Positions 1 through 64,000 of a stretch of DNA of 64,000 nt are shown here, one piece after another. Made by a program: the position numbers and the translations under genes. Under the pieces are notes generated by a model, which searched no databases, was not told the DNA's origin, and saw only the letters and a list, made by a program, of their open reading frames with translations. How positions within the stretch are numbered: position 1 is the stretch's first letter; each line of letters opens with the position of its first letter. Source of the DNA: Candidatus Harrisonbacteria bacterium (GTDB lineage: Bacteria; Patescibacteriota; Minisyncoccia; UBA6257; 02-FULL-45-10c); NCBI GenBank assembly GCA_016214655.1, contig JACROC010000006.1:21377-85376 (forward strand), given 5' to 3'.

Positions 1-797
1 AATCAGTTTCTATTGTCTATGATTTTCCTTATAAACATTTGCCGCCGCGCGACTTGAAAGATCGGCTTCGCCGGATTGTGATCGGCTGGTATCACGGATT
101 TTCATTGCGCCGGGCCGGTGCGATTGTGGCGATATCCCATTCAACTAAAGACGAAATAATAAAATTTTTTAATATCAATCCCGGAAAAATCAAAGTCATC
201 TATCACGGTTTTAAAAGCATCTGCGTATTACCGGAGCAAAAATTGGATTTGCCGGATAAATTCTTTTTTTTCGCCGGCACTCTTAAGGAACGGAAAAACG
301 TGCTGAATATAGTCCGCGCTTATAATCTGTTTCGGAAGGCGCGGCCGGATATTGGAATGAAATTGGTTTTGAGCGGAAAAAGCGAGGGCACATATTATGA
401 AGCGCTGAAAAAATATGTTGCGCAGGAGGGTTTGGCGGAAGATGTCGTATTTTCCGGTTATCTTAATGACGGGCAGTTATCGTATGTTTATAAAAAGGCC
501 AGTGCGCTGGTGTTTCCGAGTATTATTGAAGGATCCGGAAACCCGATTTTGGAGGCAATGGACTGCGGATTGCCGGTGATCACTTCCAATATCTTTGGTC
601 CGGCTGAATTGGGAAGCGGCGGATCGGCGCTTTTAGTTGATCCATATAGCGTGGAAGAATTGGCAAGTGCCATGCAAAAAGTGGCAATGGATAAGAAGGT
701 AAGAGAATTTTTGATTGAAAAAGGACGGCGGCAAATAAAGAAATTTTCCTGGGATACGGCAGTGAGAGAGCTCCTTTCGGTAATTAAATCTTTATAG
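1..797 (+). CDS. GT4-family glycosyltransferase (GT-B fold), C-terminal part; 5' end truncated by window edge
   Basis: Reading frame is open from nt 3 up to the listed TTG at 39 (no in-frame stop), so the N-terminal half is outside the window. C-terminal domain shows the retaining-GT4 signature ...FPSIIEGSGNPILEAMDCGLPVITS... Confidence 0.7.
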   Translation, partial: SVSIVYDFPYKHLPPRDLKDRLRRIVIGWYHGFSLRRAGAIVAISHSTKDEIIKFFNINPGKIKVIYHGFKSICVLPEQKLDLPDKFFFFAGTLKERKNVLNIVRAYNLFRKARPDIGMKLVLSGKSEGTYYEALKKYVAQEGLAEDVVFSGYLNDGQLSYVYKKASALVFPSIIEGSGNPILEAMDCGLPVITSNIFGPAELGSGGSALLVDPYSVEELASAMQKVAMDKKVREFLIEKGRRQIKKFSWDTAVRELLSVIKSL

Positions 798-803
798 CGT
801 AGA

Positions 804-1940
804 ATGTATTTTTATTATCGCATACGAAATTGGATTTTTATCTCGCTTAGCATAATTTTATCCCCGGTCATTTTTCTTATTATTCGGTGGCGGGCTCGCA
901 GAAAAAGCGGCAGCCAATTCCCGAGAATTCTTGTGATTCCGCAGTTTACCCGAATCGGCGATGTGGTGTGCGCGACACCGGTGTTCCGGGCGATCAAGAA
1001 GCAATACCCAGAAAGTTTTATCGCGGTAGTGGTGCATAAAAAAGCCGCCGGCATTTTGAAAAATAATCCGCATATCGATGAGGTTATATTATATGGGTAT
1101 GCAAATTTTTTGGACGCGATCCGCCGAATCAGATTCCTTCAATTAAATTGGAGTTTTTGCTTATCCGGAAGTTCCATCGGGAATTTGATGGCATGGTGGG
1201 GAATGATTCCAAATCGTGTTAAATTAACCCGCTCAGGCAGGCCGGTTTCGGAATGGCTGACAGATTGGTTGAATAATTATCAATTTTTTTATGCGCACCA
1301 TACCTATTTGCCTGGCCATTACTTAAAGATGCTTTCGGTATTAGGCATTTCTAATCCGGAAGAGGTAAAAGAAGTTTTTGTTGCTCCAGAAGGGGAGAAA
1401 AAAATCGGACAATTTTTAAAGATTCATCAGATAAGCGAATTTGATATGTTGGTGGGAATGAGTATTACTGCGGGTAATAAAATCAAAGAATGGGGCGACG
1501 GCAAATTCATAGAGCTAGCAAAAAGAATTGTTGCAAAATATACCGCAAAGATTGTTTTTATTGGTGGAAAGAATGATAATGCACGCATTGCATCCTTATT
1601 GGAGAATCTGCCCAAAGTAAGTTATTTCAAGGCGACCGATTTTTCGCTGGAGGAATTGCCTTCTTTGATAAAGCACCTCAAATTATATATTGCAGTGGAT
1701 ACGGGCCCAATATATGTTGCGCATGCACTAAAAACGCCGTTGATTGATATCGTCGGGCCCGTAGATCCTCGGGAACAGCCGCCCCATGATGAGCGCAGTT
1801 TGTTGGTATTGCCGTCAGATGGCATCAATCCGTCAAGCTTTGTATTTAAAAAAGCGGGAGAGGAGGTAAATTATAAGGCAGCTATCGATTCCATTTCAGT
1901 AGAAAGGGTGATGGAAGCAGTAGAAAAATTGATTTCTTAA
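804..1940 (+). CDS. GT9-family glycosyltransferase (ADP-heptose:LPS heptosyltransferase-like)
   Basis: N-terminal motif ILVIPQFTRIGDVVCATPVFRAIKKQYP and C-terminal ...YIAVDTGPIYVAHALKTPLIDIVGP are typical of WaaC/WaaF-type GT9 enzymes. ATG at 804. Confidence 0.65.
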   Translation: MYFYYRIRNWIFISLSIILSPVIFLIIRWRARRKSGSQFPRILVIPQFTRIGDVVCATPVFRAIKKQYPESFIAVVVHKKAAGILKNNPHIDEVILYGYANFLDAIRRIRFLQLNWSFCLSGSSIGNLMAWWGMIPNRVKLTRSGRPVSEWLTDWLNNYQFFYAHHTYLPGHYLKMLSVLGISNPEEVKEVFVAPEGEKKIGQFLKIHQISEFDMLVGMSITAGNKIKEWGDGKFIELAKRIVAKYTAKIVFIGGKNDNARIASLLENLPKVSYFKATDFSLEELPSLIKHLKLYIAVDTGPIYVAHALKTPLIDIVGPVDPREQPPHDERSLLVLPSDGINPSSFVFKKAGEEVNYKAAIDSISVERVMEAVEKLIS

Positions 1941-3004
1941 TGAGAGTTTGTTTTTTAACTCATAATTTGAGATCGGATAATGGCGCGGGAGTTTTTTCTC
2001 TCCGGCTTATTCGGAGCATGCAGGATGCTTTGAGATGTAAAGTGGTGGCATTGACGGCGGTTCCCGATAAAATCAGGTTCTGGAGCGCATTTTTCCAATT
2101 ACGAAAGATTTTGAAAGGATGCGACATTATTCATGCGCTGGATGCCTATCCTTACGGCGTTATGGCAACATTAGCTGCCCTAGGATTAGGAAAGAAAATA
2201 ATCATTACTGCGGTAGGAACCGGCTCAATTAATCCGCTCTATAGGATTCCGTATTCGTGGTTATTGAAATATGTATATCGGCGGGCATATAAAATTACCG
2301 CGATCAGCCATTTTACCAAAAATGAAATATTAAAAAAAGTACCGGATATTCAAATTGAAGTAATTAATCACGGAGTTGATCTTGAAAAGTTTCAAAAAAA
2401 TATTGATACGCGTAAATGCGTCAATGCAGACCAATATAAGCCATATATATTGAGCGTGGGTTCGCTCCGCTGGCGGAAAGGATATCATCTGAGCATTCCG
2501 GCTTTTGCGCGGGTCGCGGCTGAATTCCCAAATTTGAAATACATTATTGTCGGAAAAAAATATGCGGCGGATTATTACCAAAGATTGCAAAAACTCATTT
2601 CCGATTATAAGCTGGAGGACAAGGTATTTTTACTTGATTCTGTAGATAATTTTGACGATCTTTTGTGTTTGTATCGGGGCGCAGAATTATTCTGCCTTTT
2701 ATCGCAAAATGCAAGGCATGATGTTGAGGGATTTGGCCTGGTATTTTTGGAAGCGGCAGCCGCTGGCCTTCCGGTAATCGGCAGTAAAGGCGGGGGCATT
2801 GAGGACGCCGTATTGGAGAATAAAAATGGATTTTTGGTGCCAGAACAAGACGAAGATGTGTTTGCGGGCGCGGTCATTAAGATTTTGAAAAATAAGGATT
2901 TGCGAAATGGGATGGTTAAGGAATCGCTTTCATTGGCCGAATCATCCCGATGGGACAAAAGATTGGATGAATATGCTGCTATTTATAAATCTATAATTCA
3001 TTAA
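1940..3004 (+). CDS. GT4-family glycosyltransferase
   Basis: C-terminal EGFGLVFLEAAAAGLPVIGSKGGGIEDAV (E-x7-E GT4 motif). ATG overlaps upstream stop (taATGa). Confidence 0.75.
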   Translation: MRVCFLTHNLRSDNGAGVFSLRLIRSMQDALRCKVVALTAVPDKIRFWSAFFQLRKILKGCDIIHALDAYPYGVMATLAALGLGKKIIITAVGTGSINPLYRIPYSWLLKYVYRRAYKITAISHFTKNEILKKVPDIQIEVINHGVDLEKFQKNIDTRKCVNADQYKPYILSVGSLRWRKGYHLSIPAFARVAAEFPNLKYIIVGKKYAADYYQRLQKLISDYKLEDKVFLLDSVDNFDDLLCLYRGAELFCLLSQNARHDVEGFGLVFLEAAAAGLPVIGSKGGGIEDAVLENKNGFLVPEQDEDVFAGAVIKILKNKDLRNGMVKESLSLAESSRWDKRLDEYAAIYKSIIH

Positions 3005-3047
3005 ATAAAGTTACGAAAATCTCCTTATTTTGGTTATACTCAATAAC

Positions 3048-4052
3048 ATGGCGCAAAAAAAGAAAGCATTGATTACCGGCATTACCGGACAAGACGGCTC
3101 TTATATGGCTGATTTTTTGCTGGCAAAGGGATATGAAGTGCATGGATTGGTAAGGCGCTCCTCAAGTTTTAATACCGGAAGAATTGATCATTTGTATGGC
3201 GGGACAGTGCAGGAGACGAAGGATTTTTTTATGCACTACGGCGATCTTACCGATACGAATTCACTGATTCATATTATTGATAAATGCCGTCCGGATGAGG
3301 TGTATCATTTTGGCGCTCAGAGCCACGTGCGCATCAGTTTTGATATTCCGGAATCTACTGCGCAAATTACCGGCGTATCTACCCTCAAGCTTCTGGAAGC
3401 GCTTCGTATTGTAAGTCCGAAAACAAAATTTTATCAGGCATCTTCTAGCGAAATGTTCGGTAAAGCAAGAGAGATACCCCAGAAAGAGACAACCCCGTTT
3501 TATCCCCGCAGTCCGTACGGCATTGCGAAAGTTTTTGCATACTGGACCGCAGTGAATTACCGGGAAGCGTACGGAATGTTTGCTTGCAACGGAATTCTGT
3601 TTAACCATGAATCGCCGCGCCGCGGTGAGAATTTCGTAACGCGGAAGATTACCACTGGTATTGCGAAAATTTTAGCCGGCAAACAAAAGAAAATTTATTT
3701 GGGAAATCTTGATGCCAAAAGGGATTGGGGATATGCCCCCGAATATATGGATGCTGCCTGGCGCATGCTTCAGCAGCCGGAGCCCGACGATTATGTTATC
3801 GCAACCGGTGAAACGCATACAGTGCGGGAATTTGTGGAGGAAGCGTTCCGTGTAGCGGGTATTGCGGATTGGAAGAATTATATTGAAGTTGATCCTAGAT
3901 ATTATCGTCCTGCGGAAGTTGATGTGCTGATTGGCGACGCCACTAAAGCAAAGCAGAAATTGGGATGGGAGCCGAAAGTAAAATTCAAGGAATTAGCGGA
4001 AATCATGGTGAAAGCTGATTGTAAAAAGCAAGGTATTGAGCTGAAGTCATGA
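3048..4052 (+). CDS. gmd: GDP-mannose 4,6-dehydratase
   Basis: [46 protein letters not shown]... classic Gmd N-terminus. Catalytic SSSEMFG / YGIAK motifs present. ATG at 3048 (the listed start at 3030 is TTG). Confidence 0.9.
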
Positions 4053-5251
4053 GAAAGATCGGATATCAAATCGGCGTTGGGTGCGCTGATATCAGTAAAA
4101 AAGAAAAAGAATATGTAAAAGACGTGTTGGAGCACGAGCGTCTTTCCTACGGGCCTTACACAAAGAAATTTGAAGAAGAATTCGCAAGAGCTCATGGGTG
4201 CAGATATGCCATTTTTTTGAATAGCGGCACTAGCGCGCTTCGGATTGCGGTAGCCGCTTTGAAAGAGATTGAGGGCTGGAAAGATGGGGATGAGGTATTG
4301 TGCCCCGCAGTTACCTTTGTTGCTTCTTCAAATGTGATTATTATGAACGGCTTAAAGCCGGTGTTTGTGGACGTTGATCCGCGGACATACAATATTGATC
4401 CGCGAAAGATTGAAGAGGAAATTACCAAGAAGACCCGTGCGATTATGGCGGTTAATTTGTTTGGACAGCCGGCGGATATGGATCCGATCTTAAAGATTGC
4501 TAAAAAACACAAGCTGAAAATTATTGAGGATTCCTGCGAAACAATGTTTGTGAAATACAAAGGTAGGCCGGCGGGTTCTTTCGGAGATATCAGCTGTTTT
4601 TCAACATATGTTGCGCATTTATTGGTAACTGGAGTAGGCGGATTTTCCTGCACGAGCAATCCAAAATACGCGGAAGTGATGAAGAGTTTGGCGAATCACG
4701 GCCGGGACGGGATTTATCTGCATATTGATGACGATAAAAATTTGAACAAACAGGGTCTATTTCAGGTAGTGTCCCGGCGATTCCATTTTATCCGCCTTGG
4801 TTATAGTTTTAGGGCGACCGAAATGGAAGCAGCTCTGGGTATAGGTCAGATGGAGCGGAAGGACCAGATTTTAGGGGCAAGGAAAAAGAATGCGGCGTAT
4901 TTGCTGAAAAAATTAAAGCCGCTTGCACAATATCTCCAGCTCCCGTGGCATCCCGGGCGGGTGGAACATTCATTTATGATGTTTCCGATTGTGGTGAAGC
5001 GGGGCGTTGGTATAAAAAAGCAAGACCTGGTGATGTACTTGGAAGAGCATAATGTGGAGACGCGCGACATGCTCCCGCTTTTAAGCCAGCCGGTGTATAA
5101 AAAATTATTCGGCGATATTGAAAACCAATATCCGGTGGCGAAATGGGTAAATGGTAATGGATTTTATATTGGCTGTCATCAAAAACTGACCAAGAAAGAA
5201 ATGGATTATATGGTTGCCGTTTTTGAAGATTTCTTTAAAAAACGAGTATGA
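4049..5251 (+). CDS. DegT/DnrJ/EryC1-family PLP enzyme, ColD-like (GDP-4-keto-6-deoxy-D-mannose 3-dehydratase-like)
   Basis: DegT-fold sequence. At the position where aminotransferases carry the Schiff-base Lys (SFHxxK...GEGG) this protein has ...[19 protein letters not shown]..., i.e. His instead of Lys, as in ColD (remembered as ...TFSSFYSHHIATMEGG...). The C-terminus NGFYIGCHQ resembles ColD GLFVGNHQ. Translationally coupled to gmd (ATGA overlap). Confidence 0.6.
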
Positions 5252-6474
5252 ACATTAAGAAAATTGCTGTCATTCTTCGCCGCCTGAATGTACGCGGCGG
5301 TACCCAGCGCCAGGCGCTTTCTTTGGCGCGTGAGTTGCAAAAGCGCGGCCATACCATCAAGCTCTATACGTTTCTTTATGACGCCGATCGTTCCTATGGG
5401 GATATGCTGAAGAATTTTGAGGTTGTTTCGCTGAATAAAGGCACCGGACCATCTTGGTTAAAATCAGTTCCATTAGTGCGGCATTTTTTGCAATTAGTGA
5501 ATGAAAATAAACTTGCAAAGGAGCTTGCGATGATGATGGATGACGATTTTGACTTACTCAATCCTCACGATCAGGTTAGTTATAAAGTTGCATTTTATTA
5601 CAAAAAATATAAAAGAAATGTTCCATCGGTGTGGCATATGAATGATTTGCCGCTTTTATGCTGGGCCTACGACCGCTTAATGGGTGCAGATGAGGCATTC
5701 CGTCAGTCGCTGGTAAAGCGGTTTCTGTATTATATTGCCGATCAATATGAAATCCGGAAATTCCTGCGGCATCAAGACGCGATTATTGTGGTAGATAGTT
5801 TTAATGTGGATCTTGTAAAAAAATATATGAATCTCGAAGCGATAACCGTGCGGAGCGGCCCAGATACGGAGCATTTCACTTTTACCAAAAGAACGCCGCC
5901 ATCAAAAAATATTAAAATTCTTACCAGCGGCATTTTGATGCCGCACCGGCGGTATCAGGATACTATCCGAGCGGTAAAGATGTTATTGGATGAAGGATGT
6001 GCTCCGACGCTGACCATTCTCGGAGATTATGAAAATGATAAGAAATACCATCAACTGCTTATTAATCTGGTAAATGAATTAGGGATTCAGAATAATGTAA
6101 AATTTTTGGGCAGAGTATCTGAAAAAGATTTATTGCGGGCTTATGCGGAGCACGATATCTACGTATTTCAGCACCATCTTCAGTCTGATGGATTGTCTCC
6201 GTTTGAGGCGGCAGTCTCTGGTTTGCCGATCCTGGTGTCGCGTACCGCCGGATGCCATGAAATGCTTACTGATCACGAGAACGCGCTCATTATAGAACCA
6301 AAAAATCCCGCAGATATTGCGGGATGCGTGAAGGAATTAGCTGATAATTCTGATTTATATATGAAATTGAGCAAGAACGGCGCAGAGTTTGTGTGTGAAA
6401 ATTTTTCTTGGGCGAAATATGCCGATGGGGTATTGCGAGTTTTTGAAAATGCAGCTAAAAGTTACAAGGAATAA
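5248..6474 (+). CDS. GT4-family glycosyltransferase
   Basis: N-terminal GT4 N-domain (RGGTQRQALSLARELQKRGHTIKLY). C-terminal LSPFEAAVSGLPILVSRTAGCHEML motif. Confidence 0.7.
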   Translation: MNIKKIAVILRRLNVRGGTQRQALSLARELQKRGHTIKLYTFLYDADRSYGDMLKNFEVVSLNKGTGPSWLKSVPLVRHFLQLVNENKLAKELAMMMDDDFDLLNPHDQVSYKVAFYYKKYKRNVPSVWHMNDLPLLCWAYDRLMGADEAFRQSLVKRFLYYIADQYEIRKFLRHQDAIIVVDSFNVDLVKKYMNLEAITVRSGPDTEHFTFTKRTPPSKNIKILTSGILMPHRRYQDTIRAVKMLLDEGCAPTLTILGDYENDKKYHQLLINLVNELGIQNNVKFLGRVSEKDLLRAYAEHDIYVFQHHLQSDGLSPFEAAVSGLPILVSRTAGCHEMLTDHENALIIEPKNPADIAGCVKELADNSDLYMKLSKNGAEFVCENFSWAKYADGVLRVFENAAKSYKE

Positions 6475-7352
6475 TATTTTTCCAGATATTTTTGCAAGGA
6501 AACTCGCCAATGAGGAAGTTTTGGTAATTTGGTATTCAGAAGTACGTTAGACGGCGCGCGCGGCACTTTAAAGAATTTGTCTTGATTAACGAAAGTAAGA
6601 CGGAATTTTTCCATTGGGATTTTAAGGTGGTTGGCGATTAATTTTAGTACGTCCAAAGTCGTTGCCTCTCCGGCATTAACTTCATTTACAAGGTGAAATA
6701 TCCCGCTTGCATAATTTCCGCCCAACAAATTGTTTAGTCCTTCGGCGAAGTCATGCGTCCAGGTGGGCGAACGCCATTGGTCTTGGATGACAGACAATTC
6801 GTTTTTTTCTTTAAGATCGTTTATAAATCGATCCACGAATGTTTGTCTTCCTCGTCCATAGAGCCACCCGGTCCGGACGATAAACCATTTTAGGAATGTC
6901 TCCGGATGGGCTGACGCAATCTCTTGTATTAAATCCTCCGCTTCTTTTTTCGCTTTTTGGTATGCGCTTATCGGCTGGCGATCGTCATTCTCTTTATATC
7001 CTTCAACTTTACAATTTTGAAAAGTTCCGCCGAATACTTCGGAAGTGCTGATCTGGACTACTATCGTCGGTTTTTTGAGCTCGATTAATGCCTCAAGGAT
7101 ATTTTTAATTCCGTCACGATTTACCGCATAGCATTTGGCTGGATTTTGTTCGCAAAAATTAATATTCAGAATAGCCGCGCAGTTGATAACGATATCGGGA
7201 CGATGCGTTTCAAGCTGGGCGTGGATGCTTTCCGGATCGGCGATTTCAATATCCTGGTGAGTGAGCTGGATCACTTCAAATTGAGATTTTAGGTGACCCG
7301 ACAATTCTTTTCCCAAAAGCCCACCCGCTCCCGTAATTAAGATCCTTTTCAT
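6462..7352 (-). CDS. NAD(P)-dependent sugar-nucleotide reductase/epimerase, RmlD-like (possible 4-reductase partner of the gmd/ColD-like branch)
   Basis: MKRILITGAGGLLGKELS... Rossmann GxxGxxG motif. Length (~296 aa) and layout match dTDP-4-dehydrorhamnose reductase-type SDRs. It is the only minus-strand gene in the first 20 kb. Confidence 0.55.
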   Translation of the reverse strand: MKRILITGAGGLLGKELSGHLKSQFEVIQLTHQDIEIADPESIHAQLETHRPDIVINCAAILNINFCEQNPAKCYAVNRDGIKNILEALIELKKPTIVVQISTSEVFGGTFQNCKVEGYKENDDRQPISAYQKAKKEAEDLIQEIASAHPETFLKWFIVRTGWLYGRGRQTFVDRFINDLKEKNELSVIQDQWRSPTWTHDFAEGLNNLLGGNYASGIFHLVNEVNAGEATTLDVLKLIANHLKIPMEKFRLTFVNQDKFFKVPRAPSNVLLNTKLPKLPHWRVSLQKYLEKYYSL

Positions 7353-7421
7353 ATGTTTCCTTTTTAATGTTTCTAAGGTTATACTTTACGCTAACCTATA
7401 CGCAAATTCAAGGCAATTTAT

Positions 7422-8804
7422 ATGAAAAAAACTTTATTTTTTTCCGCTTATTCAACCATGGGATTCAGAAATTTTTTGGTGATTCCTAATGGCGTGGCTG
7501 CGCGGCTGGCGCAAAATAAAAACTTGGAATTAGTTTTCTTGATTCCGAGAGGATCCAATCTCGGCGCCTTGATTAAAAAATATAACCTTGGCCCGAATGT
7601 AATTGTTGAAGAGGTGGATACGAAAATGCAGAAATTTTCGCTTATTCAAAAAGCATTTTATTTTTTTTATTCCTATCTTATTTTTACCGGCACGACTCGC
7701 CTGCTTGCGACATTCGGGGCGCGGGCTGACGCGCCTCCGGCCGGAGGTAATAGATACGCCGCGCCTCTTAAAAGCTTGATTTCCAAAACATTCGGAAGAT
7801 CCCGGCGGATTAAAACCGTTTTTGTTCCGTGGGCGTATAAGAAGCTTTTTTTCAGGAAAGAACTTGCCGATCTTTTTGAAAAGTATCACCCAGATTTGGT
7901 ATTTTTATCCGGCATCGCCGCCTTTGAGGACGAGGAATTATTGGCGGAAGCGCAGCGTAGAAGGGTGAAGACGATTGGCATGCCTACAAACTGGGATCAC
8001 CTTAATAAGTATTATATTCCGGTTCATGCGGACTTTTTGCTGATCCAGAATGAGCCGATGAAAAAAGAGGCGATGGAATATCATGGTTATCGCGAAGATC
8101 AGATTGTGATGGTAGGTTTTCCGCAATTTGATTTTTATGTAATCGGAAAGGAATATATTAAGCCGCGTGCGGAGGTGTTTAAAAAATACGGGTTTGACCC
8201 GGATTCAAAACTCATCTTATTTATTTCCGGAAGCGTTTATGCTTTGGACGAACAGGATATTTTAAGGGCTATTTATGATCGGGCCTGGCGCGGAGAATTT
8301 GGATATCCGGTTAGCGTGATGGTGCGCCCATATCCAAATCGCGCCGACATCGTCAAATATAAGCACTTGGAGGGCTTGCCGGGAATTGCATTTTTTTGGG
8401 AAAATACTTCAACTAATTTTGAAAATATTATTGAATTTACAAATATCCTACGCCATGCCGATGCGGTTATTTCCGTATTTTCCACGACGGCGATTGAAGC
8501 TGCGATATTTGATAAGCCAACTATTACTATAGGATTTGACGGCTATAGTAAGCGGCCGATGCACCAATCTTTGGCGCGCATGGAGAAGCTTTCGCATTTT
8601 AAACACGTACTGGACACCGGGAGCGTGAAAGTTGCGCGAAGTTTTGAGGAATTATTCGCCCAACTAGGCCAATACTTGAAGTCGCCGGAAACTGATCGGG
8701 AACAGCGTAAACTGTTAATCGAAAAAATGTGTTACAAAATGGACGGCAATTCCACGCAGCGGATTGTTGAGTTTATTAATGCGCAACTAAGCGATGCAAA
8801 ATAG
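7422..8804 (+). CDS. TagF/TagB-like CDP-glycerol glycerophosphotransferase-family protein (paralog 1 of 5)
   Basis: Shares with four other ORFs the motifs YHPDLVFLSG...VKTIGMPTNWDHLN, KLILFISGS (compare the family motif ILYAPTWR) and STTAIEAAIFDKPTITIGFDGY (compare the family motif DYSSVxFDFxxLxKPII). About 450 aa. Confidence 0.5.
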   Translation: MKKTLFFSAYSTMGFRNFLVIPNGVAARLAQNKNLELVFLIPRGSNLGALIKKYNLGPNVIVEEVDTKMQKFSLIQKAFYFFYSYLIFTGTTRLLATFGARADAPPAGGNRYAAPLKSLISKTFGRSRRIKTVFVPWAYKKLFFRKELADLFEKYHPDLVFLSGIAAFEDEELLAEAQRRRVKTIGMPTNWDHLNKYYIPVHADFLLIQNEPMKKEAMEYHGYREDQIVMVGFPQFDFYVIGKEYIKPRAEVFKKYGFDPDSKLILFISGSVYALDEQDILRAIYDRAWRGEFGYPVSVMVRPYPNRADIVKYKHLEGLPGIAFFWENTSTNFENIIEFTNILRHADAVISVFSTTAIEAAIFDKPTITIGFDGYSKRPMHQSLARMEKLSHFKHVLDTGSVKVARSFEELFAQLGQYLKSPETDREQRKLLIEKMCYKMDGNSTQRIVEFINAQLSDAK

Positions 8805-10170
8805 GCCGGCTTCTTTTACTAAGAAATTTATCAGCGGCGAGATGTACTTCGGATTTTGGGGCATGATTTCCAAGGTATTAGGTTTGGGCAACACTTTTTT
8901 GACCGTCTCCTCATTAACGGTTTATCAGTATGGAGTATTGCAATTGATTCTTGCCACCTATGCGGCGTTCGCTGATCTGATGCTGATCGGCAGTCCGGTA
9001 GTCAGCAATGAGATTTTCCGTTTAGTCGGATCGGGAAAAGAGGAAAAAGCAAAACGCCTTTTTTTTGAATATAATAAGCTTTACGTATTAATCGCAATAT
9101 TTTTTTGGGGCTTATTCTTTTTTGGCGCGCCGGTTCTTTCATTCAGATATGGTCCGGATTTCATTCAATTCGCCAAGATTATTTCATTTTTATTTTTATT
9201 TGAGGTCTTCTTGGCTGCAGCGAAATTATTGCTTAAATTGAGGTTGAAGTTTAAAGTTGTCGCCAGCCGGTCTTCAATTGCTAAATTTGTCCAATTTTCT
9301 ATATTAAGCTATTTCTTTTTCTTTTCGCACCTTGGTTTGAGAGAGGTTTTGTTGTCTTTGGTAATTGCCATGTTTATCTCTCTTTTATCTTTAGTTCCGG
9401 CCGCAATAAAAGCTTATCGTCCATGGGTCGGTAGGGCCGCCTTAAACGAAAGGATTCTTTTGGGGATATTTTTTGCGCATGGTAAGTGGGATATATTAAG
9501 ATCTTTATTCTCAAGATTAACCTCAAGAATTGAGCCGTGGATACTCAAATTATTTGTCGGTACGGAAGCCGTTGCCATTTTTTCCGTGGCTAACACGATT
9601 GTTGGAACAATAAAAGACTATTTCCCGAATAATACGATAAATTCTCTCGCCGCCTTGGCCGTAGAAGATAAAGCCAGGTCCCAAAGAATTTTTTCTTATG
9701 GAATGAAATATATGTTTTTACTTTCAATCGCGGTATCTATTGCGGCGCTAATTGCGGTTCCTCCCTTTATTAGATTATTTTTTGCGAAATATAGCGCTTC
9801 TTTGCCGCTTTTCTACATCCTATTGTTTAATTTGCCGATGGGAATGCTGGCATTTATGCCGTCTATTTATTTACAAATTCTGAAGAAACAGAAGTTTTTA
9901 CTCTATCAAGGAGTCATAAGATCTATCATAGAAATTCCGTTAGTATTGATTCTGGTTATTCTATTTGGATTGTGGGGGTTAGTTGCAAAGGAAATATTAA
10001 TAAAGCTGATCATGTTCCCGATCACCCTCTGGTATTTTTTGAGATATCAAAATCTGGTATCCATAAAATGGGGCGAGTTATTTTCATTTACCGGAAACGA
10101 TAGAATATTCTTGGCGAATATGTATTCTAATTTTACTTCTTTGATTAAAATGAAATTGAATATAAAATGA
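8794..10170 (+). CDS. polytopic membrane protein, putative MOP/Wzx-type glycopolymer flippase
   Basis: 458 aa and about 12-14 hydrophobic segments throughout. Embedded between TagF-like paralogs. No soluble domain. Confidence 0.35.
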   Translation: MQNRPASFTKKFISGEMYFGFWGMISKVLGLGNTFLTVSSLTVYQYGVLQLILATYAAFADLMLIGSPVVSNEIFRLVGSGKEEKAKRLFFEYNKLYVLIAIFFWGLFFFGAPVLSFRYGPDFIQFAKIISFLFLFEVFLAAAKLLLKLRLKFKVVASRSSIAKFVQFSILSYFFFFSHLGLREVLLSLVIAMFISLLSLVPAAIKAYRPWVGRAALNERILLGIFFAHGKWDILRSLFSRLTSRIEPWILKLFVGTEAVAIFSVANTIVGTIKDYFPNNTINSLAALAVEDKARSQRIFSYGMKYMFLLSIAVSIAALIAVPPFIRLFFAKYSASLPLFYILLFNLPMGMLAFMPSIYLQILKKQKFLLYQGVIRSIIEIPLVLILVILFGLWGLVAKEILIKLIMFPITLWYFLRYQNLVSIKWGELFSFTGNDRIFLANMYSNFTSLIKMKLNIK

Positions 10171-10178
10171 ACTGATAT

Positions 10179-11531
10179 ATGAAAACTATATTTTTATTCA
10201 TACCGAATTACGTCTACTCCTCTGATTTTTTATGTACCGGATTTATAAGATGCCTGGTTTCCAGATTCCGGGTCGTTATTTTCGCGCCCGAGGTGATTTT
10301 GGAGAGCAATAAATTGCGGCTTCAATCGCCGAACCTGGTTTGTATAAAGTGGGAAACACAATATCCGCGATTTTGGAATTTATTCGGAAGATATTTGCGG
10401 TATTCTCTTATCAGGAAATATGATTTTGAACCGGTGATTCAGCGGAACCGCAAAAAAGGAATGAAGGATTGGCGGAGAAAAATATTGCGGTTTTTTTCGT
10501 ATGCGTTTCCGGCGGCGTGGCTGACGCCGGATCTTTTTTTTAAATTGGAAATTTTACTGGCCCCCAAATCCAAATTATTTTCAGAATACGCGGAAAAGTA
10601 TCAGCCGGCCATTGTTGTTACTCCTACTCCGGGATTTACTCATTTTGACGCCGAAGCGATTGTGCTGGCGAAAAAATCGCATCTTCCCACCGCTGCCATC
10701 GATTTTAGCTGGGACAACCTGCATAATGGCGGCCCGCATTTTAGAAGAGTCGATTATCTGATTGTTTGGAATAAAATTATTAAAAATACTGCCGTCAGGG
10801 AATACGGATATCCGGAAAACCGCGTTTTTGTTTCAGGAATAATGAGATTTGACCATTACTTTAAAAAACAGCCCGGCGAATTGTCCAGGGAAGAATTTCT
10901 TAAAAGTAAAAATTTAGACCCGAAGGAAAAGTTAATACTTATTACTACGGTCACTAAGGGCAATTATCCCAACGAGCATTTATTATTAAAAGATTTATTG
11001 GAAGCCAGAGAGAAAAATGTTTTTAACGGTTTCCCGAATATTCTGGTCAGAATGCACCCTAAAGAAGAAGTGAAAAATTTTACCGCTTTTCTGGATGCGG
11101 GAATCAGGGGTTTATGCGTTGAAAAAGCCGGTAAAGAAAAAGCAGTGGAATTGGGCAGTAATATTGAAATGGATGAGGAGGACCTGTTAAATCTCAAGCA
11201 TACTTTGGAATATTGCGATCTGAACATCAATTACTTATCCACTATTACCCTAGAAGCTTTTGTTTTTGACAGGCCGGTTATTAATATCAACTATCCGCCG
11301 GAATATCATTTGGGCTATACCTTCAGCCATTATAAGCCGTTGATTGAAATGAAATCTGTCCGGCTGGCATATAGTTTTGAAGAGCTGATTAACGATATCA
11401 ATATTTATTTTAAAAATCCCAATCTGGAACATCGGGAACGGCAGGCGGCTTTTGAGAAATATATCAAGTTTTCCGACGGCCTTAGCTACAAGAGGAGCGT
11501 TGATTTTTTGCATTCCATATTATATAAATAA
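10179..11531 (+). CDS. TagF/TagB-like glycerophosphotransferase-family protein (paralog 2, most divergent)
   Basis: YQPAIVVTPTPGFTHFDAEAIVLAKKSHLPTAAIDFSWDNLHNGG, KLILITTVTKGNYP and STITLEAFVFDRPVININYP align with the paralog motifs. Confidence 0.45.
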   Translation: MKTIFLFIPNYVYSSDFLCTGFIRCLVSRFRVVIFAPEVILESNKLRLQSPNLVCIKWETQYPRFWNLFGRYLRYSLIRKYDFEPVIQRNRKKGMKDWRRKILRFFSYAFPAAWLTPDLFFKLEILLAPKSKLFSEYAEKYQPAIVVTPTPGFTHFDAEAIVLAKKSHLPTAAIDFSWDNLHNGGPHFRRVDYLIVWNKIIKNTAVREYGYPENRVFVSGIMRFDHYFKKQPGELSREEFLKSKNLDPKEKLILITTVTKGNYPNEHLLLKDLLEAREKNVFNGFPNILVRMHPKEEVKNFTAFLDAGIRGLCVEKAGKEKAVELGSNIEMDEEDLLNLKHTLEYCDLNINYLSTITLEAFVFDRPVININYPPEYHLGYTFSHYKPLIEMKSVRLAYSFEELINDINIYFKNPNLEHRERQAAFEKYIKFSDGLSYKRSVDFLHSILYK

Positions 11532-11550
11532 CCAAGTGTTTAAGCGGTTT

Positions 11551-12768
11551 ATGCGGGATAAACAGGTGCAGAATTTGGTTGGGCAAGAATTGAGGCGGCA
11601 GCAGCTTTCGCTTGATTTAATTGCTTCGGAAAATTACGTTTCTCCCCAGATACTGAAGATTTTAGGATCGCCGCTGGTTAATAAATATTCCGAGGGTTAT
11701 CCGGGAAAGCGATATTATCCCGGCAATGAATTTTATGACCTGATTGAAAAATTGGCCCAAGACCGGGCCAGGAAGGTTTTTAATCTGTCTCACCGGAGCT
11801 GGGATGTTAACGTTCAGCCGTATTCCGGTTCGCCTGCAAATCTGGCGGTTTATTTCGCTTTAATGGATCCGGGTGATGTTTTGATGGGTATGAATTTGAT
11901 GTCTGGCGGCCATTTGACCCATGGCCATAAAGTGAATTTTTCCGGCAAAATTTATAAATCGGTCCAATACGGCGTTAATGAACAAACCGGGTTGGTAGAT
12001 TATTCCAAGGCGGCAAATCTAGCCAGAAAATATAAACCAAAGGTTATTGTTTCCGGGTTAACGGCTTATCCCAGAAAAATTAATTTCAAAAAATTCGGCC
12101 AGATTGCCAAATCGGTCGGCGCATATCATTTGGCGGACATTTCACACATTGCCGGCTTGGTAGCGGCTGGTTTGCACCAGTCCCCATTTCATTATAGTGA
12201 CGTAGTAATGACCACAACTCATAAGACTTTGCGCGGTCCAAGGGGCGCGATAATTTTTGCCAGGAAAGAATTATCTGAAAAAATAGATAGGGCGGTTTTT
12301 CCCGGGATTCAGGGCGGCCCGCACAATAACGTAGTTGCCGCCAAAGCAGTGATGTTTTTTGAGGCGCTAAAGCCGGAATTTAAGCGGTATCAGCGGCAAG
12401 TTGTAAAAAACGCCGCTGCTCTGGCTGGTAATTTAAGGGATTTAGGATTTAAATTAGTTACCGGCGGAACGGATAATCATTTGATTCTCGTTGATCTCAG
12501 GGATTCTTTGATTGACGGGTTAACCGCGGAGAAAATACTGGAAAAAAATAATATTACTGCGAATCGCAATGCTATACCGGGTGACTATTCTCCGTTTAAG
12601 CCGTCGGGCATCAGAATCGGCACGCCAGCGGTCACCACTCGTAGGATGGGCGAGTCGGAAATGTCTGAAATTGCCGGATTCATTTATCTGGCTTTAATTA
12701 AAAAACGAGATGTTAAAAAGGAAGTTGAAAAATTATGCAGAAGGTTTCCCTTGGAATATGGATATTAA
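11551..12768 (+). CDS. glyA: serine hydroxymethyltransferase
   Basis: LDLIASENYVSPQILKILGSPLVNKYSEGYPGKRYYPG... and the PLP-lysine region VVMTTTHKTLRGPRGAIIF. ATG at 11551 (the listed start at 11452 is upstream of the previous gene's stop). Confidence 0.9.
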   Translation: MRDKQVQNLVGQELRRQQLSLDLIASENYVSPQILKILGSPLVNKYSEGYPGKRYYPGNEFYDLIEKLAQDRARKVFNLSHRSWDVNVQPYSGSPANLAVYFALMDPGDVLMGMNLMSGGHLTHGHKVNFSGKIYKSVQYGVNEQTGLVDYSKAANLARKYKPKVIVSGLTAYPRKINFKKFGQIAKSVGAYHLADISHIAGLVAAGLHQSPFHYSDVVMTTTHKTLRGPRGAIIFARKELSEKIDRAVFPGIQGGPHNNVVAAKAVMFFEALKPEFKRYQRQVVKNAAALAGNLRDLGFKLVTGGTDNHLILVDLRDSLIDGLTAEKILEKNNITANRNAIPGDYSPFKPSGIRIGTPAVTTRRMGESEMSEIAGFIYLALIKKRDVKKEVEKLCRRFPLEYGY

Positions 12769-13654
12769 AAATTTTATTGTAAATTATCATTATGTTGAGG
12801 ATCCCCGGCCGGATTTTTCCGGCATTTGGCCGTGCTCTATTAGCGAATTTGAGCGTCAAATAAAATTCTTATCCGGTAATTTTTCTATAGTGTCGGCTGT
12901 TGACGTTTATAGGGCATCCCAGGAGAATAGCGGGGGTAATTATTGCGCCATTACTTTTGATGACGGCTTGAGGGATCAATATCAGAATGCGGTCCCGATT
13001 TTGAAAAAATATAACGCGACCGCGACTTTTTTTATTATTACTGATACCCTTAATGGATTTTTGCCACCCGCCCACCAGATCCACTTTTTGCTTTCCAAAG
13101 TTCCGGCAGAAAAATTAATTGATTTATTCAACGATTTTCAGAACCAATATCAGATACCCAAAGATCGGAGAGTTAATCCTAAAAAAAGACTTTTTGAGGA
13201 TATTTTGATTGCCAATTTTAAAGAAACTATGATGTCGGCGCCCCAAGACCTGACAGAACCGTTTTTGGGACATTGTTTTGAAAATCTTTCTTTGGATCCG
13301 GAAAAGTTCGGGCGGGGAACCTTTATGGATGAGCCGGAAATTCTCAGTTTAAGAAACACCGGTTTTTCCATCGGCAGCCACGCCCATAAACATTATTTGG
13401 AAGAAAGCATTAATCAAAAATATTTTCCTAGCGAGGTACGGGATTCTAAAAAAATTCTCGGGAGACTCCTCGGAGAAGATCCGACGATTTTCTCTTATCC
13501 CCATGGCCGGCACAATAATGAGGTTATCGCCCTTTTAAAAGAAGAAGGATTTAAACACGCTTTTATCACGGATCCGCGTCCCCCGAGGGCTGGAGACAAT
13601 CCGTATCTTATACCGAGACTGGATACCAACGATATTAAAAAATTAATTTATTAA
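12758..13654 (+). CDS. polysaccharide deacetylase (NodB-homology, CE4)
   Basis: NodB motif 1 AITFDDGLRDQ and His motif IGSHAHKH. ATG at 12758 overlaps the glyA stop. Confidence 0.7.
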   Translation: MDIKNFIVNYHYVEDPRPDFSGIWPCSISEFERQIKFLSGNFSIVSAVDVYRASQENSGGNYCAITFDDGLRDQYQNAVPILKKYNATATFFIITDTLNGFLPPAHQIHFLLSKVPAEKLIDLFNDFQNQYQIPKDRRVNPKKRLFEDILIANFKETMMSAPQDLTEPFLGHCFENLSLDPEKFGRGTFMDEPEILSLRNTGFSIGSHAHKHYLEESINQKYFPSEVRDSKKILGRLLGEDPTIFSYPHGRHNNEVIALLKEEGFKHAFITDPRPPRAGDNPYLIPRLDTNDIKKLIY

Positions 13655-13656
13655 TT

Positions 13657-14454
13657 ATGGTTTCAGCAGTTTTAATAACCAGCAATGCTTTACGGCATCA
13701 TTTTGTCGCCAATTATCTTTCTGACCATTTGAATTTGGCGGGCGTGGTATCTGAAGCCAAGCTTGCTTCTCCTCAGGGCGCCACCGTGGCGGAGGATGAA
13801 ATCATAAAAACGCATTTGCAGGAATTGAAAGAAACAGAGAAAGAATTTTTCGGTGGATATGAAAATTTTAAAATTCCAAAAAGCAGCGTATTAGAAATCG
13901 CGCGCGGCACTTCTAATGACCCCGCGGTTTTTGAGTGGGTTAAAAATAAAAATCCGGAATACCTGATTTTATTCGGATCCTCAATAATCAAAGACCCCCT
14001 TTTGAGTTATTTTAAGGATAAGGTGATTAATATGCATTTGGGTTTGTCCCCGTATTATCGCGGCTCTGGAACTAATTTTTGGCCCCTGGTATTTCGCGAA
14101 CCGGAGTGTGTCGGCGCAACTATTCATTTGGCGACGCTTGAGGTTGATGCCGGCGCAATCTTGGGTCAAGTGAGGCCGGACTTTGTTCCTGGTGATAATT
14201 GCCACACTTTGGGTTTTAAAACCGTTATTGCCGGAACGCAGTTACTGGTAAAGATCATTGGGGCGTATAATAAAGGAAATCTGGCGGGGCATAGACAAAA
14301 TCTGTCTATTGGCAAAGTATTTAAGAAAAAGAATTTTAATGCCGAAGCAGTGTTAGCTATGAGGAAAAATTTTGAAACCGGAATGATTGAAGAATATTTA
14401 AATGATCAGGCAGATCGCAATCAACAATATCCAATAATTTCCCCATTTTTATAA
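13657..14454 (+). CDS. formyltransferase-domain protein, sugar N-formyltransferase-like
   Basis: Formyl_trans_N catalytic signature NMHLGLSPYYRG (compare N-x-H-x-S-LLP-x-x-RG) and GATIHLATLEVDAGAILGQ (catalytic Asp). 265 aa with no tRNA-binding C-terminal domain, so not Fmt. Confidence 0.6.
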   Translation: MVSAVLITSNALRHHFVANYLSDHLNLAGVVSEAKLASPQGATVAEDEIIKTHLQELKETEKEFFGGYENFKIPKSSVLEIARGTSNDPAVFEWVKNKNPEYLILFGSSIIKDPLLSYFKDKVINMHLGLSPYYRGSGTNFWPLVFREPECVGATIHLATLEVDAGAILGQVRPDFVPGDNCHTLGFKTVIAGTQLLVKIIGAYNKGNLAGHRQNLSIGKVFKKKNFNAEAVLAMRKNFETGMIEEYLNDQADRNQQYPIISPFL

Positions 14455-14487
14455 AAAATAAATTAGAAATTAATTTTTAGATAACCC

Positions 14488-15855
14488 ATGCACCCACAAC
14501 CAGCAAAAACTATTTTTCTTACTAGCTTCCACGTGCTTATTTCCAGAAATATCCTCTCGACACCAATTTTAAAGATGTTGACTGATAAAGGCGTACAAAT
14601 AGTTATCTTGGTACCAGATTACAAGAAAGAATTTTTTGAAAAGAACTTTTCCGGACCAAACATTATCATTGAGGGGATAGAGGCATATGGGTTCTCAAAG
14701 AGTTTTATTGGCTTATTCTTTAAACGCTTGTCGCGTGTTATTCTTGATACGGATACAGTAAGGATTAGAATGAAGTATAAGCTCGTTGTAGAGAGAAAAT
14801 TTATATATTATTTTTTATTTTTTGTGCCGGCGAAGATTTTAGGGAAATCCAAAACTGTAATTAGCCTGATAAGATTTTTAGATTATAAACTGCGCTCGAA
14901 GCCGGGATATTTCCTGGATTTATTTAATAGATATCATCCTGATCTTATAGTCGCCACTGATGTGAATAATGAGAATGATGTTGCATTACTTCAGGATGCA
15001 AAGGCCAAAAAAATGCCGACAGCTGCTATTGTGCGGTCGTGGGATAATTTAACAAATTTTCTAATGAGAAGCACACCCGATTGGTTGGTTGTTGCAAATG
15101 AGATTATGAAATCACAAGTAATTACATATCATGGCCTCAGGGCGGAGAATGTTTTGGTAACCGGGATGCCGCATTATGACCGCTATATCCGCGGTGCTAC
15201 GATGAGTCGTAAAGAATTTTTTGATTCCATTGACGCAGATCAAAGGAAGAAATTAATTTTATATGTGCCAGTTGCGGATTATCGGGTGAAAGAAAATGAT
15301 ATTGATTCGTATATTATACGCTTACTTTCAAGTCTAGATGTAAATACTCTTGTCCGTTTTCCCCCCGCAGCTACGGTGGCAGTGGATAAAACTCAATTTC
15401 CGGAGAATGTGATCTTTGACGAGCCGGGAGTTCGATTCGGCGGCAAGGGAGATAGCGAGATGACGAAAGAGGATGACGATGGGTTGATTAATATTCTTTC
15501 TTATTCTGACGTGGTTGTATCCGGTCCGGGCACGATGAATATTGATGCGGCGATTTTTGATAAACCAATTGTGCTTGTGAATTTATATCCCACCCAGCGT
15601 ATTCAATTGGAGGGTATCAAAGAATACGGATATACACATATCCAAAATATATTAAAAACCGGCGGAATTCGTATGGCGACGAATAAAGAAGAACTTTTTG
15701 ATTTTATCAATCTGTATTTTAAAAATCCGAGTTTGGATGCTGATGGCAGGCGGAGAATTACCAGAGAACAGTGTTACAAATTAGATGGCAGAAGTAGCGA
15801 ACGCGTTACTAACCATATTTTAAGATTTTTGTCTGAAAATGAAATCATTGCTTAA
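14488..15855 (+). CDS. TagF/TagB-like glycerophosphotransferase-family protein (paralog 3)
   Basis: YHPDLIVATDVNNENDVALLQDAKAKKMPTAAIVRSWDNLTNF, KLILYVPVADYR, SGPGTMNIDAAIFDKPIVLVNLY and the C-terminal REQCYKLDGRSSERV shared with paralogs. Confidence 0.5.
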   Translation: MHPQPAKTIFLTSFHVLISRNILSTPILKMLTDKGVQIVILVPDYKKEFFEKNFSGPNIIIEGIEAYGFSKSFIGLFFKRLSRVILDTDTVRIRMKYKLVVERKFIYYFLFFVPAKILGKSKTVISLIRFLDYKLRSKPGYFLDLFNRYHPDLIVATDVNNENDVALLQDAKAKKMPTAAIVRSWDNLTNFLMRSTPDWLVVANEIMKSQVITYHGLRAENVLVTGMPHYDRYIRGATMSRKEFFDSIDADQRKKLILYVPVADYRVKENDIDSYIIRLLSSLDVNTLVRFPPAATVAVDKTQFPENVIFDEPGVRFGGKGDSEMTKEDDDGLINILSYSDVVVSGPGTMNIDAAIFDKPIVLVNLYPTQRIQLEGIKEYGYTHIQNILKTGGIRMATNKEELFDFINLYFKNPSLDADGRRRITREQCYKLDGRSSERVTNHILRFLSENEIIA

Positions 15856-16699
15856 TAAAATTAAAAATTTCTTACGTTGTCCCCTAGATTATTCTGCGCA
15901 ATTCGAATTAAGTGGGGGCGTATTTATTTGTCGAGGGTGTAAGAAGGAATATGGTATCCGTGATGGAAAGGTAATTTTTGATCATCCACCCAGCGATGTA
16001 CTTGTTTGTACTAAAAGAAATCCGATTGATAAAACAAAATGGAGTGAGTGGCGGGCTGCCAACTTCGAATATTTAAAAAGTTTTCTTTTAGAGGAGGAAA
16101 AAAATAAAATCTTAATTGATATTGGCGCGGGTACTGCTTCTTTCCGCGAATTGACTGGATCATTCAAAACTACAATTGGTATTGATTTTTATCCACATGA
16201 GATGGTTGATGTGGTGGCAGATGTTACTAAGCCATTACCAATTAGAGATGAGAGTTGTGACATAGTTTTTTTGTCCAATGTTTTAGAGCATATTCCTGAG
16301 CCACAGCCGTTGCTCGATGAGTGTTATCGTATTTTAAAGCCGAGAGGATATATTATTGGCGCAGTTCCCTTTCTGATGCAAATTCATCAAGAACCTTATG
16401 ATTTCAATCGTTATACTGATTTTATGCTTGAGCGAATGTTGGCTCATAGTGGATTTGAGCGTACGCGGGTCACATCATTAGGAACGCCGTTAGATGTATA
16501 TCGCACGATGCAGAGAGAATATTTCCACATTTTATTAAATAAGCAATTGTCGGTGAATATTTTCAAAAATTCTGTCTTACAATTCGCAATTCGCTTTACC
16601 AGAAAAATTACTTATCTCTTTACTCGCATCTATAAGTTGTTCCCCCTCCTCTCATCTAATAGATATACGGAAGGATATGGTTTTATTGGATATAAATAA
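15839..16699 (+). CDS. class I SAM-dependent methyltransferase with N-terminal Cys4 zinc-ribbon
   Basis: CPLD...CRGCKKEY zinc-ribbon. MTase motif I ILIDIGAGTASF and post-I/II motifs DIVFLSNVLEHIPE...YRILKPRGYIIG. Confidence 0.65.
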   Translation: MKSLLNKIKNFLRCPLDYSAQFELSGGVFICRGCKKEYGIRDGKVIFDHPPSDVLVCTKRNPIDKTKWSEWRAANFEYLKSFLLEEEKNKILIDIGAGTASFRELTGSFKTTIGIDFYPHEMVDVVADVTKPLPIRDESCDIVFLSNVLEHIPEPQPLLDECYRILKPRGYIIGAVPFLMQIHQEPYDFNRYTDFMLERMLAHSGFERTRVTSLGTPLDVYRTMQREYFHILLNKQLSVNIFKNSVLQFAIRFTRKITYLFTRIYKLFPLLSSNRYTEGYGFIGYK

Positions 16700-16773
16700 C
16701 TATTGACGAGCTATTACTTTTTTAGTAAGCTTTTTTTAGCTACATTGACTTCTATATAGAGGAGGAACGGAAG

Positions 16774-17715
16774 ATGCAAAGAGTAAAGATCGCGGGTTTA
16801 GAGGTTGGAGATGGCGCCCCCGTTTTTATGATTGCCGAGATTGGAATTAACCATAATGGCAGTTTAGATGTTGTTAAAAAATTAATTGATGCCGCTGCTG
16901 AAGCGGGGTGTCAAGCGGTAAAGTTCCAAAAGCGCACAATTCCAGTTATTTATTCTGAAGCCGAGCTCCAGAAGCCTCGTGAAGTGCCCGCTGATGTGAT
17001 CGTGCGAGCTCTGAAGAGGGGGGTTCTTTCTAAAGAGGCAGTTGTTCGCCTTGTCGACTCGGATCTTCGGCAGACAACAAATGGCGATTTGAAGCTGGCG
17101 TTGGAGTTGACGGCATCAGAGTATGCCGAAATTGATGTATATTGTAAAACAAAAAACATGCTTTGGTTCGCTTCTCCTTGGGATGAGGATAGCGTTGATT
17201 TTTTGGATCAATTTAATCCCTGTTGTTATAAAGTGGCATCTGCGTCATTAACTGATGACGGATTATTGGAGTATATTCGTTCTAGGGGGTGTCCCGTGAT
17301 TCTTTCAACTGGTATGAGTACTCTTGAGCAGATTGATCATGCGATTGATGTCCTTGGAGAGGATGATCTGGTATTACTGCATTGCGTTTCTACTTATCCA
17401 GCAGAGTACAAAGAACTTAATCTCCGCGTAATTCCGGTTTTAAAAGCAAGATATGATATTCCGGTAGGATATAGCGGTCATGAGCGAGGTATCCATTCGT
17501 CAGCTCATGCAGTTGCGTTAGGCGCTTGTGCAGTCGAAAGACATGTGACCCTTGATCGTATAATGTGGGGTAGTGATCAGGCTGCTAGTATTGAGCCGAA
17601 AGGATTGGAGTCATTAGTAAAAGAGATTCGTCATTTAGAGGAGGCATTGGGAGATGGAGAGAAGCGATTACTTGATTCAGAAGTTCCTATTATGAAGAAA
17701 CTGCGACGGAAATAA
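16774..17715 (+). CDS. neuB: NeuB-family nonulosonic acid (sialic-acid-type) synthase, no SAF domain
   Basis: APVFMIAEIGINHNGSLDVVKKLIDAAAEAGCQAVKFQKRT... is the NeuB/PseI/SpsE TIM-barrel signature. 313 aa, ends before any SAF domain. Carries a ~45-aa insert after KFQKRT. RBS gaggagg upstream. Confidence 0.75.
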   Translation: MQRVKIAGLEVGDGAPVFMIAEIGINHNGSLDVVKKLIDAAAEAGCQAVKFQKRTIPVIYSEAELQKPREVPADVIVRALKRGVLSKEAVVRLVDSDLRQTTNGDLKLALELTASEYAEIDVYCKTKNMLWFASPWDEDSVDFLDQFNPCCYKVASASLTDDGLLEYIRSRGCPVILSTGMSTLEQIDHAIDVLGEDDLVLLHCVSTYPAEYKELNLRVIPVLKARYDIPVGYSGHERGIHSSAHAVALGACAVERHVTLDRIMWGSDQAASIEPKGLESLVKEIRHLEEALGDGEKRLLDSEVPIMKKLRRK

Positions 17716-17726
17716 AGATGTACACC

Positions 17727-17753
17727 GCCGGATTATCTGATCCGGCTTTTTTA
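17727..17753 (+). terminator. rho-independent terminator after the NeuB-like gene
   Basis: gccggat-tatctg-atccggc hairpin followed by ttttttattt. Confidence 0.55.
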
Positions 17754-17754
17754 T

Positions 17755-17783
17755 TTGCTAAATATCAATTTTTGTGTTAGATT
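17755..17783 (+). promoter_or_regulatory. candidate sigma70-type promoter for the SDR/oxidoreductase genes
   Basis: TTGCTA - 17 nt - (TGt)TAGATT, about 35 nt upstream of the ATG at 17819 with RBS ggaggg. By-eye match only. Confidence 0.25.
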
Positions 17784-17818
17784 GCTTCTAGTTTCCTTGA
17801 GAAGTCAATGGAGGGAAG

Positions 17819-18556
17819 ATGCAAAATCTCTTTTCTTTAAATGGGAAAGTGATAATTCTTACTGGCGGCAGCGGGTTTTTGGGATCATATTATATGCGAG
17901 CTTTGCGTGATGCGGGCGCTATCGTTATCGATTGGGATTTGAAATCTGGCATTGATATTACCGATGATCAATCAGTCGCGGCAGCAATTGAGAATGTTTT
18001 GGAGAAATATGGAAGAGTTGATGGATTGGTCAATAATGCGGCGCTGGATGCAAAACCACATTCTGATCCAGCGAGTAATTGGAAGCCGTATGAAGAATTT
18101 CCAATGGATCTTTGGGAGAGAGAATTGGCGGTAAATCTGACGGGTGCAATGAGGGTGACTAAGGTGGTTGTCCCGTACATGATGCGTCAGCGTTTCGGCT
18201 CTATTATTTTTGTAGCTTCTGATTTGGCTTTAATTGCGCCAAATAATTCTATCTACGATGCGGGTCGCTTTAAGGATATTGCTTATATCACTTCAAAGGC
18301 TGGTCTTCTTGGCCTGATGCGAGCATGGGCTTCGCGACTCGGGTCATACAATGTCCGAGTAAATGCGTTCGTCCCCGGCGGAGTTTTTAACGGCCATTCG
18401 GAAGAATTTGTAAAAAAGAATGGGGCGCTTAACATGTTGGGGCGTATGGCTGAGCCAAACGAGTACAGTGGCGCAATTATCTTTTTACTTTCCGATGCCT
18501 CAACATTTATGACTGGTTCATGTATGGTGATGGATGGAGGGAGGACTGCATGGTAA
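17819..18556 (+). CDS. short-chain dehydrogenase/reductase (SDR)
   Basis: TGGSGFLGSYY (TGxxxGxG) and YITSKAGLLGL (YxxxK). Confidence 0.75.
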   Translation: MQNLFSLNGKVIILTGGSGFLGSYYMRALRDAGAIVIDWDLKSGIDITDDQSVAAAIENVLEKYGRVDGLVNNAALDAKPHSDPASNWKPYEEFPMDLWERELAVNLTGAMRVTKVVVPYMMRQRFGSIIFVASDLALIAPNNSIYDAGRFKDIAYITSKAGLLGLMRAWASRLGSYNVRVNAFVPGGVFNGHSEEFVKKNGALNMLGRMAEPNEYSGAIIFLLSDASTFMTGSCMVMDGGRTAW

Positions 18557-18561
18557 ATAAA

Positions 18562-19551
18562 ATGAAGTTCCTTTTGTGCGGAATAGGGTCAATGGGGCAG
18601 AGGCATTTTCGGAATTTGAATGGATTGAGGCAGGAAATTGCACTTTTTCGGTCAAAACAAACAACCACTCCTTTTATTGAAAAGTTTTTTGAGGAGCAAA
18701 GAAAGAAAGGATTATTAATCCCTCTTTTTTATGACCTAGAGCTAGCATTGACAAGTTTTCGGCCGGATGCAGTTGTGGTTGCAAATCCTAATTCTCTGCA
18801 TATGCCCATTTCGTTGGCTGGCGCAAGAGCTGGTTGCCATCTTTTTATTGAAAAGCCAGTTTCCCATACGATGGATCAGATGGACGAATTGACAGAATTA
18901 CTCAAGAAGAAGAATTTAATTGCAATGGTCGGCTATAATCTTCGGTTTCATCCGCTTTTACAATTGATGAAAAGGATGTACGAATCCGGAGAAATCGGGC
19001 GCGCTGTATCTGTCCATGTTGAAGTTGGAGAAAATATTGAGGATTGGCATCCGTGGGAAGATTATAGAGACGCATACGCATGCTGGAAAAGCGGCGGTGG
19101 CGGAGTAACGTTATGTTTTAGCCACGACATAGATTATCTTTATTGGTTTTTTGGAATGCCAGAACGCGTGCAGGCTATTGGGGGTAAAAAGGCTCCGCTT
19201 GGCGGAGATGCCGAGGATACTATAAAGGCACTTATGGAATTTCGCGGCGGGCTAATTGCCTCGCTCCACATGGATTATTGGCAGAGACCAAAAAAGCGGA
19301 CATTTGAAATTATAGGAACACTTGGAAGGATGATGTGGGATTGCGGCGCAGGGACATTGGTGCTGGAAAAAAGAGATCTAATCAAAAAAACTTTTGACGT
19401 CCCAAAGAATTTCGATAGGAATGATATGTTTATTTCTGAGATGAAAAATTTTATTTTATCCGCAGAAAATAAAGAAAATCTACTTATTCCATTTGAAGAA
19501 GGGGTTGATGTTCTTAGGATTTGTATTGACATTAAGAAAAAAATTTATTAA
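18562..19551 (+). CDS. Gfo/Idh/MocA-family NAD(P)-dependent oxidoreductase
   Basis: MKFLLCGIGSMGQRHFRNL Rossmann N-terminus and the family-typical EKP motif (LFIEKPVSHT). ATG at 18562 just after the SDR stop. Confidence 0.7.
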   Translation: MKFLLCGIGSMGQRHFRNLNGLRQEIALFRSKQTTTPFIEKFFEEQRKKGLLIPLFYDLELALTSFRPDAVVVANPNSLHMPISLAGARAGCHLFIEKPVSHTMDQMDELTELLKKKNLIAMVGYNLRFHPLLQLMKRMYESGEIGRAVSVHVEVGENIEDWHPWEDYRDAYACWKSGGGGVTLCFSHDIDYLYWFFGMPERVQAIGGKKAPLGGDAEDTIKALMEFRGGLIASLHMDYWQRPKKRTFEIIGTLGRMMWDCGAGTLVLEKRDLIKKTFDVPKNFDRNDMFISEMKNFILSAENKENLLIPFEEGVDVLRICIDIKKKIY

Positions 19552-19560
19552 ATATATATT

Positions 19561-19590
19561 TCCGTGTTACGTAGACACGGATTTTTTTTT
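19561..19590 (+). terminator. rho-independent terminator
   Basis: tccgtgt-tacgtag-acacgga perfect 7-bp stem followed by T9. Confidence 0.6.
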
Positions 19591-19607
19591 GAATTATCAT
19601 TAAAAAA

Positions 19608-20624
19608 ATGAATTATTACGAAATACAAAATCAATCCAGGAAATTGCTTTCTTGGTTTTTAGATATAAGATCGAAAATCCTTGATTTAGATGGAGAGCAC
19701 CGTGTTTATGAAATTGCCGAAATTATAGCTTGTAATTATAGAAATTTAAATATTAATTTTCCTAAAAATGAAGTCATTGTAAGCGCTCCTCAAATTACAA
19801 ATAATTATTTTAATAATGATTCGGAATATAGGAAGCCTGTTAAGGATTTATTTAATCTAGTAAACAGGGAGCTCTCTCCATTTGTCAGTCAATTTTATTT
19901 ACACGGTAGCTTAGCTACCGAAGATTATAAAAAGGGATGGAGCGATTTAGATACATTTATGGTTATTAATGGGGAGGTTGTATTAGACGCGAAAAAGCTA
20001 ATTAAACTTCGAGAAATATGTTTTAATGCCTGGCCGATATTTTTGGAAATTACCCCATTACAGCATCACGGATTTATAATCATTACTGAGCTTGATACAA
20101 AATGTTATTCTAATTCTTTTTTACCAACGGAAGTATTTAAGTTGTCACTAGCTATGAAAAATAACCAGCCAACGCTTAAATTGTTAATTCGGGACGATGA
20201 TGGGTTGTCTAAAAATTTATTATTAAATAGATTAGAGCTTGCTCGTGAATCGGCGAATGAAGGAATTTTTAAATATCATCCACACAATGGGAAATATCTT
20301 TTATCTGAATTTCGTAATGCAAACGATTCAATGCATCAACTGTTTTCATTTTTAGGAAATAATATGAATGCTCCAATTTATTTTTTAGATTCTATTGGGA
20401 AAGGCTGTCATAAAAAAGAATCTTTTTTAAGAGCGCGATCATATTTTTCGGATGAGGCCTGGAGCGTTATTGACAAAGCAAGTATTATCAGGGATTTATG
20501 GCCAGATAAGGAAGGTCAAAGATACAGAGGTAATGCGATTCCGAAGTGGGTTATGGAAATTTTAGGGAAAAATTATATTAAGGAAGCCGTTACTTTGTGG
20601 GAAGAAGCGGTTAGTAATGTTTAA
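19608..20624 (+). CDS. uncharacterized protein with polymerase-beta-type nucleotidyltransferase-fold motif (possibly LicD/fukutin-like phosphotransferase)
   Basis: hG[ST]-x10-[DE]h[DE]h pattern: LHGSLATEDYKKGWSDLDTFMVI. No other recognisable domain. 338 aa. Confidence 0.3.
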   Translation: MNYYEIQNQSRKLLSWFLDIRSKILDLDGEHRVYEIAEIIACNYRNLNINFPKNEVIVSAPQITNNYFNNDSEYRKPVKDLFNLVNRELSPFVSQFYLHGSLATEDYKKGWSDLDTFMVINGEVVLDAKKLIKLREICFNAWPIFLEITPLQHHGFIIITELDTKCYSNSFLPTEVFKLSLAMKNNQPTLKLLIRDDDGLSKNLLLNRLELARESANEGIFKYHPHNGKYLLSEFRNANDSMHQLFSFLGNNMNAPIYFLDSIGKGCHKKESFLRARSYFSDEAWSVIDKASIIRDLWPDKEGQRYRGNAIPKWVMEILGKNYIKEAVTLWEEAVSNV

Positions 20625-20636
20625 AAATGAAATATT

Positions 20637-21695
20637 ATGAATAAAAAATTTGTTAATCCACCGCCTCGCAATATTAGTTTGGCGAAATATGATGCTGCCC
20701 ACAAAGAGCTTATCGAAGTCTTTTCGCAGTTTACGGATGTTGCGGCTTTGTATGATTATGGCACCGTCCATAATCCCGGCATTAGCGACCTCGATATTTT
20801 TCTGATTTTAAAGGGTGATTTGCATTCTTCGAAGGCAGAAGACTATCTTATTAGTGAAAAGAAATTTCCCCATACATATTCTCTTCCCCGAGGCACATTA
20901 ATGGTTATGAATGTTGGTGATTTTCAAGGGGTTCACTGGTTTGACGATCAAATTAAACTAAGCCATTTTTTTGGAGATAAAATTATATTGCAGGATATAG
21001 ATCTAGAAATGCAACGGCAGAGATTTTTTGCAAGTATTATTGATTGGCTGCCAGAGCGTTTAGGTGCCTTAGTCCGCTTACTACAGAAATCGGAAATCGA
21101 CATAGTATTTTCGCTACGCGTATTGAGGTGTTATTGTTATACGTTGGAAAAATTATACAAACTTACCAAGGGTTCTCAATATCAGGAATTTGTTAATCGA
21201 GTTTTGGATTTAAGAAACCATTGGAATGACGGAAGAGAAAAAGAATTAGTTGAATTAATACGTGGAGGAATCGTATTAGGATGTAAAGCGCTTTTAGATG
21301 TTTCGGATACGATTCTAAAAAATGAAGAAGGAGCTGTTGGTGAATTATCTTTATATCCCGATCTGAGATTTCATTTTATTGATAATGCGCAACTATTATC
21401 TGCTCAATGGATTTTGTCCAATTTGCATCCATCGAGTATTGTTATCCCGGTTCCGAGCACATATGCCCCGCATTTTTCTTTTTATAGCCAGCAGCCGGGA
21501 TTTCTAGCGGAACAAATGCGTCGGCAAATGAATATGTCGTTGATGCTTCAACCGAAGAGTGAATTATATAGAAAATTTTTAGCTAAGAAAATCGGATTGG
21601 CAACTCGTGCCGGAGAATTTTTGCTTCGCAATGGATTTAAGGACGGGCTTTTTCGTTTTGGGTTCTATTTTAAAAATTATTTGAATAATTTTTAA
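20637..21695 (+). CDS. uncharacterized nucleotidyltransferase-fold protein, distant paralog of the preceding gene
   Basis: YDYGTVHNPGISDLDIFLIL shows the same G[ST]...SDLD-hydrophobic-strand pattern. 352 aa. Confidence 0.3.
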   Translation: MNKKFVNPPPRNISLAKYDAAHKELIEVFSQFTDVAALYDYGTVHNPGISDLDIFLILKGDLHSSKAEDYLISEKKFPHTYSLPRGTLMVMNVGDFQGVHWFDDQIKLSHFFGDKIILQDIDLEMQRQRFFASIIDWLPERLGALVRLLQKSEIDIVFSLRVLRCYCYTLEKLYKLTKGSQYQEFVNRVLDLRNHWNDGREKELVELIRGGIVLGCKALLDVSDTILKNEEGAVGELSLYPDLRFHFIDNAQLLSAQWILSNLHPSSIVIPVPSTYAPHFSFYSQQPGFLAEQMRRQMNMSLMLQPKSELYRKFLAKKIGLATRAGEFLLRNGFKDGLFRFGFYFKNYLNNF

Positions 21696-22407
21696 AATTC
21701 TGTTCGGCGATCTTGAGATCTTTATACGTATCGATATCAACAAATTTTTCCTTTGGCATAATAAACCCACATACTTTGCTTCCCCACACCCTCCCCCCTT
21801 TTATATATTTGGCTTTTGTGGCATATATTAATCCAACTTGTAAATAATATCGCGGAAGCATTTGTCTGGGTACATCAGTTCCTAGTTTTCTGTAGTTTGT
21901 GGTTGGTAAGAGCGCTTTCATGCGACCACTTTTACCATGAGGCAGTGTCCACATCTTGAATGGATTGTAGGGACTAGGATCAATTATTGTTCTTATAGAT
22001 TCACATTTATGTCGATGCATGAATGTAAGAACATTATCAATGTCTTTTCCTGTTCTAAATGGTGATGTTGGTTGAAGTATGACGATAATATCGGGATCCC
22101 ATCCTCGATTTTTTTGAAGCCACTGTAGCGCATGGGCCAAAAAGTCAATATCTTTTGATTTATCACCAGCTAATCTTTTGGGGCGGAGGAACGGGACGTC
22201 GGCTTTATATTTTTTTGCTACCCTGGCAATTGCGGGATCATCGGTTGACACCATGAATGTATCTAGTAGTTTAGATTGTTGTGCGGCGCGGATAGTATAA
22301 TAAATTAGAGGTTTTCCGTGTAGGGGAATAATATTTTTATGAGGTATTCCCTTTGATCCGCCGCGTGCAGGAATGATTCCGACTATTTTTATCTGACTTT
22401 TTTTCAT
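21670..22407 (-). CDS. neuA: acylneuraminate (CMP-nonulosonic acid) cytidylyltransferase
   Basis: KIVGIIPARGGSKGIPHKNIIPLHGKPLIYYTIRAA...STDDPAIARVAKKYKADV, the CTP_transf_3 signature. Confidence 0.8.
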   Translation of the reverse strand: MKKSQIKIVGIIPARGGSKGIPHKNIIPLHGKPLIYYTIRAAQQSKLLDTFMVSTDDPAIARVAKKYKADVPFLRPKRLAGDKSKDIDFLAHALQWLQKNRGWDPDIIVILQPTSPFRTGKDIDNVLTFMHRHKCESIRTIIDPSPYNPFKMWTLPHGKSGRMKALLPTTNYRKLGTDVPRQMLPRYYLQVGLIYATKAKYIKGGRVWGSKVCGFIMPKEKFVDIDTYKDLKIAEQNFKNYSNNF

Positions 22408-22492
22408 ATTATTTATTGTACAGAATAAATTTTATTTTGGTTACCATTGTCTCTGGGGAACAGTTTTAAATTACGACCCATTTTTTAGTAGA

Positions 22493-23809
22493 ATGACTAT
22501 TTTTATCACTAGTTTTCAATCGCTTATTTCACGGAATATTTTAGGAACTCCACTACTTTCATTTTTGAAAAGTAACAATGTGCAAGTGGTGCTTTTGGTT
22601 CCTCAAAAAAAGAAAGATTTTTTTGAAGAAGAATTCAGAGAATTTGAAGTTGTTGTAGAGAGTATTGATACAAAGTTGCAATGGCAAGATAAATTTTTAC
22701 GCTATCTATTTCTTACAGCGCTTAAGACGCGTACTTTAGACATCAAGCGGGAAACAGAAATGAAGGGAAGCGGGAAATGGCTTAAGGTTATTATTAGAAA
22801 TAGTAGCATAGGACGGAAGATGTTGCGATGGCTAAATGCGATTTTGACCCCACGCAATACATTTAAAGATTCATTTCAAAAGTATAATCCTGATTTAGTA
22901 TTTTCAACTGATGCACAAAATGAAATAGATGTCAGGTTGCTCTTGGATGCAAAAAGGAATGGCGTGAGCACGATCGGCATGGTTCGATCATGGGATAATC
23001 TTACCGCTAAGGGCGTGATTCGGGTTATCCCGGATTTGTTAGCGGTTCATAATGAAATTCTTAAAGAAGAAGCTATAACTCTTCATGGAATTCCGGAAGA
23101 AAGGATAAAGATTATCGGCATTCCGCACTACGATCGATATTTTCAGGGCTCGCATTCCAGCCGGGAGGAATTTATGAAACGAATCGGTGCTAATCCCCAA
23201 AAGAAATTAATATTATTTGCGCCTACCGGCGATCGGTATATCGGTGAAAATACAGTTGATAAAGAAGTGTTGGAGATTTTGGATAAAAATATCGGAGAAG
23301 AATACCAGATTTTGGTGCGTTTTCCGCCGGCTGATACGGTATCAGGCCTGGATGGCCGGGAAAACAACAGCCGTTTTATTTTTGACCGGCCGAGCAGGCG
23401 ATTTAAAGTATTAAAAAATACCGAACTTACCAAAGAAGAAGACGCGCATCTGGTAGATTCGATTTATTGGAGCGATTTGATAATCGCAGGCCCATCTACG
23501 CTCTGTGTTGATGCGGCAGTTTTCAACAAGCCGATAGTGCTGGTTGGATTTGATGGCTATGAAAAGCGCCCATATTATCAAGGTATCCGCCGATATTATG
23601 ATTACAATCATTTTGATCCGATACTTAAAAGCGGAGGAGTAAAATTAGCAGAGAATGCAGAGGCGTTAGCTAAATCTGTAAAGGCTTATTTGCAAAATCC
23701 ATTTCTGGATGAACAGGGGAGGCGAGCGATTGTCCGGCAAGAATGTTGGAATACGGATGGGAAAGCAACGGAGCGGCTGGCAAATTCGTTAATTTCCGCA
23801 CTTAAATAG
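22493..23809 (+). CDS. TagF/TagB-like glycerophosphotransferase-family protein (paralog 4)
   Basis: YNPDLVFSTDAQNEIDVRLLLDAKRNGVSTIGMVRSWDNLTAKG, KLILFAPTGDRY, AGPSTLCVDAAVFNKPIVLVGFDGY, and C-terminal RQECWNTDGKATERL. Confidence 0.5.
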   Translation: MTIFITSFQSLISRNILGTPLLSFLKSNNVQVVLLVPQKKKDFFEEEFREFEVVVESIDTKLQWQDKFLRYLFLTALKTRTLDIKRETEMKGSGKWLKVIIRNSSIGRKMLRWLNAILTPRNTFKDSFQKYNPDLVFSTDAQNEIDVRLLLDAKRNGVSTIGMVRSWDNLTAKGVIRVIPDLLAVHNEILKEEAITLHGIPEERIKIIGIPHYDRYFQGSHSSREEFMKRIGANPQKKLILFAPTGDRYIGENTVDKEVLEILDKNIGEEYQILVRFPPADTVSGLDGRENNSRFIFDRPSRRFKVLKNTELTKEEDAHLVDSIYWSDLIIAGPSTLCVDAAVFNKPIVLVGFDGYEKRPYYQGIRRYYDYNHFDPILKSGGVKLAENAEALAKSVKAYLQNPFLDEQGRRAIVRQECWNTDGKATERLANSLISALK

Positions 23810-23851
23810 CATTTTCTAGGGCATCGGAATTATGTTAAGATAAACCTGTTT

Positions 23852-24562
23852 ATGAAAACGCTTTCTGTTGTGATTCCGGTATACAATGAAAAAAATACAA
23901 TTCACAATGTTCTTTCGGCGGTAGAGAAATCGGATATCGGCAACATCGAGAAAGAGATTATCATTGTGGATGATTGTTCCGCTGACGGTACGCGCGAGAT
24001 TTTGGCTGAACTGGAAAAGCAGAAGAAATATAAAATCTTGTATCAGGAGAAAAACATGGGCAAGGGCGCGGCGCTTCGCCGCGGGTTTTCGTCGGTTACC
24101 GGCGATTTTATAATTATCCAGGATGCAGATTTGGAATATGATCCGGCGGAATACGGCACAATGCTGAAGCCGCTCTTGGATGGCCGCGCCGATGTAGTTT
24201 ACGGTTCCCGTTTTTTTGGCGGAGAAAAAACTGTGCACCGCGCATTATTTTTTTGGCATTACTTGGGAAATAGATTTATTACTTTTGTCTCAAATCTTTT
24301 TACCAATCTTAATCTCACCGATATGGAGACCGGTTATAAGGCATTTACAAAATCGGCCATTGAGAAGATCGTCCCGCATTTGGAATCAAATCGTTTTGGC
24401 ATAGAGCCGGAAATTACCGCCTATGCGGCAAAAAACCGTTTGCGCGTTTACGAAGTCGGCATTTCGTATTCCGGAAGGACCTATGAAGAAGGAAAAAAAA
24501 TAAATTGGAAAGACGGTATTGCGGCGATTTGGTTCATAGTGAAATATAATTTACTGAAATAA
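23852..24562 (+). CDS. GT2-family polyprenyl-phosphate glycosyltransferase (DPM1/GtrB/ArnC-like)
   Basis: [14 protein letters not shown]...[12 protein letters not shown]...[10 protein letters not shown] (the DxD and acceptor motifs). 236 aa, soluble-type DPM1-like. Confidence 0.8.
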
Positions 24563-24564
24563 AT

Positions 24565-26214
24565 ATGGCTTTTGGAATTTTTACAAAATTTTCGGTGTTG
24601 CCGGTACTGCTCCAAAAAATATTTTTGCTGCAATTTCCTAATATATATACGCAGCACAACTTTATTATTTTAATTGAATCGCTGGTCTATATTTATGCTT
24701 CTTTTTTGGCGGGATCGTTTTTGTTGAGGAAAATGGGGCTTGACCTGAATTCCCGATTGAAACAGGCTGCCTATTCGGTAATGAGCGGATATGCCATTTT
24801 TGGTCTCTGGGGATTGGTTTTGGCCGCATCCGGATTATTTGAGCCGATGTATTTAAGGATGTTTTTGGTTTTGGCTGTTCTTGGTTCGGCGGGAACTATC
24901 GCAAAGCAGGGGATGGAAATCTGGAAGGCGGATTATTCAAAAGAGAGAATAACCCGTTTTCTGAAAACGATAGCAGACAGTTCATTAATTTTGAAATTAC
25001 TTATTGCGCTTTGGATAGCTGCCAATTTTGCCATTGTACTTGTGCCGATAACTGGCCATGATACGCTGCATTATCATCTTCCGATTATGGCGAATTTAAT
25101 TAGCGAGGGAAGGATGAATTTTGATACTGCTTTGCCGAGCAGATTTTTGCCGATTTTCGGAGAGATTATCTATGCGGTGCCAATGGCGATTTTCAGCAAT
25201 CTTACGGAACCATTTGTGTTCCAGGTGATGCAGTACAGCTTTTTGATTTTATTTGCGATTTTGATATACGAATTTTTGAAACCGCGTATTTCCAATCAAT
25301 TCTTGGGTCTTGCGGCAGTATTGCTTTTATTCTCAATTATGGATTTTCAGCGTGAGATTATGCACGGCGGATACATAGATGTATTGGCATTTCTATTTGG
25401 CAGCGCTAGCACTCTGCTTTTGATTGAAAACTGCTGCGAGGTGAATATGCGGCCTAGAGAAGTGATGCTTTCCGCGCTGATGCTCGGGGTTGCGCTCGGC
25501 GTTAAATATCTTGCATTGGTTTTTGCGGCAATCAACTTTTTATTTTTATTGGTGATGTTTTGGCGGCAGAAGGTAAATTATGGCGTTATAGCAAGGTGGC
25601 TGGCAGGATATGGGCTTATCATATTTGCCGTGTCGGGGTTTTGGTATTTAAAAAATGCGATTTTCTTTGGAAGCCCTATTTACCCGATGTTTTCTAACAA
25701 ATTGTTTACCTCGCAGGTAAATGTGTTTCTTTTAGACAGGACGGTACTTAATTTTTTCTGGTTTCCGTTTTATCGGTACGGACAGTGGTTTGTCCAGGAT
25801 GTGGAGACCTCCAGCCGTCTTGTGGTGCTGGGATATTTTATTGCCGCATATCTTTTATTCGCGATTTTCTTTTTCAGTAAAAAACTGCGTTGCGCAGAAA
25901 CGCTTTTATTCGTTTTTGTGCAATTATATCTTTTGTTTTTGTTTTTTATGTCCCATCAATATCGGTTCTTACTTCCTTCTAATATCATGCTGGTTCCGCT
26001 TTTGATCTTATTTATTGACCAGGTGTATCAATTTTTAAAAACAAAACTTTTTGAAAATCCATATTCTATTTTTGTCAGAGCATCTTTTTGGGCGATGAGT
26101 ATAGGTTTTGCACTGTTATTCCTCGCCAACACTCATTATTTATACGCTAAATTTTCGTATGCGACTGGCGTGTATGACCAGGATGAATACAGAAGCGAGA
26201 TTGGCGGGTTCTAG
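24565..26214 (+). CDS. polytopic membrane protein, putative GT-C-type glycosyltransferase (GT39/GT83-like) partnered with the upstream GT2
   Basis: 549 aa and more than 12 hydrophobic segments. Acidic/His loop (GHDTLHYH) after TM helices 3-4. Gene order GT2 then large membrane protein is typical of polyprenyl-P-sugar donor/GT-C pairs. No diagnostic motif confirmed. Confidence 0.3.
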   Translation: MAFGIFTKFSVLPVLLQKIFLLQFPNIYTQHNFIILIESLVYIYASFLAGSFLLRKMGLDLNSRLKQAAYSVMSGYAIFGLWGLVLAASGLFEPMYLRMFLVLAVLGSAGTIAKQGMEIWKADYSKERITRFLKTIADSSLILKLLIALWIAANFAIVLVPITGHDTLHYHLPIMANLISEGRMNFDTALPSRFLPIFGEIIYAVPMAIFSNLTEPFVFQVMQYSFLILFAILIYEFLKPRISNQFLGLAAVLLLFSIMDFQREIMHGGYIDVLAFLFGSASTLLLIENCCEVNMRPREVMLSALMLGVALGVKYLALVFAAINFLFLLVMFWRQKVNYGVIARWLAGYGLIIFAVSGFWYLKNAIFFGSPIYPMFSNKLFTSQVNVFLLDRTVLNFFWFPFYRYGQWFVQDVETSSRLVVLGYFIAAYLLFAIFFFSKKLRCAETLLFVFVQLYLLFLFFMSHQYRFLLPSNIMLVPLLILFIDQVYQFLKTKLFENPYSIFVRASFWAMSIGFALLFLANTHYLYAKFSYATGVYDQDEYRSEIGGF

Positions 26215-26229
26215 TGTTATATATTGCAT

Positions 26230-27567
26230 ATGATTAAAACGCTTTTTTTAACTATATTTGAAGGGGCAGAGGCGCGGAATCTTTTACGGACTTCAGTGGC
26301 GCCGACGCTATTAAGCGATCCGGAAGTGCGAATTGTGCTTTTTACGAAAAGTCCGGATCGCGTGGAGTATTATAAAAAAGAATTCAGCGATCCGAGATTG
26401 ATCTATGAGGTAGTGGCGCCGATAAAAGTTGAAGGATTAGACAAGTTCTTTGCCTTCTTAAAATTTCTTCTTTTAAAAACCGAAACTACGGATCTCCGGC
26501 GCTCCTCGCGCTTTAGCTTATTTGCCAGCTGGCTCTTGGCCCGGCCCGCAGTAAGGAGGATGGTCCGATTTCTGGATTATCATTTGGTGAGAAATTCCGC
26601 GTATAGCCGCTATTTTGACGCTTATAAACCGGACGCGGTTTTGCTTGCCCATTTATTTGATGAACCAGAGATTCATCTTTTGCGCGAGGCAAAAAAGCGC
26701 AGAGTAAAGACGATCGGATTTGTAAATTCGTGGGATAAGGTTACGGCCCGCTGTATCCTGCGCTTGCTGCCCGATAAGGCAGTCGTCTTTAACGATGTCG
26801 TGAAAAAAGAAATGATGGAGCATAATGAAATGGCGGAAAAAGATATTTTTGTTAGCGGCCTGCCCCAATACGATAGTTATTTTATGGATAAAAATTACAC
26901 TTCGCGGGAAGTTTTTTTTAATAAATTAAATCTTGATCCGAGGAAAAAATTAATCGTCTACGCGCCGCTGGGCCGCACCTGTGGCGAATCTGACTGGGAT
27001 ATAATCGATCTTTTATATCGTCTCCGTGACAGCGGAAGATTCGGCGATGGCGCGGATTTACTTGTCCGGTTCCAGCCCAATGATTTCTTGGATGAGGCAG
27101 AATTGAAAAAGCGGCCACATCTTAAGTATGATTATCCGGGCACCCGTTTTTCTTCGACGCGCGGCATAGACTGGGATATGAATGCCGAGCACTTGAAGCA
27201 TTTAAGGGACACGCTTCATCATATGTCGCTTTTGGTATGTTACGCGTCTAGCGTCAGCATTGATGCGGCGATTTTTGATAAACCGATTATTAACATTAAT
27301 TTTGAAACCCGGAAACCGGATTCTTTTGAAGAGTCTTCAACTAAATATTATTCGTTCACTCATTACAAAAAAGCGCTGGCTACGGGAGGAATCCGCCTGG
27401 CGAGCAGCGAGGAAGAATTGGTTGCAGCAATTAAGGAATACCTTGCTGATTCTTCGCCTGATCGCGAAGGCAGGAAGAGATTGGTGCGCGAACAATGCCA
27501 ATTTGTTGACGGTAAAGCCGGCGAGAGGATTGGTAAATTTATACTAGAGCCATTTAAGACCCAATGA
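26230..27567 (+). CDS. TagF/TagB-like glycerophosphotransferase-family protein (paralog 5)
   Basis: YKPDAVLLAHLFDEPEIHLLREAKKRRVKTIGFVNSWDKVTAR, KLIVYAPLGRT, ASSVSIDAAIFDKPIININFE, C-terminal REQCQFVDGKAGERI. ATG at 26230. Confidence 0.5.
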   Translation: MIKTLFLTIFEGAEARNLLRTSVAPTLLSDPEVRIVLFTKSPDRVEYYKKEFSDPRLIYEVVAPIKVEGLDKFFAFLKFLLLKTETTDLRRSSRFSLFASWLLARPAVRRMVRFLDYHLVRNSAYSRYFDAYKPDAVLLAHLFDEPEIHLLREAKKRRVKTIGFVNSWDKVTARCILRLLPDKAVVFNDVVKKEMMEHNEMAEKDIFVSGLPQYDSYFMDKNYTSREVFFNKLNLDPRKKLIVYAPLGRTCGESDWDIIDLLYRLRDSGRFGDGADLLVRFQPNDFLDEAELKKRPHLKYDYPGTRFSSTRGIDWDMNAEHLKHLRDTLHHMSLLVCYASSVSIDAAIFDKPIININFETRKPDSFEESSTKYYSFTHYKKALATGGIRLASSEEELVAAIKEYLADSSPDREGRKRLVREQCQFVDGKAGERIGKFILEPFKTQ

Positions 27568-27626
27568 TTTCTTTTTAGTTAAAAATATCGTATTATGATA
27601 TTCAAACCTAAAGATGGCTAGAAAAA

Positions 27627-28256
27627 ATGAATACACATAATATATTTGAACATAAGCAGGGGGCGGAGCATATTGCAACGCCGGTTTCAATTTATATGGT
27701 CAAGCGTCTTTCTAGGAAGTGTAAACACATCTTAGAAATAGGAGGGGGAATTGGTACTTTGACATACTCAATTTTATCTGAGAGCGAGAGCCAAGTTGAT
27801 GTGTATGAAGATAATGATTTTTGTATTAATGAATTAAAAAAAAATCTCGCCGAGTTATCGGAGAGATACACGCTTTTGGATGATTGTACCCAATCACCTC
27901 CACGAATTGATTATGATCTTGTGATTATTGATGGGGGACAGGGCGGCTATGATTGTGGTTATCCTGGCATGACGGAGAATATCTTTACATTTGTTAAACC
28001 CACCTTTGTATATTTTGAAGGAGTACGAAGAAAACAAAGGCGGACCACCCTTAGGGTTCTTAGGAATCGCTATACGATAAAAATTTACCGAATTCCATTC
28101 TATTTTTATCAAGATCGTTTATACAAAGGCGGAACCCTTATGAGGTGTTATGTGTGTAATTCGTTTGTCAAACGGTGGGTGAATTATATACTGAACACAA
28201 TATACGAGTCGCAGTATACGGAAAAATTCTTTGGTAGGATAAAACCGCCTGTATAA
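27627..28256 (+). CDS. hypothetical protein, possible small SAM-dependent methyltransferase
   Basis: Motif-I-like ILEIGGGIGTLTYS followed by the acidic VYEDN and DLVIIDGG. Weak. Confidence 0.3.
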   Translation: MNTHNIFEHKQGAEHIATPVSIYMVKRLSRKCKHILEIGGGIGTLTYSILSESESQVDVYEDNDFCINELKKNLAELSERYTLLDDCTQSPPRIDYDLVIIDGGQGGYDCGYPGMTENIFTFVKPTFVYFEGVRRKQRRTTLRVLRNRYTIKIYRIPFYFYQDRLYKGGTLMRCYVCNSFVKRWVNYILNTIYESQYTEKFFGRIKPPV

Positions 28257-28265
28257 TAAATCTCT

Positions 28266-29279
28266 ATGATTGAGGAGAATAGAATTTTTGATTATTTTAA
28301 AGTGCGGTTGGAAGAGCTCCCGTGCAATCTTTGCGGGAAAGATAATTTTGCGGTGCTGGCGAAGCGGTCCGGAAACGGCCTTTTGGCGCAGACCTGCATG
28401 TGCCGGAATTGCGGATTAATTTATATCAATCCGCGCATGACCAAGGCGGGGTACGATGATTATTATAAATATTTTTATCGCCAGGACCGGGCGTCGGCTA
28501 AGGGCAGGAATTTGGTTCAAAGCGAAAAAAATAACTGGATTGAGCAGAATTTTTTAAGAGCCAGAAAATTCGGATTGGCCTTAGGCGGGTTGCTTAAGGA
28601 TTATTTCAAGCCGGGCCTGACTATTGATATCGGCTCAAGCACTGGCGGAGTATTATACGGATTGCGCGAGGCAATCGGGAACTTGGATTTGCTCGGCATA
28701 GAGCCATCGATTGCCGAATCCAATTTTGCCAATCAAAAAGGCGTGAAAACTCTGAATGCGCTTTTCGAAAATATACCCGAAAAGGAAATCGGCAAGGCGG
28801 CCAATATTCTATGCGTACAAAGTTTGAACCATTTGTTGGATCCGCGCAGTTTTTTCCAGCGCTGCTTCGAGTATCTTCAGGATGGCGGCTGCCTTATCTT
28901 GTCGGTAAAAAATTTCCGGCATCAGGCGCGCCGTGCCGGATCAATAGAGGCGGGAGTGCAGATTGATCATCCGTTTATGTTTACTCCGGAGACGCTGAAG
29001 CTTTTCGTGGAATCGGTAGGATTCAAGGTGGTATATCTCGATGTAGATGAAGGAAAATCTGAATTTGATTTGCGGAAGCAGCGGAACGAAGGATTAAGCC
29101 GCCATCATATCCGTTTGGCGGCTGAAAAGCCAGAGAAATGGGCGGGCGGGAGAATGGCTGGCGTTTCTAAGCCGGATGTCTATTGGAAGTCGCGCCTGCA
29201 ATTTTGGAAGCCGTATGTAAAGCTTTATTATTGGCTTTTTTATTCCCATCGGTTAAGTTTTTTAAGGAAAACTTTCTAA
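28266..29279 (+). CDS. class I SAM-dependent methyltransferase with N-terminal zinc-ribbon
   Basis: CNLCG...CRNCG ribbon. Motif I TIDIGSSTGGVL and DGGCLILSV. Confidence 0.5.
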   Translation: MIEENRIFDYFKVRLEELPCNLCGKDNFAVLAKRSGNGLLAQTCMCRNCGLIYINPRMTKAGYDDYYKYFYRQDRASAKGRNLVQSEKNNWIEQNFLRARKFGLALGGLLKDYFKPGLTIDIGSSTGGVLYGLREAIGNLDLLGIEPSIAESNFANQKGVKTLNALFENIPEKEIGKAANILCVQSLNHLLDPRSFFQRCFEYLQDGGCLILSVKNFRHQARRAGSIEAGVQIDHPFMFTPETLKLFVESVGFKVVYLDVDEGKSEFDLRKQRNEGLSRHHIRLAAEKPEKWAGGRMAGVSKPDVYWKSRLQFWKPYVKLYYWLFYSHRLSFLRKTF

Positions 29280-29384
29280 ATTTTAAGGGGAAACCGGGTC
29301 ATATTTTGCGGGGTTGTATATAGATACAAACCCGATATTTATTTGTCAAAGTGAGTAATTTATTGTATCTTATTAAGGTTCGTA

Positions 29385-30566
29385 ATGTCCCTAAAAATCA
29401 TGAAAAAAACAGCTAAACGCAAAATTTGTTTCCCGATAATGAATAAGATCCATTATGCCCGGCAGAAGCATCTTTTGACGCTTTTAAAAAATCATCCGAA
29501 GGCGGATCTTCAAATCGTTGCCGGAGGATCGGTGTTGCTGGAAAAATACGGTGAACGGTTTTTATCCGCAATCCAAGATGCCGGATTTACCGTGCAGGAT
29601 ACGCTCTATAATGTCATTGATGGCGGAAGCCATATTTCGATGGCAAAAACTGCTGGTTTAACTGCGCTGGAGTTTTCCAATTCTCTATATAAATTGAATC
29701 CGGACGTGGTGCTGATCCGCGGCGATCGTTTTGAGCAATTAGCAATTGCAATGACTGCCGCATATTTGAATAAAACTATTGCGCATATTGAAGGCGGGGA
29801 TGTGAGCGGGACGATTGACGAAAGCGTGCGCCATGCGATCACGAAATTGGCGCATATTCATTTTGTGACTAATGAAGACGCGCGCAAGCGGGTGATTCAG
29901 ATGGGAGAGAATCCCAAAATGGTTTTTAATGTCGGATCTCCGGATGCGGAGTTCGCGGCTTCGGTTGATAAAAAATTGGATGGCAGCGCGGTAAATCGAA
30001 TTGGCATCGGTGAAGAAATTGATTTAAGTAAACCGTTTTTGATGGTGATGCAGCATCCAGTCACAACGGAAAAGAATAACCGCGAGCATATGGAATTGAC
30101 GCTGAAAGCGGTGAATGAATTGAATATGCCGGCGATCTGGTTTTGGCCGAACAGCGATGCCGGGACAAATGAAATTTCCAAGGCAATCCGCGATTACCGT
30201 GAATCAGGAAAACTGACCAATGCGCAGGTAAGATTCGTGACTGATTTATTGCCAGAAGATTTTATTGCTTTATTGCGCCGCGCAAGTGTTCTGATCGGCA
30301 ATTCTTCGGCGGGCATTAAAGAATGTTCATATTTAGGTGTGCCGGTGGTGAACATCGGTACCCGGCAGAATAATCGTTTGCGCGGCCAGAACGTGCTGGA
30401 TGTAGGTTATAGCGTGAATGCGATTAAAAAGGCTATTCAGTCGCAGCTTGAGCACGGTAAATATCAGAGCTCGGATCTTTACTATAAACCGGACGGAAGT
30501 AAAAAAATGGCGGAAATTTTAACCACCGTTCCGCTTTATTCACAAAAGAAGTTCTACAATGTCTAA
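29385..30566 (+). CDS. neuC: UDP-N-acetylglucosamine 2-epimerase, NeuC-like (hydrolysing type)
   Basis: Epimerase_2 fold with HIEGGDVSGTIDESVRHAITKLAHIHFVTNE (compare the HxEGG motif of hydrolysing NeuC/SiaA). Confidence 0.7.
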   Translation: MSLKIMKKTAKRKICFPIMNKIHYARQKHLLTLLKNHPKADLQIVAGGSVLLEKYGERFLSAIQDAGFTVQDTLYNVIDGGSHISMAKTAGLTALEFSNSLYKLNPDVVLIRGDRFEQLAIAMTAAYLNKTIAHIEGGDVSGTIDESVRHAITKLAHIHFVTNEDARKRVIQMGENPKMVFNVGSPDAEFAASVDKKLDGSAVNRIGIGEEIDLSKPFLMVMQHPVTTEKNNREHMELTLKAVNELNMPAIWFWPNSDAGTNEISKAIRDYRESGKLTNAQVRFVTDLLPEDFIALLRRASVLIGNSSAGIKECSYLGVPVVNIGTRQNNRLRGQNVLDVGYSVNAIKKAIQSQLEHGKYQSSDLYYKPDGSKKMAEILTTVPLYSQKKFYNV

Positions 30567-31278
30567 GGTTCTTGGGGTTATTACTGCGCGAGGCGGTTCC
30601 AAGGGAGTTCCCGGGAAAAATATTAAATTATTATCAGGAAAGCCGCTTATTGCATATACTATCGCAGCCGCCAAAAATTCTGGCATTTTGGACAGGCTGA
30701 TTTTATCTACCGACGATTCCAGTATTGCGGCGGTTGCAAAAAAATGCGGCTGTGAAGTGCCGTTTATGCGGCCGAAAGAAATTGCTCAAGATGAAACCTC
30801 GCATTTGCCAGTAATACAGCATGCGGTCCAGTGGCTTAAAGACAATGAAAATTACTGGCCGGATTATGTGATGATTTTGCAGCCAACTTCGCCTTTGCGG
30901 CAGGCATTCCATATCAAAGAAGCGGCGGATCTTATTGTGAAAAGCGGGGCCGATTCGGTATTAAGCGTAGCGGAGATTCCGGAGAATTTCAGTCCTTATA
31001 AGGCGATGGTCGTGGAGAATGGCGAATTAAGATTGTTCAATGGGAATCCGGTACGGAAACGAATGGCGCGCCGGCAGGATCTCGGAAAAACTTATTGGAG
31101 TATCGGATCAATTTATCTTTTTAGAACCGAATTGCTTTTTGATAAAAATGAGCCGAATTTCTACGGCGATAAAGTTATGCCGTACGTTATTGAAGATAAA
31201 TACCTGGTTGATATTAATGTTCCGGAAGATTGGGAAAAAGCCGAAAGAGCCCTTAATAATCTAAACCCTAAACCCTAA
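30559..31278 (+). CDS. neuA: acylneuraminate (CMP-nonulosonic acid) cytidylyltransferase
   Basis: VLGVITARGGSKGVPGKNIKLLSGKPLIAYTIAAA...STDDSSIAAVAKKCGCEV. Confidence 0.8.
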   Translation: MSKVLGVITARGGSKGVPGKNIKLLSGKPLIAYTIAAAKNSGILDRLILSTDDSSIAAVAKKCGCEVPFMRPKEIAQDETSHLPVIQHAVQWLKDNENYWPDYVMILQPTSPLRQAFHIKEAADLIVKSGADSVLSVAEIPENFSPYKAMVVENGELRLFNGNPVRKRMARRQDLGKTYWSIGSIYLFRTELLFDKNEPNFYGDKVMPYVIEDKYLVDINVPEDWEKAERALNNLNPKP

Positions 31279-31292
31279 ACCCTATTTTATCC

Positions 31293-32228
31293 ATGGTTAC
31301 TCTCATTACCGAACCAAAAGATTATTCTGAAAAAGCTCTAGATATTTATCGATCAATGGGGAGGGTTTATTTTGGCGGGACGCCAAGAGAAGATGCGGAG
31401 ATTTTAGTAGTTCGTCTCGGTTATAAAATTGACAGGCTTTGGATGGATAAAGTGCCGAATCTAAAGATAATTGCCACGCCGACGACTGGATTGAATCATA
31501 TTGATTTGAAGGAGGCGGAAAAACGCGGCATAAAAATAATTTCTTTGCGCGGGCACACCGGTTTTTTGAGCCGTATTACTTCTACCGCCGAAGAGACGTT
31601 GGCCTTGATGTTGGCTTTGGTGCGGAAATTGCCCTGGGCTTTTGATGATGTGAAAAGGGGAAACTGGAATCGGGATGCATTTAAGGGTCATCAATTAGCG
31701 GAAAAAACTTTGGGCATTTTAGGTCTTGGTCGTTTAGGGAAGATAATGGCGAGATATGGCCAGGCGCTCGGCATGCGAGTGATCGCATCGGATCCAAATG
31801 TCGGTGTTGATGAAATGAAGCAGTTGGGAGTTGAGCGCGTTGCAATGGAAGAACTTTTCCGCTTGTCGGATGTGCTTTCGATTCATGTATTGTTAACTGA
31901 TGAAACTAAAAATTTAGTTAAGGAACATCATTTGAAGTTAATGAAGCCTGAAGCGGTATTGATTAATACGGCCAGGGCGGAAATTATTGAGAAGGGCGCA
32001 TTGGAAAAAGCATTAAAAGAGAAATGGATTGCCGGCGCGGCAGTGGACGTCATGTGGGATGAGCAGGGTAATGGCGGGCATCTGAAAAATAACGAACTTC
32101 TAGAATACGCAAAAAATAACAACAATCTTTTAATTTCCCCGCATTTTGGCGGAGCCACCTATGAAGCCATGCAGATTACGGAGGAGTTCATTGCCGATTT
32201 GGTAAAAAAAGAATCAGCCAAATTATGA
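31293..32228 (+). CDS. D-isomer-specific 2-hydroxyacid dehydrogenase-family protein (NAD-binding)
   Basis: LGILGLGRLGKIMARYGQALGMRVIASDP (GxGxxG) plus the catalytic-domain arrangement of PGDH/formate-DH-like enzymes. Confidence 0.7.
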   Translation: MVTLITEPKDYSEKALDIYRSMGRVYFGGTPREDAEILVVRLGYKIDRLWMDKVPNLKIIATPTTGLNHIDLKEAEKRGIKIISLRGHTGFLSRITSTAEETLALMLALVRKLPWAFDDVKRGNWNRDAFKGHQLAEKTLGILGLGRLGKIMARYGQALGMRVIASDPNVGVDEMKQLGVERVAMEELFRLSDVLSIHVLLTDETKNLVKEHHLKLMKPEAVLINTARAEIIEKGALEKALKEKWIAGAAVDVMWDEQGNGGHLKNNELLEYAKNNNNLLISPHFGGATYEAMQITEEFIADLVKKESAKL

Positions 32229-33346
32229 CCGCATCCGAAAAAATTTGGGAGAAAATAGAAAAAGGGGTATTTATTATTGCTGAAGCAGGCAAGAATTTTA
32301 TTCAAACCGCGGATGACCGGCTGGTGGAAGAATATTTGAAAAACGCGAAAGAATTAGTCGATCGGGCGGTCTGGGCCGGCGCGGACGCAATTAAATTTCA
32401 AACCCATAGCGTTGAAGATGAGCAATTAAATATTGAAATTGTTTCACCCCATTTTAAAGGATTAGACCGGTATCAATGGGTGCGCCGGAATACTTTGGCA
32501 ACGCCGGTAAATGAATTTTGGCGGCCATTAAAGGATTACTGCGAACAGAAAGGAATTGTGTTTTTCTCGACGCCCATGAGCCGCGGCGCCGCCATGCGGC
32601 TTTCCGAAGTCGGGGTTCCGCTTTGGAAGATCGGCTCCGGAGATATATTGGATTTTGTGTGCATGGATTATCTGCGCGCCACGGATATTCCGGTTATTAT
32701 GTCTTCCGGCATGAGTACGCTGGAGGAAGTCCGGAAAGGAATTGATTTTTTGCGCGCGAAAAATCCGCGCGTAGCCCTTATGCATGCGTTATCAAAATAC
32801 CCCGGTCTTCCGGAGGAGGCGAATCTGGCAGTCATGCAGTTATTCCAAGAAAGTTTTCCAGGAGTTCCGATTGGGTTCTCTGAAAATTCTGTAGGTATTG
32901 AGCCGTCACTGCTTGCAGTTGCCTTAGGAGCGACGATTATTGAAAAGCATTTTACTTTACGGCGCGATTTATGGGGTTCAGATCACAAAGTTTCTTCCAC
33001 GCCGGAAGAATTTAAGGAATTGGTCGCGGCAATTAGAAAAATCGAAAATAGTTCGGAAGAAAAGGATCGCTGGATAAATTATCCGAACCTTTCCGCAGTA
33101 CTCGGAAAGAAAGAAAAAATTCTTCAAAAAGACGAGGCGGAATTCAGGCCGATTTTCAGGAAATCGCTGATGGCTGGGATGGATCTTACGGCGGGAACGG
33201 TATTAGAACCGAAAATGCTTTATGCGATGCGCCCGCAAAAGTATGCCGGCGGGCTGCCGTCGGAAGATTATGAAGAAGTTCTTGGAAAGCGGATTAAAAT
33301 TCCGTTAAAAAAATTTGACCCGATTACCAAAATGGTATTAGAATAA
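32225..33346 (+). CDS. neuB: NeuB-family nonulosonic acid synthase with C-terminal SAF domain
   Basis: FIIAEAGKNFIQ...AGADAIKFQTH... TIM-barrel plus a C-terminal SAF-like segment (LMAGMDLTAGTVLEPKMLYAMRP). Confidence 0.8.
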   Translation: MTASEKIWEKIEKGVFIIAEAGKNFIQTADDRLVEEYLKNAKELVDRAVWAGADAIKFQTHSVEDEQLNIEIVSPHFKGLDRYQWVRRNTLATPVNEFWRPLKDYCEQKGIVFFSTPMSRGAAMRLSEVGVPLWKIGSGDILDFVCMDYLRATDIPVIMSSGMSTLEEVRKGIDFLRAKNPRVALMHALSKYPGLPEEANLAVMQLFQESFPGVPIGFSENSVGIEPSLLAVALGATIIEKHFTLRRDLWGSDHKVSSTPEEFKELVAAIRKIENSSEEKDRWINYPNLSAVLGKKEKILQKDEAEFRPIFRKSLMAGMDLTAGTVLEPKMLYAMRPQKYAGGLPSEDYEEVLGKRIKIPLKKFDPITKMVLE

Positions 33347-33390
33347 ATAAACTCGTTACATTTTTTTAATCAAGGGTGTTGTATTAGTGT

Positions 33391-34308
33391 ATGAATAACA
33401 CATTAAAAATCGGAATTGCCGGCGTCGGCTGGGTCGGCGCCCAGCTCAAAAAATATTTTGAAGAAGTTAGGGATTTTAAGGTCGGGGAGAATTTACTATT
33501 GTATGATATTTTACCCGAAAAATGCGCTGGCAATATAGAAGATGCAGATGTTATTTTCGTAACTCTGCCCACGCCGCGAAGTCGGAATGACGGATCCTGC
33601 AATATCTCTATTGTTACGTCCGCGATTGCTAAGCTGGATGAATTAAGCAAGGACTCTTCGAAAATTATCGTCATTAAATCCACTGTCCCCCCGGGTACGA
33701 CAGAAGATTTCCAGAAAAAGTATCCGCGCCACAAGTTTTTATTCAATCCGGAATTTCTTACCGAGAGCCGCGCCTGGGAAGATATGATGCGGCCGGACCG
33801 GCAGATTATCGGTTATACCGAACATAGTTTGGATGCGGCCCAATTAGTTCTTTCTTTGCTTCCCAAGGCGCCGTTTATGTCGCCATGGGGAACGGGAACA
33901 TATCATCAGACTCGGATCAGTGCGACTGAGGCTGAATTCATAAAATACGCTGGCAACCTTCATTTTGTCCGGAAGGTGAATTGGGCGAATGCACTGGCGC
34001 GTGCGGCGGAAAAAATGGGCGTGAATTACGAGAATGTCCGGAAGGGTATGGCGGCAGACCACCGGATCGGCGATTCTCACTTGGATGTGCATCATGGCGG
34101 CTACCGGGGCTGGGGAGGATCCTGTTTCCCAAAAGATTTAGATGCATTTATACAATTTGCAAAAAGTGAGGGCCTTTCTGAAGTTGAAACTCTTCTTATG
34201 TCGGACCGCAATTTTAATGAAACTCTTTTACAGGAACAGGGACTTTCTTTAGAGCTGGTAAGCGACCATATTGATAAGCTTGCGGAGAAATTAAAGAAGA
34301 AAGCTTAG
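33391..34308 (+). CDS. UDP-glucose/GDP-mannose dehydrogenase-family protein lacking the C-terminal nucleotide-sugar-binding domain
   Basis: IGIAGVGWVG, IVIKSTVPPGTT, NPEFLTES, EAEFIKYAGN and the catalytic GGSCFPKD are all present. The protein ends about 55 aa after the catalytic Cys at 305 aa; canonical members are about 390-450 aa. Confidence 0.55.
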   Translation: MNNTLKIGIAGVGWVGAQLKKYFEEVRDFKVGENLLLYDILPEKCAGNIEDADVIFVTLPTPRSRNDGSCNISIVTSAIAKLDELSKDSSKIIVIKSTVPPGTTEDFQKKYPRHKFLFNPEFLTESRAWEDMMRPDRQIIGYTEHSLDAAQLVLSLLPKAPFMSPWGTGTYHQTRISATEAEFIKYAGNLHFVRKVNWANALARAAEKMGVNYENVRKGMAADHRIGDSHLDVHHGGYRGWGGSCFPKDLDAFIQFAKSEGLSEVETLLMSDRNFNETLLQEQGLSLELVSDHIDKLAEKLKKKA

Positions 34309-34382
34309 AAACTAGTTTTGTTTGCAGATTTGGATTGGATATAATAGAGTTAAAATTGCGTAAGGAAACGCAATTTTATTTT

Positions 34383-36590
34383 ATGAGCAATACTGCGTAC
34401 AAAAATTTCGCACTTTTTATAATAAAAGCCGGAGCTTTTATTATCCCATTGATACCGCTTTATATTGCCAATTCTCTATTTTTCCCATATATAACCGGCA
34501 AGGCGTTTATTTTCCGGATATTGGTGGAAATCATTTTTGCGGCTTGGGTATGGCTGGCGATTTTCTATCCGGAATATCGTCCGCAGAAGACTCCGCTTCT
34601 CATTGCCGCATCACTTTTTTTTGCCGCAGTCGTTTTAGCAACTATTTTGGGCATCAATCCAGCAAGGAGTTTTTGGTCCAATTATGAAAGGATGGAAGGG
34701 TTAGTCGCATATCTCCATCTCTTTGCCTATTTTTTGGTTTTAGGGCATGTATTTAAAAAATCCAATTGGATCATATTTTTCAACGCATTCGTATTGGCCG
34801 GCCTGGCGGAAAATATTTATGCGCTTATTCAGAAACTTGGTTATTTGCCTTCGCCGCAAGGCGGATTTAGGGTGGACGGGACAATCGGCAATCCGACGTA
34901 CCTTGCCGCTTATCTTATTTTTGTGATGGCATTCAGCGGCTGGTTATTTTTGCAGACTGCAAACAAATTCGCGAGATATTTTTACGGCGCCATGGCTGCG
35001 TTTTCTCTGTTAAGCATTTATTTCACCGCGACGCGGGGCGTGGCGGTGGCGTTGGTGGCTGGCGGTATTGCGGGAATCCTATTCTATTTGTCGTTAGTCC
35101 GGGCAATGGATTATAAGCAGCGATGGTATCGAAAATTGGCAATAGCCGGATTGGTGCTGATTTTGTTGGGCTCTTTCTCGGTTAAAATATTCAAGGATTC
35201 ATCGGTGGTCAAAAATAGCGAAGTACTTTCTCGGTTCGCCTCAATTTCTTTTTCTGAGGCGAGGACGAGGTTTACGATTTGGAAGATGGGTTTTGCCGGC
35301 GTGAAGGAAAAGCCGGTTCTTGGTTGGGGGCCGGAAAATTACCCGGTTATCTTTGCAAAGTTTTATAATCCAAGCCTCTATTCTCAAGAACCCTGGTTTG
35401 ACCGTTCCCATAATATTATTTTGGATTGGCTTATTAACGCCGGTATATTAGGTCTTTTTTCTTATCTGAGTATTTTAATAATTGCCGGTTATATAGTTTG
35501 GAAATCATATCGCCGTGGGCGGCTCCCGGCAGAAGAAACGATTTTACTGCTGGTACTTTTATTGGTTTATTTTTTGCAAAATCTTTTTGTTTTTGACCAA
35601 ATCGCAACGTACATTAGTTATTTCGCGGTTCTTGCCTATATTCATAATGTTGCGATTTCTGCCGAGATCCATAAGGAAAAGATTAAGCCGTCTATCCGGT
35701 CGTCAGTTGATGCAGCTAATTATGGACCAATCGCAGCCGGTTTTTTGTTGATTCCGCTGGTGCTGGTGGTTTATTTCATAAATGCCAGGCCATTTTTTGC
35801 TAATAAGAGCTTGCTTAATTCTTTAAAACTTCAAAACCTTCAGGATTTCGAAGGGGCCTTTAAGGGTTATGGACAGGCTTTATCGTATAATACGCTTGGC
35901 AATCAGGAAGTCCGGGAACAATTTGTCCGCTTTGCGGTTAATGCCGGAGCGCTTTCGGGAGTTAGTGCGGAATTTAAGAATAAAATTCTTAGCCGGGCCA
36001 TTGAAGAAGCTGAGGGGGGGGTAAAAGAAAATCTTTTGGATCCGCGGGCCTATCTTTTCTTGGGTTCTATCTACAGCCGGGTTGGGTTAATAGATCCTGC
36101 GATTCAGGTTTTGAACAGGGCGGTGGAATTGTCTCCCAGGAAACAGCAAATTTATTTTGAGTTAGCAGATGCTTATCTTAAAAAAGGAGAAAACGCCAAT
36201 GCGGTTAGGGCCCTGGAGAAATCTTTTAATGATGCTCCGGCCTTTGACCAAGCCAGAATGAATTTAGTGGCCGCTTATATTCTAAATAATCAGCAAGATA
36301 AAGCGGATCAGCTGCTTTTGGAGGCTTATAAAAAAGTTAATATTCCGGATCAGCTCCTGGTGCAGGTTTATTCCGTGACAAAAAATTATGAACGGCTGCT
36401 CGGCATTTGGCAGGCTTTTGCCGGTTCTGATCCCGCCAACGTTGAATACCGGAAGCGTTTGGCTGCCGCTTATCTCTTGGTTAATCAGAAAGATGCGGCC
36501 GTCAGCGAATTGGAAGAGGCCATCCGCCTCAGTCCCGGATTCAAGTCCGAAGGCGAAGCGTTAATTGCGGAAATTAGAAAAGGAAAATAA
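34383..36590 (+). CDS. Wzy_C (O-antigen ligase/polymerase-like) polytopic membrane protein fused to C-terminal TPR repeats
   Basis: About 12 TM helices with the Wzy_C-type loop ...YFTATRGVAVALVAGG... C-terminal ~280 aa are TPR-like (LGSIYSRVGLIDPAIQVLNRAVELSP..., AYLLVNQKDAAVSELEEAIRLSPG). ATG at 34383. Confidence 0.55.
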   Translation: MSNTAYKNFALFIIKAGAFIIPLIPLYIANSLFFPYITGKAFIFRILVEIIFAAWVWLAIFYPEYRPQKTPLLIAASLFFAAVVLATILGINPARSFWSNYERMEGLVAYLHLFAYFLVLGHVFKKSNWIIFFNAFVLAGLAENIYALIQKLGYLPSPQGGFRVDGTIGNPTYLAAYLIFVMAFSGWLFLQTANKFARYFYGAMAAFSLLSIYFTATRGVAVALVAGGIAGILFYLSLVRAMDYKQRWYRKLAIAGLVLILLGSFSVKIFKDSSVVKNSEVLSRFASISFSEARTRFTIWKMGFAGVKEKPVLGWGPENYPVIFAKFYNPSLYSQEPWFDRSHNIILDWLINAGILGLFSYLSILIIAGYIVWKSYRRGRLPAEETILLLVLLLVYFLQNLFVFDQIATYISYFAVLAYIHNVAISAEIHKEKIKPSIRSSVDAANYGPIAAGFLLIPLVLVVYFINARPFFANKSLLNSLKLQNLQDFEGAFKGYGQALSYNTLGNQEVREQFVRFAVNAGALSGVSAEFKNKILSRAIEEAEGGVKENLLDPRAYLFLGSIYSRVGLIDPAIQVLNRAVELSPRKQQIYFELADAYLKKGENANAVRALEKSFNDAPAFDQARMNLVAAYILNNQQDKADQLLLEAYKKVNIPDQLLVQVYSVTKNYERLLGIWQAFAGSDPANVEYRKRLAAAYLLVNQKDAAVSELEEAIRLSPGFKSEGEALIAEIRKGK

Positions 36591-38009
36591 TTCTTCTTTT
36601 TGGAATTTTAAAATCAGCAGATAGGCGATTATCGCGATCCCTAGGTTGAAGATTAAATTCAGGCCAAGGGTTTTAAGCAGGGCAGTTGTAATTGCCGTCA
36701 AAACTGCCGCTGTTAGCGGTTTTTTGATTTTATTCCAGATTTCAAATTCGCTTATCTCCTTTAGTTTTTTCCACATTAGAGAGTTGGCAATTATTTGGGT
36801 GAAGAGTGTGGCGGCCGCGCAGCCGGCGATGCCGAAAGATGGGATTAAAAGGAAATTAAAGAAAACATTGCCGATGGTTCCCACTAACGAAAAAGCAATG
36901 AATCTTTTCTGCTGGTCATGCGCCAGGATGGCGTTGTTGATAATTGCCGACGGGAAGACTATTAAAATGGTTCCCAGTAAAATTTGAAAAGAAGCAATGG
37001 AATTTTGGTAAGCCGGGCCAAAAAATAAATTAATAAGCTGATCGCCAAGAATAATTCCGCCAAAAGTTATCGGCAGAGCAGCCAAGAAAACTATCTTCAA
37101 AGAATTTTCCAGAATTTTTTTGAATTCTTCCCGGCTGGTTTTGGCTAATTTGGTAAATACGGGAAATAAGCTGACTGCAAATAGAGCCGGTAAGATATAT
37201 AAGAATTGAACTGGTCGCTGGGCAGCTGAATAAAATCCTAATTCTTCTGGGGTGCGCAGCCAGCCTAGCATGACGATGTCGGTATTTATCATAATTGCGC
37301 CAAGGGATCCGGCGAGCGCTATCGGCCAGGCCATTTCCAAAATTGGCTTGACGAGCTGGTAGTCAAAATGGGTCAGGAGACTGCTGAAGTAAGGTTTCAG
37401 CCGCCAGACGATTAATAAAAACCCGATTGCAGTGGCAATGGCATAGCTGATAGTCAGGTTGAGGCTGTTGGGATAGAACCATAAGAAAAGGAAGCCTAAG
37501 ACGGAAATGGCAACGTTGGTTAAAGTTTCATTTATGCCTTCCCACTGCATTTTTTCCTTGGCCCGGCCGAGGGTAAAACCGAAATTTCTCAAGCTGTCAA
37601 AAATCAAAATTAAAGCGGCAACCGGCAAAAGCGATTTTACCTCCTCGATTTTAGTGATAATCGGAGCGCCGAAGATTAGTAATACGGCACCGAGCATTAA
37701 AAGTACTGATTTTATGAAAAAGGCCGTGGAAAAATATTTGTTGCTGACCTCCGGGCTTTTGGCGGATTCTCTTGTTACAATGGCGCTTATGCCGATATCG
37801 GTAAAAATGGTTAAAAAGGCCACTAAGCTGGTGGCGTAAGAAAAAGCGCCCCAGCTGGCTGGTCCGAGAATTCTGGCGGCATAGATGATAATGGCGACCC
37901 TCGCCAGCCGCCCGAAAATCTGCCCGAAAAATAGCCAGAAAGTATTTTTAGCGATGGACTGGTGGAGATTTTGATTTTCGAAAAGCAGATTTTTGATTCG
38001 CGAAAACAT
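36561..38009 (-). CDS. Wzx-type flippase (MOP superfamily, Polysacc_synt)
   Basis: 482 aa, 12-14 TM, N-terminus ...LLFENQNLHQSIAKNTFWLFFGQIFGRLARVAIIIYAARILG... typical of Wzx/RfbX. 3' end overlaps the convergent upstream gene by about 30 nt. Confidence 0.65.
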   Translation of the reverse strand: MFSRIKNLLFENQNLHQSIAKNTFWLFFGQIFGRLARVAIIIYAARILGPASWGAFSYATSLVAFLTIFTDIGISAIVTRESAKSPEVSNKYFSTAFFIKSVLLMLGAVLLIFGAPIITKIEEVKSLLPVAALILIFDSLRNFGFTLGRAKEKMQWEGINETLTNVAISVLGFLFLWFYPNSLNLTISYAIATAIGFLLIVWRLKPYFSSLLTHFDYQLVKPILEMAWPIALAGSLGAIMINTDIVMLGWLRTPEELGFYSAAQRPVQFLYILPALFAVSLFPVFTKLAKTSREEFKKILENSLKIVFLAALPITFGGIILGDQLINLFFGPAYQNSIASFQILLGTILIVFPSAIINNAILAHDQQKRFIAFSLVGTIGNVFFNFLLIPSFGIAGCAAATLFTQIIANSLMWKKLKEISEFEIWNKIKKPLTAAVLTAITTALLKTLGLNLIFNLGIAIIAYLLILKFQKEELFSFSNFRN

Positions 38010-38056
38010 ATTAAAAAGCTCTGCCTGTTTGTCGTACGGCAGATAAGCAGAGATTA

Positions 38057-39397
38057 TTACGTGTGGTTAGTGATCAGAAATTTAATAGTCCTTAGAATAA
38101 TCAAAAAATCCAAAAGCGGGGAGTTATTTTTAATGTAGTAAATATCGTATTGCAGTTTCTGATAGGCATCTTCGGCCGAGGCGGCGTAGCGGTAGTTAAT
38201 CTGTGCCCAGCCGGTAATGCCCGGTTTGGTCAGGTGACGGAGATCATAATAGGGCAATTCCTTCCTTAATTTGACGACGAATTCCGGCCGCTCCGGCCTT
38301 GGGCCGACAAAAGACAGCTCGCCTTTCAGGATGTTGATTAACTGCGGCAATTCATCCAGATGCGACCGGCGCAAAATTTTCCCAATCCAAGTCGCCCGTT
38401 TATCTTGATGGTAGTTGGCCCATTGCGGCCCGGATTTTTCTGCATCAACATACATGGTGCGGAATTTATAGATGGTGAATTCTTTTTCGTGTTTGCCGAT
38501 TCTAGTTTGCCTGAAAATTACTGGGCCGGGAGAAGTAAATTTAATTAAAATTGCTATTAGAATTATCAGCGGTGATAAGATTATTCCCAGCAGTAAAGCG
38601 CCCACGATTTCCAGCGGCCCGCTTAATAATTCATAAATTTTATGTTTATTTACCAGATTTTCCAAAAACCAGACTTCTTCCAGTTCGGCTAGCGGGACTT
38701 TATGGAAAATTATTTCATGGAGCCGGGAAAGTTCCATCACTTCGATTCCTAGGACGATGGTTTTATAAATTAATTTGGCCGCCTGGCTGTCTTTTTTAAG
38801 ATGCGCCGGAATTACCATTGTATTGATATTATTAGCCATGATTATCTGCGCCAGATGTCCAAACTCTATGTCTTTAAGGCCTTCCTGCATCCAATATTTT
38901 ACCTGATAGCCGAGCTGCGGATTATTCTGGATATGTTCCATTATTTCTTGGGCGGTTTTATTTGATCCGACGATTAAAACCCGGTTTGCCGCCCCGGTTT
39001 TCCCGACGGCAAAGTTGTAAATTTGTCTCCAAAGATAATTTATACCTCCGAAGACCAAGAAGAAAATAACTAGATTAGTTTTCGGGGTGATGCCGAAATA
39101 GGGTATCAAGTAAAAAAAGATTGCCGTCAGCGCGACATTGAAAATCAGGGCATTCCAAAATACCTGTTCAAACTCCAATCCGTTTTTCAGGAATTTCAGG
39201 TCATAGAGGCCGGCAATGTAAGATACGGCTATCCAGATTCCGAAAATAATTGTGAACGGCTGTATGTGATAATTAATCAGTTCGGCGTAAAATAAATTCC
39301 CGTATCTTAGCCAAAGAGTTAAGATAAGGGCGGCGTAGAGGGTGAGAATGTCGCCGATTATTAAAGTAGTTTGTTTTAATCTGGACAAATTATTCAT
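38057..39397 (-). CDS. polyprenyl-phosphate hexose-1-phosphate transferase (WbaP/WcaJ/PglB-type initiating phosphoglycosyl transferase, Bac_transf)
   Basis: N-terminal TM bundle plus C-terminal SPGPVIFRQTRIGKHEKEFTIYKFRTM...ELPQLINILKGELSFVGPRPERPEFV, the Bac_transf catalytic signature. Confidence 0.85.
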   Translation of the reverse strand: MNNLSRLKQTTLIIGDILTLYAALILTLWLRYGNLFYAELINYHIQPFTIIFGIWIAVSYIAGLYDLKFLKNGLEFEQVFWNALIFNVALTAIFFYLIPYFGITPKTNLVIFFLVFGGINYLWRQIYNFAVGKTGAANRVLIVGSNKTAQEIMEHIQNNPQLGYQVKYWMQEGLKDIEFGHLAQIIMANNINTMVIPAHLKKDSQAAKLIYKTIVLGIEVMELSRLHEIIFHKVPLAELEEVWFLENLVNKHKIYELLSGPLEIVGALLLGIILSPLIILIAILIKFTSPGPVIFRQTRIGKHEKEFTIYKFRTMYVDAEKSGPQWANYHQDKRATWIGKILRRSHLDELPQLINILKGELSFVGPRPERPEFVVKLRKELPYYDLRHLTKPGITGWAQINYRYAASAEDAYQKLQYDIYYIKNNSPLLDFLIILRTIKFLITNHT

Positions 39398-39447
39398 TTG
39401 AGTTACTATAATAAGTACTATATTAATATAACAGTAAATTTACCTAT

Positions 39448-40176
39448 ATGGATACTGAAAATCAGAAGCCACAAAGTAGTGGCAATAATCAAAATATATT
39501 TCTTCCAGCCAGCATTTTGATAGCCGCCGTTTTAATTTCCGGTTCGTTGATTTACAGCACCGGCAAGAAAGCCGCTCCAAGCCAGCTGGGCGCCAATACC
39601 GGGGAAGTGGTGGCCGGCGTAACGACTGGGAAGGAATTGGAGTTGACCAGCGAGGATGTAGTTTTGGGCGATTTGAATGCGCCGGTGACGGTGGTGGAAT
39701 ACGGAGATTTTCAGTGTCCTTTTTGCGGCCGTTTTTATTCCACAACCGAAAATCAAATCAGAGAAAATTATGTGAAATCCAATAAGGTTAAGTTTGTGTA
39801 TCGGCACTTCGCTTTCCTCGGACCGGAATCCCGGGTGGCGGCTAATGCGGCGGAATGCGCCAAGGATCAGGGAAAGTTTTGGGCGTATCATGATTCGCTG
39901 TACGATACAGAAATTAAAGATGGCGAAGAGCATAATGGAAATTTGAATCGCGATCTATTTTTATCTTTGGCCAAGGATCTTAGTCTGAATGAGAATGATT
40001 TTACCGCTTGTTTGGATAGTAATAAATATGATGAAAAAGTTCAGAAAGATTATGTAGGCGCTCAAGCGCTGGGAGTCCGGGCTACGCCGACCATTTTTGT
40101 TGATGACAAGAAAGTAGAGGGCGCATTGCCTTATGAACAATTTAAATTGCTGATTGATCAAGAATTATCAAAATAG
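39448..40176 (+). CDS. DsbA-like thiol:disulfide oxidoreductase (thioredoxin fold, membrane-anchored)
   Basis: N-terminal TM anchor. CxxC active site GDFQCPFCGRF. DsbA_FrnE-like length. Confidence 0.65.
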   Translation: MDTENQKPQSSGNNQNIFLPASILIAAVLISGSLIYSTGKKAAPSQLGANTGEVVAGVTTGKELELTSEDVVLGDLNAPVTVVEYGDFQCPFCGRFYSTTENQIRENYVKSNKVKFVYRHFAFLGPESRVAANAAECAKDQGKFWAYHDSLYDTEIKDGEEHNGNLNRDLFLSLAKDLSLNENDFTACLDSNKYDEKVQKDYVGAQALGVRATPTIFVDDKKVEGALPYEQFKLLIDQELSK

Positions 40177-40202
40177 TTTGTGGTATAATCTAATTAAGTA
40201 AT

Positions 40203-40442
40203 ATGGCGAAAAACATCACAATTTACTCCACTCCGACTTGCGTTTATTGCAAAATGGCGAAAGAATTTTTTAAGAAAAATAACGTGCAATATACGGAGCA
40301 CAATGTTGCCGAGGATGAAAAGGCCAGAGAAGAAATGGTGGAAAAATCTCATCAGCTGGGCGTGCCGGTGATTGATATTGACGGCGAGGTGCATGTCGGA
40401 TTCAACCGGTCAGAGTTGGAAAGGGCGTTAGGGTTGAAATAG
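40203..40442 (+). CDS. glutaredoxin / NrdH-like redoxin
   Basis: 79 aa, ITIYSTPTCVYCKMAKEFFKK (CxxC in the glutaredoxin context). Confidence 0.7.
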   Translation: MAKNITIYSTPTCVYCKMAKEFFKKNNVQYTEHNVAEDEKAREEMVEKSHQLGVPVIDIDGEVHVGFNRSELERALGLK

Positions 40443-40489
40443 CTTTTATTTAAAGCTGATTTACCAAGTTGTCGTAGAGAAACTACGGA

Positions 40490-40533
40490 GGCGTCAAAAG
40501 ATTAGTGTCCCGCCTTGCGGGACTTTTGACGCC
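40490..40533 (+). promoter_or_regulatory. GC-rich nested hairpin in the trxB leader
   Basis: ggcgtcaaaag ... cttttgacgcc outer stem enclosing gtcccgc-ctt-gcgggac inner stem. GC content is far above the local average. Confidence 0.35.
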
Positions 40534-40564
40534 GAGGCGTAGCGGGCTTGCGCCGCTGGAGCGC

Positions 40565-40580
40565 GAGAACCGCGGTTCTC
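40565..40580. promoter_or_regulatory. perfect 16-bp palindrome GAGAACCGCGGTTCTC about 33 bp upstream of the trxB start; candidate operator
   Basis: Exact inverted repeat read from the sequence (gagaaccg / cggttctc). Confidence 0.35.
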
Positions 40581-40612
40581 ATAGACAATTTGGTGAAGCA
40601 GCCTCTCTTTGT

Positions 40613-41539
40613 ATGTATGATTTAGTTATTGTGGGCGGCGGTCCTGGCGGTGTGGCAGCCGGCGTTTATGCGGCCAGGAAGAAACTTAATACTGTAGTTG
40701 TTGCGGAAAATTTCGGCGGCCAGTCGGCAGTCTCTGCCGACATCCAGAATTGGATCGGAACCAAATCCGTTTCCGGTTTTGATTTGGCGAAAAATCTGGA
40801 AGAGCATTTGCGCGCTCAGCAAGATTTGGAAATCGTTGACGGTGATCTCGTAACTAAAGTTGAAAAAGCCGACGGCGGTTTTAAAGTTTCTACCCGCGGC
40901 GGAAAATTATTGGATACTAAAACCATTTTGGTTGCTTCCGGCAGCCGGCACCGGCGGCTGGGTGTTCCCGGAGAAGACAGGTTAGATGGCAAAGGGGTTG
41001 TCTGGTGTTCCACCTGCGATGCGCCATTATTCGGCGGTAAAACGGTGGCGGTTGTTGGCGCCGGTAATGCCGGTTTGGAAGCGGTCAGGGATTCGCTGGC
41101 CTATGCTTCAAAAGTATATTTAATCGTGCGAGGTGAGGTTATCAAAGGAGATCCGCAGACCTTAGAGGAAATTAAAAAAGATTCCCGCCTGGAAATTATG
41201 TATTTGGCGGAGACGCAAGAAATACTTGGGGATAAATTTGTAACCGGACTAAAGTATTTGGATAAAAAAGACAATCAAGTTAAGGAATTAAAGGTTGACG
41301 GAGTTTTTGTGGAGATCGGCGCTGTGCCGAATGTTGAATTTCTCGGTGATTTAGTCAAAAAAGACCAGTACAATGCGATTATTGTTGATCACACTACCCA
41401 GCAGACATCCCAATTGGGGATTTGGGCTGCCGGTGACGTCACTTCGCTTCTATATAGGCAAAATAATATTTCCGCTGGCGACGCCGTTAAGGCAGTGCTG
41501 AACATTAACGATTATTTGAGCAAGATAAATAGAAGTTAG
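40613..41539 (+). CDS. trxB: thioredoxin-disulfide reductase
   Basis: MYDLVIVGGGPGGVAAGVYAARK (FAD GxGxxG), redox-active CSTCD (CxxC), second Rossmann VAVVGAGNAGLEAV. ATG at 40613. Confidence 0.8.
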   Translation: MYDLVIVGGGPGGVAAGVYAARKKLNTVVVAENFGGQSAVSADIQNWIGTKSVSGFDLAKNLEEHLRAQQDLEIVDGDLVTKVEKADGGFKVSTRGGKLLDTKTILVASGSRHRRLGVPGEDRLDGKGVVWCSTCDAPLFGGKTVAVVGAGNAGLEAVRDSLAYASKVYLIVRGEVIKGDPQTLEEIKKDSRLEIMYLAETQEILGDKFVTGLKYLDKKDNQVKELKVDGVFVEIGAVPNVEFLGDLVKKDQYNAIIVDHTTQQTSQLGIWAAGDVTSLLYRQNNISAGDAVKAVLNINDYLSKINRS

Positions 41540-41597
41540 AATTTTGCTGAATTACTCACGTATTTTCTTTAGACACTTCACCTCAGCAGATACTTCA

Positions 41598-41633
41598 CCC
41601 CAGCTATATTTGCGATCGCAAATATAGCTGGGG
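41598..41633. repeat. 36-bp perfect palindrome, copy 1 of a 3-member family
   Basis: CCCCAGCTATATTTGCGATCGCAAATATAGCTGGGG, ending 25 bp upstream of the PaaX-like ATG. Confidence 0.8.
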
Positions 41634-41658
41634 TATTATAAATAAACTCCATATATCT

Positions 41659-42213
41659 ATGCGAATTGGTCCAATTCAAAAAAAGTTTTTAATTTTACTT
41701 TTCGGCCACTTATCTATGGGATTTTGTTATTCTTATGGGCAGCGCGCCAAGGTATTACGAGAAATGGATAAAGAATGGGAGCGAGTTAATGAAGAATCGC
41801 TGCGTCAGGCTATTCAAGGTCTTTATAAGAATAGATTGATAGATATAAAAGAATCGGCTGACGGCAAAGTTGTAATAAAACTTCAAGATCAGGGGAGGGA
41901 AAAAGTCTTAAGTTATAAATTAGATGAGATGGAAATTCCTAAAGCTAAAAGGTGGGACGGTAAATGGCGGATGGTCTTATTTGATATCCCCGATAATAAG
42001 AAGAAAGCCCGGGAGTCTTTGCGTCTTCATTTAAAGCGTTTGGGCTTTTATCAGTATCAGAAGAGTGTATTTATTTATCCATGCGAATGCAAAAACGAAA
42101 TCGATTTTTTGGTTGAGTTCCATAAAATTCGTCCGTATGTGCGGCAGCTGATCATTTCAGAAATGGATAACGACTTTCATTTGCGGAAAATTTTTCAAAA
42201 ATTGATTGCATAG
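41659..42213 (+). CDS. PaaX-like small winged-helix regulator-family protein (Cas2-like fold C-domain)
   Basis: C-terminal WDGKWRMVLFDIPDNKKKARESLRLHLKRLGFYQYQKSVFIYP resembles the PaaX C-domain / Cas2-like strand-helix motif. N-terminal half looks like a wHTH. Confidence 0.35.
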   Translation: MRIGPIQKKFLILLFGHLSMGFCYSYGQRAKVLREMDKEWERVNEESLRQAIQGLYKNRLIDIKESADGKVVIKLQDQGREKVLSYKLDEMEIPKAKRWDGKWRMVLFDIPDNKKKARESLRLHLKRLGFYQYQKSVFIYPCECKNEIDFLVEFHKIRPYVRQLIISEMDNDFHLRKIFQKLIA

Positions 42214-42275
42214 TTGTCGAAAAAAGAAGCAATCTAAAATACCCTACCCGTATTTTTAGGTGAAAACGATTTACT

Positions 42276-42307
42276 CCAGCTATATTTGCTATAGCAAATA
42301 TAGCTGG
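42276..42307. repeat. 32-bp perfect palindrome, copy 2
   Basis: CCAGCTATATTTGCTATAGCAAATATAGCTGG, followed by gttgttgacgttttttct. 45 bp upstream of ORF 42353. Confidence 0.8.
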
Positions 42308-42352
42308 GGTTGTTGACGTTTTTTCTGAGATTGATATAGAATATACACTAAT

Positions 42353-42850
42353 ATGTTCTCTAGAAATTTTTTTATTTTTTCCGGAGTTTTGATTTTGGTT
42401 GTGGTTTTGGCGGCGGGATCGCTTTTGTGGTGGCAGAGACACAATGATCCGGTTCGTCAGCAGCAAGCATTACTTGAAGATTATCAGCGGAAGGTGGAAG
42501 AAGCTTATAGCAATGATACCTACGGCGGCTCTACGCCGGAGGAAACCCTCCGCCTTTTTGTAGAGGCTCTTAAAAAAGAAGATATTGAACTTGCAAGTAA
42601 GTATTTTGCGTTAGATGATAATTTGGATAGGGGGAGATGGTATGGGGCGTTAAAAAAAGAAAAAGAGAACGGTAAGCTAAGTAATATAATTTCCGTAATA
42701 AATAGAGCTCAACCGGGGGATAATTCAGATAAAAATTTTGAGAAGCATTATTTTAATTTTATTGTCTATCGCGGAGATGGGGAAGTAGAGGCGGATATTA
42801 GTTTAGTCTTTAACCCAACTTCAAAAGTATGGAAAATAGAAAGCTTATAA
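42353..42850 (+). CDS. hypothetical membrane-anchored protein
   Basis: N-terminal TM (FIFSGVLILVVVLAAGSLLWW) then a ~140-aa soluble domain with no recognised motif. Confidence 0.3.
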   Translation: MFSRNFFIFSGVLILVVVLAAGSLLWWQRHNDPVRQQQALLEDYQRKVEEAYSNDTYGGSTPEETLRLFVEALKKEDIELASKYFALDDNLDRGRWYGALKKEKENGKLSNIISVINRAQPGDNSDKNFEKHYFNFIVYRGDGEVEADISLVFNPTSKVWKIESL

Positions 42851-45800
42851 AAATTTTTATCCCAGTTATGCTGGGATTTTTTAGTTATGCGAATTTGGCT
42901 CTTGCGTATGAGGTAGGCACGCACGAGTTTTTGACCAAGGAAGTAGTAGAATTTTACAATCAAAATTTTTCTGGCAATAAAATCTTGGATGAATATAAGC
43001 CCGCTATTATTAGCGGCGCCAATCACGAAGATGATAATCCGCGCTGGATGAATCATTTCTATGACCCAGTTTATAATCGCGGTTTAACAAAGATTCCCGG
43101 CAATTGGGTTAGTTCCAAAGATTGGGCGCATAATTCGGATCAGCAGATTTCCGCTTTATATAATCCAGTTTTAAATACAACTATTGCCGGACTTTTGGCG
43201 GTGACTAACCCCGGAGAATTGCGCAAAACCGATTTTACTTGGGAACGCGCCATTCGTGATTATTTAAGAGGCGACAAAGAAAGAGCTTTCCGCGGGTTGG
43301 GACAGATTCTGCATTTGATTGAGGATGCTTCGGTGCCGGATCATACTCGCAATGATCCGCATCCGGCCTTTGATCAAGAAGATTTTTTAGAAACTGGCAG
43401 CCCTTATGAACTTTGGACTGGTGATTTTAATCTGGATAATCCCGATAAAAATTTGTCGTTACGATTATCCAATAAAAAACCGATTGCCTTGGATGATTTA
43501 GATACCTATTTTGATTCCTTGGCGTCATATTCAAATAATAATTTTTATAGTAAAGATACGATTGGTGGCCAAGAATATAATTTACCGAAACCAGATTATT
43601 TATTTAAAGATAGACAACGTATTTACGCATTTAAAATAGATTTCGAATTTGGAGATTATCGGTTATTTGAAAAGATTGTTCCGGATATTTTATTAAAAAA
43701 TGAACTTGAGGCAGAGTTGAGGCCGATTGTATTGCAAGATTACTGGGATCGGCTTTCTGTAAAAGCGGTACAACATGGCGCCGGAGTTGTTGATTTGTTC
43801 TTTAAAGAAATTGAAAAAGCAAAAAACAACCCTAATTTTGTAACGGAAGAACCAAAGTCTTTATTAGCGCAAGTAGCGGATGCAATGCGCGGCTTATTTA
43901 CCAACATAACCGCGCTTTTTAAAGGAGAAGATGATTTGAAGTTGGTTGCAGAGATTTCGTTGGATAAAAATGAGAAGAGTGGTGAAGTTGTGGCTTTTGG
44001 TGATAACAGTGTTTTGGGTGGCGAAATTCCTAGTGGTTCCGAGCAAAATAAGATTGATAGGAATAATGGGATGAATACGGATAATGAGCCAGTTGAGTTG
44101 GACAGAAATTTTGTTGATGATCAAAATGAAGATGCGGCTGAAGCTGCTAATAGGAAGAATGAAGAAGTTGCTACTACCACTGCGGTGGTAACGAAAAATA
44201 ACACCAGCGTTTCAGAAAAACCAGTTACTGCGCCGGTTAAGAACTGTTCTTTTGCAACTGACAAAACTCCGAGCCACCAAAAACTATTAATTAATGAAGT
44301 CGCCTGGATGGGCGGGTTTTCCAGCGCTAATGACGAGTGGACGGAGCTTAAAAATATTTCCGGAGATGATTTAGATATTTCCAGTTGGCAGCTTTTGGAT
44401 AAAGATGAGCAGATCAAAATTGTATTTCCAGGCGGAGCTAAACTATCTAGCGGCGGATTCATGCTTTTGGAGAGAACCAATGACGACTCGGTTTCCGGGC
44501 TTGCGGCTAATTTAATTTATGCCGGGGCATTGTCTAATGCTAATGAGGGATTAAGACTTTTTGATCCGGATTGTAATTTAGTTGATGAGGTTTTAGCGGC
44601 GAGCGATTGGCCATCCGGAGATGCGGCTGCTCGGAAAACCATGGAGCGGGGAAGTGATTTAAGCTGGCATGCGTACAGCGGTGATGGCGAGAATTTTGGC
44701 GGAGCGCAGATTATGGGAACGCCAAAAAAAGAAAATAGTTCCCGTTATATGTCTGGCGGCGGAAATAGCGCGGCAACCGAGAATCAACAAGTTAGTCCGG
44801 CGCCGGCAACCCAGAAAATTTTAATTTCCGAGGTGCAGACTACCGGCGGCACCGGCCAGACTAACAATGAATTTATTGAACTATATAATCCGAATAATGC
44901 CGTATTTGATTTAAAAGGATACCGGTTGGTGAAACGAACTAAAACTGGTACTGCTGATACAACTATTAAATCATGGACAACTGATGCTTTTGTGCCAGCA
45001 AAAGGATTTTATCTTTGGGCGAATAGCAGTTACACCGGTATTGTGGTGACGCCGGATGCTACCACTACGGTAAGTATTGCTGATGATAACGGGATTGCCA
45101 TCCGTCTTGGCTCCGAGGACACCGGTACTATTATTGACAGCGTTGGCTGGGGAGAGGCGCAGAACGTTTTTGCGGAAGGAGCGGCATTCTTAACTAATAC
45201 CGGGGCTAACCAAAGTTTGGAAAGAAAAGCATTGCAGAATAATAGTTGTGTCTCGGCGCAATCGGGCGGAGAATTTTTAGGCAATGGCTGTGATGTGAAT
45301 AACAACCAGAATGATTTTGACCTCCGCGGTTCGCCGAATCCGCAGAGTAGCAAAAGTTTTATTGAGCCGCGCTCGGCTCCAAGCGCAGTCAGTAATTTTA
45401 ACGCCGAGTATGCATCGTCAACACTCGGCGTTTCGCTTAGTTGGAGCGCGTCGGCGGATTATTTAGGATCAACTTCTACTACTCAATACGTTTTAAGCTA
45501 TGCCACTTCTACCGGCACCGCTCTGAAAGAATTGGCCATTCTGACGGCGACTACCACTTACAAATTTACCACTGCGGAAGTTGGATTGAATTATGATTTC
45601 TTAATTTCGGCAAAAGACAAAGAGGGGTTGGCTTCTGACTCCAGTACCAAGACATTAAGCGTGCCGAGCCAGTTTACTAACTTTTATTTTTATAAAGACA
45701 CCCGTACTGCTTCCAGCACAAAATATCTGGCGGAGTTTTATTATAACAATTACCCGCTTATCCAGGATTTGTACTGGAGTCCGGCGGATAGTTCTTGGAA

Positions 45801-47046
45801 AATCTTAGTTTTTTATCTGAATAAAGAGGCGCCGAAAGAACTGGAATTGAATGCCGGTAATAATTGGCAACCAGGAAATTTAAGCGGGGTGTTGGATATA
45901 GTTTATGCCAATTGTGCCAGCGGAAATTCAAACAGATTTTCTTTGACTCTTCCGGATGTAGAATCGCAGTGCAATAGTGGCGGCGGAGTGGCTAATAATG
46001 CGTTTAAATTCAGTAATCTGGAAGATCCGCATATTTTACTGGAGCTAGCCACGACTACTGCCGGCATCACTTTCGCGGCTGATGATTTTATAACTGTTGG
46101 AGCTTATTCGTTATACGATGCAGGAGCCGGCGACCAGAAATTTAAATTATCAACTTTGGATCGTGATAAATATTATTTCAGTACCAGTACGCCGACTCAC
46201 CAGGCGCCAGCGATGCCGGAAAATTTGGAATTGAAAGTTAATTCTGACTCATCTCTTTTAAGAATTATCTGGGATAAAGGAACTCTAGACGGCGATACGT
46301 TGGATAATTTAATAACTTTTGAGATCAATTATTCTACTACCACTTTGGATGATGCCGGGTGGGGTGCGGTTCCGAATGCTAGCCAGGATCCGGGAGAGGG
46401 CAGTGAAATTAACGGCCGTCCGTTTACTAAAATTACAGTTGAGCCGGACAATACTTATAATATAGCTTTGAGAGCGAAAGATGATTTCGGTAATGTTTCT
46501 TCTGCGACTACCACGATTTATTTTATTCCGGAAATTTCACCACCATATGGAATGTCCAATATAGAGTGGGGTCATTTGAATAGTTCTTCTACCATTGAAA
46601 TCGGTTTTAATGCTAACGCCTATCCTTTTATGACCGCCAATAAAACTAGCGCTATTTTGTTCTTTTTAAATCAGCTTCCGCCAGCCGGTTATTCATTTTC
46701 TAATAATGCTGAGCGATGGACTATCGGCGGTTCAAACAGTGTTTTGAAGCTGCAATATAATACCTGCCAGAGCAATAACGACGGTTTGCTGGGCGGTTTG
46801 CTGATGCATAATGATTCCAGTTGTCCGAATGGCGGCAGCGGACTCAGGAAAAATTCGGTGCGGAAAGATCTGACTTCTGGACAAACCAATTTCACTACAA
46901 CGGTTGCCGGGGTGCTTACTAGCGGCGGGACTGAATCACATACTTTTAGCACTGGTGATTATCTGACCATGGGATTTTATGAGCGTAACGGCAGCACTTT
47001 TGAGGAAGTTTCCGTTTACAATAAAAAAATCTATTTTCAACCATAG
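42829..47046 (+). CDS. giant secreted protein: N-terminal Zn-dependent phospholipase C / P1-nuclease-superfamily domain, two lamin-tail (LTD) domains, and a long beta-rich Ser/Thr-rich C-terminal region
   Basis: Signal peptide. Mature N-terminus YEVGTHEF..., ANHEDDNPRWMNHFYDPVYN and ILHLIEDASVPDHTRND match the His/Asp zinc-ligand pattern of Zn-PLC (HFYDPD, LHYLGD...PMHAAN). Two LTD signatures LLINEVAWMGG...DEWTELKN and ILISEVQTTGG...NEFIELYNPNN...DLKGYRL. Confidence 0.55.
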   Translation: MENRKLIKIFIPVMLGFFSYANLALAYEVGTHEFLTKEVVEFYNQNFSGNKILDEYKPAIISGANHEDDNPRWMNHFYDPVYNRGLTKIPGNWVSSKDWAHNSDQQISALYNPVLNTTIAGLLAVTNPGELRKTDFTWERAIRDYLRGDKERAFRGLGQILHLIEDASVPDHTRNDPHPAFDQEDFLETGSPYELWTGDFNLDNPDKNLSLRLSNKKPIALDDLDTYFDSLASYSNNNFYSKDTIGGQEYNLPKPDYLFKDRQRIYAFKIDFEFGDYRLFEKIVPDILLKNELEAELRPIVLQDYWDRLSVKAVQHGAGVVDLFFKEIEKAKNNPNFVTEEPKSLLAQVADAMRGLFTNITALFKGEDDLKLVAEISLDKNEKSGEVVAFGDNSVLGGEIPSGSEQNKIDRNNGMNTDNEPVELDRNFVDDQNEDAAEAANRKNEEVATTTAVVTKNNTSVSEKPVTAPVKNCSFATDKTPSHQKLLINEVAWMGGFSSANDEWTELKNISGDDLDISSWQLLDKDEQIKIVFPGGAKLSSGGFMLLERTNDDSVSGLAANLIYAGALSNANEGLRLFDPDCNLVDEVLAASDWPSGDAAARKTMERGSDLSWHAYSGDGENFGGAQIMGTPKKENSSRYMSGGGNSAATENQQVSPAPATQKILISEVQTTGGTGQTNNEFIELYNPNNAVFDLKGYRLVKRTKTGTADTTIKSWTTDAFVPAKGFYLWANSSYTGIVVTPDATTTVSIADDNGIAIRLGSEDTGTIIDSVGWGEAQNVFAEGAAFLTNTGANQSLERKALQNNSCVSAQSGGEFLGNGCDVNNNQNDFDLRGSPNPQSSKSFIEPRSAPSAVSNFNAEYASSTLGVSLSWSASADYLGSTSTTQYVLSYATSTGTALKELAILTATTTYKFTTAEVGLNYDFLISAKDKEGLASDSSTKTLSVPSQFTNFYFYKDTRTASSTKYLAEFYYNNYPLIQDLYWSPADSSWKILVFYLNKEAPKELELNAGNNWQPGNLSGVLDIVYANCASGNSNRFSLTLPDVESQCNSGGGVANNAFKFSNLEDPHILLELATTTAGITFAADDFITVGAYSLYDAGAGDQKFKLSTLDRDKYYFSTSTPTHQAPAMPENLELKVNSDSSLLRIIWDKGTLDGDTLDNLITFEINYSTTTLDDAGWGAVPNASQDPGEGSEINGRPFTKITVEPDNTYNIALRAKDDFGNVSSATTTIYFIPEISPPYGMSNIEWGHLNSSSTIEIGFNANAYPFMTANKTSAILFFLNQLPPAGYSFSNNAERWTIGGSNSVLKLQYNTCQSNNDGLLGGLLMHNDSSCPNGGSGLRKNSVRKDLTSGQTNFTTTVAGVLTSGGTESHTFSTGDYLTMGFYERNGSTFEEVSVYNKKIYFQP

Positions 47047-47104
47047 ATATTCGTGATAATCTGAATTCAGCTCTGTAATTGAAAAAGGATAACCTTTGTT
47101 AGCG

Positions 47105-47365
47105 ATGGCTGCGCCGCTGATAAGTTTGATTTGTCTGATTTTCGGAATGACGCACCAGATAAAAATTATCATAGACAAAGGACATTGTGAGGAGCTGTCC
47201 TTGCCAAGGATTTTTTTGGGAACTTTTTCCGGAGTGGTCTGGGTGCTTTACGGACTGGAGCTTGGCAATAACTGGATGATTGCGCTGAATGTAGTCGGAA
47301 TTATTATGAATTTGGCTTTGATGTCGATTATCTTCCATTTGCGTAAAAAACTTCCACCTCAATAA
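47105..47365 (+). CDS. SemiSWEET-like (MtN3/PQ-loop) small sugar transporter
   Basis: 86 aa, 3 predicted TM. LIFGMTHQIKIIIDKGHCEELSLPRIFLGTFSGVVWVLYG parallels the SemiSWEET PQ-loop region (PQV.RV..TK...DIS...Y....G...W..YG) with HQ in place of PQ. Confidence 0.45.
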   Translation: MAAPLISLICLIFGMTHQIKIIIDKGHCEELSLPRIFLGTFSGVVWVLYGLELGNNWMIALNVVGIIMNLALMSIIFHLRKKLPPQ

Positions 47366-47495
47366 GGCGGATTTTGTTTTGGGGATTGCGCCCTCCTGAT
47401 CAGGACGCGGGTGTTTATAGAATCATCTTTTTTGAAATGGAGCCGGCCAATTTCGGATTCAATCGGGCAGTTTATTATGATGCGCCGTTAGATTT

Positions 47496-47521
47496 AAAAA
47501 GTAGCGTTTAACGCTACTTTT
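47496..47521. terminator. bidirectional terminator between convergent genes
   Basis: aaaaa-gtagcg-tttaa-cgctac-tttt, with the A-run and T-run flanking a 6-bp GC-containing stem. Overlaps the stop of the minus-strand gene. Confidence 0.5.
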
Positions 47522-48350
47522 AATTTGTCTCACCGCCTTCTTTTATTTCAGAGATTCTTTTAATGGTGCGGTCGTAGACTTCGTCGTTTTCTATTGCGAT
47601 TCCCAAGCCTTTTATTTTGAGATCTTTTTGCGGGCCATTTTTGAAGGCGCCTAGGCGGGTGCTGAGGAAATCTGTGAGCTTTTCCAGCATTCCAGAAACT
47701 TTCATTAATTTATGATGTTGGTTTGTCGGGATTCCGCGCCGGGAAAAAGCCAGATGCAGCATTTCATGGGCTACTGTCCCATAAAAATAGACCCCGCTTT
47801 CTTCATAGGATATATCATTATTGATGCGGCGATAATAATTTTCCCAATGATAAAGCGTTTCAGCGATTTCCTCCACATATATTTCCGCGCGATTCTGGTT
47901 CAAAAAAGCTCTGCCCAGAATTCCTTGTGCCGAATCGATTATTCGGTTTTTATCGCTTTTACATTGTTTCCGGTCTTTTTTATTTTGATACCGGCTGCAA
48001 TCTTCGCGTAGTATTCTGTACTCTGATCGCAGATAGTCTTGATAAAGATTATTTGCCGGTTGTCCGAGGACGGCCGATGCCCGGCTTTCTATTACCTGGC
48101 GATTTTTTTCGCAGCGCGTCTTCTTTCCATTTTCGTATTGTTCGCAATCGCGCATGAGAAGCTGATAATAAAAATCCTCCTTTAGAAAAACGATTTCTGG
48201 TAGTGGAGTATTAGGAGGTAGATCCGTCAGTTTCAGGATTTTTTTCCAGGTGTCTTGGACTAATACCGTATCCACTTGCTCTTCATCGCAGCTGGCTAAG
48301 GTTAAAATTGGCAGAAGCAGTATAATCCGCCATATTTTTTTAAGGTGCAC
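47520..48350 (-). CDS. putative lipoprotein zinc metallopeptidase (HExxH)
   Basis: Signal peptide plus lipobox ILTLASC. HExxH in VAHEMLHLAF. GTG start. Confidence 0.4.
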   Translation of the reverse strand: MHLKKIWRIILLLPILTLASCDEEQVDTVLVQDTWKKILKLTDLPPNTPLPEIVFLKEDFYYQLLMRDCEQYENGKKTRCEKNRQVIESRASAVLGQPANNLYQDYLRSEYRILREDCSRYQNKKDRKQCKSDKNRIIDSAQGILGRAFLNQNRAEIYVEEIAETLYHWENYYRRINNDISYEESGVYFYGTVAHEMLHLAFSRRGIPTNQHHKLMKVSGMLEKLTDFLSTRLGAFKNGPQKDLKIKGLGIAIENDEVYDRTIKRISEIKEGGETN

Positions 48351-48420
48351 AGCGACTCCATTAATCAGCGCAGTTATTTAATCTATAACATATTCATTAG
48401 CGGCTCACAATTGAATTTTA

Positions 48421-48453
48421 ATAAAAATTAAATCCGCCCTTTTAGGGGCGGAT
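48421..48453 (-). terminator. rho-independent terminator (minus strand)
   Basis: On the minus strand: atccgccc-ctaaaa-gggcggat followed by ttaatttttatt. Confidence 0.5.
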
Positions 48454-48461
48454 AATAATGC

Positions 48462-49091
48462 TTACCAGCAATCTGACCAGTGGCCGTATTCGGTGTCGGC
48501 GTGAATATTTGGTGGAAGTTTGGAGGAAGATTTATTTTTTCCTTCCGTCTTTTCATCTTTATAAATGCCATAGTCCAAAAACTGGAGGGAAAGATATTTT
48601 GCTAAGCCGTCATGATGGAGTTTGAAATGGTCGCTGATAACGTCGATAACTTTGGATAAATATTGGCGATCCCGCATGATTCTATGCTGTTGTGTGGTCT
48701 CCTCGCGGACGTGGATTGCGTAGTGGAGCATTTCGTGGGCAACCGTGTTATAAAGCAATGCCTCGGCCTCATAATAGGATATGTCGTATCCGTATGCGGC
48801 ACCGTATTTGCCATATCGATCGCGGGAATTCCAAATATATTCCATTAGTTGGCCGATATAGATTTCTGCTTTGCGGCCATTCCAATAATATCGTCCATGG
48901 GCTTTTTCACCCATAACATCATTGCCATTAATGAATTCAATTACCGGTTTTGGCGTGTCCGGCGGCAATTCAGCAATTTTCATGACCTCCTGCCAGATGT
49001 GATCGATTAGCTGCTGATCAATTTCTTTCTCCTTGCAGTTTGCCCAAGCCAGGAGCGGAATAATCGGGAGTAGCCGTATTAGTTTTTTCAA
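48462..49091 (-). CDS. putative secreted zinc metallopeptidase (HExxH), paralog of the gene downstream on the same strand
   Basis: Signal peptide. VAHEMLHYAIH. Shares ELPPDTP / ELPPNTP and ...YNTVAHEMLH... blocks with ORF 47520-48350. TTG start. Confidence 0.4.
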   Translation of the reverse strand: MKKLIRLLPIIPLLAWANCKEKEIDQQLIDHIWQEVMKIAELPPDTPKPVIEFINGNDVMGEKAHGRYYWNGRKAEIYIGQLMEYIWNSRDRYGKYGAAYGYDISYYEAEALLYNTVAHEMLHYAIHVREETTQQHRIMRDRQYLSKVIDVISDHFKLHHDGLAKYLSLQFLDYGIYKDEKTEGKNKSSSKLPPNIHADTEYGHWSDCW

Positions 49092-49174
49092 GGCGCACTA
49101 CCTTTGAGTTGGTAATCCTAATTAAAATTTACTATATATTTTGGATTTTGTGAATAAAAATATTTTAGAGTACA

Positions 49175-49657
49175 ATGATTTGCATGGTTATTATCTTAGA
49201 TAATATCCGCAGCGTCCATAACGTAGGATCAATTTTCCGTACTGCCGATGCCGCGGGCGTTGAGAAAATTTATTTATGCGGCATTACACCGGAGCCGGTA
49301 GATCGCTTCGGTAGGCCACTGGAGCAATTTGTTAAAGTTTCTCTTGGAGCGGAGAAAACAGTGGAATGGCAAAAGATTAAAGTTATAAGTAAATTGATTG
49401 ATAAATTAAAAAAAGAAAACTATAAAATTTTTGCGGTAGAACAATCCAAAAAATCTATCCCGTTCTATACCCCTAACCCTAAACCCCATACCCTTAAAAA
49501 AACCACATTAGTTTTTGGTAACGAAGTAAAAGGAATTTCACCGGCGATTTTGAAGAAGGCGGATAAGATTTTGGAAATTCCGATGAGTGGCAGAAAAGAA
49601 TCTTTGAATGTGGCTGTCGCTTTCGGTATTGTTGTATTCGGTATTTTATATAAATAA
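49175..49657 (+). CDS. SpoU/TrmH-family RNA 2'-O-methyltransferase
   Basis: ILDNIRSVHNVGSIFRTADAAGV...LVFGNEVKGIS...LNVAVAFGIVVF (SPOUT motifs). Confidence 0.75.
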   Translation: MICMVIILDNIRSVHNVGSIFRTADAAGVEKIYLCGITPEPVDRFGRPLEQFVKVSLGAEKTVEWQKIKVISKLIDKLKKENYKIFAVEQSKKSIPFYTPNPKPHTLKKTTLVFGNEVKGISPAILKKADKILEIPMSGRKESLNVAVAFGIVVFGILYK

Positions 49658-49658
49658 C

Positions 49659-50126
49659 ATGACTGTGCTTAAAAAAATTTTTGTTAGCCTTGGTCTTTTT
49701 ACGGTTGTGGTGGTTTTGGGTGGGTTATACGGATTATTGTTGGGTAATAGGGACAGAAGGGAAGAGTTCAAAACTTTGATAATAGGCACGAATAAGTTTG
49801 AAATTGAAATTGCGGATAACGCCTTAGAACAAGCGCACGGACTTTCTGGTAGGGATTTTTTAGCAGATGATCGCGGTATGCTTTTCGTATTTGCAGATTT
49901 ATCCGTTCGAAGTTTTTGGATGGCGGGGATGAAATTTCCTCTGGACATTATTTGGATTAAGGGGGATAAGGTTGTCGGTTTCTCCGAGAATTTGCCGTTA
50001 GCTTCGGCCGCAAATGTCAAGATCTATTACTCACCGGAATCAATTGACAAGGTTTTGGAGATTAACGCCGGGTTAGTAAATAAGTTAGGAATTCGGGCGG
50101 GTGATGTTATTGGATTTGATCAGTGA
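49659..50126 (+). CDS. DUF192 (COG1430) family protein
   Basis: FEIEIADNALEQAHGLSGRDFLADDRGMLFVF...MKFPLDIIWI is the DUF192 signature. ATG at 49659, two nt after the trmH-like stop. Confidence 0.6.
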   Translation: MTVLKKIFVSLGLFTVVVVLGGLYGLLLGNRDRREEFKTLIIGTNKFEIEIADNALEQAHGLSGRDFLADDRGMLFVFADLSVRSFWMAGMKFPLDIIWIKGDKVVGFSENLPLASAANVKIYYSPESIDKVLEINAGLVNKLGIRAGDVIGFDQ

Positions 50127-50180
50127 TAATTTTTGTGATAATATACTAAAAATCCTTAAACATAAGGAGGTTCATTGAAA

Positions 50181-50669
50181 ATGAAATGGTTTGCGACTGG
50201 TTTGGCGGCAGTATCTTTTTTTATATTGGTTTCTTGCGTGCAGGCGGCGGAAACTTATATCCGTTTTGGTGAGGGTTATTTAGTCGGTTTGAGCAAGAAT
50301 CGGCTGGCGATTGGAAATTCCATCGGCGTCAATGTCACTGCCGGTTATCAGTTTTCCAAGAAAACCGCTCTGGAAGGTGACTATATAAATTATCGGCAGG
50401 GGCCGTCTGCTGGATTCGTCTCTCTCAATTTTTCTAGGCCCGATGGCGCTTGGCGTCCACGTTTGAATATGGGATTGGGTGCTATTGACCATAAGCTATT
50501 GGGGTTTGGCATTGCCGGAAAAGTTGGTGCGGGATTAAGTTATTTTTATCAGCCGATTTCCAGCCCGGAAATTGCGATTGGTTTTGAGACCTCTCTAATA
50601 AAAGGTACCGGTGGAGTAGGCAGCTTTCTTTATCTGAACAATGCTTTGATGTTCGCATTACATTTTTAA
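50181..50669 (+). CDS. hypothetical secreted protein
   Basis: RBS aaggagg. Signal peptide MKWFATGLAAVSFFILVSCVQA. Gly/Tyr-rich, beta-strand-like composition. Confidence 0.35.
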   Translation: MKWFATGLAAVSFFILVSCVQAAETYIRFGEGYLVGLSKNRLAIGNSIGVNVTAGYQFSKKTALEGDYINYRQGPSAGFVSLNFSRPDGAWRPRLNMGLGAIDHKLLGFGIAGKVGAGLSYFYQPISSPEIAIGFETSLIKGTGGVGSFLYLNNALMFALHF

Positions 50670-50678
50670 GTTTTCTGG

Positions 50679-50706
50679 CTCTTCGTTAAACCCGAAGAGT
50701 TTTTTA
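50679..50706 (+). terminator. rho-independent terminator
   Basis: ctcttcg-ttaaacc-cgaagag followed by tttttta. Confidence 0.55.
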
Positions 50707-50749
50707 TTTAAAGGCGTGGTATGGATGGTTTACGTGTTATATTAAAAAG

Positions 50750-51175
50750 ATGCGCCTGATTAGCAGACAAAAAAACCAATATTTCCTGCGTTTTGATTAC
50801 GGAGAGGACTTTTTAATGGAGTTCAAAAGATTTTTCTTAAACTATAAAATTGGCGGCGGCTGGGTTAGCGGATTGGGCTCCATGATCAATCCGGAGCTTG
50901 CTTATTATGATTTAGAAAAAGGAAAGTACCTTAATAAAAGATTTACAGGTAAGTTTGAAGTTTTAAATTTAACCGGCAACGCCGCTTATCTGGGCAAAAA
51001 TTTGGTTCTACACATTCACATTACCTTGAGTGGCAGAGATTATAAAGTGTTTGGCGGCCATTTAATTGACGGGAAGGTGGGCGGAACTTTGGAGGTGTTT
51101 TTAAATGCCGTATCCGGAACTAAGCGATTAAAGAAAAAACTTGATAGCGCCACTGGTTTGACGCTATTGTATTAG
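50750..51175 (+). CDS. PPC-domain (DUF296) protein
   Basis: FLRFDYGEDFLMEF...VSGLGSMINPEL...LHIHITLSGRDYKVFGGHLIDGKVGGTLEVFL matches the DUF296/PPC pattern. Confidence 0.5.
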   Translation: MRLISRQKNQYFLRFDYGEDFLMEFKRFFLNYKIGGGWVSGLGSMINPELAYYDLEKGKYLNKRFTGKFEVLNLTGNAAYLGKNLVLHIHITLSGRDYKVFGGHLIDGKVGGTLEVFLNAVSGTKRLKKKLDSATGLTLLY

Positions 51176-51190
51176 AACCGATAAGATTTC

Positions 51191-52390
51191 ATGCCTATTG
51201 AATCACAAAAGAAAATTTTAGGTTTGCGTCCGAATGTTTTCTGGCTGGGGCTGGTAAGCTTATTAAATGATTTTTCTTCTGAATTAATTTATTCGGTCAT
51301 GCCGGCTTTTTTGACCGCGGTTTTAGGTGCGCCCCCTATTTTAGTCGGTTTTATAGAGGGTTTTGCCGATGCCTTGGCGAGTGTTTTAAAGATTTATTCC
51401 GGCTGGTTTTCAGATAAAATCCGAAAGCGGAAGATTCTGGCAGTCACTGGTTATACAATTTCTACGGCTACGCGCTGGTTTTTAGCTTTAGTCGCTAATT
51501 TCTGGCAAGTGTTTATTTTACGCGCGATCGATAGAGTCGGTAAGGGACTTCGCGATTCGCCGCGAGATGCGCTTATTTCCGAATCCGTTGAAGTAAAAGA
51601 GTTGGGAAAATCTTTCGGTTATCATCGTGCGATGGATGGTGTGGGTTCTGCCCTTGGTCCTCTCTGTGCGGTTTTGCTTTTGCCGCTGATTCTGAATGAT
51701 TACCGGTTACTGTTTAAAATTGGATTTGTGGTGGGAATACTGTCGGTCTTAACCTTCATTTTTGTAAAGGATGTTAAAAAGGAAAAAACTTCAGAACCGG
51801 AAGAACCTCATCCGCCCTTCAGTTTTTCTTTAAGAGATTATAGCCATAATTTTAAAGTTTATATTGCGGCGGTTTTTGTTTTCGGTTTGGGGGTGATGCC
51901 GTTGGCGCTTTTATTATTGAAGGCGCAGGAGCTTGGTCTGAACAGCTACGCCATACCTTTGATGTATTTTATTTACAACCTCTCTTTTATTATTTTTGCC
52001 ATTCCGGCTGGAAAACTCGCTGATCGTCTTGGCGACAAAAAAATAATTGCCGGAGGATTTTTAGCCGCTGTCCTGGCATACTTGGAATTGGCATTTTTTG
52101 CTACCGTGCCAGCGGTTATTTTAGGATTTATTTTATTCGGGATCTATTCAGCCATGACTGATGGTGTAGAAAGGGCTTTTGCCGCTAAATTGGTTTCGTC
52201 TGATAAAATTGCGACCGGCCAGGGATTTTTGAATGCGGCCGTAGGAATTTCTTCGCTGCTGGCTGGTTTAGTTGGCGGAGCCATCTGGACCCAATTTGGA
52301 TCCAATACCGCTCTTTTATACGGCGCAGCTATGATGGTTGTTGGGCTATTAACATTTATTCATTTAAATAGGCATCAGAACAATGTATAA
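51191..52390 (+). CDS. MFS transporter
   Basis: 399 aa and 12 predicted TM helices. Loop 2-3 motif GWFSDKIRKRKIL and the MFS-like repeat in the second half. Confidence 0.6.
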   Translation: MPIESQKKILGLRPNVFWLGLVSLLNDFSSELIYSVMPAFLTAVLGAPPILVGFIEGFADALASVLKIYSGWFSDKIRKRKILAVTGYTISTATRWFLALVANFWQVFILRAIDRVGKGLRDSPRDALISESVEVKELGKSFGYHRAMDGVGSALGPLCAVLLLPLILNDYRLLFKIGFVVGILSVLTFIFVKDVKKEKTSEPEEPHPPFSFSLRDYSHNFKVYIAAVFVFGLGVMPLALLLLKAQELGLNSYAIPLMYFIYNLSFIIFAIPAGKLADRLGDKKIIAGGFLAAVLAYLELAFFATVPAVILGFILFGIYSAMTDGVERAFAAKLVSSDKIATGQGFLNAAVGISSLLAGLVGGAIWTQFGSNTALLYGAAMMVVGLLTFIHLNRHQNNV

Positions 52391-52396
52391 TAAGAT

Positions 52397-52807
52397 ATGG
52401 CCAATATACGGTACGTTTTAGGAGTCATCCTTCTTCTGTACGCGGCGGCATTTGTATTTTTTATTATTGATTGCCGAAGCGCGCCAGATTCGTGTTCCGG
52501 AGAAATTTATCTCACCGGATTGACGATCTTAGCGATTATAGGCGGCTTGGCTTTGTTTAAAAATTTTGCGCATATTGGTTATGCTATTGCCATGATACTG
52601 GGATTATTGGGCTTTGTTTATTCCTGGGCTTTTTACGCGCTCGGTTCCACTGAAACGAATTTACAGCCCGGTACCCTCACTGTCATTTTTCCGTCATTCT
52701 TTTTAATCTTTGGCTTTACCTTTACTTCTAGCGTCGTCGGTCTTATGAAAAAGCCGGCTGAGAAGTTGAAATTAGAATACAAAAAATTAAAGAAAAATAA
52801 TTTTTAA
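52397..52807 (+). CDS. hypothetical small membrane protein
   Basis: 136 aa with 4 hydrophobic segments and no motif. Confidence 0.3.
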   Translation: MANIRYVLGVILLLYAAAFVFFIIDCRSAPDSCSGEIYLTGLTILAIIGGLALFKNFAHIGYAIAMILGLLGFVYSWAFYALGSTETNLQPGTLTVIFPSFFLIFGFTFTSSVVGLMKKPAEKLKLEYKKLKKNNF

Positions 52808-52809
52808 TT

Positions 52810-53856
52810 ATGGAGAAATATCGCATTGCTATAAACGGATTTGGCAGAATTGGCCGGCTATTTTTCCGGCAGGCTTTTGGCAACAAAAATTTAAATATCG
52901 TAGCCATTAATGATCTCGGTGACATTGAAAACCTCGCTTATCTTTTAAAATATGATTCGGTTTATCGAACTTATGACAAATCGGTGGAATTCAAGCGGGA
53001 TCCAGGCGGGATTGGCGGGGAATTAATAGTTGATGGAAAAGTAATCAAGGTCATTCAAGAAAAAGATTTAACTAAATTGCCGTGGAAGGATTTAAAAATT
53101 GACGTGGCGGTGGAATCTACTGGCGCCTTTGAATCATTTGAGAGGGCTTCATTTCATGTGACTGCGGCCGGCGCCAGGCGGGTGGTAATTTCTGCTCCAG
53201 CTAAAGATGAGGAGGGTGTTGCCGGAGGTAAAACAATTTTGCTTGGAGTTAACGAAGATGAATTTAAAACCTGCAGGGTGTCTTCCAATGGTTCTTGCAC
53301 TACTAACGCCACTTCTCCGGTAGCGGCGATTATGCATGAGGAGATCGGGATTTTAAAGGCATTTTTGGCCACTACTCATGGTTATACCGCTACGCAGAAT
53401 TTAGTTGATGGTCCGACTAAAGGAAAAGATTTTCGTCGTGGCCGGGCAGCGGCAGTGAATATCGCCCCGTCTTTTACCGGAGCGGCGATTTCCGTAACCA
53501 GGGCGATTAAAGATTTAGAGGGAAAATTTGACGGTATTGCGTTACGCGTGCCGATTGTGACCGGTTCGCTTGGTGATTTTACTTTTCTTACTAAAAGAAA
53601 GACTTCCGCGGAGGAAGTAAATGATATTTTTAGAAAAGCCGCTGATTCAAAACGTTGGAAAGGAATTTTAAAAGTTAGCGAGGATCAGCTGGTTTCTTCG
53701 GATATTATCGGCGAATCGGTGGCTGCTATTGTGGATTTGCAATATACCAAAGTTGTTGACGATGATTTGGTGAAAGTTCTAGCTTGGTACGACAACGAAT
53801 GGGGTTATGTGACTACGTTAGTTACGCATGTATTAAGGGCAGCAGACGCAATTTAA
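52810..53856 (+). CDS. gap: glyceraldehyde-3-phosphate dehydrogenase (type I)
   Basis: RIAINGFGRIGRLFFR...SNGSCTTNATSPVAAIM (catalytic Cys) ...WYDNEWGY. Confidence 0.9.
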   Translation: MEKYRIAINGFGRIGRLFFRQAFGNKNLNIVAINDLGDIENLAYLLKYDSVYRTYDKSVEFKRDPGGIGGELIVDGKVIKVIQEKDLTKLPWKDLKIDVAVESTGAFESFERASFHVTAAGARRVVISAPAKDEEGVAGGKTILLGVNEDEFKTCRVSSNGSCTTNATSPVAAIMHEEIGILKAFLATTHGYTATQNLVDGPTKGKDFRRGRAAAVNIAPSFTGAAISVTRAIKDLEGKFDGIALRVPIVTGSLGDFTFLTKRKTSAEEVNDIFRKAADSKRWKGILKVSEDQLVSSDIIGESVAAIVDLQYTKVVDDDLVKVLAWYDNEWGYVTTLVTHVLRAADAI

Positions 53857-54308
53857 TGCTTGTTTACATTGGCGCTGATCATCGGGGATTTCCTTTAAAG
53901 GAATCCCTTAAAAAATATTTACAGGAAAATGGCTATGAGGCAGTTGATGTTGGGAATAAAAAATTAGATCCTAAAGACGATTATCCTGATTTTGCTTCTA
54001 AGGTTGCTAAAGAAGTCAGTTTAGACCCGGAACACTCTCGGGGTATTGTAATTTGCGGTTCTGGAGTCGGGGTTGATGTGGTAGCGAATAAATATCCGAA
54101 TGTCCGTTCAGCGCTGGCTGCCACGCCGGATCAGGCAATGGATTCCCGCAATGACGACGATACTAATGTCCTTGCTTTGGCGGCTAATTATTTAAGCGAG
54201 GACGAGGCGTTGAAGATTACCGAGGTTTGGCTGCAGACTGATTTTTCCGAGGAAGAGAGGCACTGGAGAAGATTGGGGAAGATTGAAAAAATTGAAGATA
54301 AGCTATAG
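53856..54308 (+). CDS. rpiB: ribose-5-phosphate isomerase B (RpiB/LacAB family)
   Basis: MLVYIGADHRGFPLKE...GIVICGSGVGVDVVANK...ALAANYL. ATG overlaps the gap stop (taATG). Confidence 0.75.
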   Translation: MLVYIGADHRGFPLKESLKKYLQENGYEAVDVGNKKLDPKDDYPDFASKVAKEVSLDPEHSRGIVICGSGVGVDVVANKYPNVRSALAATPDQAMDSRNDDDTNVLALAANYLSEDEALKITEVWLQTDFSEEERHWRRLGKIEKIEDKL

Positions 54309-55037
54309 TTTCTTATAGAGCTGCTTAAAAATCACTTTTTGGAAATCCGATAAGGCGGAATTTTCAATAATTATCGCCTGTTCGGTATTAAGATCAATAA
54401 AGGCTACCCGGTCCCGATAAATTATCTGGATAATGTTTTGATTGAAGAGATCAACTTCTGGCGGAATAAATTTGATAAAACGCTCCAATCGGGGGCGTTT
54501 TTGCTTGCCGGATATTGGATTGCTGATTACTAACCGTTCCAATCGTTTTTTGTCACGACGCTCACGATAATCTGGAGCTAAATAGCGATTTACCGCTGCC
54601 AGGTCGCGTTCTGAGGTATAACGGTAGAAGGTGTCTCTGGGCTTGCTATGATTAATGACATCGTCAAAAACTGCGCGGATTCCTTTTGGCCCGTGAAAAA
54701 TTCGCATGGAGCTGTTTACAGTTTCGGCATGGGAAAGGTCTTGATTTTTTATTGATCCAGCGAGACTTTCAAGGTTTTTGGTAAATAATTTTAAAATGCG
54801 CTGGCTGTTTTCGGGAACGTAATAATTTCTCTCCCCAATTTTTTTAGTTGAAATTAATTTTGCATCGAGTAAGGCGCGCAGTGCGCGATAGACTGCCGGC
54901 CGGTGGACTTTAGTTTTGGAAACTATTGCGGTAGCCAGCAGGGGACCGCTATTTTTTACTGCTTGGTAGATTTTATCGGTGTGTTTTGGGAACCCAAGCT
55001 GGATGAAAACTTGGGTGAGCTCTGTAATTTCTTTCAT
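54303..55037 (-). CDS. TrmB-family (sugar-responsive) transcriptional regulator
   Basis: N-terminal wHTH ...IYQAVKNSGPLLATAIVSKTKVHRPAVYRALRALLDAKLIS... plus a TrmB-like C-domain. Divergent from prs. Confidence 0.55.
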   Translation of the reverse strand: MKEITELTQVFIQLGFPKHTDKIYQAVKNSGPLLATAIVSKTKVHRPAVYRALRALLDAKLISTKKIGERNYYVPENSQRILKLFTKNLESLAGSIKNQDLSHAETVNSSMRIFHGPKGIRAVFDDVINHSKPRDTFYRYTSERDLAAVNRYLAPDYRERRDKKRLERLVISNPISGKQKRPRLERFIKFIPPEVDLFNQNIIQIIYRDRVAFIDLNTEQAIIIENSALSDFQKVIFKQLYKKL

Positions 55038-55044
55038 AATATGA

Positions 55045-55062
55045 GTGTACTTTATTTAGTAC
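55045..55062. promoter_or_regulatory. 18-bp palindromic operator-like site TGTACTTTATTTAGTACA (copy 1), between the TrmB-like gene and prs
   Basis: Perfect inverted repeat TGTACT / AGTACA. With flanks, 31 of 33 bp identical to the copy at 57095-57128. Confidence 0.5.
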
Positions 55063-55139
55063 ATATTTTCAAGTTTTTTTGCGGAAATTTAGCATATCTG
55101 ATATGCTCATGGGGTTGTTCTTTGAAAAGGAGGCAGGAA

Positions 55140-56132
55140 ATGAACCCGTCCCACGAAAACTTATTTGTTCTGGTTTCTTCGCCGCTAATGTATGATCTTG
55201 GCGAGGCAATCATACGGCATCTGGAGGGCCGTAAGATGCAGATGGCGCATCATCGGATTGAATACACCAGTTTTGCCAATGGCGAGTTTCTTCCATACAT
55301 TCCGCAGCCGATCCGCGGACAACATGCCTTTTTTCTTCATGGGCTTCAGCACCCCGATCCTAATTCGGCGGTTATGAAGATGCTTTTGACGGCCGATGCC
55401 ATGCGCCGCGCTTCAGTGGCGGGCATTACTTTAGTGACTCCGTATCTTCCATATTTGCGGCAGGATCGCAAAGACCGGGCGCGGGTGCCGATTTCAGCCA
55501 GGCTTCTCGCTGACTTGATTGAATCTAACCGGACAGTGAAGCAATTGATTACGATTGATATGCACGCTGAGCAGGAGCAGGGATTTTTCTCGATTCCGGT
55601 TGATAATTTAACCGGCGTTCGCCTGTTTTCGGAACACATCCGGGCGAAGTTCGGAGATGATGTCAAAAATCTGGTTGCGGTGGCGGCGGATTTCGGAGCT
55701 GCGGTGCGCACCCGGAGATTAGCGAGGGCGCTCGGTGATATTCCGGCTGCGATCTTTGAGAAGCGGCGGCCAACGCCGAATCAGGCAGAGATTGTTTCTG
55801 TTAATGGTACTAGTGTTGCGGGTAAAGAGGTGGTTATTTACGAAGACATGATTGATACCGGACATACTATTTTAGGAGTTATAAAGACTCTAAAAAATAT
55901 GGGTGCCCGGGGAGTTCATGTTTATGCGACTCATGGGATTTTTAGCGGCGGCGCTGAAAAACATTTTGCTGCTGAAGATTCTGCTGTTGTCTGCACTGAT
56001 TCGATTCCGCGAACGGTTGAATATTATCAGAGGGAGAAATGGCTGACCAGAATTCCGATTGACGCCTATTTTGCTGAAGCTATTTATGCGGCAACGCAGA
56101 TGGGCGGCAGCATCAGCAGGCTTGCGCAATGA
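55140..56132 (+). CDS. prs: ribose-phosphate pyrophosphokinase (PRPP synthase)
   Basis: RBS aaggagg, then MNPSHENLFVLVSS...YTSFANGEF...LITIDMHAEQ...YEDMIDTGHT. ATG at 55140. Confidence 0.85.
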   Translation: MNPSHENLFVLVSSPLMYDLGEAIIRHLEGRKMQMAHHRIEYTSFANGEFLPYIPQPIRGQHAFFLHGLQHPDPNSAVMKMLLTADAMRRASVAGITLVTPYLPYLRQDRKDRARVPISARLLADLIESNRTVKQLITIDMHAEQEQGFFSIPVDNLTGVRLFSEHIRAKFGDDVKNLVAVAADFGAAVRTRRLARALGDIPAAIFEKRRPTPNQAEIVSVNGTSVAGKEVVIYEDMIDTGHTILGVIKTLKNMGARGVHVYATHGIFSGGAEKHFAAEDSAVVCTDSIPRTVEYYQREKWLTRIPIDAYFAEAIYAATQMGGSISRLAQ

Positions 56133-56656
56133 ATCTCAAAGAATATATTCGCGATGTGCCGGATTTCCCAAGAAAAGGTATTTTGTTTAGGGATATTACA
56201 TCCTTACTGGAACAGCCGGAGGCATTTAGAGAAGTTATCAGAGAAATGTCAACTAAGTGGCGCGATAAGATTGACGTCATTACAGCCCTGGATGCCCGGG
56301 GCTTTATTTTCGGCGGGGCGCTTTCGGTAGAGCTTGGAGTTCCTCTGGTGCTTGCGCGAAAGAAAGGAAAATTGCCGGGAAAAACTGTGAGCGTTTCTTA
56401 CGGATTGGAATATGGCACTGATACTTTAGAGATGCATGCTGATTCTTTGACTTCGGGAATGCGCGTTTTGGTGGTTGATGATTTACTGGCAACCGGAGGT
56501 ACGGCAAGCGCAGCTTGCTCGCTTATCGAAAAATTAGGCGCAGAAGTAGCGGGATGCGCTTTTGTAATTGAACTAGAAGGATTGGGAGGCCGTGAGAATC
56601 TTAGCAAATATCAAATACAATCACTTGTGCGTTACACCGAGGAAACAAATGAATAA
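56129..56656 (+). CDS. apt: adenine phosphoribosyltransferase
   Basis: IRDVPDFPRKGILFRDITSLL...VLVVDDLLATGGTA (PRPP-binding motif). Confidence 0.9.
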   Translation: MNLKEYIRDVPDFPRKGILFRDITSLLEQPEAFREVIREMSTKWRDKIDVITALDARGFIFGGALSVELGVPLVLARKKGKLPGKTVSVSYGLEYGTDTLEMHADSLTSGMRVLVVDDLLATGGTASAACSLIEKLGAEVAGCAFVIELEGLGGRENLSKYQIQSLVRYTEETNE

Positions 56657-57056
56657 TCCAGCTAAAATTATTTATTGCGCTGATGTCATTGCGCGATATG
56701 GAGAACATATTGTCATTGTAGAGCGACTTGGTTCGGTAAAAGGTTTGGCGCTTCCAGGAGGAAAGCAGGATCCTGGTGAAACTCTTTCGCAAACAGTTAA
56801 GCGAGAATTTCTTGAAGAAACTGGCCTCGAGCTCGTTATTGAAGAAGTATTAGGAACGCGAGCTGAAGACGGCCGTGATCTGCGCGGAAGATATGTTTCA
56901 ACAATATTTCTTGGAACCGCGCATGGTGTGCCGCGTGACGAGGTTGGTAAAACTCGAGTAAAGTTTTTTGATCTTCAGACGCTTGCAGAAAATAGACATC
57001 TTTTTGTCTTTGATCACGCAATTATTCTGGAAGAGTATCGCCGCCTAGTAGGTTAA
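56649..57056 (+). CDS. NUDIX hydrolase
   Basis: Nudix box GGKQDPGETLSQTVKREFLEETGLEL. ATG at 56649. Confidence 0.75.
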   Translation: MNNPAKIIYCADVIARYGEHIVIVERLGSVKGLALPGGKQDPGETLSQTVKREFLEETGLELVIEEVLGTRAEDGRDLRGRYVSTIFLGTAHGVPRDEVGKTRVKFFDLQTLAENRHLFVFDHAIILEEYRRLVG

Positions 57057-57074
57057 TCCGAACGGCGGTTTTTT
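57039..57074 (+). repeat. 36-bp segment CGCCGCCTAGTAGGTTAATCCGAACGGCGGTTTTTT (terminator-like: GC stem plus T6), copy 1
   Basis: Exact duplicate of 57726-57761. Spans the last codons and stop of the NUDIX gene plus a ccgcc...ggcgg hairpin and a T-run. Confidence 0.6.
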
Positions 57075-57095
57075 GTTGCGGGCGATCCATTATTT

Positions 57096-57113
57096 TGTAC
57101 TTTATTTAGTACA
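57096..57113. promoter_or_regulatory. 18-bp palindromic operator-like site TGTACTTTATTTAGTACA (copy 2), upstream of ORF 57198
   Basis: Identical palindrome plus the conserved flank ATTTTCAA. Possible -35/-10 TTGTAC-17-TTCAAT overlapping it. Confidence 0.5.
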
Positions 57114-57197
57114 GATTTTCAATTTTTCCAGCATAAATTTTTAAATTCTATTATATTCATTAAGCAGTTCTTTGAAATCGTAAACAGGAGGTGGCTC

Positions 57198-57716
57198 ATG
57201 GAGATCGAGTTGTATCGAAATACTAAAGCCGAGATTCCGGATGGTGAGAAAGAGAAGGATTCTTCAATTAAGAAAGCCCAAGAGCTTTGCAAACGTTATA
57301 GGAATTTGGGGTTAGAAGGGCAGGCTACCATGATTGAAAAAGCGATAAAAGTTGGTGGGCCGCTTATCACTGATAAGATTAAGCCGGATTTATTTTGGCG
57401 GAAAATATCTGATAATGACTTGCGTATTTGGAGAATTTTTTTACCAACCAGTTATAGATCTGATTTGGGGCCTGGCAGGACACTCGCAAGCTATGCTTTT
57501 GACCAAATACCGGAAGAAGTAATTTCGGAGTTTGAGTTAGCAAAAGCACTGCGTTTATTTAATGTTTACGAAGTTAGGACTCCTGAAGGAAGGAATATTG
57601 ATCCGATTTTGATTGGATTGTACGGCAATACCTCATATCTTATTGCTCGCTGGGGGGAAAGCTTGCAATCGTTTGAGGAAATTAAAAGACAAGTGCGTCA
57701 AAGCAGAGGTTGGTAA
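57198..57716 (+). CDS. hypothetical protein
   Basis: RBS acaggagg. 172 aa with no recognisable motif. Bracketed by the duplicated operator and the duplicated terminator segment. Confidence 0.3.
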   Translation: MEIELYRNTKAEIPDGEKEKDSSIKKAQELCKRYRNLGLEGQATMIEKAIKVGGPLITDKIKPDLFWRKISDNDLRIWRIFLPTSYRSDLGPGRTLASYAFDQIPEEVISEFELAKALRLFNVYEVRTPEGRNIDPILIGLYGNTSYLIARWGESLQSFEEIKRQVRQSRGW

Positions 57717-57725
57717 AATTATCAG

Positions 57726-57761
57726 CGCCGCCTAGTAGGTTAATCCGAACGGCGGTTTTTT
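57726..57761 (+). repeat. 36-bp terminator-like segment, copy 2
   Basis: Identical to 57039-57074. Confidence 0.6.
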
Positions 57762-57829
57762 ATTTGTATAAGAATTTATTTTATGTTATTTTTTAGTCAG
57801 CAAGAATATTGAAAAGATAAAGAGGCCGG

Positions 57830-58546
57830 ATGATTTCGGAAAAAATCAGCACTTTGGTTTTAATCAGGCACGGCAGATCTTTGAGGAATGTTTATGAAAC
57901 TGCCGGGCCGTTTTATGAAAATAATGAGCAGAGGAGAAAAGTAGGAATTTCGCAGGATCGTTTAATACCGCTGGTTGAGGAAGGATGGGAACAGGCACGC
58001 GGAGCAGGCAAGGGCATTCGCGAATTGTTCGGTGTACCCAATTACCTTTTTAATTCCGGATTTGTAAGAACCAAGCAGACAACCGAAGGGATTTTAGAAG
58101 CCTATTCCGCGGAGGAGCTGAAAAGTTTGACTATTATAGAAAGCCATTTGATCAGGGAGCGCAATCCAGGATATCTTTGGAATTTTACGGTTGCGGAAGT
58201 TGAGAAATTTTTTCCGTGGTGGGAAGAGTATTGGAGAAAAGCTGATCCGTTTATTACTTTTCCGCTTGGCGGCGAAAGTATGGCGAGTATATGCGAGGGA
58301 AGGCTGGCGGCTTTCTTACGTAATTTGGATGGAGAGCTGGCATATGTGCCAGGCGGATCCAAAGTTTTCGTTGTCTCTCACGGCCGGGCGATTTTGGGAA
58401 TGCGGTATCTTTTGGAGAATTGGAACTATGAAAGAATTCATTCTGCTTTGCGCAATGAAAATCCGCCGAATTGTTCCGTTACTTGGTATCAATTTGATAA
58501 TTCTGGAAAAGCAGAATTACAGTTTGCTAATAAAGTTTTTTATTAA
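57830..58546 (+). CDS. histidine phosphatase-family protein (phosphoglycerate-mutase-like)
   Basis: LVLIRHGRSLRN (RHG catalytic motif) and a later His in VSHGRAIL. Confidence 0.55.
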   Translation: MISEKISTLVLIRHGRSLRNVYETAGPFYENNEQRRKVGISQDRLIPLVEEGWEQARGAGKGIRELFGVPNYLFNSGFVRTKQTTEGILEAYSAEELKSLTIIESHLIRERNPGYLWNFTVAEVEKFFPWWEEYWRKADPFITFPLGGESMASICEGRLAAFLRNLDGELAYVPGGSKVFVVSHGRAILGMRYLLENWNYERIHSALRNENPPNCSVTWYQFDNSGKAELQFANKVFY

Positions 58547-58572
58547 AACCTCCTTAATTGGGAGGTTTTTAT
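58547..58572 (+). terminator. rho-independent terminator
   Basis: aacctcc-ttaattg-ggaggtt followed by ttt. Confidence 0.5.
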
Positions 58573-58575
58573 TTA

Positions 58576-58611
58576 CCCCAGTTATATTTGCTATAGCAAA
58601 TATAACTGGGG
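58576..58611. repeat. 36-bp perfect palindrome, copy 3
   Basis: CCCCAGTTATATTTGCTATAGCAAATATAACTGGGG. Differs from copy 1 by paired (compensatory) substitutions that keep the symmetry perfect. 39 bp upstream of rpe. Confidence 0.8.
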
Positions 58612-58650
58612 TTGGGGCAATATATTTAATTTTTATGGTAAAATATCAAT

Positions 58651-59292
58651 ATGCAAGTAATTCCGGCAATTAATGAAACTATTTTTTCGGAGATAGAGGA
58701 TAAGATAAAAAAAGCCCATGCTTTTGGAGCCGGGTGGGTGCATTTGGATGTAAGCGACGGAAAATTTACGAAAAATACGCTTTGGAATAATCCGAAAGAT
58801 TTAGCTGGTATTTATGCTACGCGGGAACAGCACCCACACATTGAGGTTCATTTGATGGTGGAAAATCCGGATGAGGTCTTAGATGATTGGCTGGATGCCG
58901 GCGTTAAACGAGTGATCGTTCATGTTGAGGCTGTAAAAGATGTTGACGTTATGAAAATGAAATGCGGGATGTTTGGTGTACAGTTGGTATTGGCATCAAA
59001 CCCAGATACGCCAGTAGAGCAATTATTAAAATATAAGGACGACACAGGTGAATTTCTAATCTTAGCTGTTAATCCGGGTCTGGCTGGACAGAAATTTCAA
59101 GAGAATCAGTTAGAGAAAATTAAAACTTTGCGGCAGAAATTTCCTGATGCTAAAATTGAAGTAGACGGCGGAGTTAATTTAGAAAATGCGCCGAAAATTA
59201 AGGAAGCCGGCGCAGATATTCTTGTTGCGGCATCGGCTATTTGGGGGAGTAAGGATCCGAAAGAAGCATATAATAAATTGTCAGAGGTTTAG
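58651..59292 (+). CDS. rpe: ribulose-phosphate 3-epimerase-like
   Basis: VIPAINETIFSEIEDKIKK...WVHLDVSDGKFTKNTLW...HLMVENP...VDGGVN (ribulose-phosphate-binding barrel). Confidence 0.7.
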   Translation: MQVIPAINETIFSEIEDKIKKAHAFGAGWVHLDVSDGKFTKNTLWNNPKDLAGIYATREQHPHIEVHLMVENPDEVLDDWLDAGVKRVIVHVEAVKDVDVMKMKCGMFGVQLVLASNPDTPVEQLLKYKDDTGEFLILAVNPGLAGQKFQENQLEKIKTLRQKFPDAKIEVDGGVNLENAPKIKEAGADILVAASAIWGSKDPKEAYNKLSEV

Positions 59293-59295
59293 TGT

Positions 59296-60162
59296 ATGGC
59301 AGAGTTGCACGAAAATAAATTAAAATTTTTAGAGGAGATGGCGAATAAGATCCGCCAGGATATTATTTCTTCTTTAGTAGAAGCAAAATCCGGGCATTCT
59401 GCCGGTCCTTTGGGGATGGCGGATATTTTTGCCGCGCTTTATTTTCATATTTTAAATCATGACCCGAAAAATCCGGCTTGGCCGGATCGCGATCGGGTGG
59501 TGGTTTCTAATGGCCATATTTGCCCAGTGCTTTATGCGACGCTAGCTAATGCTAATTATTTTCCAGTGGAGGAATTGATGACTTTAAGGAAAATAAATTC
59601 ACGTCTACAGGGCCATCCTCATCGCAATTCATTGCCGGGGCTGGAGACAACTTCCGGTCCGCTTGGTTCCGGAATTTCACAATCAATTGGCATGGCGTTA
59701 GCGGCCAGATTAGATAAAAAGAAATATCGGATCTATTGTCTTACTTCTGACGGTGAGCATCAGGAGGGAAATACCTGGGAAGCGGTTATGTTTGCGGGCA
59801 AGCAAAAATCCAAGCTCAATAATTTAACCGTGATTATGGACCGGAATAATATCCAAATTGACGGTTTCACGGAGGAAGTGATGCCGCTGGAGCCGCTTCG
59901 CCAAAAATATGAAGTTTTTGGCTGGCATGTCATTGATGTGAGCGGCCATGACATTGCGGAATTTGTTTCCGCGGTTAATGAGGCGAAGGCGATTTATGAA
60001 AAGCCGACCATGATTATCGCCCATACCATACCCGGCAAAGGGGTGAGTTTTATGGAGAATGATTATGTTTGGCATGGCAAGCCGCCAAATCCGGAAGAAG
60101 CGAAAGCGGCTTTATTGGAATTAAGGACGCTTGGCGGACAGATTAAGTCAGAACACGAATAG
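59296..60162 (+). CDS. tkt: transketolase, N-terminal (TPP-binding) subunit of a split enzyme
   Basis: SGHSAGPLGMADIFAALYFHILNHDP...DRVVVSNGHICPVLYATL...GSGISQSIGMALAARL...LTSDGEHQEGNTWEA. Confidence 0.85.
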   Translation: MAELHENKLKFLEEMANKIRQDIISSLVEAKSGHSAGPLGMADIFAALYFHILNHDPKNPAWPDRDRVVVSNGHICPVLYATLANANYFPVEELMTLRKINSRLQGHPHRNSLPGLETTSGPLGSGISQSIGMALAARLDKKKYRIYCLTSDGEHQEGNTWEAVMFAGKQKSKLNNLTVIMDRNNIQIDGFTEEVMPLEPLRQKYEVFGWHVIDVSGHDIAEFVSAVNEAKAIYEKPTMIIAHTIPGKGVSFMENDYVWHGKPPNPEEAKAALLELRTLGGQIKSEHE

Positions 60163-60231
60163 CGAATTTGTTATAATTGTAATTAGCAGTGAAAGGTCGC
60201 TGATAATAATTAATGATAAAAATTTATACAT

Positions 60232-60480
60232 ATGATGCAAGGTGAACATGGTAAGTGGCATTGGTCTTGTTGCCTGAGGCCGGCCTTGGGAATGCTTCTC
60301 TGGCTTGCCGGGGCAGCAGCTTTAGCATTGGCTTGGTGGGCGGTCTGGAGGCGGGAATTGGTGTGGGGTCTTGAGCCGCTGGCCTGGTACTGGAATGCCT
60401 TAATCCTTGGAGTTTTGGCATTAGGTTGCAAGGGACACGGTAGCGGACATTGTGGTACTTGTATGCCAGAATCTAAATAA
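60232..60480. other. GC-rich, G+T-skewed ~250-bp island between the two transketolase genes (compositional anomaly; coding status unclear)
   Basis: Top strand is dominated by G and T with few A (ggccttggg, ggcttgccgggg, ggcttggtgggcggtctggaggcggg...). ORFs open in several frames on both strands. The + ORF has no RBS and gives a Trp/Ala/Leu/Gly-rich product. Confidence 0.5.
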
Positions 60481-60546
60481 TAGAGAAAATTCTCGAGAAT
60501 TTTCACTGTGGCTCCGCTTTGCGGGGCTACCAGAAAGTTTTTGAGC

Positions 60547-61560
60547 ATGCTTAATTCCAACGCAAAAATTAATTCTAAAATATTTGATGCCGATATTGAG
60601 TATCGGCCGACTCGCGATGGTTATGGCGAAGGTTTGGTGATTGCCGGCGAACAAGATCCAAATGTGGTAGTTTTATGCGCCGATCTTACCGAATCCACCC
60701 GCTCCGAAGGATTTGCTAAAAAATTTCCGGAAAGATTTTTTGAGGTGGGCGTGGCAGAGCAGAATCTGGCAACCATTGCTTCCGGGCTTGGTGTCAGCGG
60801 CAAGATTCCTTTTATTTCTTCTTACGCAACTTTTTCTCCGGGAAGAAATTGGGAGCAAATCCGCACTACGATTTCTTACAATGATTCCAATGTGAAAATT
60901 GCCGGCGCCCATGCGGGAATTTCTGTCGGTCCGGATGGCGCAACGCATCAAGCGATAGAAGATATTGCAACTATGCGGGTGATGGCAAACATGAAGGTGA
61001 TTGTTCCTTGTGATGCGGTCGAAGCAAAAAAGGCGACCATGGCGGCGGCAAAAATCTGGGGTCCGGTTTACTTGCGTTTCGGCCGGGAAAAAATGCCAGT
61101 TTTTACAACCGAAGAAACACCATTTATTCCCGGGAAGGCGGAAATTTTCTGGGAATCTACCGGGAAAAAAAGCCGCGCCAAAAAACCGCAAGTTGTGATA
61201 GTCGGCTGCGGTTCGCTGGTTCATTATGCGTTGTTGGCCGCCAAAGAACTGGAAGAAGAGGGAATCGGAACCATAGTAATAAACAGTCACACTATCAAGC
61301 CCCTAGATGAAAAAACTATTTTAACAGCCGCAGAAGATTGCGGAGCGGTAGTGACGGTGGAAGAACATCAGGTGTTGGGCGGGCTTGGTGGGGCGGTAGC
61401 GGAATTGCTCGCCAAAAAATTGCCGATCCCCATGGAATTTATCGGAATGCAGAATGTTTTTGGCGAATCTGGCCCGCCCAAAGAATTGATAGAGAAGTAT
61501 GGAATGGGAGTGGAAGATATCAAGGCGGCGGTGAAAAAGGTTTTGAAAAGAAGAAAATAA
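60547..61560 (+). CDS. tkt: transketolase, C-terminal (pyrimidine-binding plus C-domain) subunit
   Basis: GEGLVIAGEQDPNVVVLCADLTESTRS...FFEVGVAEQNLATIASGLGVSGKIPFISSYATF. ATG at 60547. Confidence 0.85.
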   Translation: MLNSNAKINSKIFDADIEYRPTRDGYGEGLVIAGEQDPNVVVLCADLTESTRSEGFAKKFPERFFEVGVAEQNLATIASGLGVSGKIPFISSYATFSPGRNWEQIRTTISYNDSNVKIAGAHAGISVGPDGATHQAIEDIATMRVMANMKVIVPCDAVEAKKATMAAAKIWGPVYLRFGREKMPVFTTEETPFIPGKAEIFWESTGKKSRAKKPQVVIVGCGSLVHYALLAAKELEEEGIGTIVINSHTIKPLDEKTILTAAEDCGAVVTVEEHQVLGGLGGAVAELLAKKLPIPMEFIGMQNVFGESGPPKELIEKYGMGVEDIKAAVKKVLKRRK

Positions 61561-61586
61561 ATCCAGTCATTGACTGGATTTATTTT
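61559..61586 (+). terminator. rho-independent terminator
   Basis: aaatccagt-cattg-actggattt followed by attttgggg. Confidence 0.5.
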
Positions 61587-61635
61587 GGGGTTTATTATCA
61601 AGTCACAGTTCTTTGAGAAACTGCGAGGTTTAGCT

Positions 61636-62271
61636 ATGTCTTTGGTATTGGTGCCTTTGGTTCTGGCGATAGTTATGGCATCAATTATTCTGCATGAAGT
61701 GGCTCACGGATTAGCAGCGCTGATGTTCGGTGATGATACAGCTAAAGAGGCTGGGCGTTTAACTCTTAATCCGATTGTTCACATTGATCTAATCGGATCT
61801 ATTTTTTTGCCGGTGGTGTGTTTATTGATGGGCGCACCGATGATCGGCTGGGCAAAACCGGTTCCGGTAGACTTTAACCGCCTTCCGTCGCGATTTGCCG
61901 ATCTTTGCGTGAGTCTGGCTGGTATTGCAGTTAACTTCACTTTAGCGGTTGGTGCCGGTTTATTGATCCGGACCTCTCCGCATTGGCTGGTATGGATTTT
62001 TGGAAGTGATGTAAGTCAGGGACAGATGTATGCGCTCTTGGGTCCGCTGATGCTCGTAGCGCAGATTAATTTAGTTCTCGGAGTCTTTAATCTGATGCCC
62101 GTGCCGCCACTGGATGGCTGGCGCATCTGGGGCGTCTGGCTTCCGTATGATTGGAGAATGTTCATTGAGATGAAGGCGATGTGGTTTATGATTGCGCTCT
62201 TTATTCTCTTGCCGTACCTGCCTGTTTTCTGGCTGGTAAATCTTTTGTACACTCTTCTAATCGGTCTTTAA
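61636..62271 (+). CDS. site-2-protease-family (M50) membrane metalloprotease
   Basis: HExxH in a TM helix, IILHEVAHGLAAL, with a downstream LDG-type motif (NLMPVPPLDGWRI). ATG at 61636. Confidence 0.7.
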   Translation: MSLVLVPLVLAIVMASIILHEVAHGLAALMFGDDTAKEAGRLTLNPIVHIDLIGSIFLPVVCLLMGAPMIGWAKPVPVDFNRLPSRFADLCVSLAGIAVNFTLAVGAGLLIRTSPHWLVWIFGSDVSQGQMYALLGPLMLVAQINLVLGVFNLMPVPPLDGWRIWGVWLPYDWRMFIEMKAMWFMIALFILLPYLPVFWLVNLLYTLLIGL

Positions 62272-62274
62272 TAA

Positions 62275-62297
62275 TCCTGCTTTAGCGGGATTTTTTG
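62275..62297 (+). terminator. rho-independent terminator
   Basis: tcctgc-ttta-gcggga (one G-U pair) followed by ttttttg. Confidence 0.45.
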
Positions 62298-62317
62298 TTT
62301 TATGATAAAATTTTACT

Positions 62318-63367
62318 ATGTACGATATTGTAACTATCGGTTCGGTTACCAGGGATAATTTTTTAGAATCGGATTACGAGATTATTAAATGGCCGAAAAC
62401 GCCATCCGGAAGGGCGATTTGTTTGCCGTTCGGAGAAAAGCTCCCCATTAAGCGCTTGTTTCTTACGACTGGCGGAAATTCCGCCAATGCCAGCGTGACT
62501 TTTGCGAGACAAGGATTTCAAACCGCTTGTTTTGGAAAAATCGGAGATGATTTGTCGGGCAGAGAATTGTCCCAGCGCTTAAAAAAAGAAGGCGTTCAGA
62601 CAACTTTTTCCATTTCCGAAAATCGGCCTACCGCCTACTCATCTCTTTTATTAAAAGGAGGCGAAAGGACAATTTTGGGTTATCATGGAGCTTCCGATAC
62701 TTGGACTCTGAATGATATTCCTTGGAGAAAATTAAAATCTAAGTGGTGGTATTTGTCTCTGGCTGGAGAGTCGGATAAATTTTTGAAACCATTATTGCAA
62801 TTTGCTAAAAAAAATAAAATTAAAGTTGCTTTTAATCCGAGTGGACACCATATCGGGCATAAACGGAAAGAAGTTTTGTCCGCCTTGAAAGACTCAGCCT
62901 TTTTAGTTTTAAATGAAGGAGAGGCAGCGGATTTAGTCGGTATCCCGTTTAAAAAAGAAAAAGAGGTTTTTAAGAAATTGGATAACTTAACTCCCGGGAT
63001 CGTGGCGGTGACTGACGGCCCGAACGGTGTGACTGTTTCAGACGGAAAATATTTGTATAAAGCAGGGGTTTTCAAAGAAAAAGCAGTGGTGGATCGCACT
63101 GGCGCGGGTGACGCGTTTGGATCCGGATTTGTAGCCGGATTAATGCATGCCGAGCGTCCAGCGTCCAGCGTCCGGCGTTCAGAGAAAAAAGAACTAAGCG
63201 CTAACCGCTATACGCTAGATGCTATAAGATATGCCATTCGCCTTGCTTCAGCCAATGCCACGTCGGTCGTAGAGCATATCGGCGCGACTGAAGGTACTCT
63301 TACTAAAAATCAATTTGAAAAACAAAGACGCTGGAGTAAATTTTTGATTAAAATAAAAAAGATTTAG
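62318..63367 (+). CDS. PfkB-family carbohydrate/nucleoside kinase (ribokinase-like)
   Basis: GGNSANASVTFARQG (Gly-Gly motif) and DRTGAGDAFGSGFVAG (anion hole). Contains a ~20-aa low-complexity insert. Confidence 0.75.
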   Translation: MYDIVTIGSVTRDNFLESDYEIIKWPKTPSGRAICLPFGEKLPIKRLFLTTGGNSANASVTFARQGFQTACFGKIGDDLSGRELSQRLKKEGVQTTFSISENRPTAYSSLLLKGGERTILGYHGASDTWTLNDIPWRKLKSKWWYLSLAGESDKFLKPLLQFAKKNKIKVAFNPSGHHIGHKRKEVLSALKDSAFLVLNEGEAADLVGIPFKKEKEVFKKLDNLTPGIVAVTDGPNGVTVSDGKYLYKAGVFKEKAVVDRTGAGDAFGSGFVAGLMHAERPASSVRRSEKKELSANRYTLDAIRYAIRLASANATSVVEHIGATEGTLTKNQFEKQRRWSKFLIKIKKI

Positions 63368-63370
63368 CTT

Positions 63371-64000
63371 ATGGATAATAATTACGAAAAAATATCAAAA
63401 ATTCTAAGATTCGATAAAAACCGCATTCAAGAATTGCAGGCGGCGATGTCTAGAGTTACCGGTAAAGAAGGAGTATGTGAGGATGTTACCGCGCGGAATG
63501 ATGAATTGGTCCGCCAGCGATTGGATTTTCTTGGTTTGGGCAAAAATGTTTCAGCGCTGGAAGTTTACGATGCTTTAATCAGCAAAATTGAGGCGGACGA
63601 TGTTAAAATTTTTGAAGCGATCGGACTTTTTTCTTTGCGTAATCCGGATACTGCCGGCAAGATAGTGGATTTTGTGGAAAAACTACATCCTTTACGGAAA
63701 GGATATTTTTTGAAATACGAGCGCGCAACCGAATTTTTGCGGCGCGAACCGCCTAAGATGATAATGAAAGCGCTTGGTTATAAAGATGTTGAGGACTTGA
63801 TTAAAAATGAAGATTTACTGGAGGTGTATAGCGCGCTTCGATTTTTGGAAGACCCAGATTGGCTGAATAAGGCGTTTTTTAAACAATACGAGCAGTTGAC
63901 CCCGGAAGATTTTGAAGAGCGGCCGATCCAGCTGCGCGCGCTGGATCCAAAATGGACCAAGGCGGCGGAAAAATTTGTCGCTAAAAAATACCACAATGTC
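63371..64000 (+). CDS. hypothetical protein, 3'-truncated by window edge
   Basis: ATG at 63371, then open frame with no stop to nt 64000 (MDNNYEKISKILRFDKNRIQELQAAMSRVTGKEG...). No recognised motif. Confidence 0.35.
   Translation, partial: MDNNYEKISKILRFDKNRIQELQAAMSRVTGKEGVCEDVTARNDELVRQRLDFLGLGKNVSALEVYDALISKIEADDVKIFEAIGLFSLRNPDTAGKIVDFVEKLHPLRKGYFLKYERATEFLRREPPKMIMKALGYKDVEDLIKNEDLLEVYSALRFLEDPDWLNKAFFKQYEQLTPEDFEERPIQLRALDPKWTKAAEKFVAKKYHNV

Follow-up and report, generated by a model that had tools for sequence, protein, structure and literature searches.

In a metagenome-assembled genome of Candidatus Harrisonbacteria, a member of the CPR with a tiny genome, the serine hydroxymethyltransferase (SHMT) gene glyA lies directly beside genes for a CE4-family deacetylase and a predicted N-formyltransferase, and these three genes sit in a nonulosonic acid (NulO) glycan island of about 39 kb (Table 1). 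We propose that the deacetylase and formyltransferase form a two-enzyme module for NulO tailoring and that glyA supplies one-carbon units from inside the presumed operon, a reading for which we judge the chances to be about even. The first-pass annotation of the window (the whole 64,000-nucleotide stretch of DNA that was analyzed) had placed the three reading frames in a glycan island and had interpreted them as a system for N-deacetylation of an amino sugar followed by N-formylation, with the one-carbon unit entering through SHMT. The observation is confirmed, in that the reading frames are present on the plus strand at the positions given, with matching domains, and are surrounded by NulO, glycosyltransferase, and GDP-mannose 4,6-dehydratase (Gmd) genes; the interpretation is partly supported.

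Table 1. Coordinates (window numbering) and profile evidence for the three adjoining genes and other features of the island
Feature	Position	Strand	Basis
Gmd and DegT-family aminotransferase	3030-5251	+	TIGR01472, 524.9 bits (cut-off 415); PF01041, 319.8 bits
14-gene same-strand array containing the three genes	7422-21695	+	ORF coordinates; gaps ≤103 nt, several overlaps
BFO_1060/Glyphos_transf-like glycosyltransferase, directly 5' of glyA	10179-11531	+	PF04464, 36.9 bits; NF046086, 85.6 bits
glyA, SHMT, 405 aa	11551-12768	+	Pfam SHMT; NCBIfam NF000586
CE4/NodB-fold de-N-acetylase, 298 aa	12758-13654 (alternative ATG 12710)	+	PF01522
Predicted N-formyltransferase, ~265-aa family, Formyl_trans_N fold	13657-14454	+	PF00551
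BFO_1060/Glyphos_transf-like glycosyltransferase, directly 3' of formyltransferase	14488-15855	+	PF04464, 40.8 bits; NF046086, 50.8 bits
NeuB-family nonulosonate synthase, copy 1, short, without SAF domain	16774-17715	+	PF03102, 254 bits
CMP-nonulosonate synthetase, copy 1	21670-22407	-	PF02348, 76.8 bits; PseF model, 150.5 bits
Second NulO block, four genes	29385-33346	+	Profile matches
Hydrolyzing UDP-GlcNAc 2-epimerase, NeuC	29385-30566	+	TIGR03568, 358.9 bits (cut-off 235.9; equivalog level)
CMP-synthetase of second NulO block	30559-31278	+	PseF, 186 bits
2-Hydroxyacid dehydrogenase of second NulO block	31293-32228	+	PF02826, 175 bits
NeuB, copy 2	32225-33346	+	PF03102, 213 bits

The genes are closely packed. 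As read from the sequence, the glycosyltransferase that precedes glyA ends 19 nt before the glyA ATG, and the formyltransferase is followed after 33 nt by the next glycosyltransferase. The glyA and deacetylase genes overlap by 11 nt if the latter begins at ATG 12758, as annotated earlier, and by 59 nt if it begins at ATG 12710; the spacer between the deacetylase stop at 13654 and the formyltransferase ATG at 13657 is 2 nt rather than the 3 nt first given. Such spacing would allow the three genes to be co-transcribed, and the 14-gene array is presumed to be a single transcription unit. The possession by glyA of its own promoter and terminator had been named as an argument against coupling; in a consensus scan of the array, promoter-like and terminator-like sites did not exceed what shuffled sequence gives, and none sets glyA apart from its neighbors. 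Elsewhere in the island, the first NeuB copy scores 248.6 bits with TIGR03569, under the cut-off of 399.65.

The formyltransferase matches PF00551 at 45.1 bits (cut-off 26.1) and contains both motifs quoted in the first-pass annotation, INMHLGLSPYYRGSG and EVDAGAILG. Asn125, His127, and Asp164 (the Asn-His-Asp triad) are invariant in 28 members of the family and align with the N-x-H and D-A-G positions of ArnA, while GLSPYYRG stands in place of the canonical SLLP loop; the enzyme is predicted to use N10-formyl-tetrahydrofolate (N10-formyl-THF). The family is large, with 562 clusters at 50% identity (E ≤ 1e-30). Identification as Fmt was rejected on the basis of a TIGR00460 score of 31.5 (cut-off 201.5), no match to Formyl_trans_C, and a length of only 265 residues, and identification as PurN on the basis of 43.8 bits with TIGR00639 (cut-off 150.1). 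Scores with the equivalog models of characterized sugar formyltransferases are also under their cut-offs (ArnA NF005998, 49.7 against 777; PRK06988, 47.5 against 316; PRK07579, 25.7 against 238), indicating a separate family that resembles such enzymes. The best sequence match in the PDB is the N-terminal domain of ArnA (ArnA-N), at 62 bits with the family profile and 5.6e-12 with the window protein in phmmer, and Brucella WbkC is among the better matches at 49 bits with the family profile. An AlphaFold model (pLDDT 95.9) matches Fmt, ArnA-N, WbkC, PseJ, and PurN with a Foldseek probability of 1.0 and TM scores of 0.5-0.62, but Fmt (0.61) and ArnA (0.60) are tied, so that Fmt and the window protein are not told apart by fold. 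The earlier description of the protein as a sugar-type formyltransferase thus stands in that it is neither Fmt nor PurN and that the ArnA domain is nearest in sequence, whereas the structural comparison makes no such distinction and the assignment rests on context and a sequence margin of about 12 bits.

The deacetylase matches PF01522 in two stretches (77.1 bits; cut-off 23.1), and an insert of about 100 residues lies between its DD and HxxxH motifs. Conserved features of the family are a His/Tyr motif (NYHY), TFDDG, H-x3-H, YPxG, an Arg, and an Asp. Numbered from ATG 12710, these include His27, Asp84-Asp85, His224, His228, and Tyr263-Pro264-Gly266, of which only Tyr263 varies (97% conserved); throughout the family there is no variation in the Asp-His-His metal triad, the catalytic Asp, or an N-terminal His like that of PgaB. 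The family profile is nearest to those of the N-deacetylases PplD, IcaB, and PgaB/BpsB, and PplD, IcaB, and PgaB act on GlcNAc. Scores with the named CE4 equivalogs (PgaB, IcaB, PdaA/B, PgdA, and NodB) are far under the cut-offs (53.4 against 248 for IcaB and 50 against 322 for PgaB), and the enzyme represents a separate subfamily characterized by the insert. An ArnD-type identity was rejected, as no ArnD model in NCBIfam matches at E ≤ 0.01 and no ArnD chain is present among the PDB profile matches at E ≤ 0.1. Because only a few residues of the family consensus precede NYHY, the enzyme has no signal peptide, which fits action in the cytoplasm beside the folate-dependent enzyme.

The association of these two enzymes was examined in 57 related formyltransferase loci flanked by 7 kb or more on both sides, and in a larger set of 164 loci, 140 of which contain the CE4 gene. 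The same CE4 family is present in all 57 loci; where the larger set has the CE4 gene, it is within 300 nt of the formyltransferase gene, in either gene order, in 129 of 140 cases. The formyltransferase loci span more than 15 phyla. This adjacency is far beyond chance, and the partners are obligate. At least one NulO gene is found in 52 of the 57 loci (CMP-synthetase in 50, NeuC in 48, and NeuB in 38), a context that supports formyl transfer to a sugar amine; in Zunongwangia, the operon has the order NeuB-NeuC-CE4-formyltransferase-cytidylyltransferase, and a locus with a formyltransferase 56% identical to that of the window (L171) is similar. The BFO_1060-like family of glycosyltransferases is represented in 41 of the 64 long loci of the formyltransferase, by 98 copies in all. 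A DegT aminotransferase is encoded in only 12 of the 57 loci and is missing from 28 of the 36 that have the full NeuB/NeuC/CMP-synthetase trio; the top 40 neighbor families of the formyltransferase loci include no acetyltransferase cluster. Since most clusters lack an aminotransferase, formylation would have to use the amine freed by de-N-acetylation, which favors acetyl removal and formylation on the same nitrogen, so that the pair probably exchanges the N-acetyl group of a sugar for N-formyl, although Leg/Pse genes may be present beyond the 10-kb flanks covered here. The CE4 pairing and scarcity of aminotransferases are thus in accord with the deacetylation-formylation sequence proposed earlier, but the substrate is most likely an intermediate of a nonulosonic (sialic-acid-like) pathway and not a generic amino sugar.

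The window contains a possible alternative source of substrate in the Gmd and DegT genes, which may constitute a perosamine-like branch. If the formyltransferase acted, like WbkC, on GDP-perosamine or a related 4-amino-6-deoxyhexose, its NulO context would be coincidental. Gmd is well identified (525 bits; cut-off 415) and is followed by the aminotransferase in the same island, and WbkC is the family-profile match noted above. However, the two genes are 8 kb away with an oppositely oriented gene in between, it is CE4 and NulO genes, not DegT, that accompany the formyltransferase across the 57 loci, and a deacetylase partner would be needless for such a substrate; we regard this explanation as very improbable.

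It is also conceivable that there is no acetyl/formyl exchange on one nitrogen. An amine might be formylated first and later deformylated by the CE4 enzyme, as by ArnA and ArnD with Ara4N, to give a free, charge-neutralizing amine; or the two enzymes might each modify a separate nitrogen of a di-amino NulO, giving one free and one formylated amine, the state found in CMP-NulOs of Candidatus Kuenenia stuttgartiensis, where the formyltransferase gene is labeled "legH/fmt" by the authors. The closest solved relative of the formyltransferase is indeed ArnA-N, the ArnA partner ArnD also has a CE4 fold, and 12 of the 57 loci do have a DegT gene. But most loci, as well as the NulO genes of the window, have no aminotransferase to generate a second or free amine, the CE4 family matches PplD, IcaB, and PgaB with no ArnD among the matches, and the Kuenenia deacetylase is of the PIG-L type and not CE4. 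In either form, such a scheme appears unlikely.

In the tailoring module that we propose, NeuC, NeuB, and CMP-synthetase would build the sugar from UDP-GlcNAc, so that its nitrogen would arrive N-acetylated. The cytoplasmic CE4 enzyme would then strip the acetyl group, and the formyltransferase would transfer a formyl group from N10-formyl-THF to the amine thus exposed. The product would be an N-formyl NulO, or a free-amine NulO where formylation is incomplete, and would be attached to a surface glycan by one of the flanking BFO_1060-like glycosyltransferases, that immediately 3' of the formyltransferase being a candidate. GlyA would load serine-derived one-carbon units on THF, to be oxidized to N10-formyl-THF by a FolD encoded elsewhere, and the position of glyA in the presumed operon may couple one-carbon supply to glycan formylation in a cell whose folate pool would otherwise have few consumers. 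A narrower reading, which we think rather doubtful, is that the product of the CE4-formyltransferase pair, acting with NeuC, NeuB, and CMP-synthetase but without an aminotransferase, is CMP-N-formylneuraminic acid or a near analog with a single nitrogen, and that folate genes were recruited to or fused with the cluster in CPR. A natural sialic acid of the N-formylneuraminic type is not described in the literature searched. If this reading is correct, a class of N-formyl sialic acids is made in more than 15 phyla, cultured marine Flavobacteriia included, and the folate drain in CPR is large enough to have led to recruitment of glyA, folD, and 5-formyl-THF cyclo-ligase into the cluster, or to their fusion with it.

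GlyA scores 542.6 bits with the Pfam SHMT model and 542.7 bits with NF000586 (cut-off 335), the latter match spanning model positions 1-403 of 404, and its translation contains the PLP-lysine motif TTTHKTLRGPRG. It is the usual CPR orthologue, 64-70% identical to many SHMTs of Patescibacteria, and presumably the point at which one-carbon units enter. However, the product of SHMT is methylene-THF, not formyl-THF, and FolD is therefore needed. The first-pass annotation had advised a search for folD and fhs; the 64-kb window contains no folD, fhs, fmt, or 5-FCL gene, and folD was not located on the 103,474-bp contig, no FolD of which is among the best 120 FolD relatives.

A link between SHMT and the formyltransferase is found in only 2 of the 57 independent loci and in none of the non-CPR loci (at least 47). 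The glyA-deacetylase-formyltransferase arrangement is kept in one relative (84-90% identity). Only close relatives share this adjacency of glyA, and looser versions of it recur in other lineages of CPR. One locus (L003) encodes a fusion of 5-FTHF cyclo-ligase with the formyltransferase, followed by CE4, SHMT, and FolD, with gaps of 3 and 1 nt and then a 20-nt overlap, in an array that adjoins NeuB and CMP-synthetase genes. In another (L011), SHMT-FolD forms one tight same-strand array with CE4, CMP-synthetase, and formyltransferase, and in a third (L164), it is located in a glycan island that contains another Formyl_trans_N gene; a Saccharibacteria island is among those that carry SHMT-FolD. 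The glyA-formyltransferase link is plausible but restricted to CPR relatives, and the earlier proposal of one-carbon supply through SHMT gains from L003 and L011 but is qualified by the need for a FolD that was not found and by the non-CPR loci without SHMT.

These observations bear on a serious, if less probable, alternative, in which the module operates as proposed but glyA is a housekeeping SHMT gene, present through inherited CPR synteny, with any co-transcription incidental and no selected coupling. The ordinary character of GlyA agrees with this, as do the CPR glycan or NulO islands (L165, L169, and L170) that hold SHMT-FolD with no formyltransferase or CE4 visible within 7-8 kb, the lack of an SHMT link in non-CPR loci, in the loci of the next-closest formyltransferase relatives (L171 and L004, the latter from another Harrisonbacteria MAG), and in L167, and the position of glyA in the window with no folD next to it. 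In the window, L011, L164, and L169 alike, the gene before SHMT encodes a BFO_1060-like glycosyltransferase of the same kind, and the shared glycosyltransferase-SHMT-FolD synteny suggests descent from one ancestral arrangement and not independent events. Yet L003 joins the cyclo-ligase fusion, CE4, SHMT, and FolD closely in a different gene order, with an SHMT that has just 54% identity to GlyA of the window; the islands of the window, L011, L164, L165, and L169 are rearranged, but glyA stays within them at differing positions; and the formyltransferase is the sole recognizable folate-dependent enzyme of these islands. Moreover, L166 and L168 have CofD-SHMT-FolD...RecA, and since this housekeeping arrangement exists in related genomes, location in the island is not forced.

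The proposed module can be compared with several known systems. ArnA-N, the UDP-Ara4N N-formyltransferase of lipid A modification in Escherichia coli and Salmonella, has the same fold and Asn-His-Asp triad as the window formyltransferase, and ArnD, its partner in the Arn pathway, is a CE4-fold enzyme, so that both systems pair a formyltransferase with a CE4-fold hydrolase on a sugar amine. Identity with ArnA is, however, only about 20-22% and the TM score about 0.6, a C-terminal decarboxylase domain is missing from the window protein, and the window CE4 enzyme belongs to the PgaB/IcaB/PplD branch. The Arn enzymes act on Ara4N by formylation and then deformylation, whereas the window enzymes occur in a NulO context and are predicted to deacetylate and then formylate. 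PseJ of Anoxybacillus kamchatkensis, WbkC, VioF, WlaRD, and FdtF/QdtF are, like the window family, Formyl_trans_N-fold proteins that work with N10-formyl-THF, but they are distant from it (31-50 bits); PseJ belongs to the pseudaminic acid (NulO) pathway and is so named in PDB entries 6ci2 and 6ci4. According in part to PDB descriptions, these enzymes formylate a nucleotide-hexose at an amine introduced by an aminotransferase and do not require a partner deacetylase. Among NulO producers, the archaeon Halorubrum sp. PV6 makes 5-N-formyl-legionaminic acid, a NulO formylated at N5, and has a predicted formyltransferase gene, HrrPV6_1050, inside its leg cluster; it differs in that its Leg pathway is complete, with legB, legC, and legH all present, and neither a deacetylase nor folate genes are mentioned (PMC6137143). 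A legionaminic-type cluster of Candidatus Kuenenia stuttgartiensis also encodes a deacetylase and a formyltransferase, and mass spectrometry has shown CMP-NulOs with one free and one formylated amine (SugarBase preprint, bioRxiv 10.64898/2026.04.20.719630). No folate genes are reported in that cluster, which contains legB and legC and has a WbqC-family gene between the PIG-L deacetylase and formyltransferase genes, whereas in the window the CE4 gene directly adjoins the formyltransferase gene with no WbqC, legB, or legC adjacent, and CE4-formyltransferase loci are usually without a dehydratase or aminotransferase. Because its deacetylase is PIG-L rather than CE4, the Kuenenia cluster is analogous, and not homologous, to the system described here.

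All three ORFs lie where the first-pass annotation had placed them, within an unbroken same-strand array (7422-21695) whose gaps do not exceed 103 nt, on a 103,474-bp contig of a Candidatus Harrisonbacteria (CPR/Patescibacteria) MAG. The serine hydroxymethyltransferase gene (glyA, SHMT) starts 19 nt after an upstream glycosyltransferase (GT) gene and shares with the CE4/NodB deacetylase gene the 11-nt overlap claimed earlier, counted from the ATG at 12758; the spacer between the deacetylase and the Formyl_trans_N formyltransferase (FT) is 2 nt rather than the 3 nt first reported, and a further 33 nt precede the next GT gene. The FT is 100% identical to database protein HZB99_03220. In a scan for promoter and terminator consensus sequences, site counts equaled the shuffled expectation and none isolated glyA, but it should be noted that the sigma-70 consensus may not fit CPR promoters. 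Taken together, the junctions and the scan are compatible with co-transcription of the trio, short of proof. The alternative that the SHMT is a divergent aldolase or transaldolase paralogue was ruled out, the protein being a full-length canonical SHMT with the profile of an ordinary CPR orthologue. Proteins at the ends of the window, looked up to reach the sequence beyond it, had no exact matches on record.

Features of the window, with coordinates and model scores
Feature	Position	Strand	Details
glyA (SHMT)	11551-12768	+	Pfam SHMT 542.6 bits; NF000586 542.7 bits (cut-off 335)
CE4/NodB deacetylase	12758 (or 12710)-13654	+	PF01522 77.1 bits
Formyl_trans_N protein (FT)	13657-14454	+	PF00551 45.1 bits
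BFO_1060/Glyphos_transf-like GTs (five)	7422-8804, 10179-11531, 14488-15855, 22493-23809, 26224-27567		~440-460 aa, paralogous
NeuB-family synthases (two)	16774-17715, 32225-33346
CMP-nonulosonate synthetases (two)	21670-22407, 30559-31278	- (first copy)
NeuC, hydrolysing UDP-GlcNAc 2-epimerase	29385		359 bits (cut-off 236)
Gmd and DegT aminotransferase	glycan island		Gmd 525 bits (cut-off 415)
GT4 and GT9 glycosyltransferases	glycan island
2-Hydroxyacid dehydrogenase (2HADH), methyltransferases (MT), Wzy_C-TPR protein, flippase, priming transferase	glycan island
SDR, GFO/IDH/MocA oxidoreductase, two further proteins	17819-21695		3' of first NeuB copy
Third of these	19608-20624		weak NTP_transf_2 match
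Fourth of these	20637-21695		352 aa, no family match
PaaX central Cas2-like domain protein	41659-42213		184 aa; 76 bits; weak CRISPR_Cas2 match
1405-aa ORF	42829-47046		sole Pfam match lamin tail domain, in two stretches
Sugar-phosphate block	52810-63367		compact; GAPDH, RpiB, PRPP synthetase, phosphoribosyltransferase, Rpe, transketolase, PfkB kinase
Transketolase of this block	59296-60162, 60508-61560		split over two ORFs

The glycan island extends from position 1 to about 39,400, and neither a LegB/PseB-type dehydratase nor an N-acetyltransferase was found in the 64 kb. The presence of two NeuB-family synthases and two CMP-synthetases in one island suggests two different nonulosonic acids (NulOs, sialic-acid-like sugars). 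Both NeuB copies score under the NeuB and PseI equivalog cut-offs, and the first, at 313 aa a short protein without a SAF domain, has its Pfam match split into two stretches. The order of SDR, GFO/IDH/MocA oxidoreductase, and minus-strand CMP-synthetase downstream of it is found again in comparison locus L167. The BFO_1060/Glyphos_transf-like GTs, an expanded family near FT genes (98 copies in 41 of 64 long related loci), are candidates for the NulO transferases; we know of no characterised member of this family.

The FT family, whose members have about 265 residues, is well populated, with about 1,500 close homologues and 562 clusters at 50% identity (E ≤ 1e-30), and a relative is encoded by 287 GTDB species representatives. 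N125-x-H127 and D164 are invariant, within a strongly conserved NMHLGLSPYYRGSGTNFWPL block. The window FT scores under the cut-off of every named equivalog model, including that of ArnA (49.7 bits; cut-off 777). A grouping with Fmt or PurN, which would have argued against a sugar formyltransferase, was not found: the scores against these models are far under their cut-offs (31.5 bits versus 201.5 for Fmt and 43.8 versus 150 for PurN), and the closest solved protein by sequence is the formyltransferase domain of ArnA (5.6e-12), to which the family profile gives 62 bits, versus 47-50 bits for the LgrA F domain, WbkC, Fmt, and PurN. A fold search could not arbitrate between the two assignments, since the structure model (pLDDT 95.9) matched Fmt and ArnA-N equally, with a TM of ~0.6; the structure thus shows a transformylase, yet an outlying one. 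The assignment as a sugar formyltransferase therefore rests mainly on genomic context.

The deacetylase has no signal peptide. Across an alignment of 61 members of its family, the TFDDG motif (Asp-Asp), the His-x3-His metal ligands, YPxG, an Arg, and an Asp are conserved, as is an N-terminal NYHY histidine that resembles the permuted catalytic His of PgaB. By profile, the family lies closest to PplD (6dq3), an IcaB-like enzyme (4wcj), and BpsB/PgaB, which are N-deacetylases acting on GlcNAc.

The genomic context was assessed in 80 loci each of GTDB species genomes and metagenomes, the non-redundant set being the 57 with at least 7 kb on either side of the FT. A CE4 partner is present in all 57, and 52 contain at least one NulO gene, with a CMP-NulO synthetase in 50, a NeuC-like epimerase in 48, and NeuB in 38. 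A DegT aminotransferase occurs in 12 of the 57 and is absent from 28 of the 36 that hold the full NeuB/NeuC/CMP-synthetase trio; no acetyltransferase family is present among the best 40 neighbour clusters of FT loci. Among 164 clustered loci, 140 have a CE4 partner, which in 129 of the 140 is within 300 nt of the FT, the two genes being co-oriented and found in both orders. The carriers include Bacteroidota, Acidobacteriota, Planctomycetota, Chloroflexota, Gemmatimonadota, Proteobacteria, Actinomycetota, several CPR groups, and one Hadarchaeota MAG. The operon of the cultured Zunongwangia atlantica (L066, with the CE4-FT pair at 9064-10795) has the order unknown-NeuB-NeuC-CE4-FT-cytidylyltransferase-AsnB-like-BFO_1060 GT-GT4 (NeuC 406 bits; cut-off 236), and in L171, which holds the next-closest FT relative (56% identity), GT-MT-GT-FT-CE4 adjoins CMP-synthetase, NeuB, and NeuC.

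In the clusters that lack an aminotransferase the sugar would carry a single nitrogen, N-acetylated from UDP-GlcNAc, and this, with the invariable pairing of FT and CE4, makes de-N-acetylation followed by N-formylation the best explanation for the pair. The cytoplasmic CE4 would free the amine of a NulO-pathway sugar, at the stage of ManNAc, free NulO, or CMP-NulO, and the FT would formylate the same nitrogen. The order of reactions proposed in the first-pass annotation is thus well supported by comparative genomics, with its amino sugar substrate now redirected to sialic-acid-like sugars. The CE4-FT module, uncharacterised and phylogenetically very broad, probably rewrites the N-acyl group of NulOs.

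Several variants of these loci should be recorded. Two tandem CE4 partner genes stand upstream of the FT in L004 (7447-9284), from another Harrisonbacteria MAG. An asparagine-synthase-like glutamine amidotransferase, absent from the window, lies beside the CE4-FT-NulO genes in 13 of the 57 loci (for example, L066 11481-13208 and L171 11074-12963) and may add another change, such as sugar amidation. Two database proteins, P0397 (612 aa, CE4+FT) and P0413 (481 aa, FT+CE4), were considered as Rosetta-stone fusions and rejected because their junctions resemble frameshift or deletion products; they may be artefacts or pseudogenes.

The coupling of glyA to this pair, also proposed at first, is partly supported, with evidence on both sides. 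The GT-SHMT-CE4-FT order is kept in one relative at 84-90% identity, and a metagenome scan for further glyA-linked FT loci returned only this known relative. The unrelated metagenome contig L003 carries a 5-formyl-THF cyclo-ligase::FT fusion-CE4-SHMT-FolD cluster with gaps of at most 3 nt, adjoined by NeuB and CMP-synthetase genes, and its FT and SHMT are each 54% identical to those of the window; as read from its genes, it is a full serine-to-N10-formyl-THF supply line joined to a CE4-FT pair. In L011, a Saccharibacteria MAG, one tight array reads GT-SHMT-FolD-MT-GT4-...-2HADH-CE4-CMP-synthetase-MT-FT-GT. L164 combines GT-SHMT-FolD-GT4 with a Formyl_trans_N gene of another, short type, 6.7 kb further downstream. 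On the other side, the SHMT is an ordinary CPR orthologue, SHMT or FolD is present in only 2 of the 57 independent FT loci and in no non-CPR locus, the SHMT link is absent from L004, L167, and L171, and SHMT-FolD occurs in glycan/NulO islands with no FT or CE4 within 7-8 kb (L165, L169, and L170). The sampled contexts of the closest SHMT homologues, from which these three islands come, also include plain housekeeping ones (L166 and L168). The recurring BFO_1060-like GT-SHMT-FolD order suggests shared ancestry, so that the CPR cases cannot count as fully independent. Next to the window glyA there is no folD: folD, fhs, fmt, and purN are all absent from the 64 kb, and none of the best 120 FolD homologue matches lies on a 103,474-bp contig. 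A functional tie of folate one-carbon genes to these glycan islands in CPR is likely, the FT is their only evident folate user, and it is plausible rather than demonstrated that the window glyA is placed to feed it.

Two of these loci have further features. The short L164 gene, in a CPR glycan island (region 14392-20990), encodes a canonical 203-aa Formyl_trans_N protein with a NLHPSLLPKYKG motif, which scores only ~36 bits against the window family and has as neighbours a methyltransferase and three radical SAM enzymes, one of them B12-binding and two of the radical-SAM/SPASM type; this cluster may represent a second tailoring system that depends on folate. In L165, from a close relative, three tandem CMP-NulO synthetase paralogues (1751-3906), 47-64% identical to the window copy at 30559, lie upstream of 2HADH-EamA-?-SHMT-FolD.

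Just outside the glycan island, the 1405-aa ORF probably encodes a large surface protein. All 2-kb bins of 1-64000 have a positive GC skew, the cumulative skew climbs monotonically, and nearly all long ORFs are on the plus strand; the entire window seems to belong to a single leading-strand replichore.

NulOs decorate flagella, S-layers, capsules, and LPS, and their N-acyl groups govern charge and recognition by phage and the immune system. Zunongwangia, Salegentibacter, Salinimicrobium, and Rhodohalobacter are cultured, tractable carriers of the CE4-FT pair in which its action could be tested. For CPR, the findings suggest that surface-glycan formylation is a sizeable drain on a minimal folate one-carbon pool, which bears on why reduced genomes retain folate enzymes.

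ArnA and ArnD, a formyltransferase and a CE4-fold hydrolase that act on a sugar amine, provide the nearest sequence relative of the FT and a formal parallel to the CE4-FT pair. However, the window CE4 is not ArnD-like, equivalog-model and family-profile searches having given no ArnD-like match, and the aminotransferase that the Arn logic requires is absent from most CE4-FT clusters. PseJ, WbkC, VioF, WlaRD, and FdtF/QdtF are distant relatives of the FT and require no deacetylase. In the literature searched, nothing relevant came up on N-formylneuraminic acid or on glyA within N-formyl-sugar clusters. In Halorubrum, 5-N-formyl-legionaminic acid is made with a predicted formyltransferase (PMC6137143). 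In Ca. Kuenenia, a 2026 preprint detected CMP-NulOs in which one amine is free and one formylated, and pointed to two enzymes of a leg-like cluster, a deacetylase and a formyltransferase; according to its supplementary table the cluster contains legB and legC, a WbqC gene, and a deacetylase of the PIG-L type (bioRxiv 10.64898/2026.04.20.719630). Identity with the present system was ruled out because that deacetylase is PIG-L and the one described here is CE4; the Kuenenia cluster is analogous to, but not the same as, the CE4-FT module.

Follow-up and report, generated by a model that had tools for sequence, protein, structure and literature searches.

Two NeuB-family synthases of distinct ancestry in a glycan locus of Candidatus Harrisonbacteria and the two ulosonic acid routes they may serve

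Two NeuB-family synthases and two NeuA-type cytidylyltransferases lie within positions 16774 to 34308 of the window, the 64-kb stretch of DNA that was analyzed from a Candidatus Harrisonbacteria MAG, and both sets are enclosed by a glycan locus of ~39 kb. We propose, with a probability of roughly 0.6, that genes for two independent routes lie in this interval, each leading to a different CMP-activated 3-deoxy-2-ulosonic acid for a cell-surface glycan. Domain content, the non-orthology of the synthases, their family affinities, and the neighborhood statistics were observed directly. On this reading, one CPR surface-glycan locus would hold an ordinary bacterial-style pathway together with one whose key enzyme is of an animal- or algal-like, phosphosugar type. 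The host is a tiny uncultured bacterium (CPR/Patescibacteria).

An earlier note on this DNA had also argued for two separate modules, each for a different ulosonic acid, and our results support it; neither outcome that it had named as contrary, a simple NeuB duplication or a KDO8P/DAHP-synthase identity of the SAF-less copy, was found. Every open reading frame described there was recovered at its stated coordinates and with its stated domains; together with further genes of the window, they are:

4049-5251: DegT-family aminotransferase, adjoining a true GDP-mannose 4,6-dehydratase
16774-17715, +: NeuBd, SAF-less NeuB-family synthase, predicted phosphosugar-dependent ulosonate-phosphate synthase (Pfam NeuB)
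17819-18556, +: SDR oxidoreductase, conserved partner of NeuBd, putative redox tailoring (Pfam adh_short_C2)
18520-19551, +: Gfo/Idh/MocA oxidoreductase, conserved partner of NeuBd (Pfam GFO_IDH_MocA N- and C-terminal domains)
19608-20624 and 20637-21695, +: two weakly NTP_transf_2/Pol-beta-like ORFs (E = 4.7e-6 and 0.07)
21670-22407, −: NeuA-type CMP-ulosonate synthetase, module 1 (PF02348, CTP_transf_3)
22493-23809, +: TagB/TagF-like GT-B (Pfam)
23852-24562, +: GT2 (Pfam)
24565-26214, +: 549-aa polytopic membrane protein (hydropathy)
26224-27567, +: second TagB/TagF-like GT-B (Pfam)
27627-28256 and 28266-29279, +: two SAM-dependent methyltransferases
29385-30566, +: NeuC, hydrolyzing UDP-GlcNAc 2-epimerase, first step of module 2 (TIGR03568, 358.9 bits, cutoff 235.9)
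30559-31278, +: NeuA-type CMP-ulosonate synthetase, module 2 (PF02348, CTP_transf_3)
31293-32228, +: D-2-hydroxyacid dehydrogenase (2-Hacid_dh)
32225-33346, +: NeuB2, NeuB plus SAF, of a CPR-rich clade
33391-34308, +: short UGDH-family dehydrogenase (UGDH N-terminal and central domains only)
34335-36590, +: Wzy_C protein (O-antigen ligase/O-oligosaccharyltransferase-like) with TPR repeats

The SAF-less synthase and its relatives

The Pfam NeuB domain is the only one in NeuBd (PF03102, 254 bits), in agreement with the SAF-less architecture described earlier, and the protein scores under the NeuB_NnaB and PseI equivalog cutoffs. Its catalytic residues E22, K50, Q52, H236, E255, H257, and D268 are all conserved, and the structure prediction that the earlier note had suggested gave a confident AlphaFold model (pLDDT 95.4). 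An insertion after the KFQKRT motif, formerly put at ~45 aa, measures 25 aa against non-CPR family members and ~37 aa when compared with 6ncs, a SAF-less structure from Leptospira. This CPR-specific segment occupies residues 71 to 100 (PRE, 30 aa, and TTNGDLK in NeuBd; PRE, SPFGV, and TNGDLK in non-CPR members) and folds in the model as two confident helices (residues 73 to 82 and 87 to 95). Identification as a KDO8P or DAHP synthase was rejected on the Pfam NeuB match and on Foldseek, which gave far better E values to NeuB structures (1e-24 to 1e-27) than to DAHPS/KDO8PS structures (1e-9 to 1e-14, 11 to 17% identity).

Because SAF-less NeuBs are common, the label "atypical" previously given to this protein is too strong. 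The NeuBd family is very large and highly conserved (50 to 68% identity across phyla), with >8000 relatives in the database, at least 597 confirmed stretches encoding relatives in GTDB species-representative genomes, and hundreds of full-length orthologs at 50 to 83% identity that end in the same conserved tail. The literature puts the share of bacterial NeuB-family sequences without SAF at ~30%, and Streptomyces NeuB homologs are reported to be SAF-less (PMC8208679).

The two synthases of the window are non-orthologous and not duplicates. NeuBd and NeuB2 are 30% identical (the two NeuAs, 36%) and are separated by a split that has 83.5% support in a simple neighbor-joining tree (273 columns, 200 bootstraps) built with few references, BT1714 and LegI not among them. 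One side holds the NeuBd family (98.5% clade support), SAF-less paralogs, five vertebrate NANS, and the Prymnesium Kdn-9-P synthetase (sequence from the supplement of PMC6200933); the other holds NmNeuB, CjPseI, BsSpsE, Leptospira 6ncs, and the NeuB2 family (100%).

Judged by sequence, the closest characterized relatives of NeuBd appear to be vertebrate Neu5Ac-9-phosphate synthase (37 to 43% identity) and the SAF-less, Man-6-P-specific Prymnesium Kdn-9-P synthetase. NANS is the best-scoring characterized homolog (180 bits, 37% identity with the window enzyme; 229 bits, 43% with another family member, P0093), compared with 155 bits for 6ncs and 107 bits for NmNeuB. It is co-linear with NeuBd up to the linker; unlike NeuBd, which ends at the linker and has the helical insertion, NANS retains an AFP/SAF domain at its C terminus. 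The SAF arginine R314, essential in bacterial NeuB, is Val in eukaryotic NANS (PMC8208679), which fits phosphosugar enzymes that do not need SAF. Identity to the Prymnesium enzyme (312 aa) is 30%, not above that to 6ncs or PseI (32 to 33%). NeuBd, NANS, and the Prymnesium enzyme have in common KFQK(R), G-x-SGH, and the C-terminal tail E-x-P/L-x(3)-KL, with a KVxSxS motif also shared by NeuBd and the Prymnesium synthase; canonical NeuB enzymes carry KxQ[TMA]x and SDH in place of the first two. The Leptospira protein 6ncs, whose structure has been solved, resembles NeuBd in being a bacterial NeuB without SAF and is its top sequence and Foldseek match, but it has SDH instead of SGH and KFQAY instead of KFQKR. 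Like the window, Leptospira has a locus with two sets of NeuB and NeuA, and a phosphorylated route was proposed there (Ricaldi et al. 2012, PMC3438082).

Gene neighborhoods and a phosphosugar route for module 1

KdsC-like phosphatase genes are present in 50 of 85 NeuBd loci, within 300 bp in 44, and in none of the 44 NeuB2 loci that served as the control set (Fisher test, P = 9e-13). GmhA-like isomerases show a similar linkage (25/85 versus 1/44, P = 1e-4); in a comparison with Burkholderia GmhA, the cluster-associated isomerase reaches 197 bits, and fusions of NeuBd with GmhA (P0014, which shares 66% identity with the window enzyme) and of KdsC with GmhA (locus L036) were found. The SDR accompanies NeuBd in 33 of 86 loci and Gfo/Idh/MocA in 19 of 86, with CTP3, SDR, and Gfo occurring together in 14. 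CMP-type and ThDP-type fates of the family's product are mutually exclusive, one locus having both. In the 64-kb window itself, searches for KdsC-like, GmhA-like, and AP_endonuc_2 genes returned none, even at E ≤ 1. Since a KdsC-like gene lies within 10 kb in just 6 of 29 CMP-type NeuBd loci, the phosphatase step has the least support in the very cluster type found here.

Given the kinship with NANS and the Prymnesium enzyme, the KdsC linkage, and the recurrent, sometimes fused GmhA, we propose that NeuBd joins PEP to an aldose that is phosphorylated and manno-configured in module 1 (16774 to 22407), yielding a Kdn-like (C9) or heptose-derived (C10) product. Candidate substrates would be Man-6-P, from which Kdn-9-P would form, and D-glycero-D-manno-heptose-7-P, from which a C10 acid would form; the window's GDP-mannose dehydratase implies a pool of Man-6-P. 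The phosphate would then be taken off, in relatives by a KdsC-type phosphatase, an enzyme that no gene of the window encodes. The SDR and Gfo/Idh/MocA proteins might tailor the sugar by redox chemistry (guessed roles), and the NeuA-type enzyme would perform CMP activation. This phosphosugar logic is absent from the earlier note.

The closest known systems are the Kdn pathways of Bacteroides thetaiotaomicron (BT1713 phosphatase, BT1714 Kdn-9-P synthase, BT1715 CMP-Kdn synthetase) and Prymnesium parvum (Wagstaff et al. 2018, PMC6200933), which, like our proposal, combine a NeuB-family synthase acting on a phosphorylated sugar, a KdsC-family phosphatase, and a NeuA-type CMP-synthetase (BT1714 was compared by description only). 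Unlike them, the window cluster has no phosphatase and includes SDR and Gfo, identity to the Prymnesium synthase is low, NeuBd relatives add GmhA and AP_endonuc_2, and the product may not be Kdn. A further parallel is the Kdn teichulosonic acids of Streptomyces (SCO4873-SCO4882), a monoderm wall polymer with a deaminated nonulosonic acid (PMC11481543; PMC13011467).

Both cytidylyltransferases are NeuA-like and not KdsB-like in sequence: the module-1 enzyme scores 117.8 bits to the CMP-Neu5Ac synthetase 6ifd (PDB) versus ~32 bits to KdsB, and the module-2 enzyme 136.6 bits to 6ifd. The minus-strand orientation of the module-1 gene, noted earlier and confirmed here, is a local rearrangement; in the syntenic contig L003 (NeuB 83%, NeuA 61% identical) the gene is co-directional. 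Beside it, 19608 to 21695 is a low-GC insertion (GC 0.358) missing from L003, where a pyruvyl transferase stands instead. The order of SDR and Gfo/Idh/MocA after NeuBd also agrees with the earlier description; as the L003 ortholog of the latter has 334 aa, translation of the latter probably begins a few codons 3′ of 18520.

Alternative readings of module 1

Module 1 could instead be a legionaminic or pseudaminic (diamino) route, with PtmA/PtmF-like accessories and precursor genes elsewhere in the genome. In Leg clusters, NeuB is adjoined by an SDR, an oxidoreductase, and a NeuA-like enzyme (PtmA, PtmF, and LegF), an arrangement of Campylobacter and Vibrio type that module 1 matches (PMC4481668). 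The SDR weakly matches PRK09186 (122 bits versus a cutoff of 255), PseF is the best-scoring HMM for both cytidylyltransferases (150 bits for module 1, under the 205.7 cutoff), and upstream DegT, deacetylase, and formyltransferase genes recall a Kuenenia Leg-like cluster (preprint 10.64898/2026.04.20.719630). Nevertheless, no PseB/LegB/PglF-type dehydratase or PseH/LegH acetyltransferase was found in the 64 kb. The earlier statement that no aminotransferase is present holds inside the interval but not for the window, where the DegT protein, next to its GDP-mannose dehydratase, stays under the PseC (238 versus 423) and LegC (189 versus 420) cutoffs. NeuBd clusters in the tree with phosphosugar synthases rather than SpsE or PseI, and the KdsC and GmhA linkage has no role in Leg/Pse routes. 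We consider such a route quite doubtful, and the earlier preference for a Neu5Ac/Kdn type is supported, the Pse/Leg dehydratase-aminotransferase-acetyltransferase set being missing from the 64 kb.

NeuBd might also replace Kdo-8-P synthase non-orthologously, joining arabinose-5-P to PEP toward a CMP-activated, 8-carbon Kdo-like acid. The neighboring phosphatases are of the KdsC subfamily (117.5 bits in L002 versus the TIGR01670 cutoff of 106.95), the isomerase-synthase-phosphatase-cytidylyltransferase logic parallels KdsD-KdsA-KdsC-KdsB, a Melainabacteria NeuBd-KdsC pair lies amid housekeeping genes, and the Giovannonibacteria locus L004 has a Capsule_synth (KpsC/KpsS-type) gene. What makes this unlikely is that Patescibacteria are generally held to lack an outer membrane and LPS, that the linked isomerase is GmhA-type and not KdsD-type, and that the cytidylyltransferases are ~4× closer to NeuA than to KdsB. 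Moreover, the products of the closest characterized relatives are C9 acids, and arabinose-5-P is rejected by the Prymnesium enzyme (PMC6200933). We regard as similarly improbable that both modules make Neu5Ac, module 1 in the animal manner via ManNAc-6-P and Neu5Ac-9-P, for redundancy or differential regulation. The top-scoring characterized relative, NANS, uses ManNAc-6-P, ManNAc could come from the window NeuC, and such a route was proposed for a Leptospira NeuB-phosphatase fusion (PMC3438082), but a ManNAc kinase (ROK/NanK type) was not found in the window, the low identity of the cytidylyltransferases speaks against it, and the GmhA linkage would be left unexplained. The dedicated SDR and Gfo point to a different final sugar, and the mutually exclusive CMP- and ThDP-type fates argue for a non-amino polyhydroxy acid. 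Finally, the missing C-terminal domain and the inverted partner beside an insertion could suggest a decaying, non-functional remnant of a NeuB duplication; the invariant catalytic residues, the full-length orthologs, the confident model, and the divergence of the two copies refute this for practical purposes, and we give it almost no weight.

Module 2 and glycan assembly

In the two-route reading that we prefer, module 2 (29385 to 34308) would be the ordinary bacterial free-sugar route: NeuC would convert UDP-GlcNAc to ManNAc, the SAF-bearing NeuB2 would join ManNAc to PEP, the second NeuA would activate the condensation product, and the 2-hydroxyacid dehydrogenase and short UGDH might tailor it (guessed roles). 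Like the canonical NeuC-NeuB-NeuA route (N. meningitidis SiaA/SiaC/SiaB, E. coli K1), module 2 includes a NeuC scoring over its equivalog cutoff, a NeuB-SAF with the R314-equivalent arginine (R336), and a NeuA-type synthetase. Unlike that route, its NeuB2 scores 243 bits against a TIGR03569 cutoff of 399.65, has Asn where N. meningitidis NeuB has the metal ligand His215, Phe at the His30 position, and a 9-aa N-terminal insertion, and the cassette adds the 2-hydroxyacid dehydrogenase and the truncated UGDH. With its His-to-Asn change at a metal ligand, the NeuB2 active site is more unusual than that of NeuBd. The short UGDH keeps the Rossmann GxGxxG and the catalytic Cys (GGSCFPKD) and lacks the C-terminal nucleotide-sugar-binding domain; it falls just beyond position 33346, where the earlier note had ended the module; the gene order given there stands.

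NeuC, NeuA, 2-hydroxyacid dehydrogenase, SAF-bearing NeuB, short UGDH, and Wzy_C/TPR make up a free-ManNAc-type cassette that is conserved in CPR: among 44 CPR NeuB2 loci, NeuC occurs in 32, CTP3 in 34, the hydroxyacid dehydrogenase in 24, the short UGDH in 22, and Wzy_C-TPR in 26.

For both modules, what the enzymes act on, the sequence of reactions, and the choice of transferases are inferred. The proteins encoded at 22493 to 27567, a block kept in L003, are candidate CMP-ulosonate transferases and assembly proteins. The CMP-sugars would be transferred, probably by the TagB/TagF-like GT-B enzymes, and the Bac_transf, flippase, and Wzy_C-TPR genes would build and export the glycan, with the Wzy_C-TPR protein as the probable last transfer step. 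The nonulosonic acid transferases of Tannerella are TagB-like enzymes (PMC5420450).

Gene content of the glycan locus

Positions 1-39400 of the window form a single, very large glycan-biosynthesis locus, and domain searches recovered every gene of the earlier note with the domains claimed for it. The locus, in a Candidatus Harrisonbacteria (CPR/Patescibacteria) genome and hence in a little-studied lineage, does hold two pathways: module 1 (16774-22407) contains a NeuB that lacks the SAF domain (NeuBd), and module 2 (29385-34308) contains a NeuB that carries it (NeuB2).

Features of the glycan-biosynthesis locus
3030-5251, true GDP-mannose 4,6-dehydratase (Gmd) and adjoining DegT aminotransferase
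7422-8804, 10179-11531, 14488-15855, 22493-23809 and 26224-27567, five TagB/TagF-like (Glyphos_transf) paralogs
11452-14454, SHMT, polysaccharide deacetylase and formyltransferase
16774-17715 (+), NeuBd
17819-18556, SDR of module 1
18520-19551, Gfo/Idh/MocA oxidoreductase (Gfo) of module 1
21670-22407 (-), NeuA of module 1
32225-33346 (+), NeuB2
33391-34308, short UGDH-like enzyme of module 2
Within 1-39400, glycosyltransferases GT4, GT9 and GT2; RmlD-like reductase; several methyltransferases; two Wzx-type flippases, Wzy_C/TPR protein and Bac_transf initiating transferase

The Gmd and DegT genes, together with those for SHMT, deacetylase and formyltransferase, suggest an amino sugar with an N-formyl group; it could resemble perosamine or be an N-formyl ulosonic acid, as has been proposed for Kuenenia (preprint 10.64898/2026.04.20.719630). 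Profile searches of positions 16774-33346 found no member of the Pse/Leg set (PseB/LegB/PglF dehydratase, PseC/LegC aminotransferase, PseH/LegH N-acetyltransferase), and neither a Polysacc_synt_2-type dehydratase nor an acetyltransferase was found in the 64-kb window. The sole DegT of the window, whose partner is Gmd, falls below threshold for PseC as well as for LegC, in line with the earlier claim that no PseC/LegC-type aminotransferase is present.

To our knowledge, almost nothing is known of the cell-surface chemistry of CPR/Patescibacteria, and a literature search on nonulosonic acids in Patescibacteria found no papers. Because these bacteria live attached to host cells, acidic, sialic-acid-like surface sugars would be relevant to attachment and recognition. 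On the downstream side of the glycan locus, positions 42829-47046 encode a protein of 1405 aa that has lamin-tail (LTD) domains; its gene is preceded by a PaaX-like ORF and thioredoxin/DsbA-like genes.

Relationship of the two NeuB synthases

NeuBd and NeuB2 share 30% identity, and the NeuA proteins of modules 1 and 2 share 36%. The two synthases were placed in an NJ tree with a reference set of four PDB chains (sequences drawn from HMMER alignments), vertebrate Neu5Ac-9-P synthases (NANS) and the Kdn-9-P synthetase of Prymnesium parvum (supplement CDS, PMC6200933). In this simple NJ tree (273 columns, 200 bootstraps; BT1714, the Kdn-9-P synthase of B. thetaiotaomicron, and LegI absent), NeuBd and NeuB2 fall in separate clades, the SAF-less family with 98.5% and the SAF-bearing CPR family with 100% support. 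A split supported at 83.5% separates the SAF-less family, NANS and the Prymnesium enzyme from N. meningitidis NeuB (NmNeuB), C. jejuni PseI, B. subtilis SpsE, the SAF-less Leptospira NeuB structure 6ncs and the NeuB2 family. In BLAST, the window's NeuBd scores highest against NANS (180 bits), followed by 6ncs (155) and NmNeuB (107), and the family member from Mycobacterium seoulense (P0093) reaches 229 bits and 43% identity with NANS. A simple duplication of NeuB is ruled out by the 30% identity and the tree split.

NeuBd (313 aa) consists of a NeuB domain alone (PF03102, 254 bits), without SAF, and its C-terminus lies 16 residues beyond that domain, at a conserved tail (...EVPIMKKLRRK). It keeps E25, K53, Q55, K129, S132, S154, Y186, S213, H215, E234, H236 and D247 (NmNeuB numbering), and these intact catalytic and metal residues rule out a pseudogene. 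The hallmark of canonical two-domain bacterial NeuB, a SAF domain with the equivalent of Arg R314, is present in NeuB2 and absent from NeuBd. Both proteins score below the cutoffs of TIGR03569 NeuB_NnaB (248.6 bits for NeuBd and 243.1 for NeuB2; cutoff, 399.65) and TIGR03586 PseI (215 and 181.6; cutoff, 340.25). The insertion after KFQKRT, put at ~45 aa in the earlier note, is shorter when measured: 25 aa against non-CPR family members and ~37 aa against 6ncs. In the AlphaFold model, which has a pLDDT of 95 and the NeuB-family fold, the insertion forms two confidently predicted helices.

The top Foldseek matches of this model are NeuB, PseI and SpsE structures (E 1e-24 to 1e-27), whereas DAHPS and KDO8PS match at E 1e-9 to 1e-14 with 11-17% identity, which amounts to a distant likeness of fold. 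No DAHP_synth_1 match was found in NeuBd by Pfam or NCBIfam searches. A KDO8P or DAHP synthase in place of the SAF-less NeuB is ruled out by this absence and by the far stronger NeuB structure matches. Neither of the two outcomes that the earlier note had set against its own reading is thus found, because tree and identity separate the copies and Foldseek favours NeuB.

Several features set NeuBd apart from canonical free-sugar enzymes and unite it with NANS and the Prymnesium enzyme. All three carry KFQK(R) and SGH where the canonical enzymes have KxQ[TMA]x and SDH, and the C-terminal tail of NeuBd is conserved in NANS (as the linker that leads into the AFP/SAF domain) and in the Prymnesium enzyme, but not in canonical enzymes. 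Moreover, the Prymnesium synthetase (312 aa) is SAF-less, like NeuBd; it has been characterised experimentally and is Man-6-P-specific (PMC6200933). The SAF Arg is essential in bacterial NeuB, and eukaryotic NANS has Val in its place (PMC8208679). Given that the Prymnesium enzyme lacks SAF and that NANS has Val for the SAF Arg, SAF independence accompanies phosphosugar use. By tree position and motifs, NeuBd is therefore a predicted member of the phosphosugar-dependent ulosonate-phosphate synthases.

The NeuBd family is very large and very conserved, and its nearest characterised relatives are animal and algal phosphosugar synthases. We know of no assay of a bacterial member. SAF-less NeuBs are common in environmental bacteria and have been interpreted only by lifestyle (PMC8208679). 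Phosphorylated ulosonate routes are already known in bacteria, having been shown for Kdn in B. thetaiotaomicron (PMC6200933) and proposed for Leptospira (PMC3438082); what we propose here, from sequence comparison, is a specific function for the huge SAF-less family. If the phosphosugar function is true, the blanket annotation "N-acetylneuraminate synthase" on thousands of its members would be corrected, and a new bacterial pathway to a Kdn-like or ten-carbon ulosonic acid could be defined.

Gene neighbourhoods and candidate products of the SAF-less family

Gene neighbourhood provides the strongest evidence on the function of NeuBd. ORFs were scored with phmmer seeds in 85 NeuBd loci (80 from GTDB species genomes and 5 from other look-ups) and in a control set of 44 loci of the SAF-bearing CPR NeuB2 family. 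A KdsC-family phosphatase is encoded at 50 of the 85 NeuBd loci (within 300 bp in 44) and at none of the 44 control loci (p = 9e-13). Similarly, a GmhA-like isomerase occurs at 25 NeuBd loci versus a single control locus (p = 1e-4). The cluster isomerase is essentially a true GmhA (197 bits against Burkholderia GmhA), and it is found fused to the synthase in two proteins, P0014 (L002:6076-7695, on a CPR contig; 66% identical to the window's NeuBd) and P0015, and to KdsC in a Polyangiaceae MAG (L036:14385-15542). This isomerase-synthase-phosphatase logic parallels that of KdsD-KdsA-KdsC and of the Kdn route in B. thetaiotaomicron and Prymnesium. In the 64-kb window itself, no homolog of KdsC, GmhA or AP_endonuc_2 was found, even at E <= 1. 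A homolog of 49% identity in a Nonomuraea record has an uninformative neighbourhood.

The loci differ in what accompanies the synthase. A NeuA-type cytidylyltransferase is present at 29 of the 85 loci, 14 of which resemble the window in also having an SDR and Gfo; a KdsC-like gene lies within 10 kb in only 6 of these 29 CMP-type loci. A YerE-like ThDP enzyme adjoining CDP-3,6-dideoxyhexose genes is likewise found at 29 of the 85, and a single locus has both the cytidylyltransferase and the ThDP enzyme. CMP activation and ThDP-dependent branching therefore appear to be mutually exclusive fates of the NeuBd product. The ThDP-type loci agree with a published scheme that has alpha-keto acids serve as donors in the making of branched sugars (PMC9306805), and they are predicted to make very long C-branched sugars with a side chain from the ulosonic acid.

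Gene order varies further among individual loci. In the 29 ThDP-type loci, among them L001 (Mycobacterium seoulense), L005, L009, L011 and L019-L021, NeuBd and KdsC lie beside the YerE-like ThDP enzyme, Methyltransf_21 genes and CDP-glucose / E1-type 3,6-dideoxyhexose genes. An isolated NeuBd-KdsC pair sits among housekeeping genes (glutamine synthetase, aspartokinase), beside a FliO-like ORF, in the Gastranaerophilales locus L068 (9995-11381) and ~15 other Melainabacteria loci, with no cytidylyltransferase within 10 kb. The Methylomagnum ishizawai plasmid pRS11DPr1 (L169, 4886-10498) combines split transketolase/DXS-like subunits, a class-III aminotransferase, an SDR, a SAF-less NeuB and a HAD-IIIA hydrolase.

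Three aldose phosphates are candidate substrates of module 1. Man-6-P would yield Kdn-9-P (C9), and the presence of Gmd in the window implies mannose phosphate metabolism. Arabinose-5-P would yield a C8 acid, and the resemblance of the two cytidylyltransferases to NeuA and not to KdsB speaks against it: both belong to CTP_transf_3 (PF02348), and they score 117.8 bits (module 1) and 136.6 bits (module 2) against the CMP-Neu5Ac synthetase structure 6ifd, as opposed to 32-33 bits against KdsB structures. Both also fall below the PseF equivalog cutoff of 205.7 (150.5 for module 1 and 186.3 for module 2). Heptose-7-P, which would yield a C10 acid, is favoured by the GmhA fusions. We tentatively propose, with a probability of about one in four, that the sugar which the SAF-less family, including the window's NeuBd, condenses with PEP is D-glycero-D-manno-heptose-7-phosphate, provided by a GmhA that is linked or fused to the synthase, and that the reaction yields 3-deoxy-dec-2-ulosonic acid 10-phosphate. 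The product would then either be CMP-activated into surface glycans (CPR, Chloroflexi, Polyangia) or, after decarboxylation by the YerE-like ThDP enzyme, end up in very long C-branched dideoxyhexoses (Acidobacteriota, Mycobacterium). If true, the C10 reading would describe a new class of higher-carbon, sialic-acid-like sugars that is widespread in environmental bacteria.

Module 2, sugar transfer and the inverted NeuA

Module 2 has a gene order (NeuC, NeuA, 2-Hacid_dh, SAF-bearing NeuB, short UGDH, Wzy_C/TPR) that recurs as a conserved cassette on CPR metagenome contigs. Of the 44 NeuB2 loci, 32 contain NeuC, 34 NeuA, 24 2-Hacid_dh, 22 the short UGDH and 26 Wzy_C-TPR. NeuC scores 358.9 bits against TIGR03568, over the cutoff of 235.9, and NeuB2 (373 aa) combines a NeuB domain (213 bits) with SAF, in which R336, the R314 equivalent, is invariant. 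Because it pairs a bona fide hydrolysing epimerase with a SAF domain bearing this Arg, module 2 looks like the bacterial free-ManNAc route.

NeuB2 departs from NmNeuB at one of the catalytic and metal residues listed for NeuBd. Its N221 (in S219-E220-N221) aligns gaplessly with His215 of NmNeuB, which we take to be a Mn2+ ligand; all the others are kept. Across 118 NeuB2 relatives this position is Asn in 70 and His in 48, and it covaries perfectly with the preceding residue (SEN in the former, SDH in the latter), while the His30 position is Phe in 118 of 118. Metal-independent KDO8P synthases show a Cys-to-Asn switch. By analogy, the Asn-bearing NeuB2 proteins may be a natural metal-independent subclass.

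The truncated UGDH-like enzyme of the earlier note does have N-terminal and central domains only; its position had been misplaced, as it occupies 33391-34308, past the end at 33346 assigned to the module. It keeps the GxGxxG Rossmann motif and the catalytic Cys (GGSCFPKD), lacks the C-terminal nucleotide-sugar-binding domain of the UGDH family, and hence does not have the three-domain architecture of UDP-glucose/GDP-mannose 6-dehydrogenases. In 22 of the 44 CPR loci the short form is a neighbour of NeuB2 and Wzy_C-TPR; being so conserved, it is no pseudogene.

The five TagB/TagF-like paralogs of the window share 24-31% mutual identity. A search of the TagF-like protein against PDB sequences gave no match at E <= 0.01, and no obvious CDP-glycerol/CDP-ribitol synthesis gene was found for the paralogs in the window. 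Other phyla also have TagF-like genes alongside those for NeuA and NeuB. In Tannerella, genetic work has proven that TagB-like GT-B enzymes are the Pse/Leg transferases (PMC5420450), so it is plausible that the five paralogs likewise use CMP-ulosonates. The Bac_transf, flippases and Wzy_C/TPR protein would complete lipid-linked assembly and ligation.

In the syntenic locus L003 (NeuB 83% identical), the order is NeuB, SDR, Gfo, NeuA (+), pyruvyltransferase, TagF, GT2, a 549 aa membrane protein and TagF. The window's NeuA (61% identical to that of L003) is inverted relative to L003, and two low-GC, weakly NTP_transf_2-like ORFs stand where L003 has the pyruvyltransferase. On this comparison, the opposite-strand position of the module 1 NeuA is a local rearrangement. 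At 21667-21698, ORFs 20637-21695 (+) and 21670-22407 (-) converge, with a 26-nt overlap that spans a perfect palindrome of 15 nt and lies at the border of a low-GC (0.358) insertion, and the proteins that they encode both terminate in ...NNF.

Follow-up and report, generated by a model that had tools for sequence, protein, structure and literature searches.

What do two adjacent genes with little in common beyond a nucleotidyltransferase (NTase) motif do in a bacterial glycan locus? The question is posed by a 64,000-nucleotide stretch of DNA (the window) from Candidatus Harrisonbacteria, a member of the CPR, in which a glycan island extends from position 1 to about 39.4 kb. ORF calls and the domains of neighboring genes confirm that, as an earlier note on this DNA had proposed, a pair of NTase-motif ORFs lies within the island (Table 1), the two being separated by 12 bp. 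The note had considered both unannotatable by eye, which is not true of ORF1, already named by NCBI as a "nucleotidyltransferase domain-containing protein"; ORF2 is annotated as "hypothetical protein HZB99_03255." In ORF1 a pol-beta NTase core stands between a helical N-terminal region and a HEPN-like helical domain at the C-terminus; in ORF2 the NTase core comes first, and the large helical domain behind it contains a small beta insertion. No hydrophobic segment suggestive of a membrane span occurs in either protein (maximum KD19 1.0 and 1.5). Because a hairpin and a promoter-like site precede ORF1, the pair may, judging from the sequence, be its own bicistronic unit. This unit is without a family model, a name or an assigned pathway step, and we found no description in the literature of an NTase pair in nonulosonic-acid clusters. 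Public data contain about 980 ORF2-type cluster representatives.

Table 1. Positions in the window of the two ORFs, their conserved motifs and the flanking features
Feature	Position	Strand	Remarks
NeuB-family ulosonic acid synthase without SAF domain	16774..17715	+	recurrent partner of the pair
Short-chain dehydrogenase (SDR), ElaC-like	17819..18556	+	ElaC comparison, PMC13656337
Gfo/Idh/MocA oxidoreductase, ElaA-like	18520..19551	+	ElaA comparison, PMC13656337
Terminator-like hairpin	19561..19600	+	8-bp stem then T9, in the 56-bp gap upstream of ORF1; consensus match only
Promoter-like site TAGACA-17-TATCAT	within 19561..19600	+	overlaps the hairpin; consensus match only
ORF1, candidate NTase subunit A	19608..20624	+	338 aa
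ORF1 nucleotide/metal-binding signature G100-S101 ... S112-D113-x-D115	19905..19952	+	conservation in 32 relatives
ORF1 motif L151-Q152-H153-H154-G155	20058..20072	+	invariant in 32 relatives
ORF2, candidate NTase subunit B	20637..21695	+	352 aa
ORF2 signature G42 ... S50-D51-x-D53	20760..20795	+	invariant in 107 relatives
ORF2 motif D136-W137-L-P-E140-R141 ("DWLPER")	21042..21059	+	93-96% conserved in 107 relatives
CTP_transf_3 cytidylyltransferase, CMP-ulosonic acid synthetase type	21670..22407	-	most constant partner

The earlier note held that the two proteins have only the NTase motif in common and contain no other recognizable domain, and both statements survive. BLASTP aligned ORF1 with ORF2 across 49 residues (E=0.005), hhalign gave their family profiles a probability of 15% over 34 columns, and Pfam and NCBIfam scans found no domain other than the NTase in either. 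ORF1 matches Pfam NTP_transf_2 (PF01909) with 27.3 bits, above the gathering threshold of 21, and 26 of its 32 relatives have matches to this family at E<=0.1. ORF2 misses the same threshold, with weak matches in 4 of its 107 relatives, and scores 13.7 bits against Polbeta (PF18765), below the threshold of 26.9. A profile search of the PDB matched ORF1 to 6sxj over a 58-residue core only (E=0.008), and the ORF2 profile returned only noise.

Both proteins carry the hG[GS] motif of the pol-beta NTase fold superfamily, which marks the turn between strand 1 and the helix, and its metal-binding [DE]h[DE]h motif on strand 2, D113-L-D115 leading into predicted strand 115-120 and D51-L-D53 into predicted strand 53-58. 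In ORF1 the signature reads H99-G100-S101, ten residues, S112-D113-L114-D115, in agreement with the spacing G[ST]-x(9-11)-SDLD that had been described for the pair; ORF2 departs from it, with only six residues between Y41-G42-T43 and S50-D51-L52-D53. All 32 ORF1 relatives have S101, S112, D113 and D115, and 97% of them have G100; among the 107 ORF2 relatives the residue after G42 is variable. Because the signature residues are invariant or nearly so across both sets of relatives, the G...SDxD motif is not a chance match.

Conservation also extends beyond the signature. Q152, H153, H154, K269 and R295 are invariant in the 32 relatives of ORF1. The first three belong to the LQHHG motif, which lies directly before beta-strand 3 (residues 157-160 in the AF2 secondary structure) and whose HHG is retained in fused ORF1-ORF2 proteins. 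In NTases the strand-3 region is the usual site of the third carboxylate or catalytic base, and a catalytic role for L151-G155 is putative; D163, just after the strand, is D or E in 94% of relatives. In ORF2, no conserved residue was found in strand 87-92 among the 107 relatives. There D103 is 86% conserved, and D136 and E140 lie in the next helix, the long one following the core that carries "DWLPER"; D136, E140, R141 and R193 are near-invariant. A wide alignment of ORF2 relatives contains no conserved stretch of 7-10 columns.

Do the two proteins work together? In the first set examined, an ORF2 homolog directly adjoined the ORF1 homolog in 27 of 27 loci. Searching with an ORF1 alignment, we then counted non-redundant loci in which both genes are full-length, and obtained 67 from bacteria and DPANN archaea. 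The genes are adjacent, in either order, in 61 and separated by one to three cluster genes in the other 6; they lie on opposite strands in 6. Hosts include CPR bacteria, Limnochordia, Elusimicrobia, Prochlorococcus, Woesearchaeota, Nanoarchaeota and Methanosarcinales MAGs. Natural fusions of 642-653 aa carry both motifs (P0044, P0046-P0048, P0191-P0194), in a genomic context that matches that of the split genes. Pairwise identities of ORF1 and ORF2 correlate with r=0.885, compared with 0.63-0.68 for each with the neighboring CTP_transf_3. Because the two are nearly always together and sometimes fused, the pair looks like two halves of one enzyme.

AlphaFold models of both proteins are confident (pLDDT 94.5 for ORF1, 97.1 for ORF2). 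Their top matches among solved structures are two-domain antibiotic O-adenylyltransferases, namely ANT(3'')(9)/AadA, AAD(9), LinB and KNTase, followed by MNT and HEPN proteins. Structural superposition reveals an NTase domain and a C-terminal helical domain arranged as in ANT(3'')(9)/AadA. Sequence identity to the ANTs is 10-12%, and no NCBIfam resistance model matched. Alignment of the ORF1 and ORF2 family profiles with an aadA1 sequence by hhalign gave probabilities of 1.8% and 5%, with confidence approximately zero past the DxD; it is unreliable and was set aside. The invariant Q-H-H of ORF1 may take the place of the presumed catalytic Glu87 of AadA. LinB and KNTase act as dimers with composite active sites.

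The surroundings of the pair point to a pathway. Of the 22 bacterial-type loci that extend for 4 kb or more on both sides, all 22 contain ORF2, 20 contain CTP_transf_3, 18 NeuB (within 6 kb), 13 SDR, 7 GFO and 6 Hydrolase_3, and a HAD phosphatase is also among the surrounding genes. CTP_transf_3 is often the immediate neighbor; in the window its gene runs toward ORF2 from the opposite strand, and the ends of the two genes share 26 bp. In the archaeal subfamily, the pair adjoins a flippase in 10 of 14 loci. A 267-aa partner protein occurs in this subfamily only. An unannotated protein of about 390 aa that follows the pair was considered as a universal third partner and rejected, as it recurs in only 8 loci. 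Co-occurrence with TagF-like genes, which the earlier note had put forward as a check, is not general. When Pfam families were ranked by their frequency in 123 unlabelled neighbors of the pair, the top 25 included no sialyltransferase family.

We propose that ORF1 and ORF2 are two different subunits of one heteromeric NTase-fold enzyme, which would be dedicated to clusters for both the synthesis and the use of ulosonic acids in CMP-activated form, of a Kdn-, sialic- or legionaminic-like kind. We regard it as very probable that the pair forms an ANT-like enzyme of two subunits belonging to the glycan pathways of ulosonic acids. In the window the pair is flanked by genes for a SAF-less NeuB, ElaC-like SDR and ElaA-like Gfo/Idh/MocA protein on one side and for a CMP-sugar synthetase on the other. 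The two chains presumably form a physical heterodimer, a soluble, cytoplasmic, Mg2+-dependent complex that would bind an NTP at the G...SDxD site or sites, with a substrate pocket perhaps at the subunit interface, on the model of the dimers of LinB and KNTase. We infer nucleotidyl transfer to a sugar: the acceptor of the NMP would be a hydroxyl on the ulosonic acid itself, on its CMP ester or on a lipid-linked glycan carrying the ulosonic acid, and the NMP would serve either as a permanent decoration or as a transient group activating the next step. O-nucleotidylation of a sugar hydroxyl is a tentative assignment, which we hold to be somewhat less than probable; the overall proposal of a heteromeric ANT-like enzyme of CMP-ulosonic-acid clusters that nucleotidylates a sugar hydroxyl comes close to an even proposition.

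A different account of the pairing is that the genes encode two independent NTases, or an active enzyme and a non-catalytic, paralog-like partner, which carry out separate steps and are merely co-inherited in an operon. Consistent with this, the families have no detectable relation beyond the motif, each keeps an invariant DxD, and of the 67 loci 6 have other genes between the two and 6 have them on opposite strands. It is harder to reconcile with repeated fusion into a single polypeptide, with the side-by-side position of the genes in 61 of 67 loci drawn from two domains of life, and with an ORF1-ORF2 co-variation that exceeds that with the CMP-synthetase; the composite sites of the dimeric structural relatives LinB and KNTase also argue against it, and we consider it improbable. 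A more serious competitor is LicD/FKRP-like group transfer, in which the product of the neighboring cytidylyltransferase would be the donor, its moiety would pass to a glycan acceptor and CMP would leave. Membership of the LicD/fukutin-like family, as the earlier note had suggested, can be set aside: LicD Pfam families matched 0 of 139 members, PF04991 and PF06828 being absent from the matches listed at E<=0.1 for the 32 ORF1 and 107 ORF2 relatives and from those at E<=10 for the ORFs themselves; LicD and FKRP are missing from the structural matches; and the models do not fall in the structural neighborhood of the FKRP catalytic domain and ANT(2'')-Ia. The pair would instead be a functional analog of LicC followed by LicD, outside that family. 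It does share with LicD, fukutin and FKRP an NTase fold, a D-x-D metal site, a glycan locus and a cytidylyltransferase partner gene (PMC2794190, PMC6965139). That partner is the most constant and often the immediate neighbor (20/22), and licC likewise adjoins licD (PMC2794190); FKRP is a precedent for group-transfer chemistry on the NTase fold (PMC6965139). The absence of a sialyltransferase from the frequent neighbor families and the position of the archaeal subfamily beside a flippase, a typical spot for a glycan-decorating transferase, point the same way. LicD/fukutin proteins use a CDP-alcohol or NDP-sugar donor and release NMP; the cytidylyltransferase beside the pair belongs to the CMP-ulosonate type and differs in this from the CDP-alcohol type that partners LicD. 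We judge the group-transfer reading unlikely.

Could the structural matches instead reveal an antibiotic-resistance enzyme of the ANT type, or an MNT/HEPN toxin-antitoxin pair, placed in the island by chance? ANT enzymes are indeed the best matches and MNT and HEPN proteins come next, but the low identity to ANTs, the lack of a matching resistance model and the constant ulosonic-acid-cluster setting in environmental bacteria and archaea make this very improbable. Moreover, each ORF is about three times the size of an MNT or HEPN module, and the conserved C-terminal K269, S272, R295 and W298 of ORF1 do not make the R-x(4-6)-H motif of HEPN RNases, no His lying 4-6 residues downstream of R295 among the conserved C-terminal residues of the 32 relatives. 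A role as CD-NTase-like signaling enzymes in a defense system is hardly credible. The ORF1 profile matches CdnD over a 63-residue core (E=5e-4) and ORF1 has a weak PADLOC "Cyclase" match (11.7 bits, E=0.029), but PADLOC reported nothing significant for the pair, and with Cyclase nothing at all for ORF2; CD-NTases are absent from the best solved-structure matches of the models. The earlier note had considered this option and found no effector; the genes adjoining the pair encode glycan enzymes.

Many bacteria and archaea carry nonulosonic and related ulosonic acids on their surfaces, and knowledge of the pathways that tailor these sugars is still incomplete. The pair recurs in CPR bacteria, in marine bacteria, including one Prochlorococcus assembly, and in DPANN archaea, and once its reaction is assigned, these pathways would gain an enzyme that they now lack. 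If the heteromeric ANT-like enzyme is real, an NTase architecture of the antibiotic-resistance type would be at work, as an obligate heteromer, in primary glycan biosynthesis. A bolder version, and a long shot, is a new kind of enzyme for CMP-ulosonic acids, either an NTase-fold transferase that expels CMP or the maker of an obligatory nucleotide-ulosonate intermediate. The transferase would have an FKRP-like active site acting at the anomeric carbon and attaching the ulosonic acid to an acceptor, and would fill the apparent absence of a recognizable sialyltransferase in many clusters; the second form would amount to cryptic nucleotidylation through a new nucleotide-ulosonate conjugate.

How does the pair compare with known systems? 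The Gfo/Idh/MocA, SDR and CTP_transf_3 families at its flanks are those of ElaA, ElaC and ElaB, the set that epimerizes CMP-Leg5,7Ac2 at C8 to give 8-epi-legionaminic acid in Acinetobacter baumannii KL49 (PMC13656337). In Ela (PMC13656337) and in EpaA/EpaB (PMC12053666), the same families oxidize and re-reduce a CMP-nonulosonic acid; these modules, as published, do not include an NTase-fold pair, which is the extra, unexplained element here. ANT(3'')(9)/AadA and AAD(9) (PDB 7uy4, 5lpa, 6sxj) have the same N-terminal pol-beta core with G-S...D-x-D and the same build of a C-terminal helical, HEPN-like domain closing over the substrates, and their acceptor is a hydroxyl on a sugar-like small molecule. 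However, AadA is one chain of about 260 aa, whereas here there are two different chains, with extra N-terminal elements in ORF1 and inserted elements in ORF2, in a context that is biosynthetic rather than one of resistance. LinB and KNTase/ANT(4') (PDB 3jyy, 6nlt, 4ebj) are homodimers of a single gene product; in the pair described here, the predicted subunits are unrelated in sequence and are encoded side by side or as a fusion.

The two adjacent genes under study, ORF1 and ORF2, lie where the earlier note had placed them, separated by 12 bp. As it had claimed, their products are alike in a nucleotidyltransferase (NTase) motif alone: BLASTP aligned 49 residues (E=0.005), hhalign comparison of the family profiles gave a probability of 15% over 34 columns, and no likeness is detectable in the sequences beyond the motif. 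The motif reads YLH-G100-S101-LATEDYKKGW-S112-D113-L-D115-TFMVI in ORF1 and YDY-G42-T43-VHNPGI-S50-D51-L-D53-IFLIL in ORF2. The proposed spacing of 9-11 residues between G[ST] and SDLD holds for ORF1, with 10, but not for ORF2, with 6. ORF1 exceeds the Pfam threshold for NTP_transf_2 (PF01909; 27.3 bits versus 21), ORF2 is under that for Polbeta (13.7 versus 26.9), and an NCBIfam scan matched neither. GenBank lists them as 'nucleotidyltransferase domain-containing protein' and 'hypothetical protein HZB99_03255', respectively.

An AlphaFold model of ORF1, built from an alignment of 32 relatives, had a mean pLDDT of 94.5. For ORF2, a word-indexed search found six relatives and a full profile search 980 cluster representatives at E<=1e-3, with 107 at E<=1e-30; the model from the 107-relative alignment had a pLDDT of 97.1. 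Judged by these confident models, both proteins are remote relatives (10-12% identity) of two-domain small-molecule O-nucleotidyltransferases, and the structural neighbours of ORF2 include LinB and KNTase. The predicted NTase fold is thus borne out, and the suggestion of a new family stands for each protein. Neither contains a hydrophobic segment fit for a membrane span. One ORF2-type representative, P0167 (531 aa), has an additional N-terminal region of ~215 aa.

In the ORF1 family, S101, S112, D113 and D115 are invariant and G100 is conserved in 97%. Also invariant are L151-Q152-H153-H154-G155, immediately preceding a predicted strand (157-160), and Y167, P173, P256, K269, S272 and R295; D106, Y107, G110, W111, R135, F273 and W298 are near-invariant, and D163 is D/E in 94%. 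In the ORF2 family, G42, S50, D51 and D53 are invariant, Y18, G48, D136-W137-x-x-E140-R141, S165 and R193 are conserved in >=93%, and D103 in 86%. With the motif residues conserved in both families, each protein retains a metal and nucleotide site. Neither family has an obvious candidate for the canonical third carboxylate on strand 3; from the predicted secondary structure, the invariant His pair of ORF1 may stand in its neighbourhood. Alignment of the family profiles with an approximate aadA1 sequence was too weak to use.

We then scanned with both family profiles the contigs carrying relatives, gathered by exact protein look-up, from one genome per species and from JGI metagenomes. Each of the first 27 loci with a complete ORF1 homologue, in some just 26-30% identical to ORF1 of the window, had an ORF2 homologue immediately beside it. 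Across all data, both genes were full length in 67 non-redundant loci. They were adjacent in 61 (ORF1->ORF2 order in 32, reverse order in 23, opposite strands in 6) and in the other 6 one to three further cluster genes lay between them (SDR, a short-chain dehydrogenase; CTP_transf_3, a CMP-ulosonic acid synthetase type; or NeuB, the ulosonic acid synthase). Eight representatives (642-653 aa) are single-polypeptide fusions in which the N-terminal half is of ORF1 type (HGS…GFSDLD…HHG) and the C-terminal half of ORF2 type (YGxVxxPGISDLD…DWLPER). Obligate pairing with recurrent fusion is a classical sign that two proteins are subunits of a single enzyme; LinB and KNTase function as dimers in which both chains build the active sites. 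Pairwise identities across loci correlated more closely between ORF1 and ORF2 (r=0.885) than between either and the neighbouring cytidylyltransferase (0.63-0.68), which favours co-variation but is supportive only, the measure being confounded by shared descent. Hosts include CPR bacteria, Peregrinibacteria, Limnochordia, Elusimicrobia, one Prochlorococcus marinus assembly and archaeal MAGs (Woesearchaeota, Nanoarchaeota, Methanosarcinales); the pair also occurs on many contigs from marine metagenomes. An ORF2 homologue went undetected solely in L070 and L072, where just 2.8-4.9 kb of contig lies 3' of ORF1. In these marine loci (L072:3013-6860, L070:148-4006) the ORF1 homologue is followed by unannotated proteins of ~480 and ~382 aa; ORF2 may have been replaced there as the partner or have diverged strongly.

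In bacterial-type loci, the surroundings are those of ulosonic acid synthesis. For 22 non-redundant loci of this type, each flanked by >=4 kb at either end, we counted within 6 kb ORF2 (22/22), CTP_transf_3 (20/22), NeuB (18/22), SDR (13/22), DegT (9/22), GFO (a Gfo/Idh/MocA oxidoreductase; 7/22), the HAD phosphatase Hydrolase_3 (6/22) and TagF-like proteins (2/22), all lower bounds because the seeds were single sequences. Methyltransferases, NDP-sugar dehydratases/epimerases, ABC exporters and PhyH dioxygenases are further frequent neighbours; among 123 unlabelled neighbours, the 25 commonest families included no sialyltransferase family. The NeuB-SDR-GFO-ORF1-ORF2 order of the window recurs in groundwater contigs, and elsewhere orders are permuted, with Hydrolase_3 and CTP_transf_3, also around the fused ORF1-ORF2 forms. 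Neighbours can themselves be fused: CTP_transf_3 with Hydrolase_3 (402-420 aa) or NeuB with another partner (740-749 aa), at L100:2318-3526, L038:10230-11492, L049 and L073 (NeuB 749 aa) and L106:3086-5308. In a marine subset, a ~390-aa protein (Lept_O_ant_chp1, by precomputed Pfam annotation) directly follows the pair (L007:7399-8571 and 7 other loci).

A second ORF1 subfamily, longer (414-467 aa) and chiefly from DPANN archaea, neighbours ORF2, a Wzx-type flippase, GT4, DegT, B12-radical-SAM enzymes and a private 267-aa protein, usually without NeuB and CTP_transf_3. Taking the archaeal and bacterial contexts together, we assign the pair to glycan pathways generally and, in the window's clade, to ulosonic-acid pathways. 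The private protein (262-267 aa), which has no Pfam match, always stands beside the archaeal ORF2 homologue (L020:12070-12873, L015-L019, L021, L024, L026); neither the window nor the bacterial loci have it.

In the window, the pair lies in a glycan island spanning 1 to ~39.4 kb, in the order TagF-like, methyltransferase, NeuB, SDR, GFO, ORF1, ORF2, CTP_transf_3, TagF-like. The island also encodes GT4, GT9 and GT2 glycosyltransferases, sugar dehydratases, aminotransferases, methyltransferases, a Wzy-like protein, two flippases and a Bac_transf initiating transferase. It has two NeuB synthases, two CTP_transf_3 cytidylyltransferases and a NeuC-like epimerase, in two separate gene sets, the second at 29385-33346, so that two distinct CMP-ulosonic acids are its probable products. 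In its five TagF-like proteins, similarity to the TagF Glyphos_transf profile is confined to the last two thirds of that profile, at the C-terminal end (E 1e-9 to 1e-15); given the CMP-sugar island, they could act as transferases dependent on CMP-ulosonate instead of as glycerophosphotransferases. The listed GFO start overlaps SDR by 37 bp and relatives have 330-335 aa, so translation probably begins a few codons further on (at MVNKM or MKFLL). Promoter-like and terminator-like sites are consensus matches only (terminator-like sites in the region, 10 observed versus 5.6±2.4 in shuffles); those before ORF1 are compatible with a bicistronic ORF1-ORF2 unit.

Features in and around the NTase pair and the second ulosonic-acid gene set (window coordinates)
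Feature	Position	Strand	Remarks
TagF-like paralogues (five)	7422-8804, 10179-11531, 14488-15855, 22493-23809, 26224-27567		~440-460 aa
NeuB without SAF domain	16774-17715		
Terminator-like hairpin with T-run	17727-17746		after NeuB
SDR	17819-18556		
Gfo/Idh/MocA (GFO)	18520-19551		start as listed
Terminator-like hairpin	19561-19581		8-bp stem then T9; after GFO, in 56-bp gap before ORF1
Promoter-like site	19572-19600		overlaps 19561-19581 hairpin; precedes ORF1
ORF1	19608-20624	+	338 aa
ORF2	20637-21695	+	352 aa
CTP_transf_3	21670-22407		convergent with ORF2
NeuC-like UDP-GlcNAc 2-epimerase	29385-30566		second set
CTP_transf_3	30559-31278		second set
2-hydroxyacid dehydrogenase	31293-32228		second set
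NeuB with SAF domain	32225-33346		second set

Elsewhere in the island, a 549-aa ORF with no Pfam match (24565-26214) is flanked by GT2 and TagF-like genes. At 11452-14454, genes for a polysaccharide deacetylase and a formyltransferase come immediately after one for serine hydroxymethyltransferase (11452-12768, listed with a TTG start), which points to one-carbon units being supplied locally for an N-formyl sugar. Just beyond the island, positions 41659-42213 encode a PaaX_M/Cas2-like protein of 184 aa and positions 42829-47046 one of 1405 aa with Lamin Tail Domain repeats. Over window positions 1-64000, GC skew is positive in all 2-kb blocks and long ORFs are nearly all on the + strand, consistent with the leading strand of a single replichore.

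These data lead us to conclude that the pair is a conserved, sometimes fused, two-subunit nucleotidyltransferase of CMP-ulosonic-acid glycan clusters in bacteria and archaea, resembling the antibiotic O-nucleotidyltransferases (ANT); we are fairly confident in placing such a two-subunit ANT-like enzyme in ulosonic-acid glycan pathways. We infer that ORF1 and ORF2 would form a soluble, heteromeric, Mg2+-dependent enzyme that takes NMP from an NTP and attaches it to a hydroxyl group on an ulosonic acid, which might be free, CMP-activated or on a lipid-linked glycan; the NMP could remain as a decoration or serve as a transient leaving group. That the chemistry is specifically O-nucleotidylation we propose only tentatively.

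The main rival follows the earlier note in making the pair LicD-like, so that the nucleotide leaves and the pair uses up the product of the adjacent cytidylyltransferase. Gene order does parallel licC-licD, and many clusters have no obvious transferase. However, a LicD/FKRP signal is absent in both sequence and structure: none of the 139 aligned members of the two families matches a LicD or fukutin Pfam at E<=0.1, so LicD membership falls away. Moreover, CMP-ulosonates have a single phosphate, and we consider this rival improbable. The CD-NTases weighed in the same note fare no better; the sequence signal is at motif level (CdnD, E=5e-4, 63 residues) and the PADLOC match was non-significant. 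Together with independent enzymes, resistance genes and MNT/HEPN modules, they are unlikely, since the biosynthetic context of the pair is constant.

NeuB, a phosphatase and a cytidylyltransferase make up the standard route from a phosphorylated aldose to a CMP-activated ulosonic acid of the Kdn or sialic type. The neighbours match known pathway sets; the NTase pair is thus the one recurrent cluster element without an assigned step. Structural and genetic proof exists for the synthesis of CMP-8-epi-legionaminic acid by ElaA, ElaC and ElaB via a CMP-8-keto intermediate (PMC13656337), and EpaA/EpaB are related (PMC12053666). The Gfo/Idh/MocA, SDR and CTP_transf_3 proteins encoded around the pair correspond to this same enzyme set of ElaA, ElaC and ElaB (PMC13656337).
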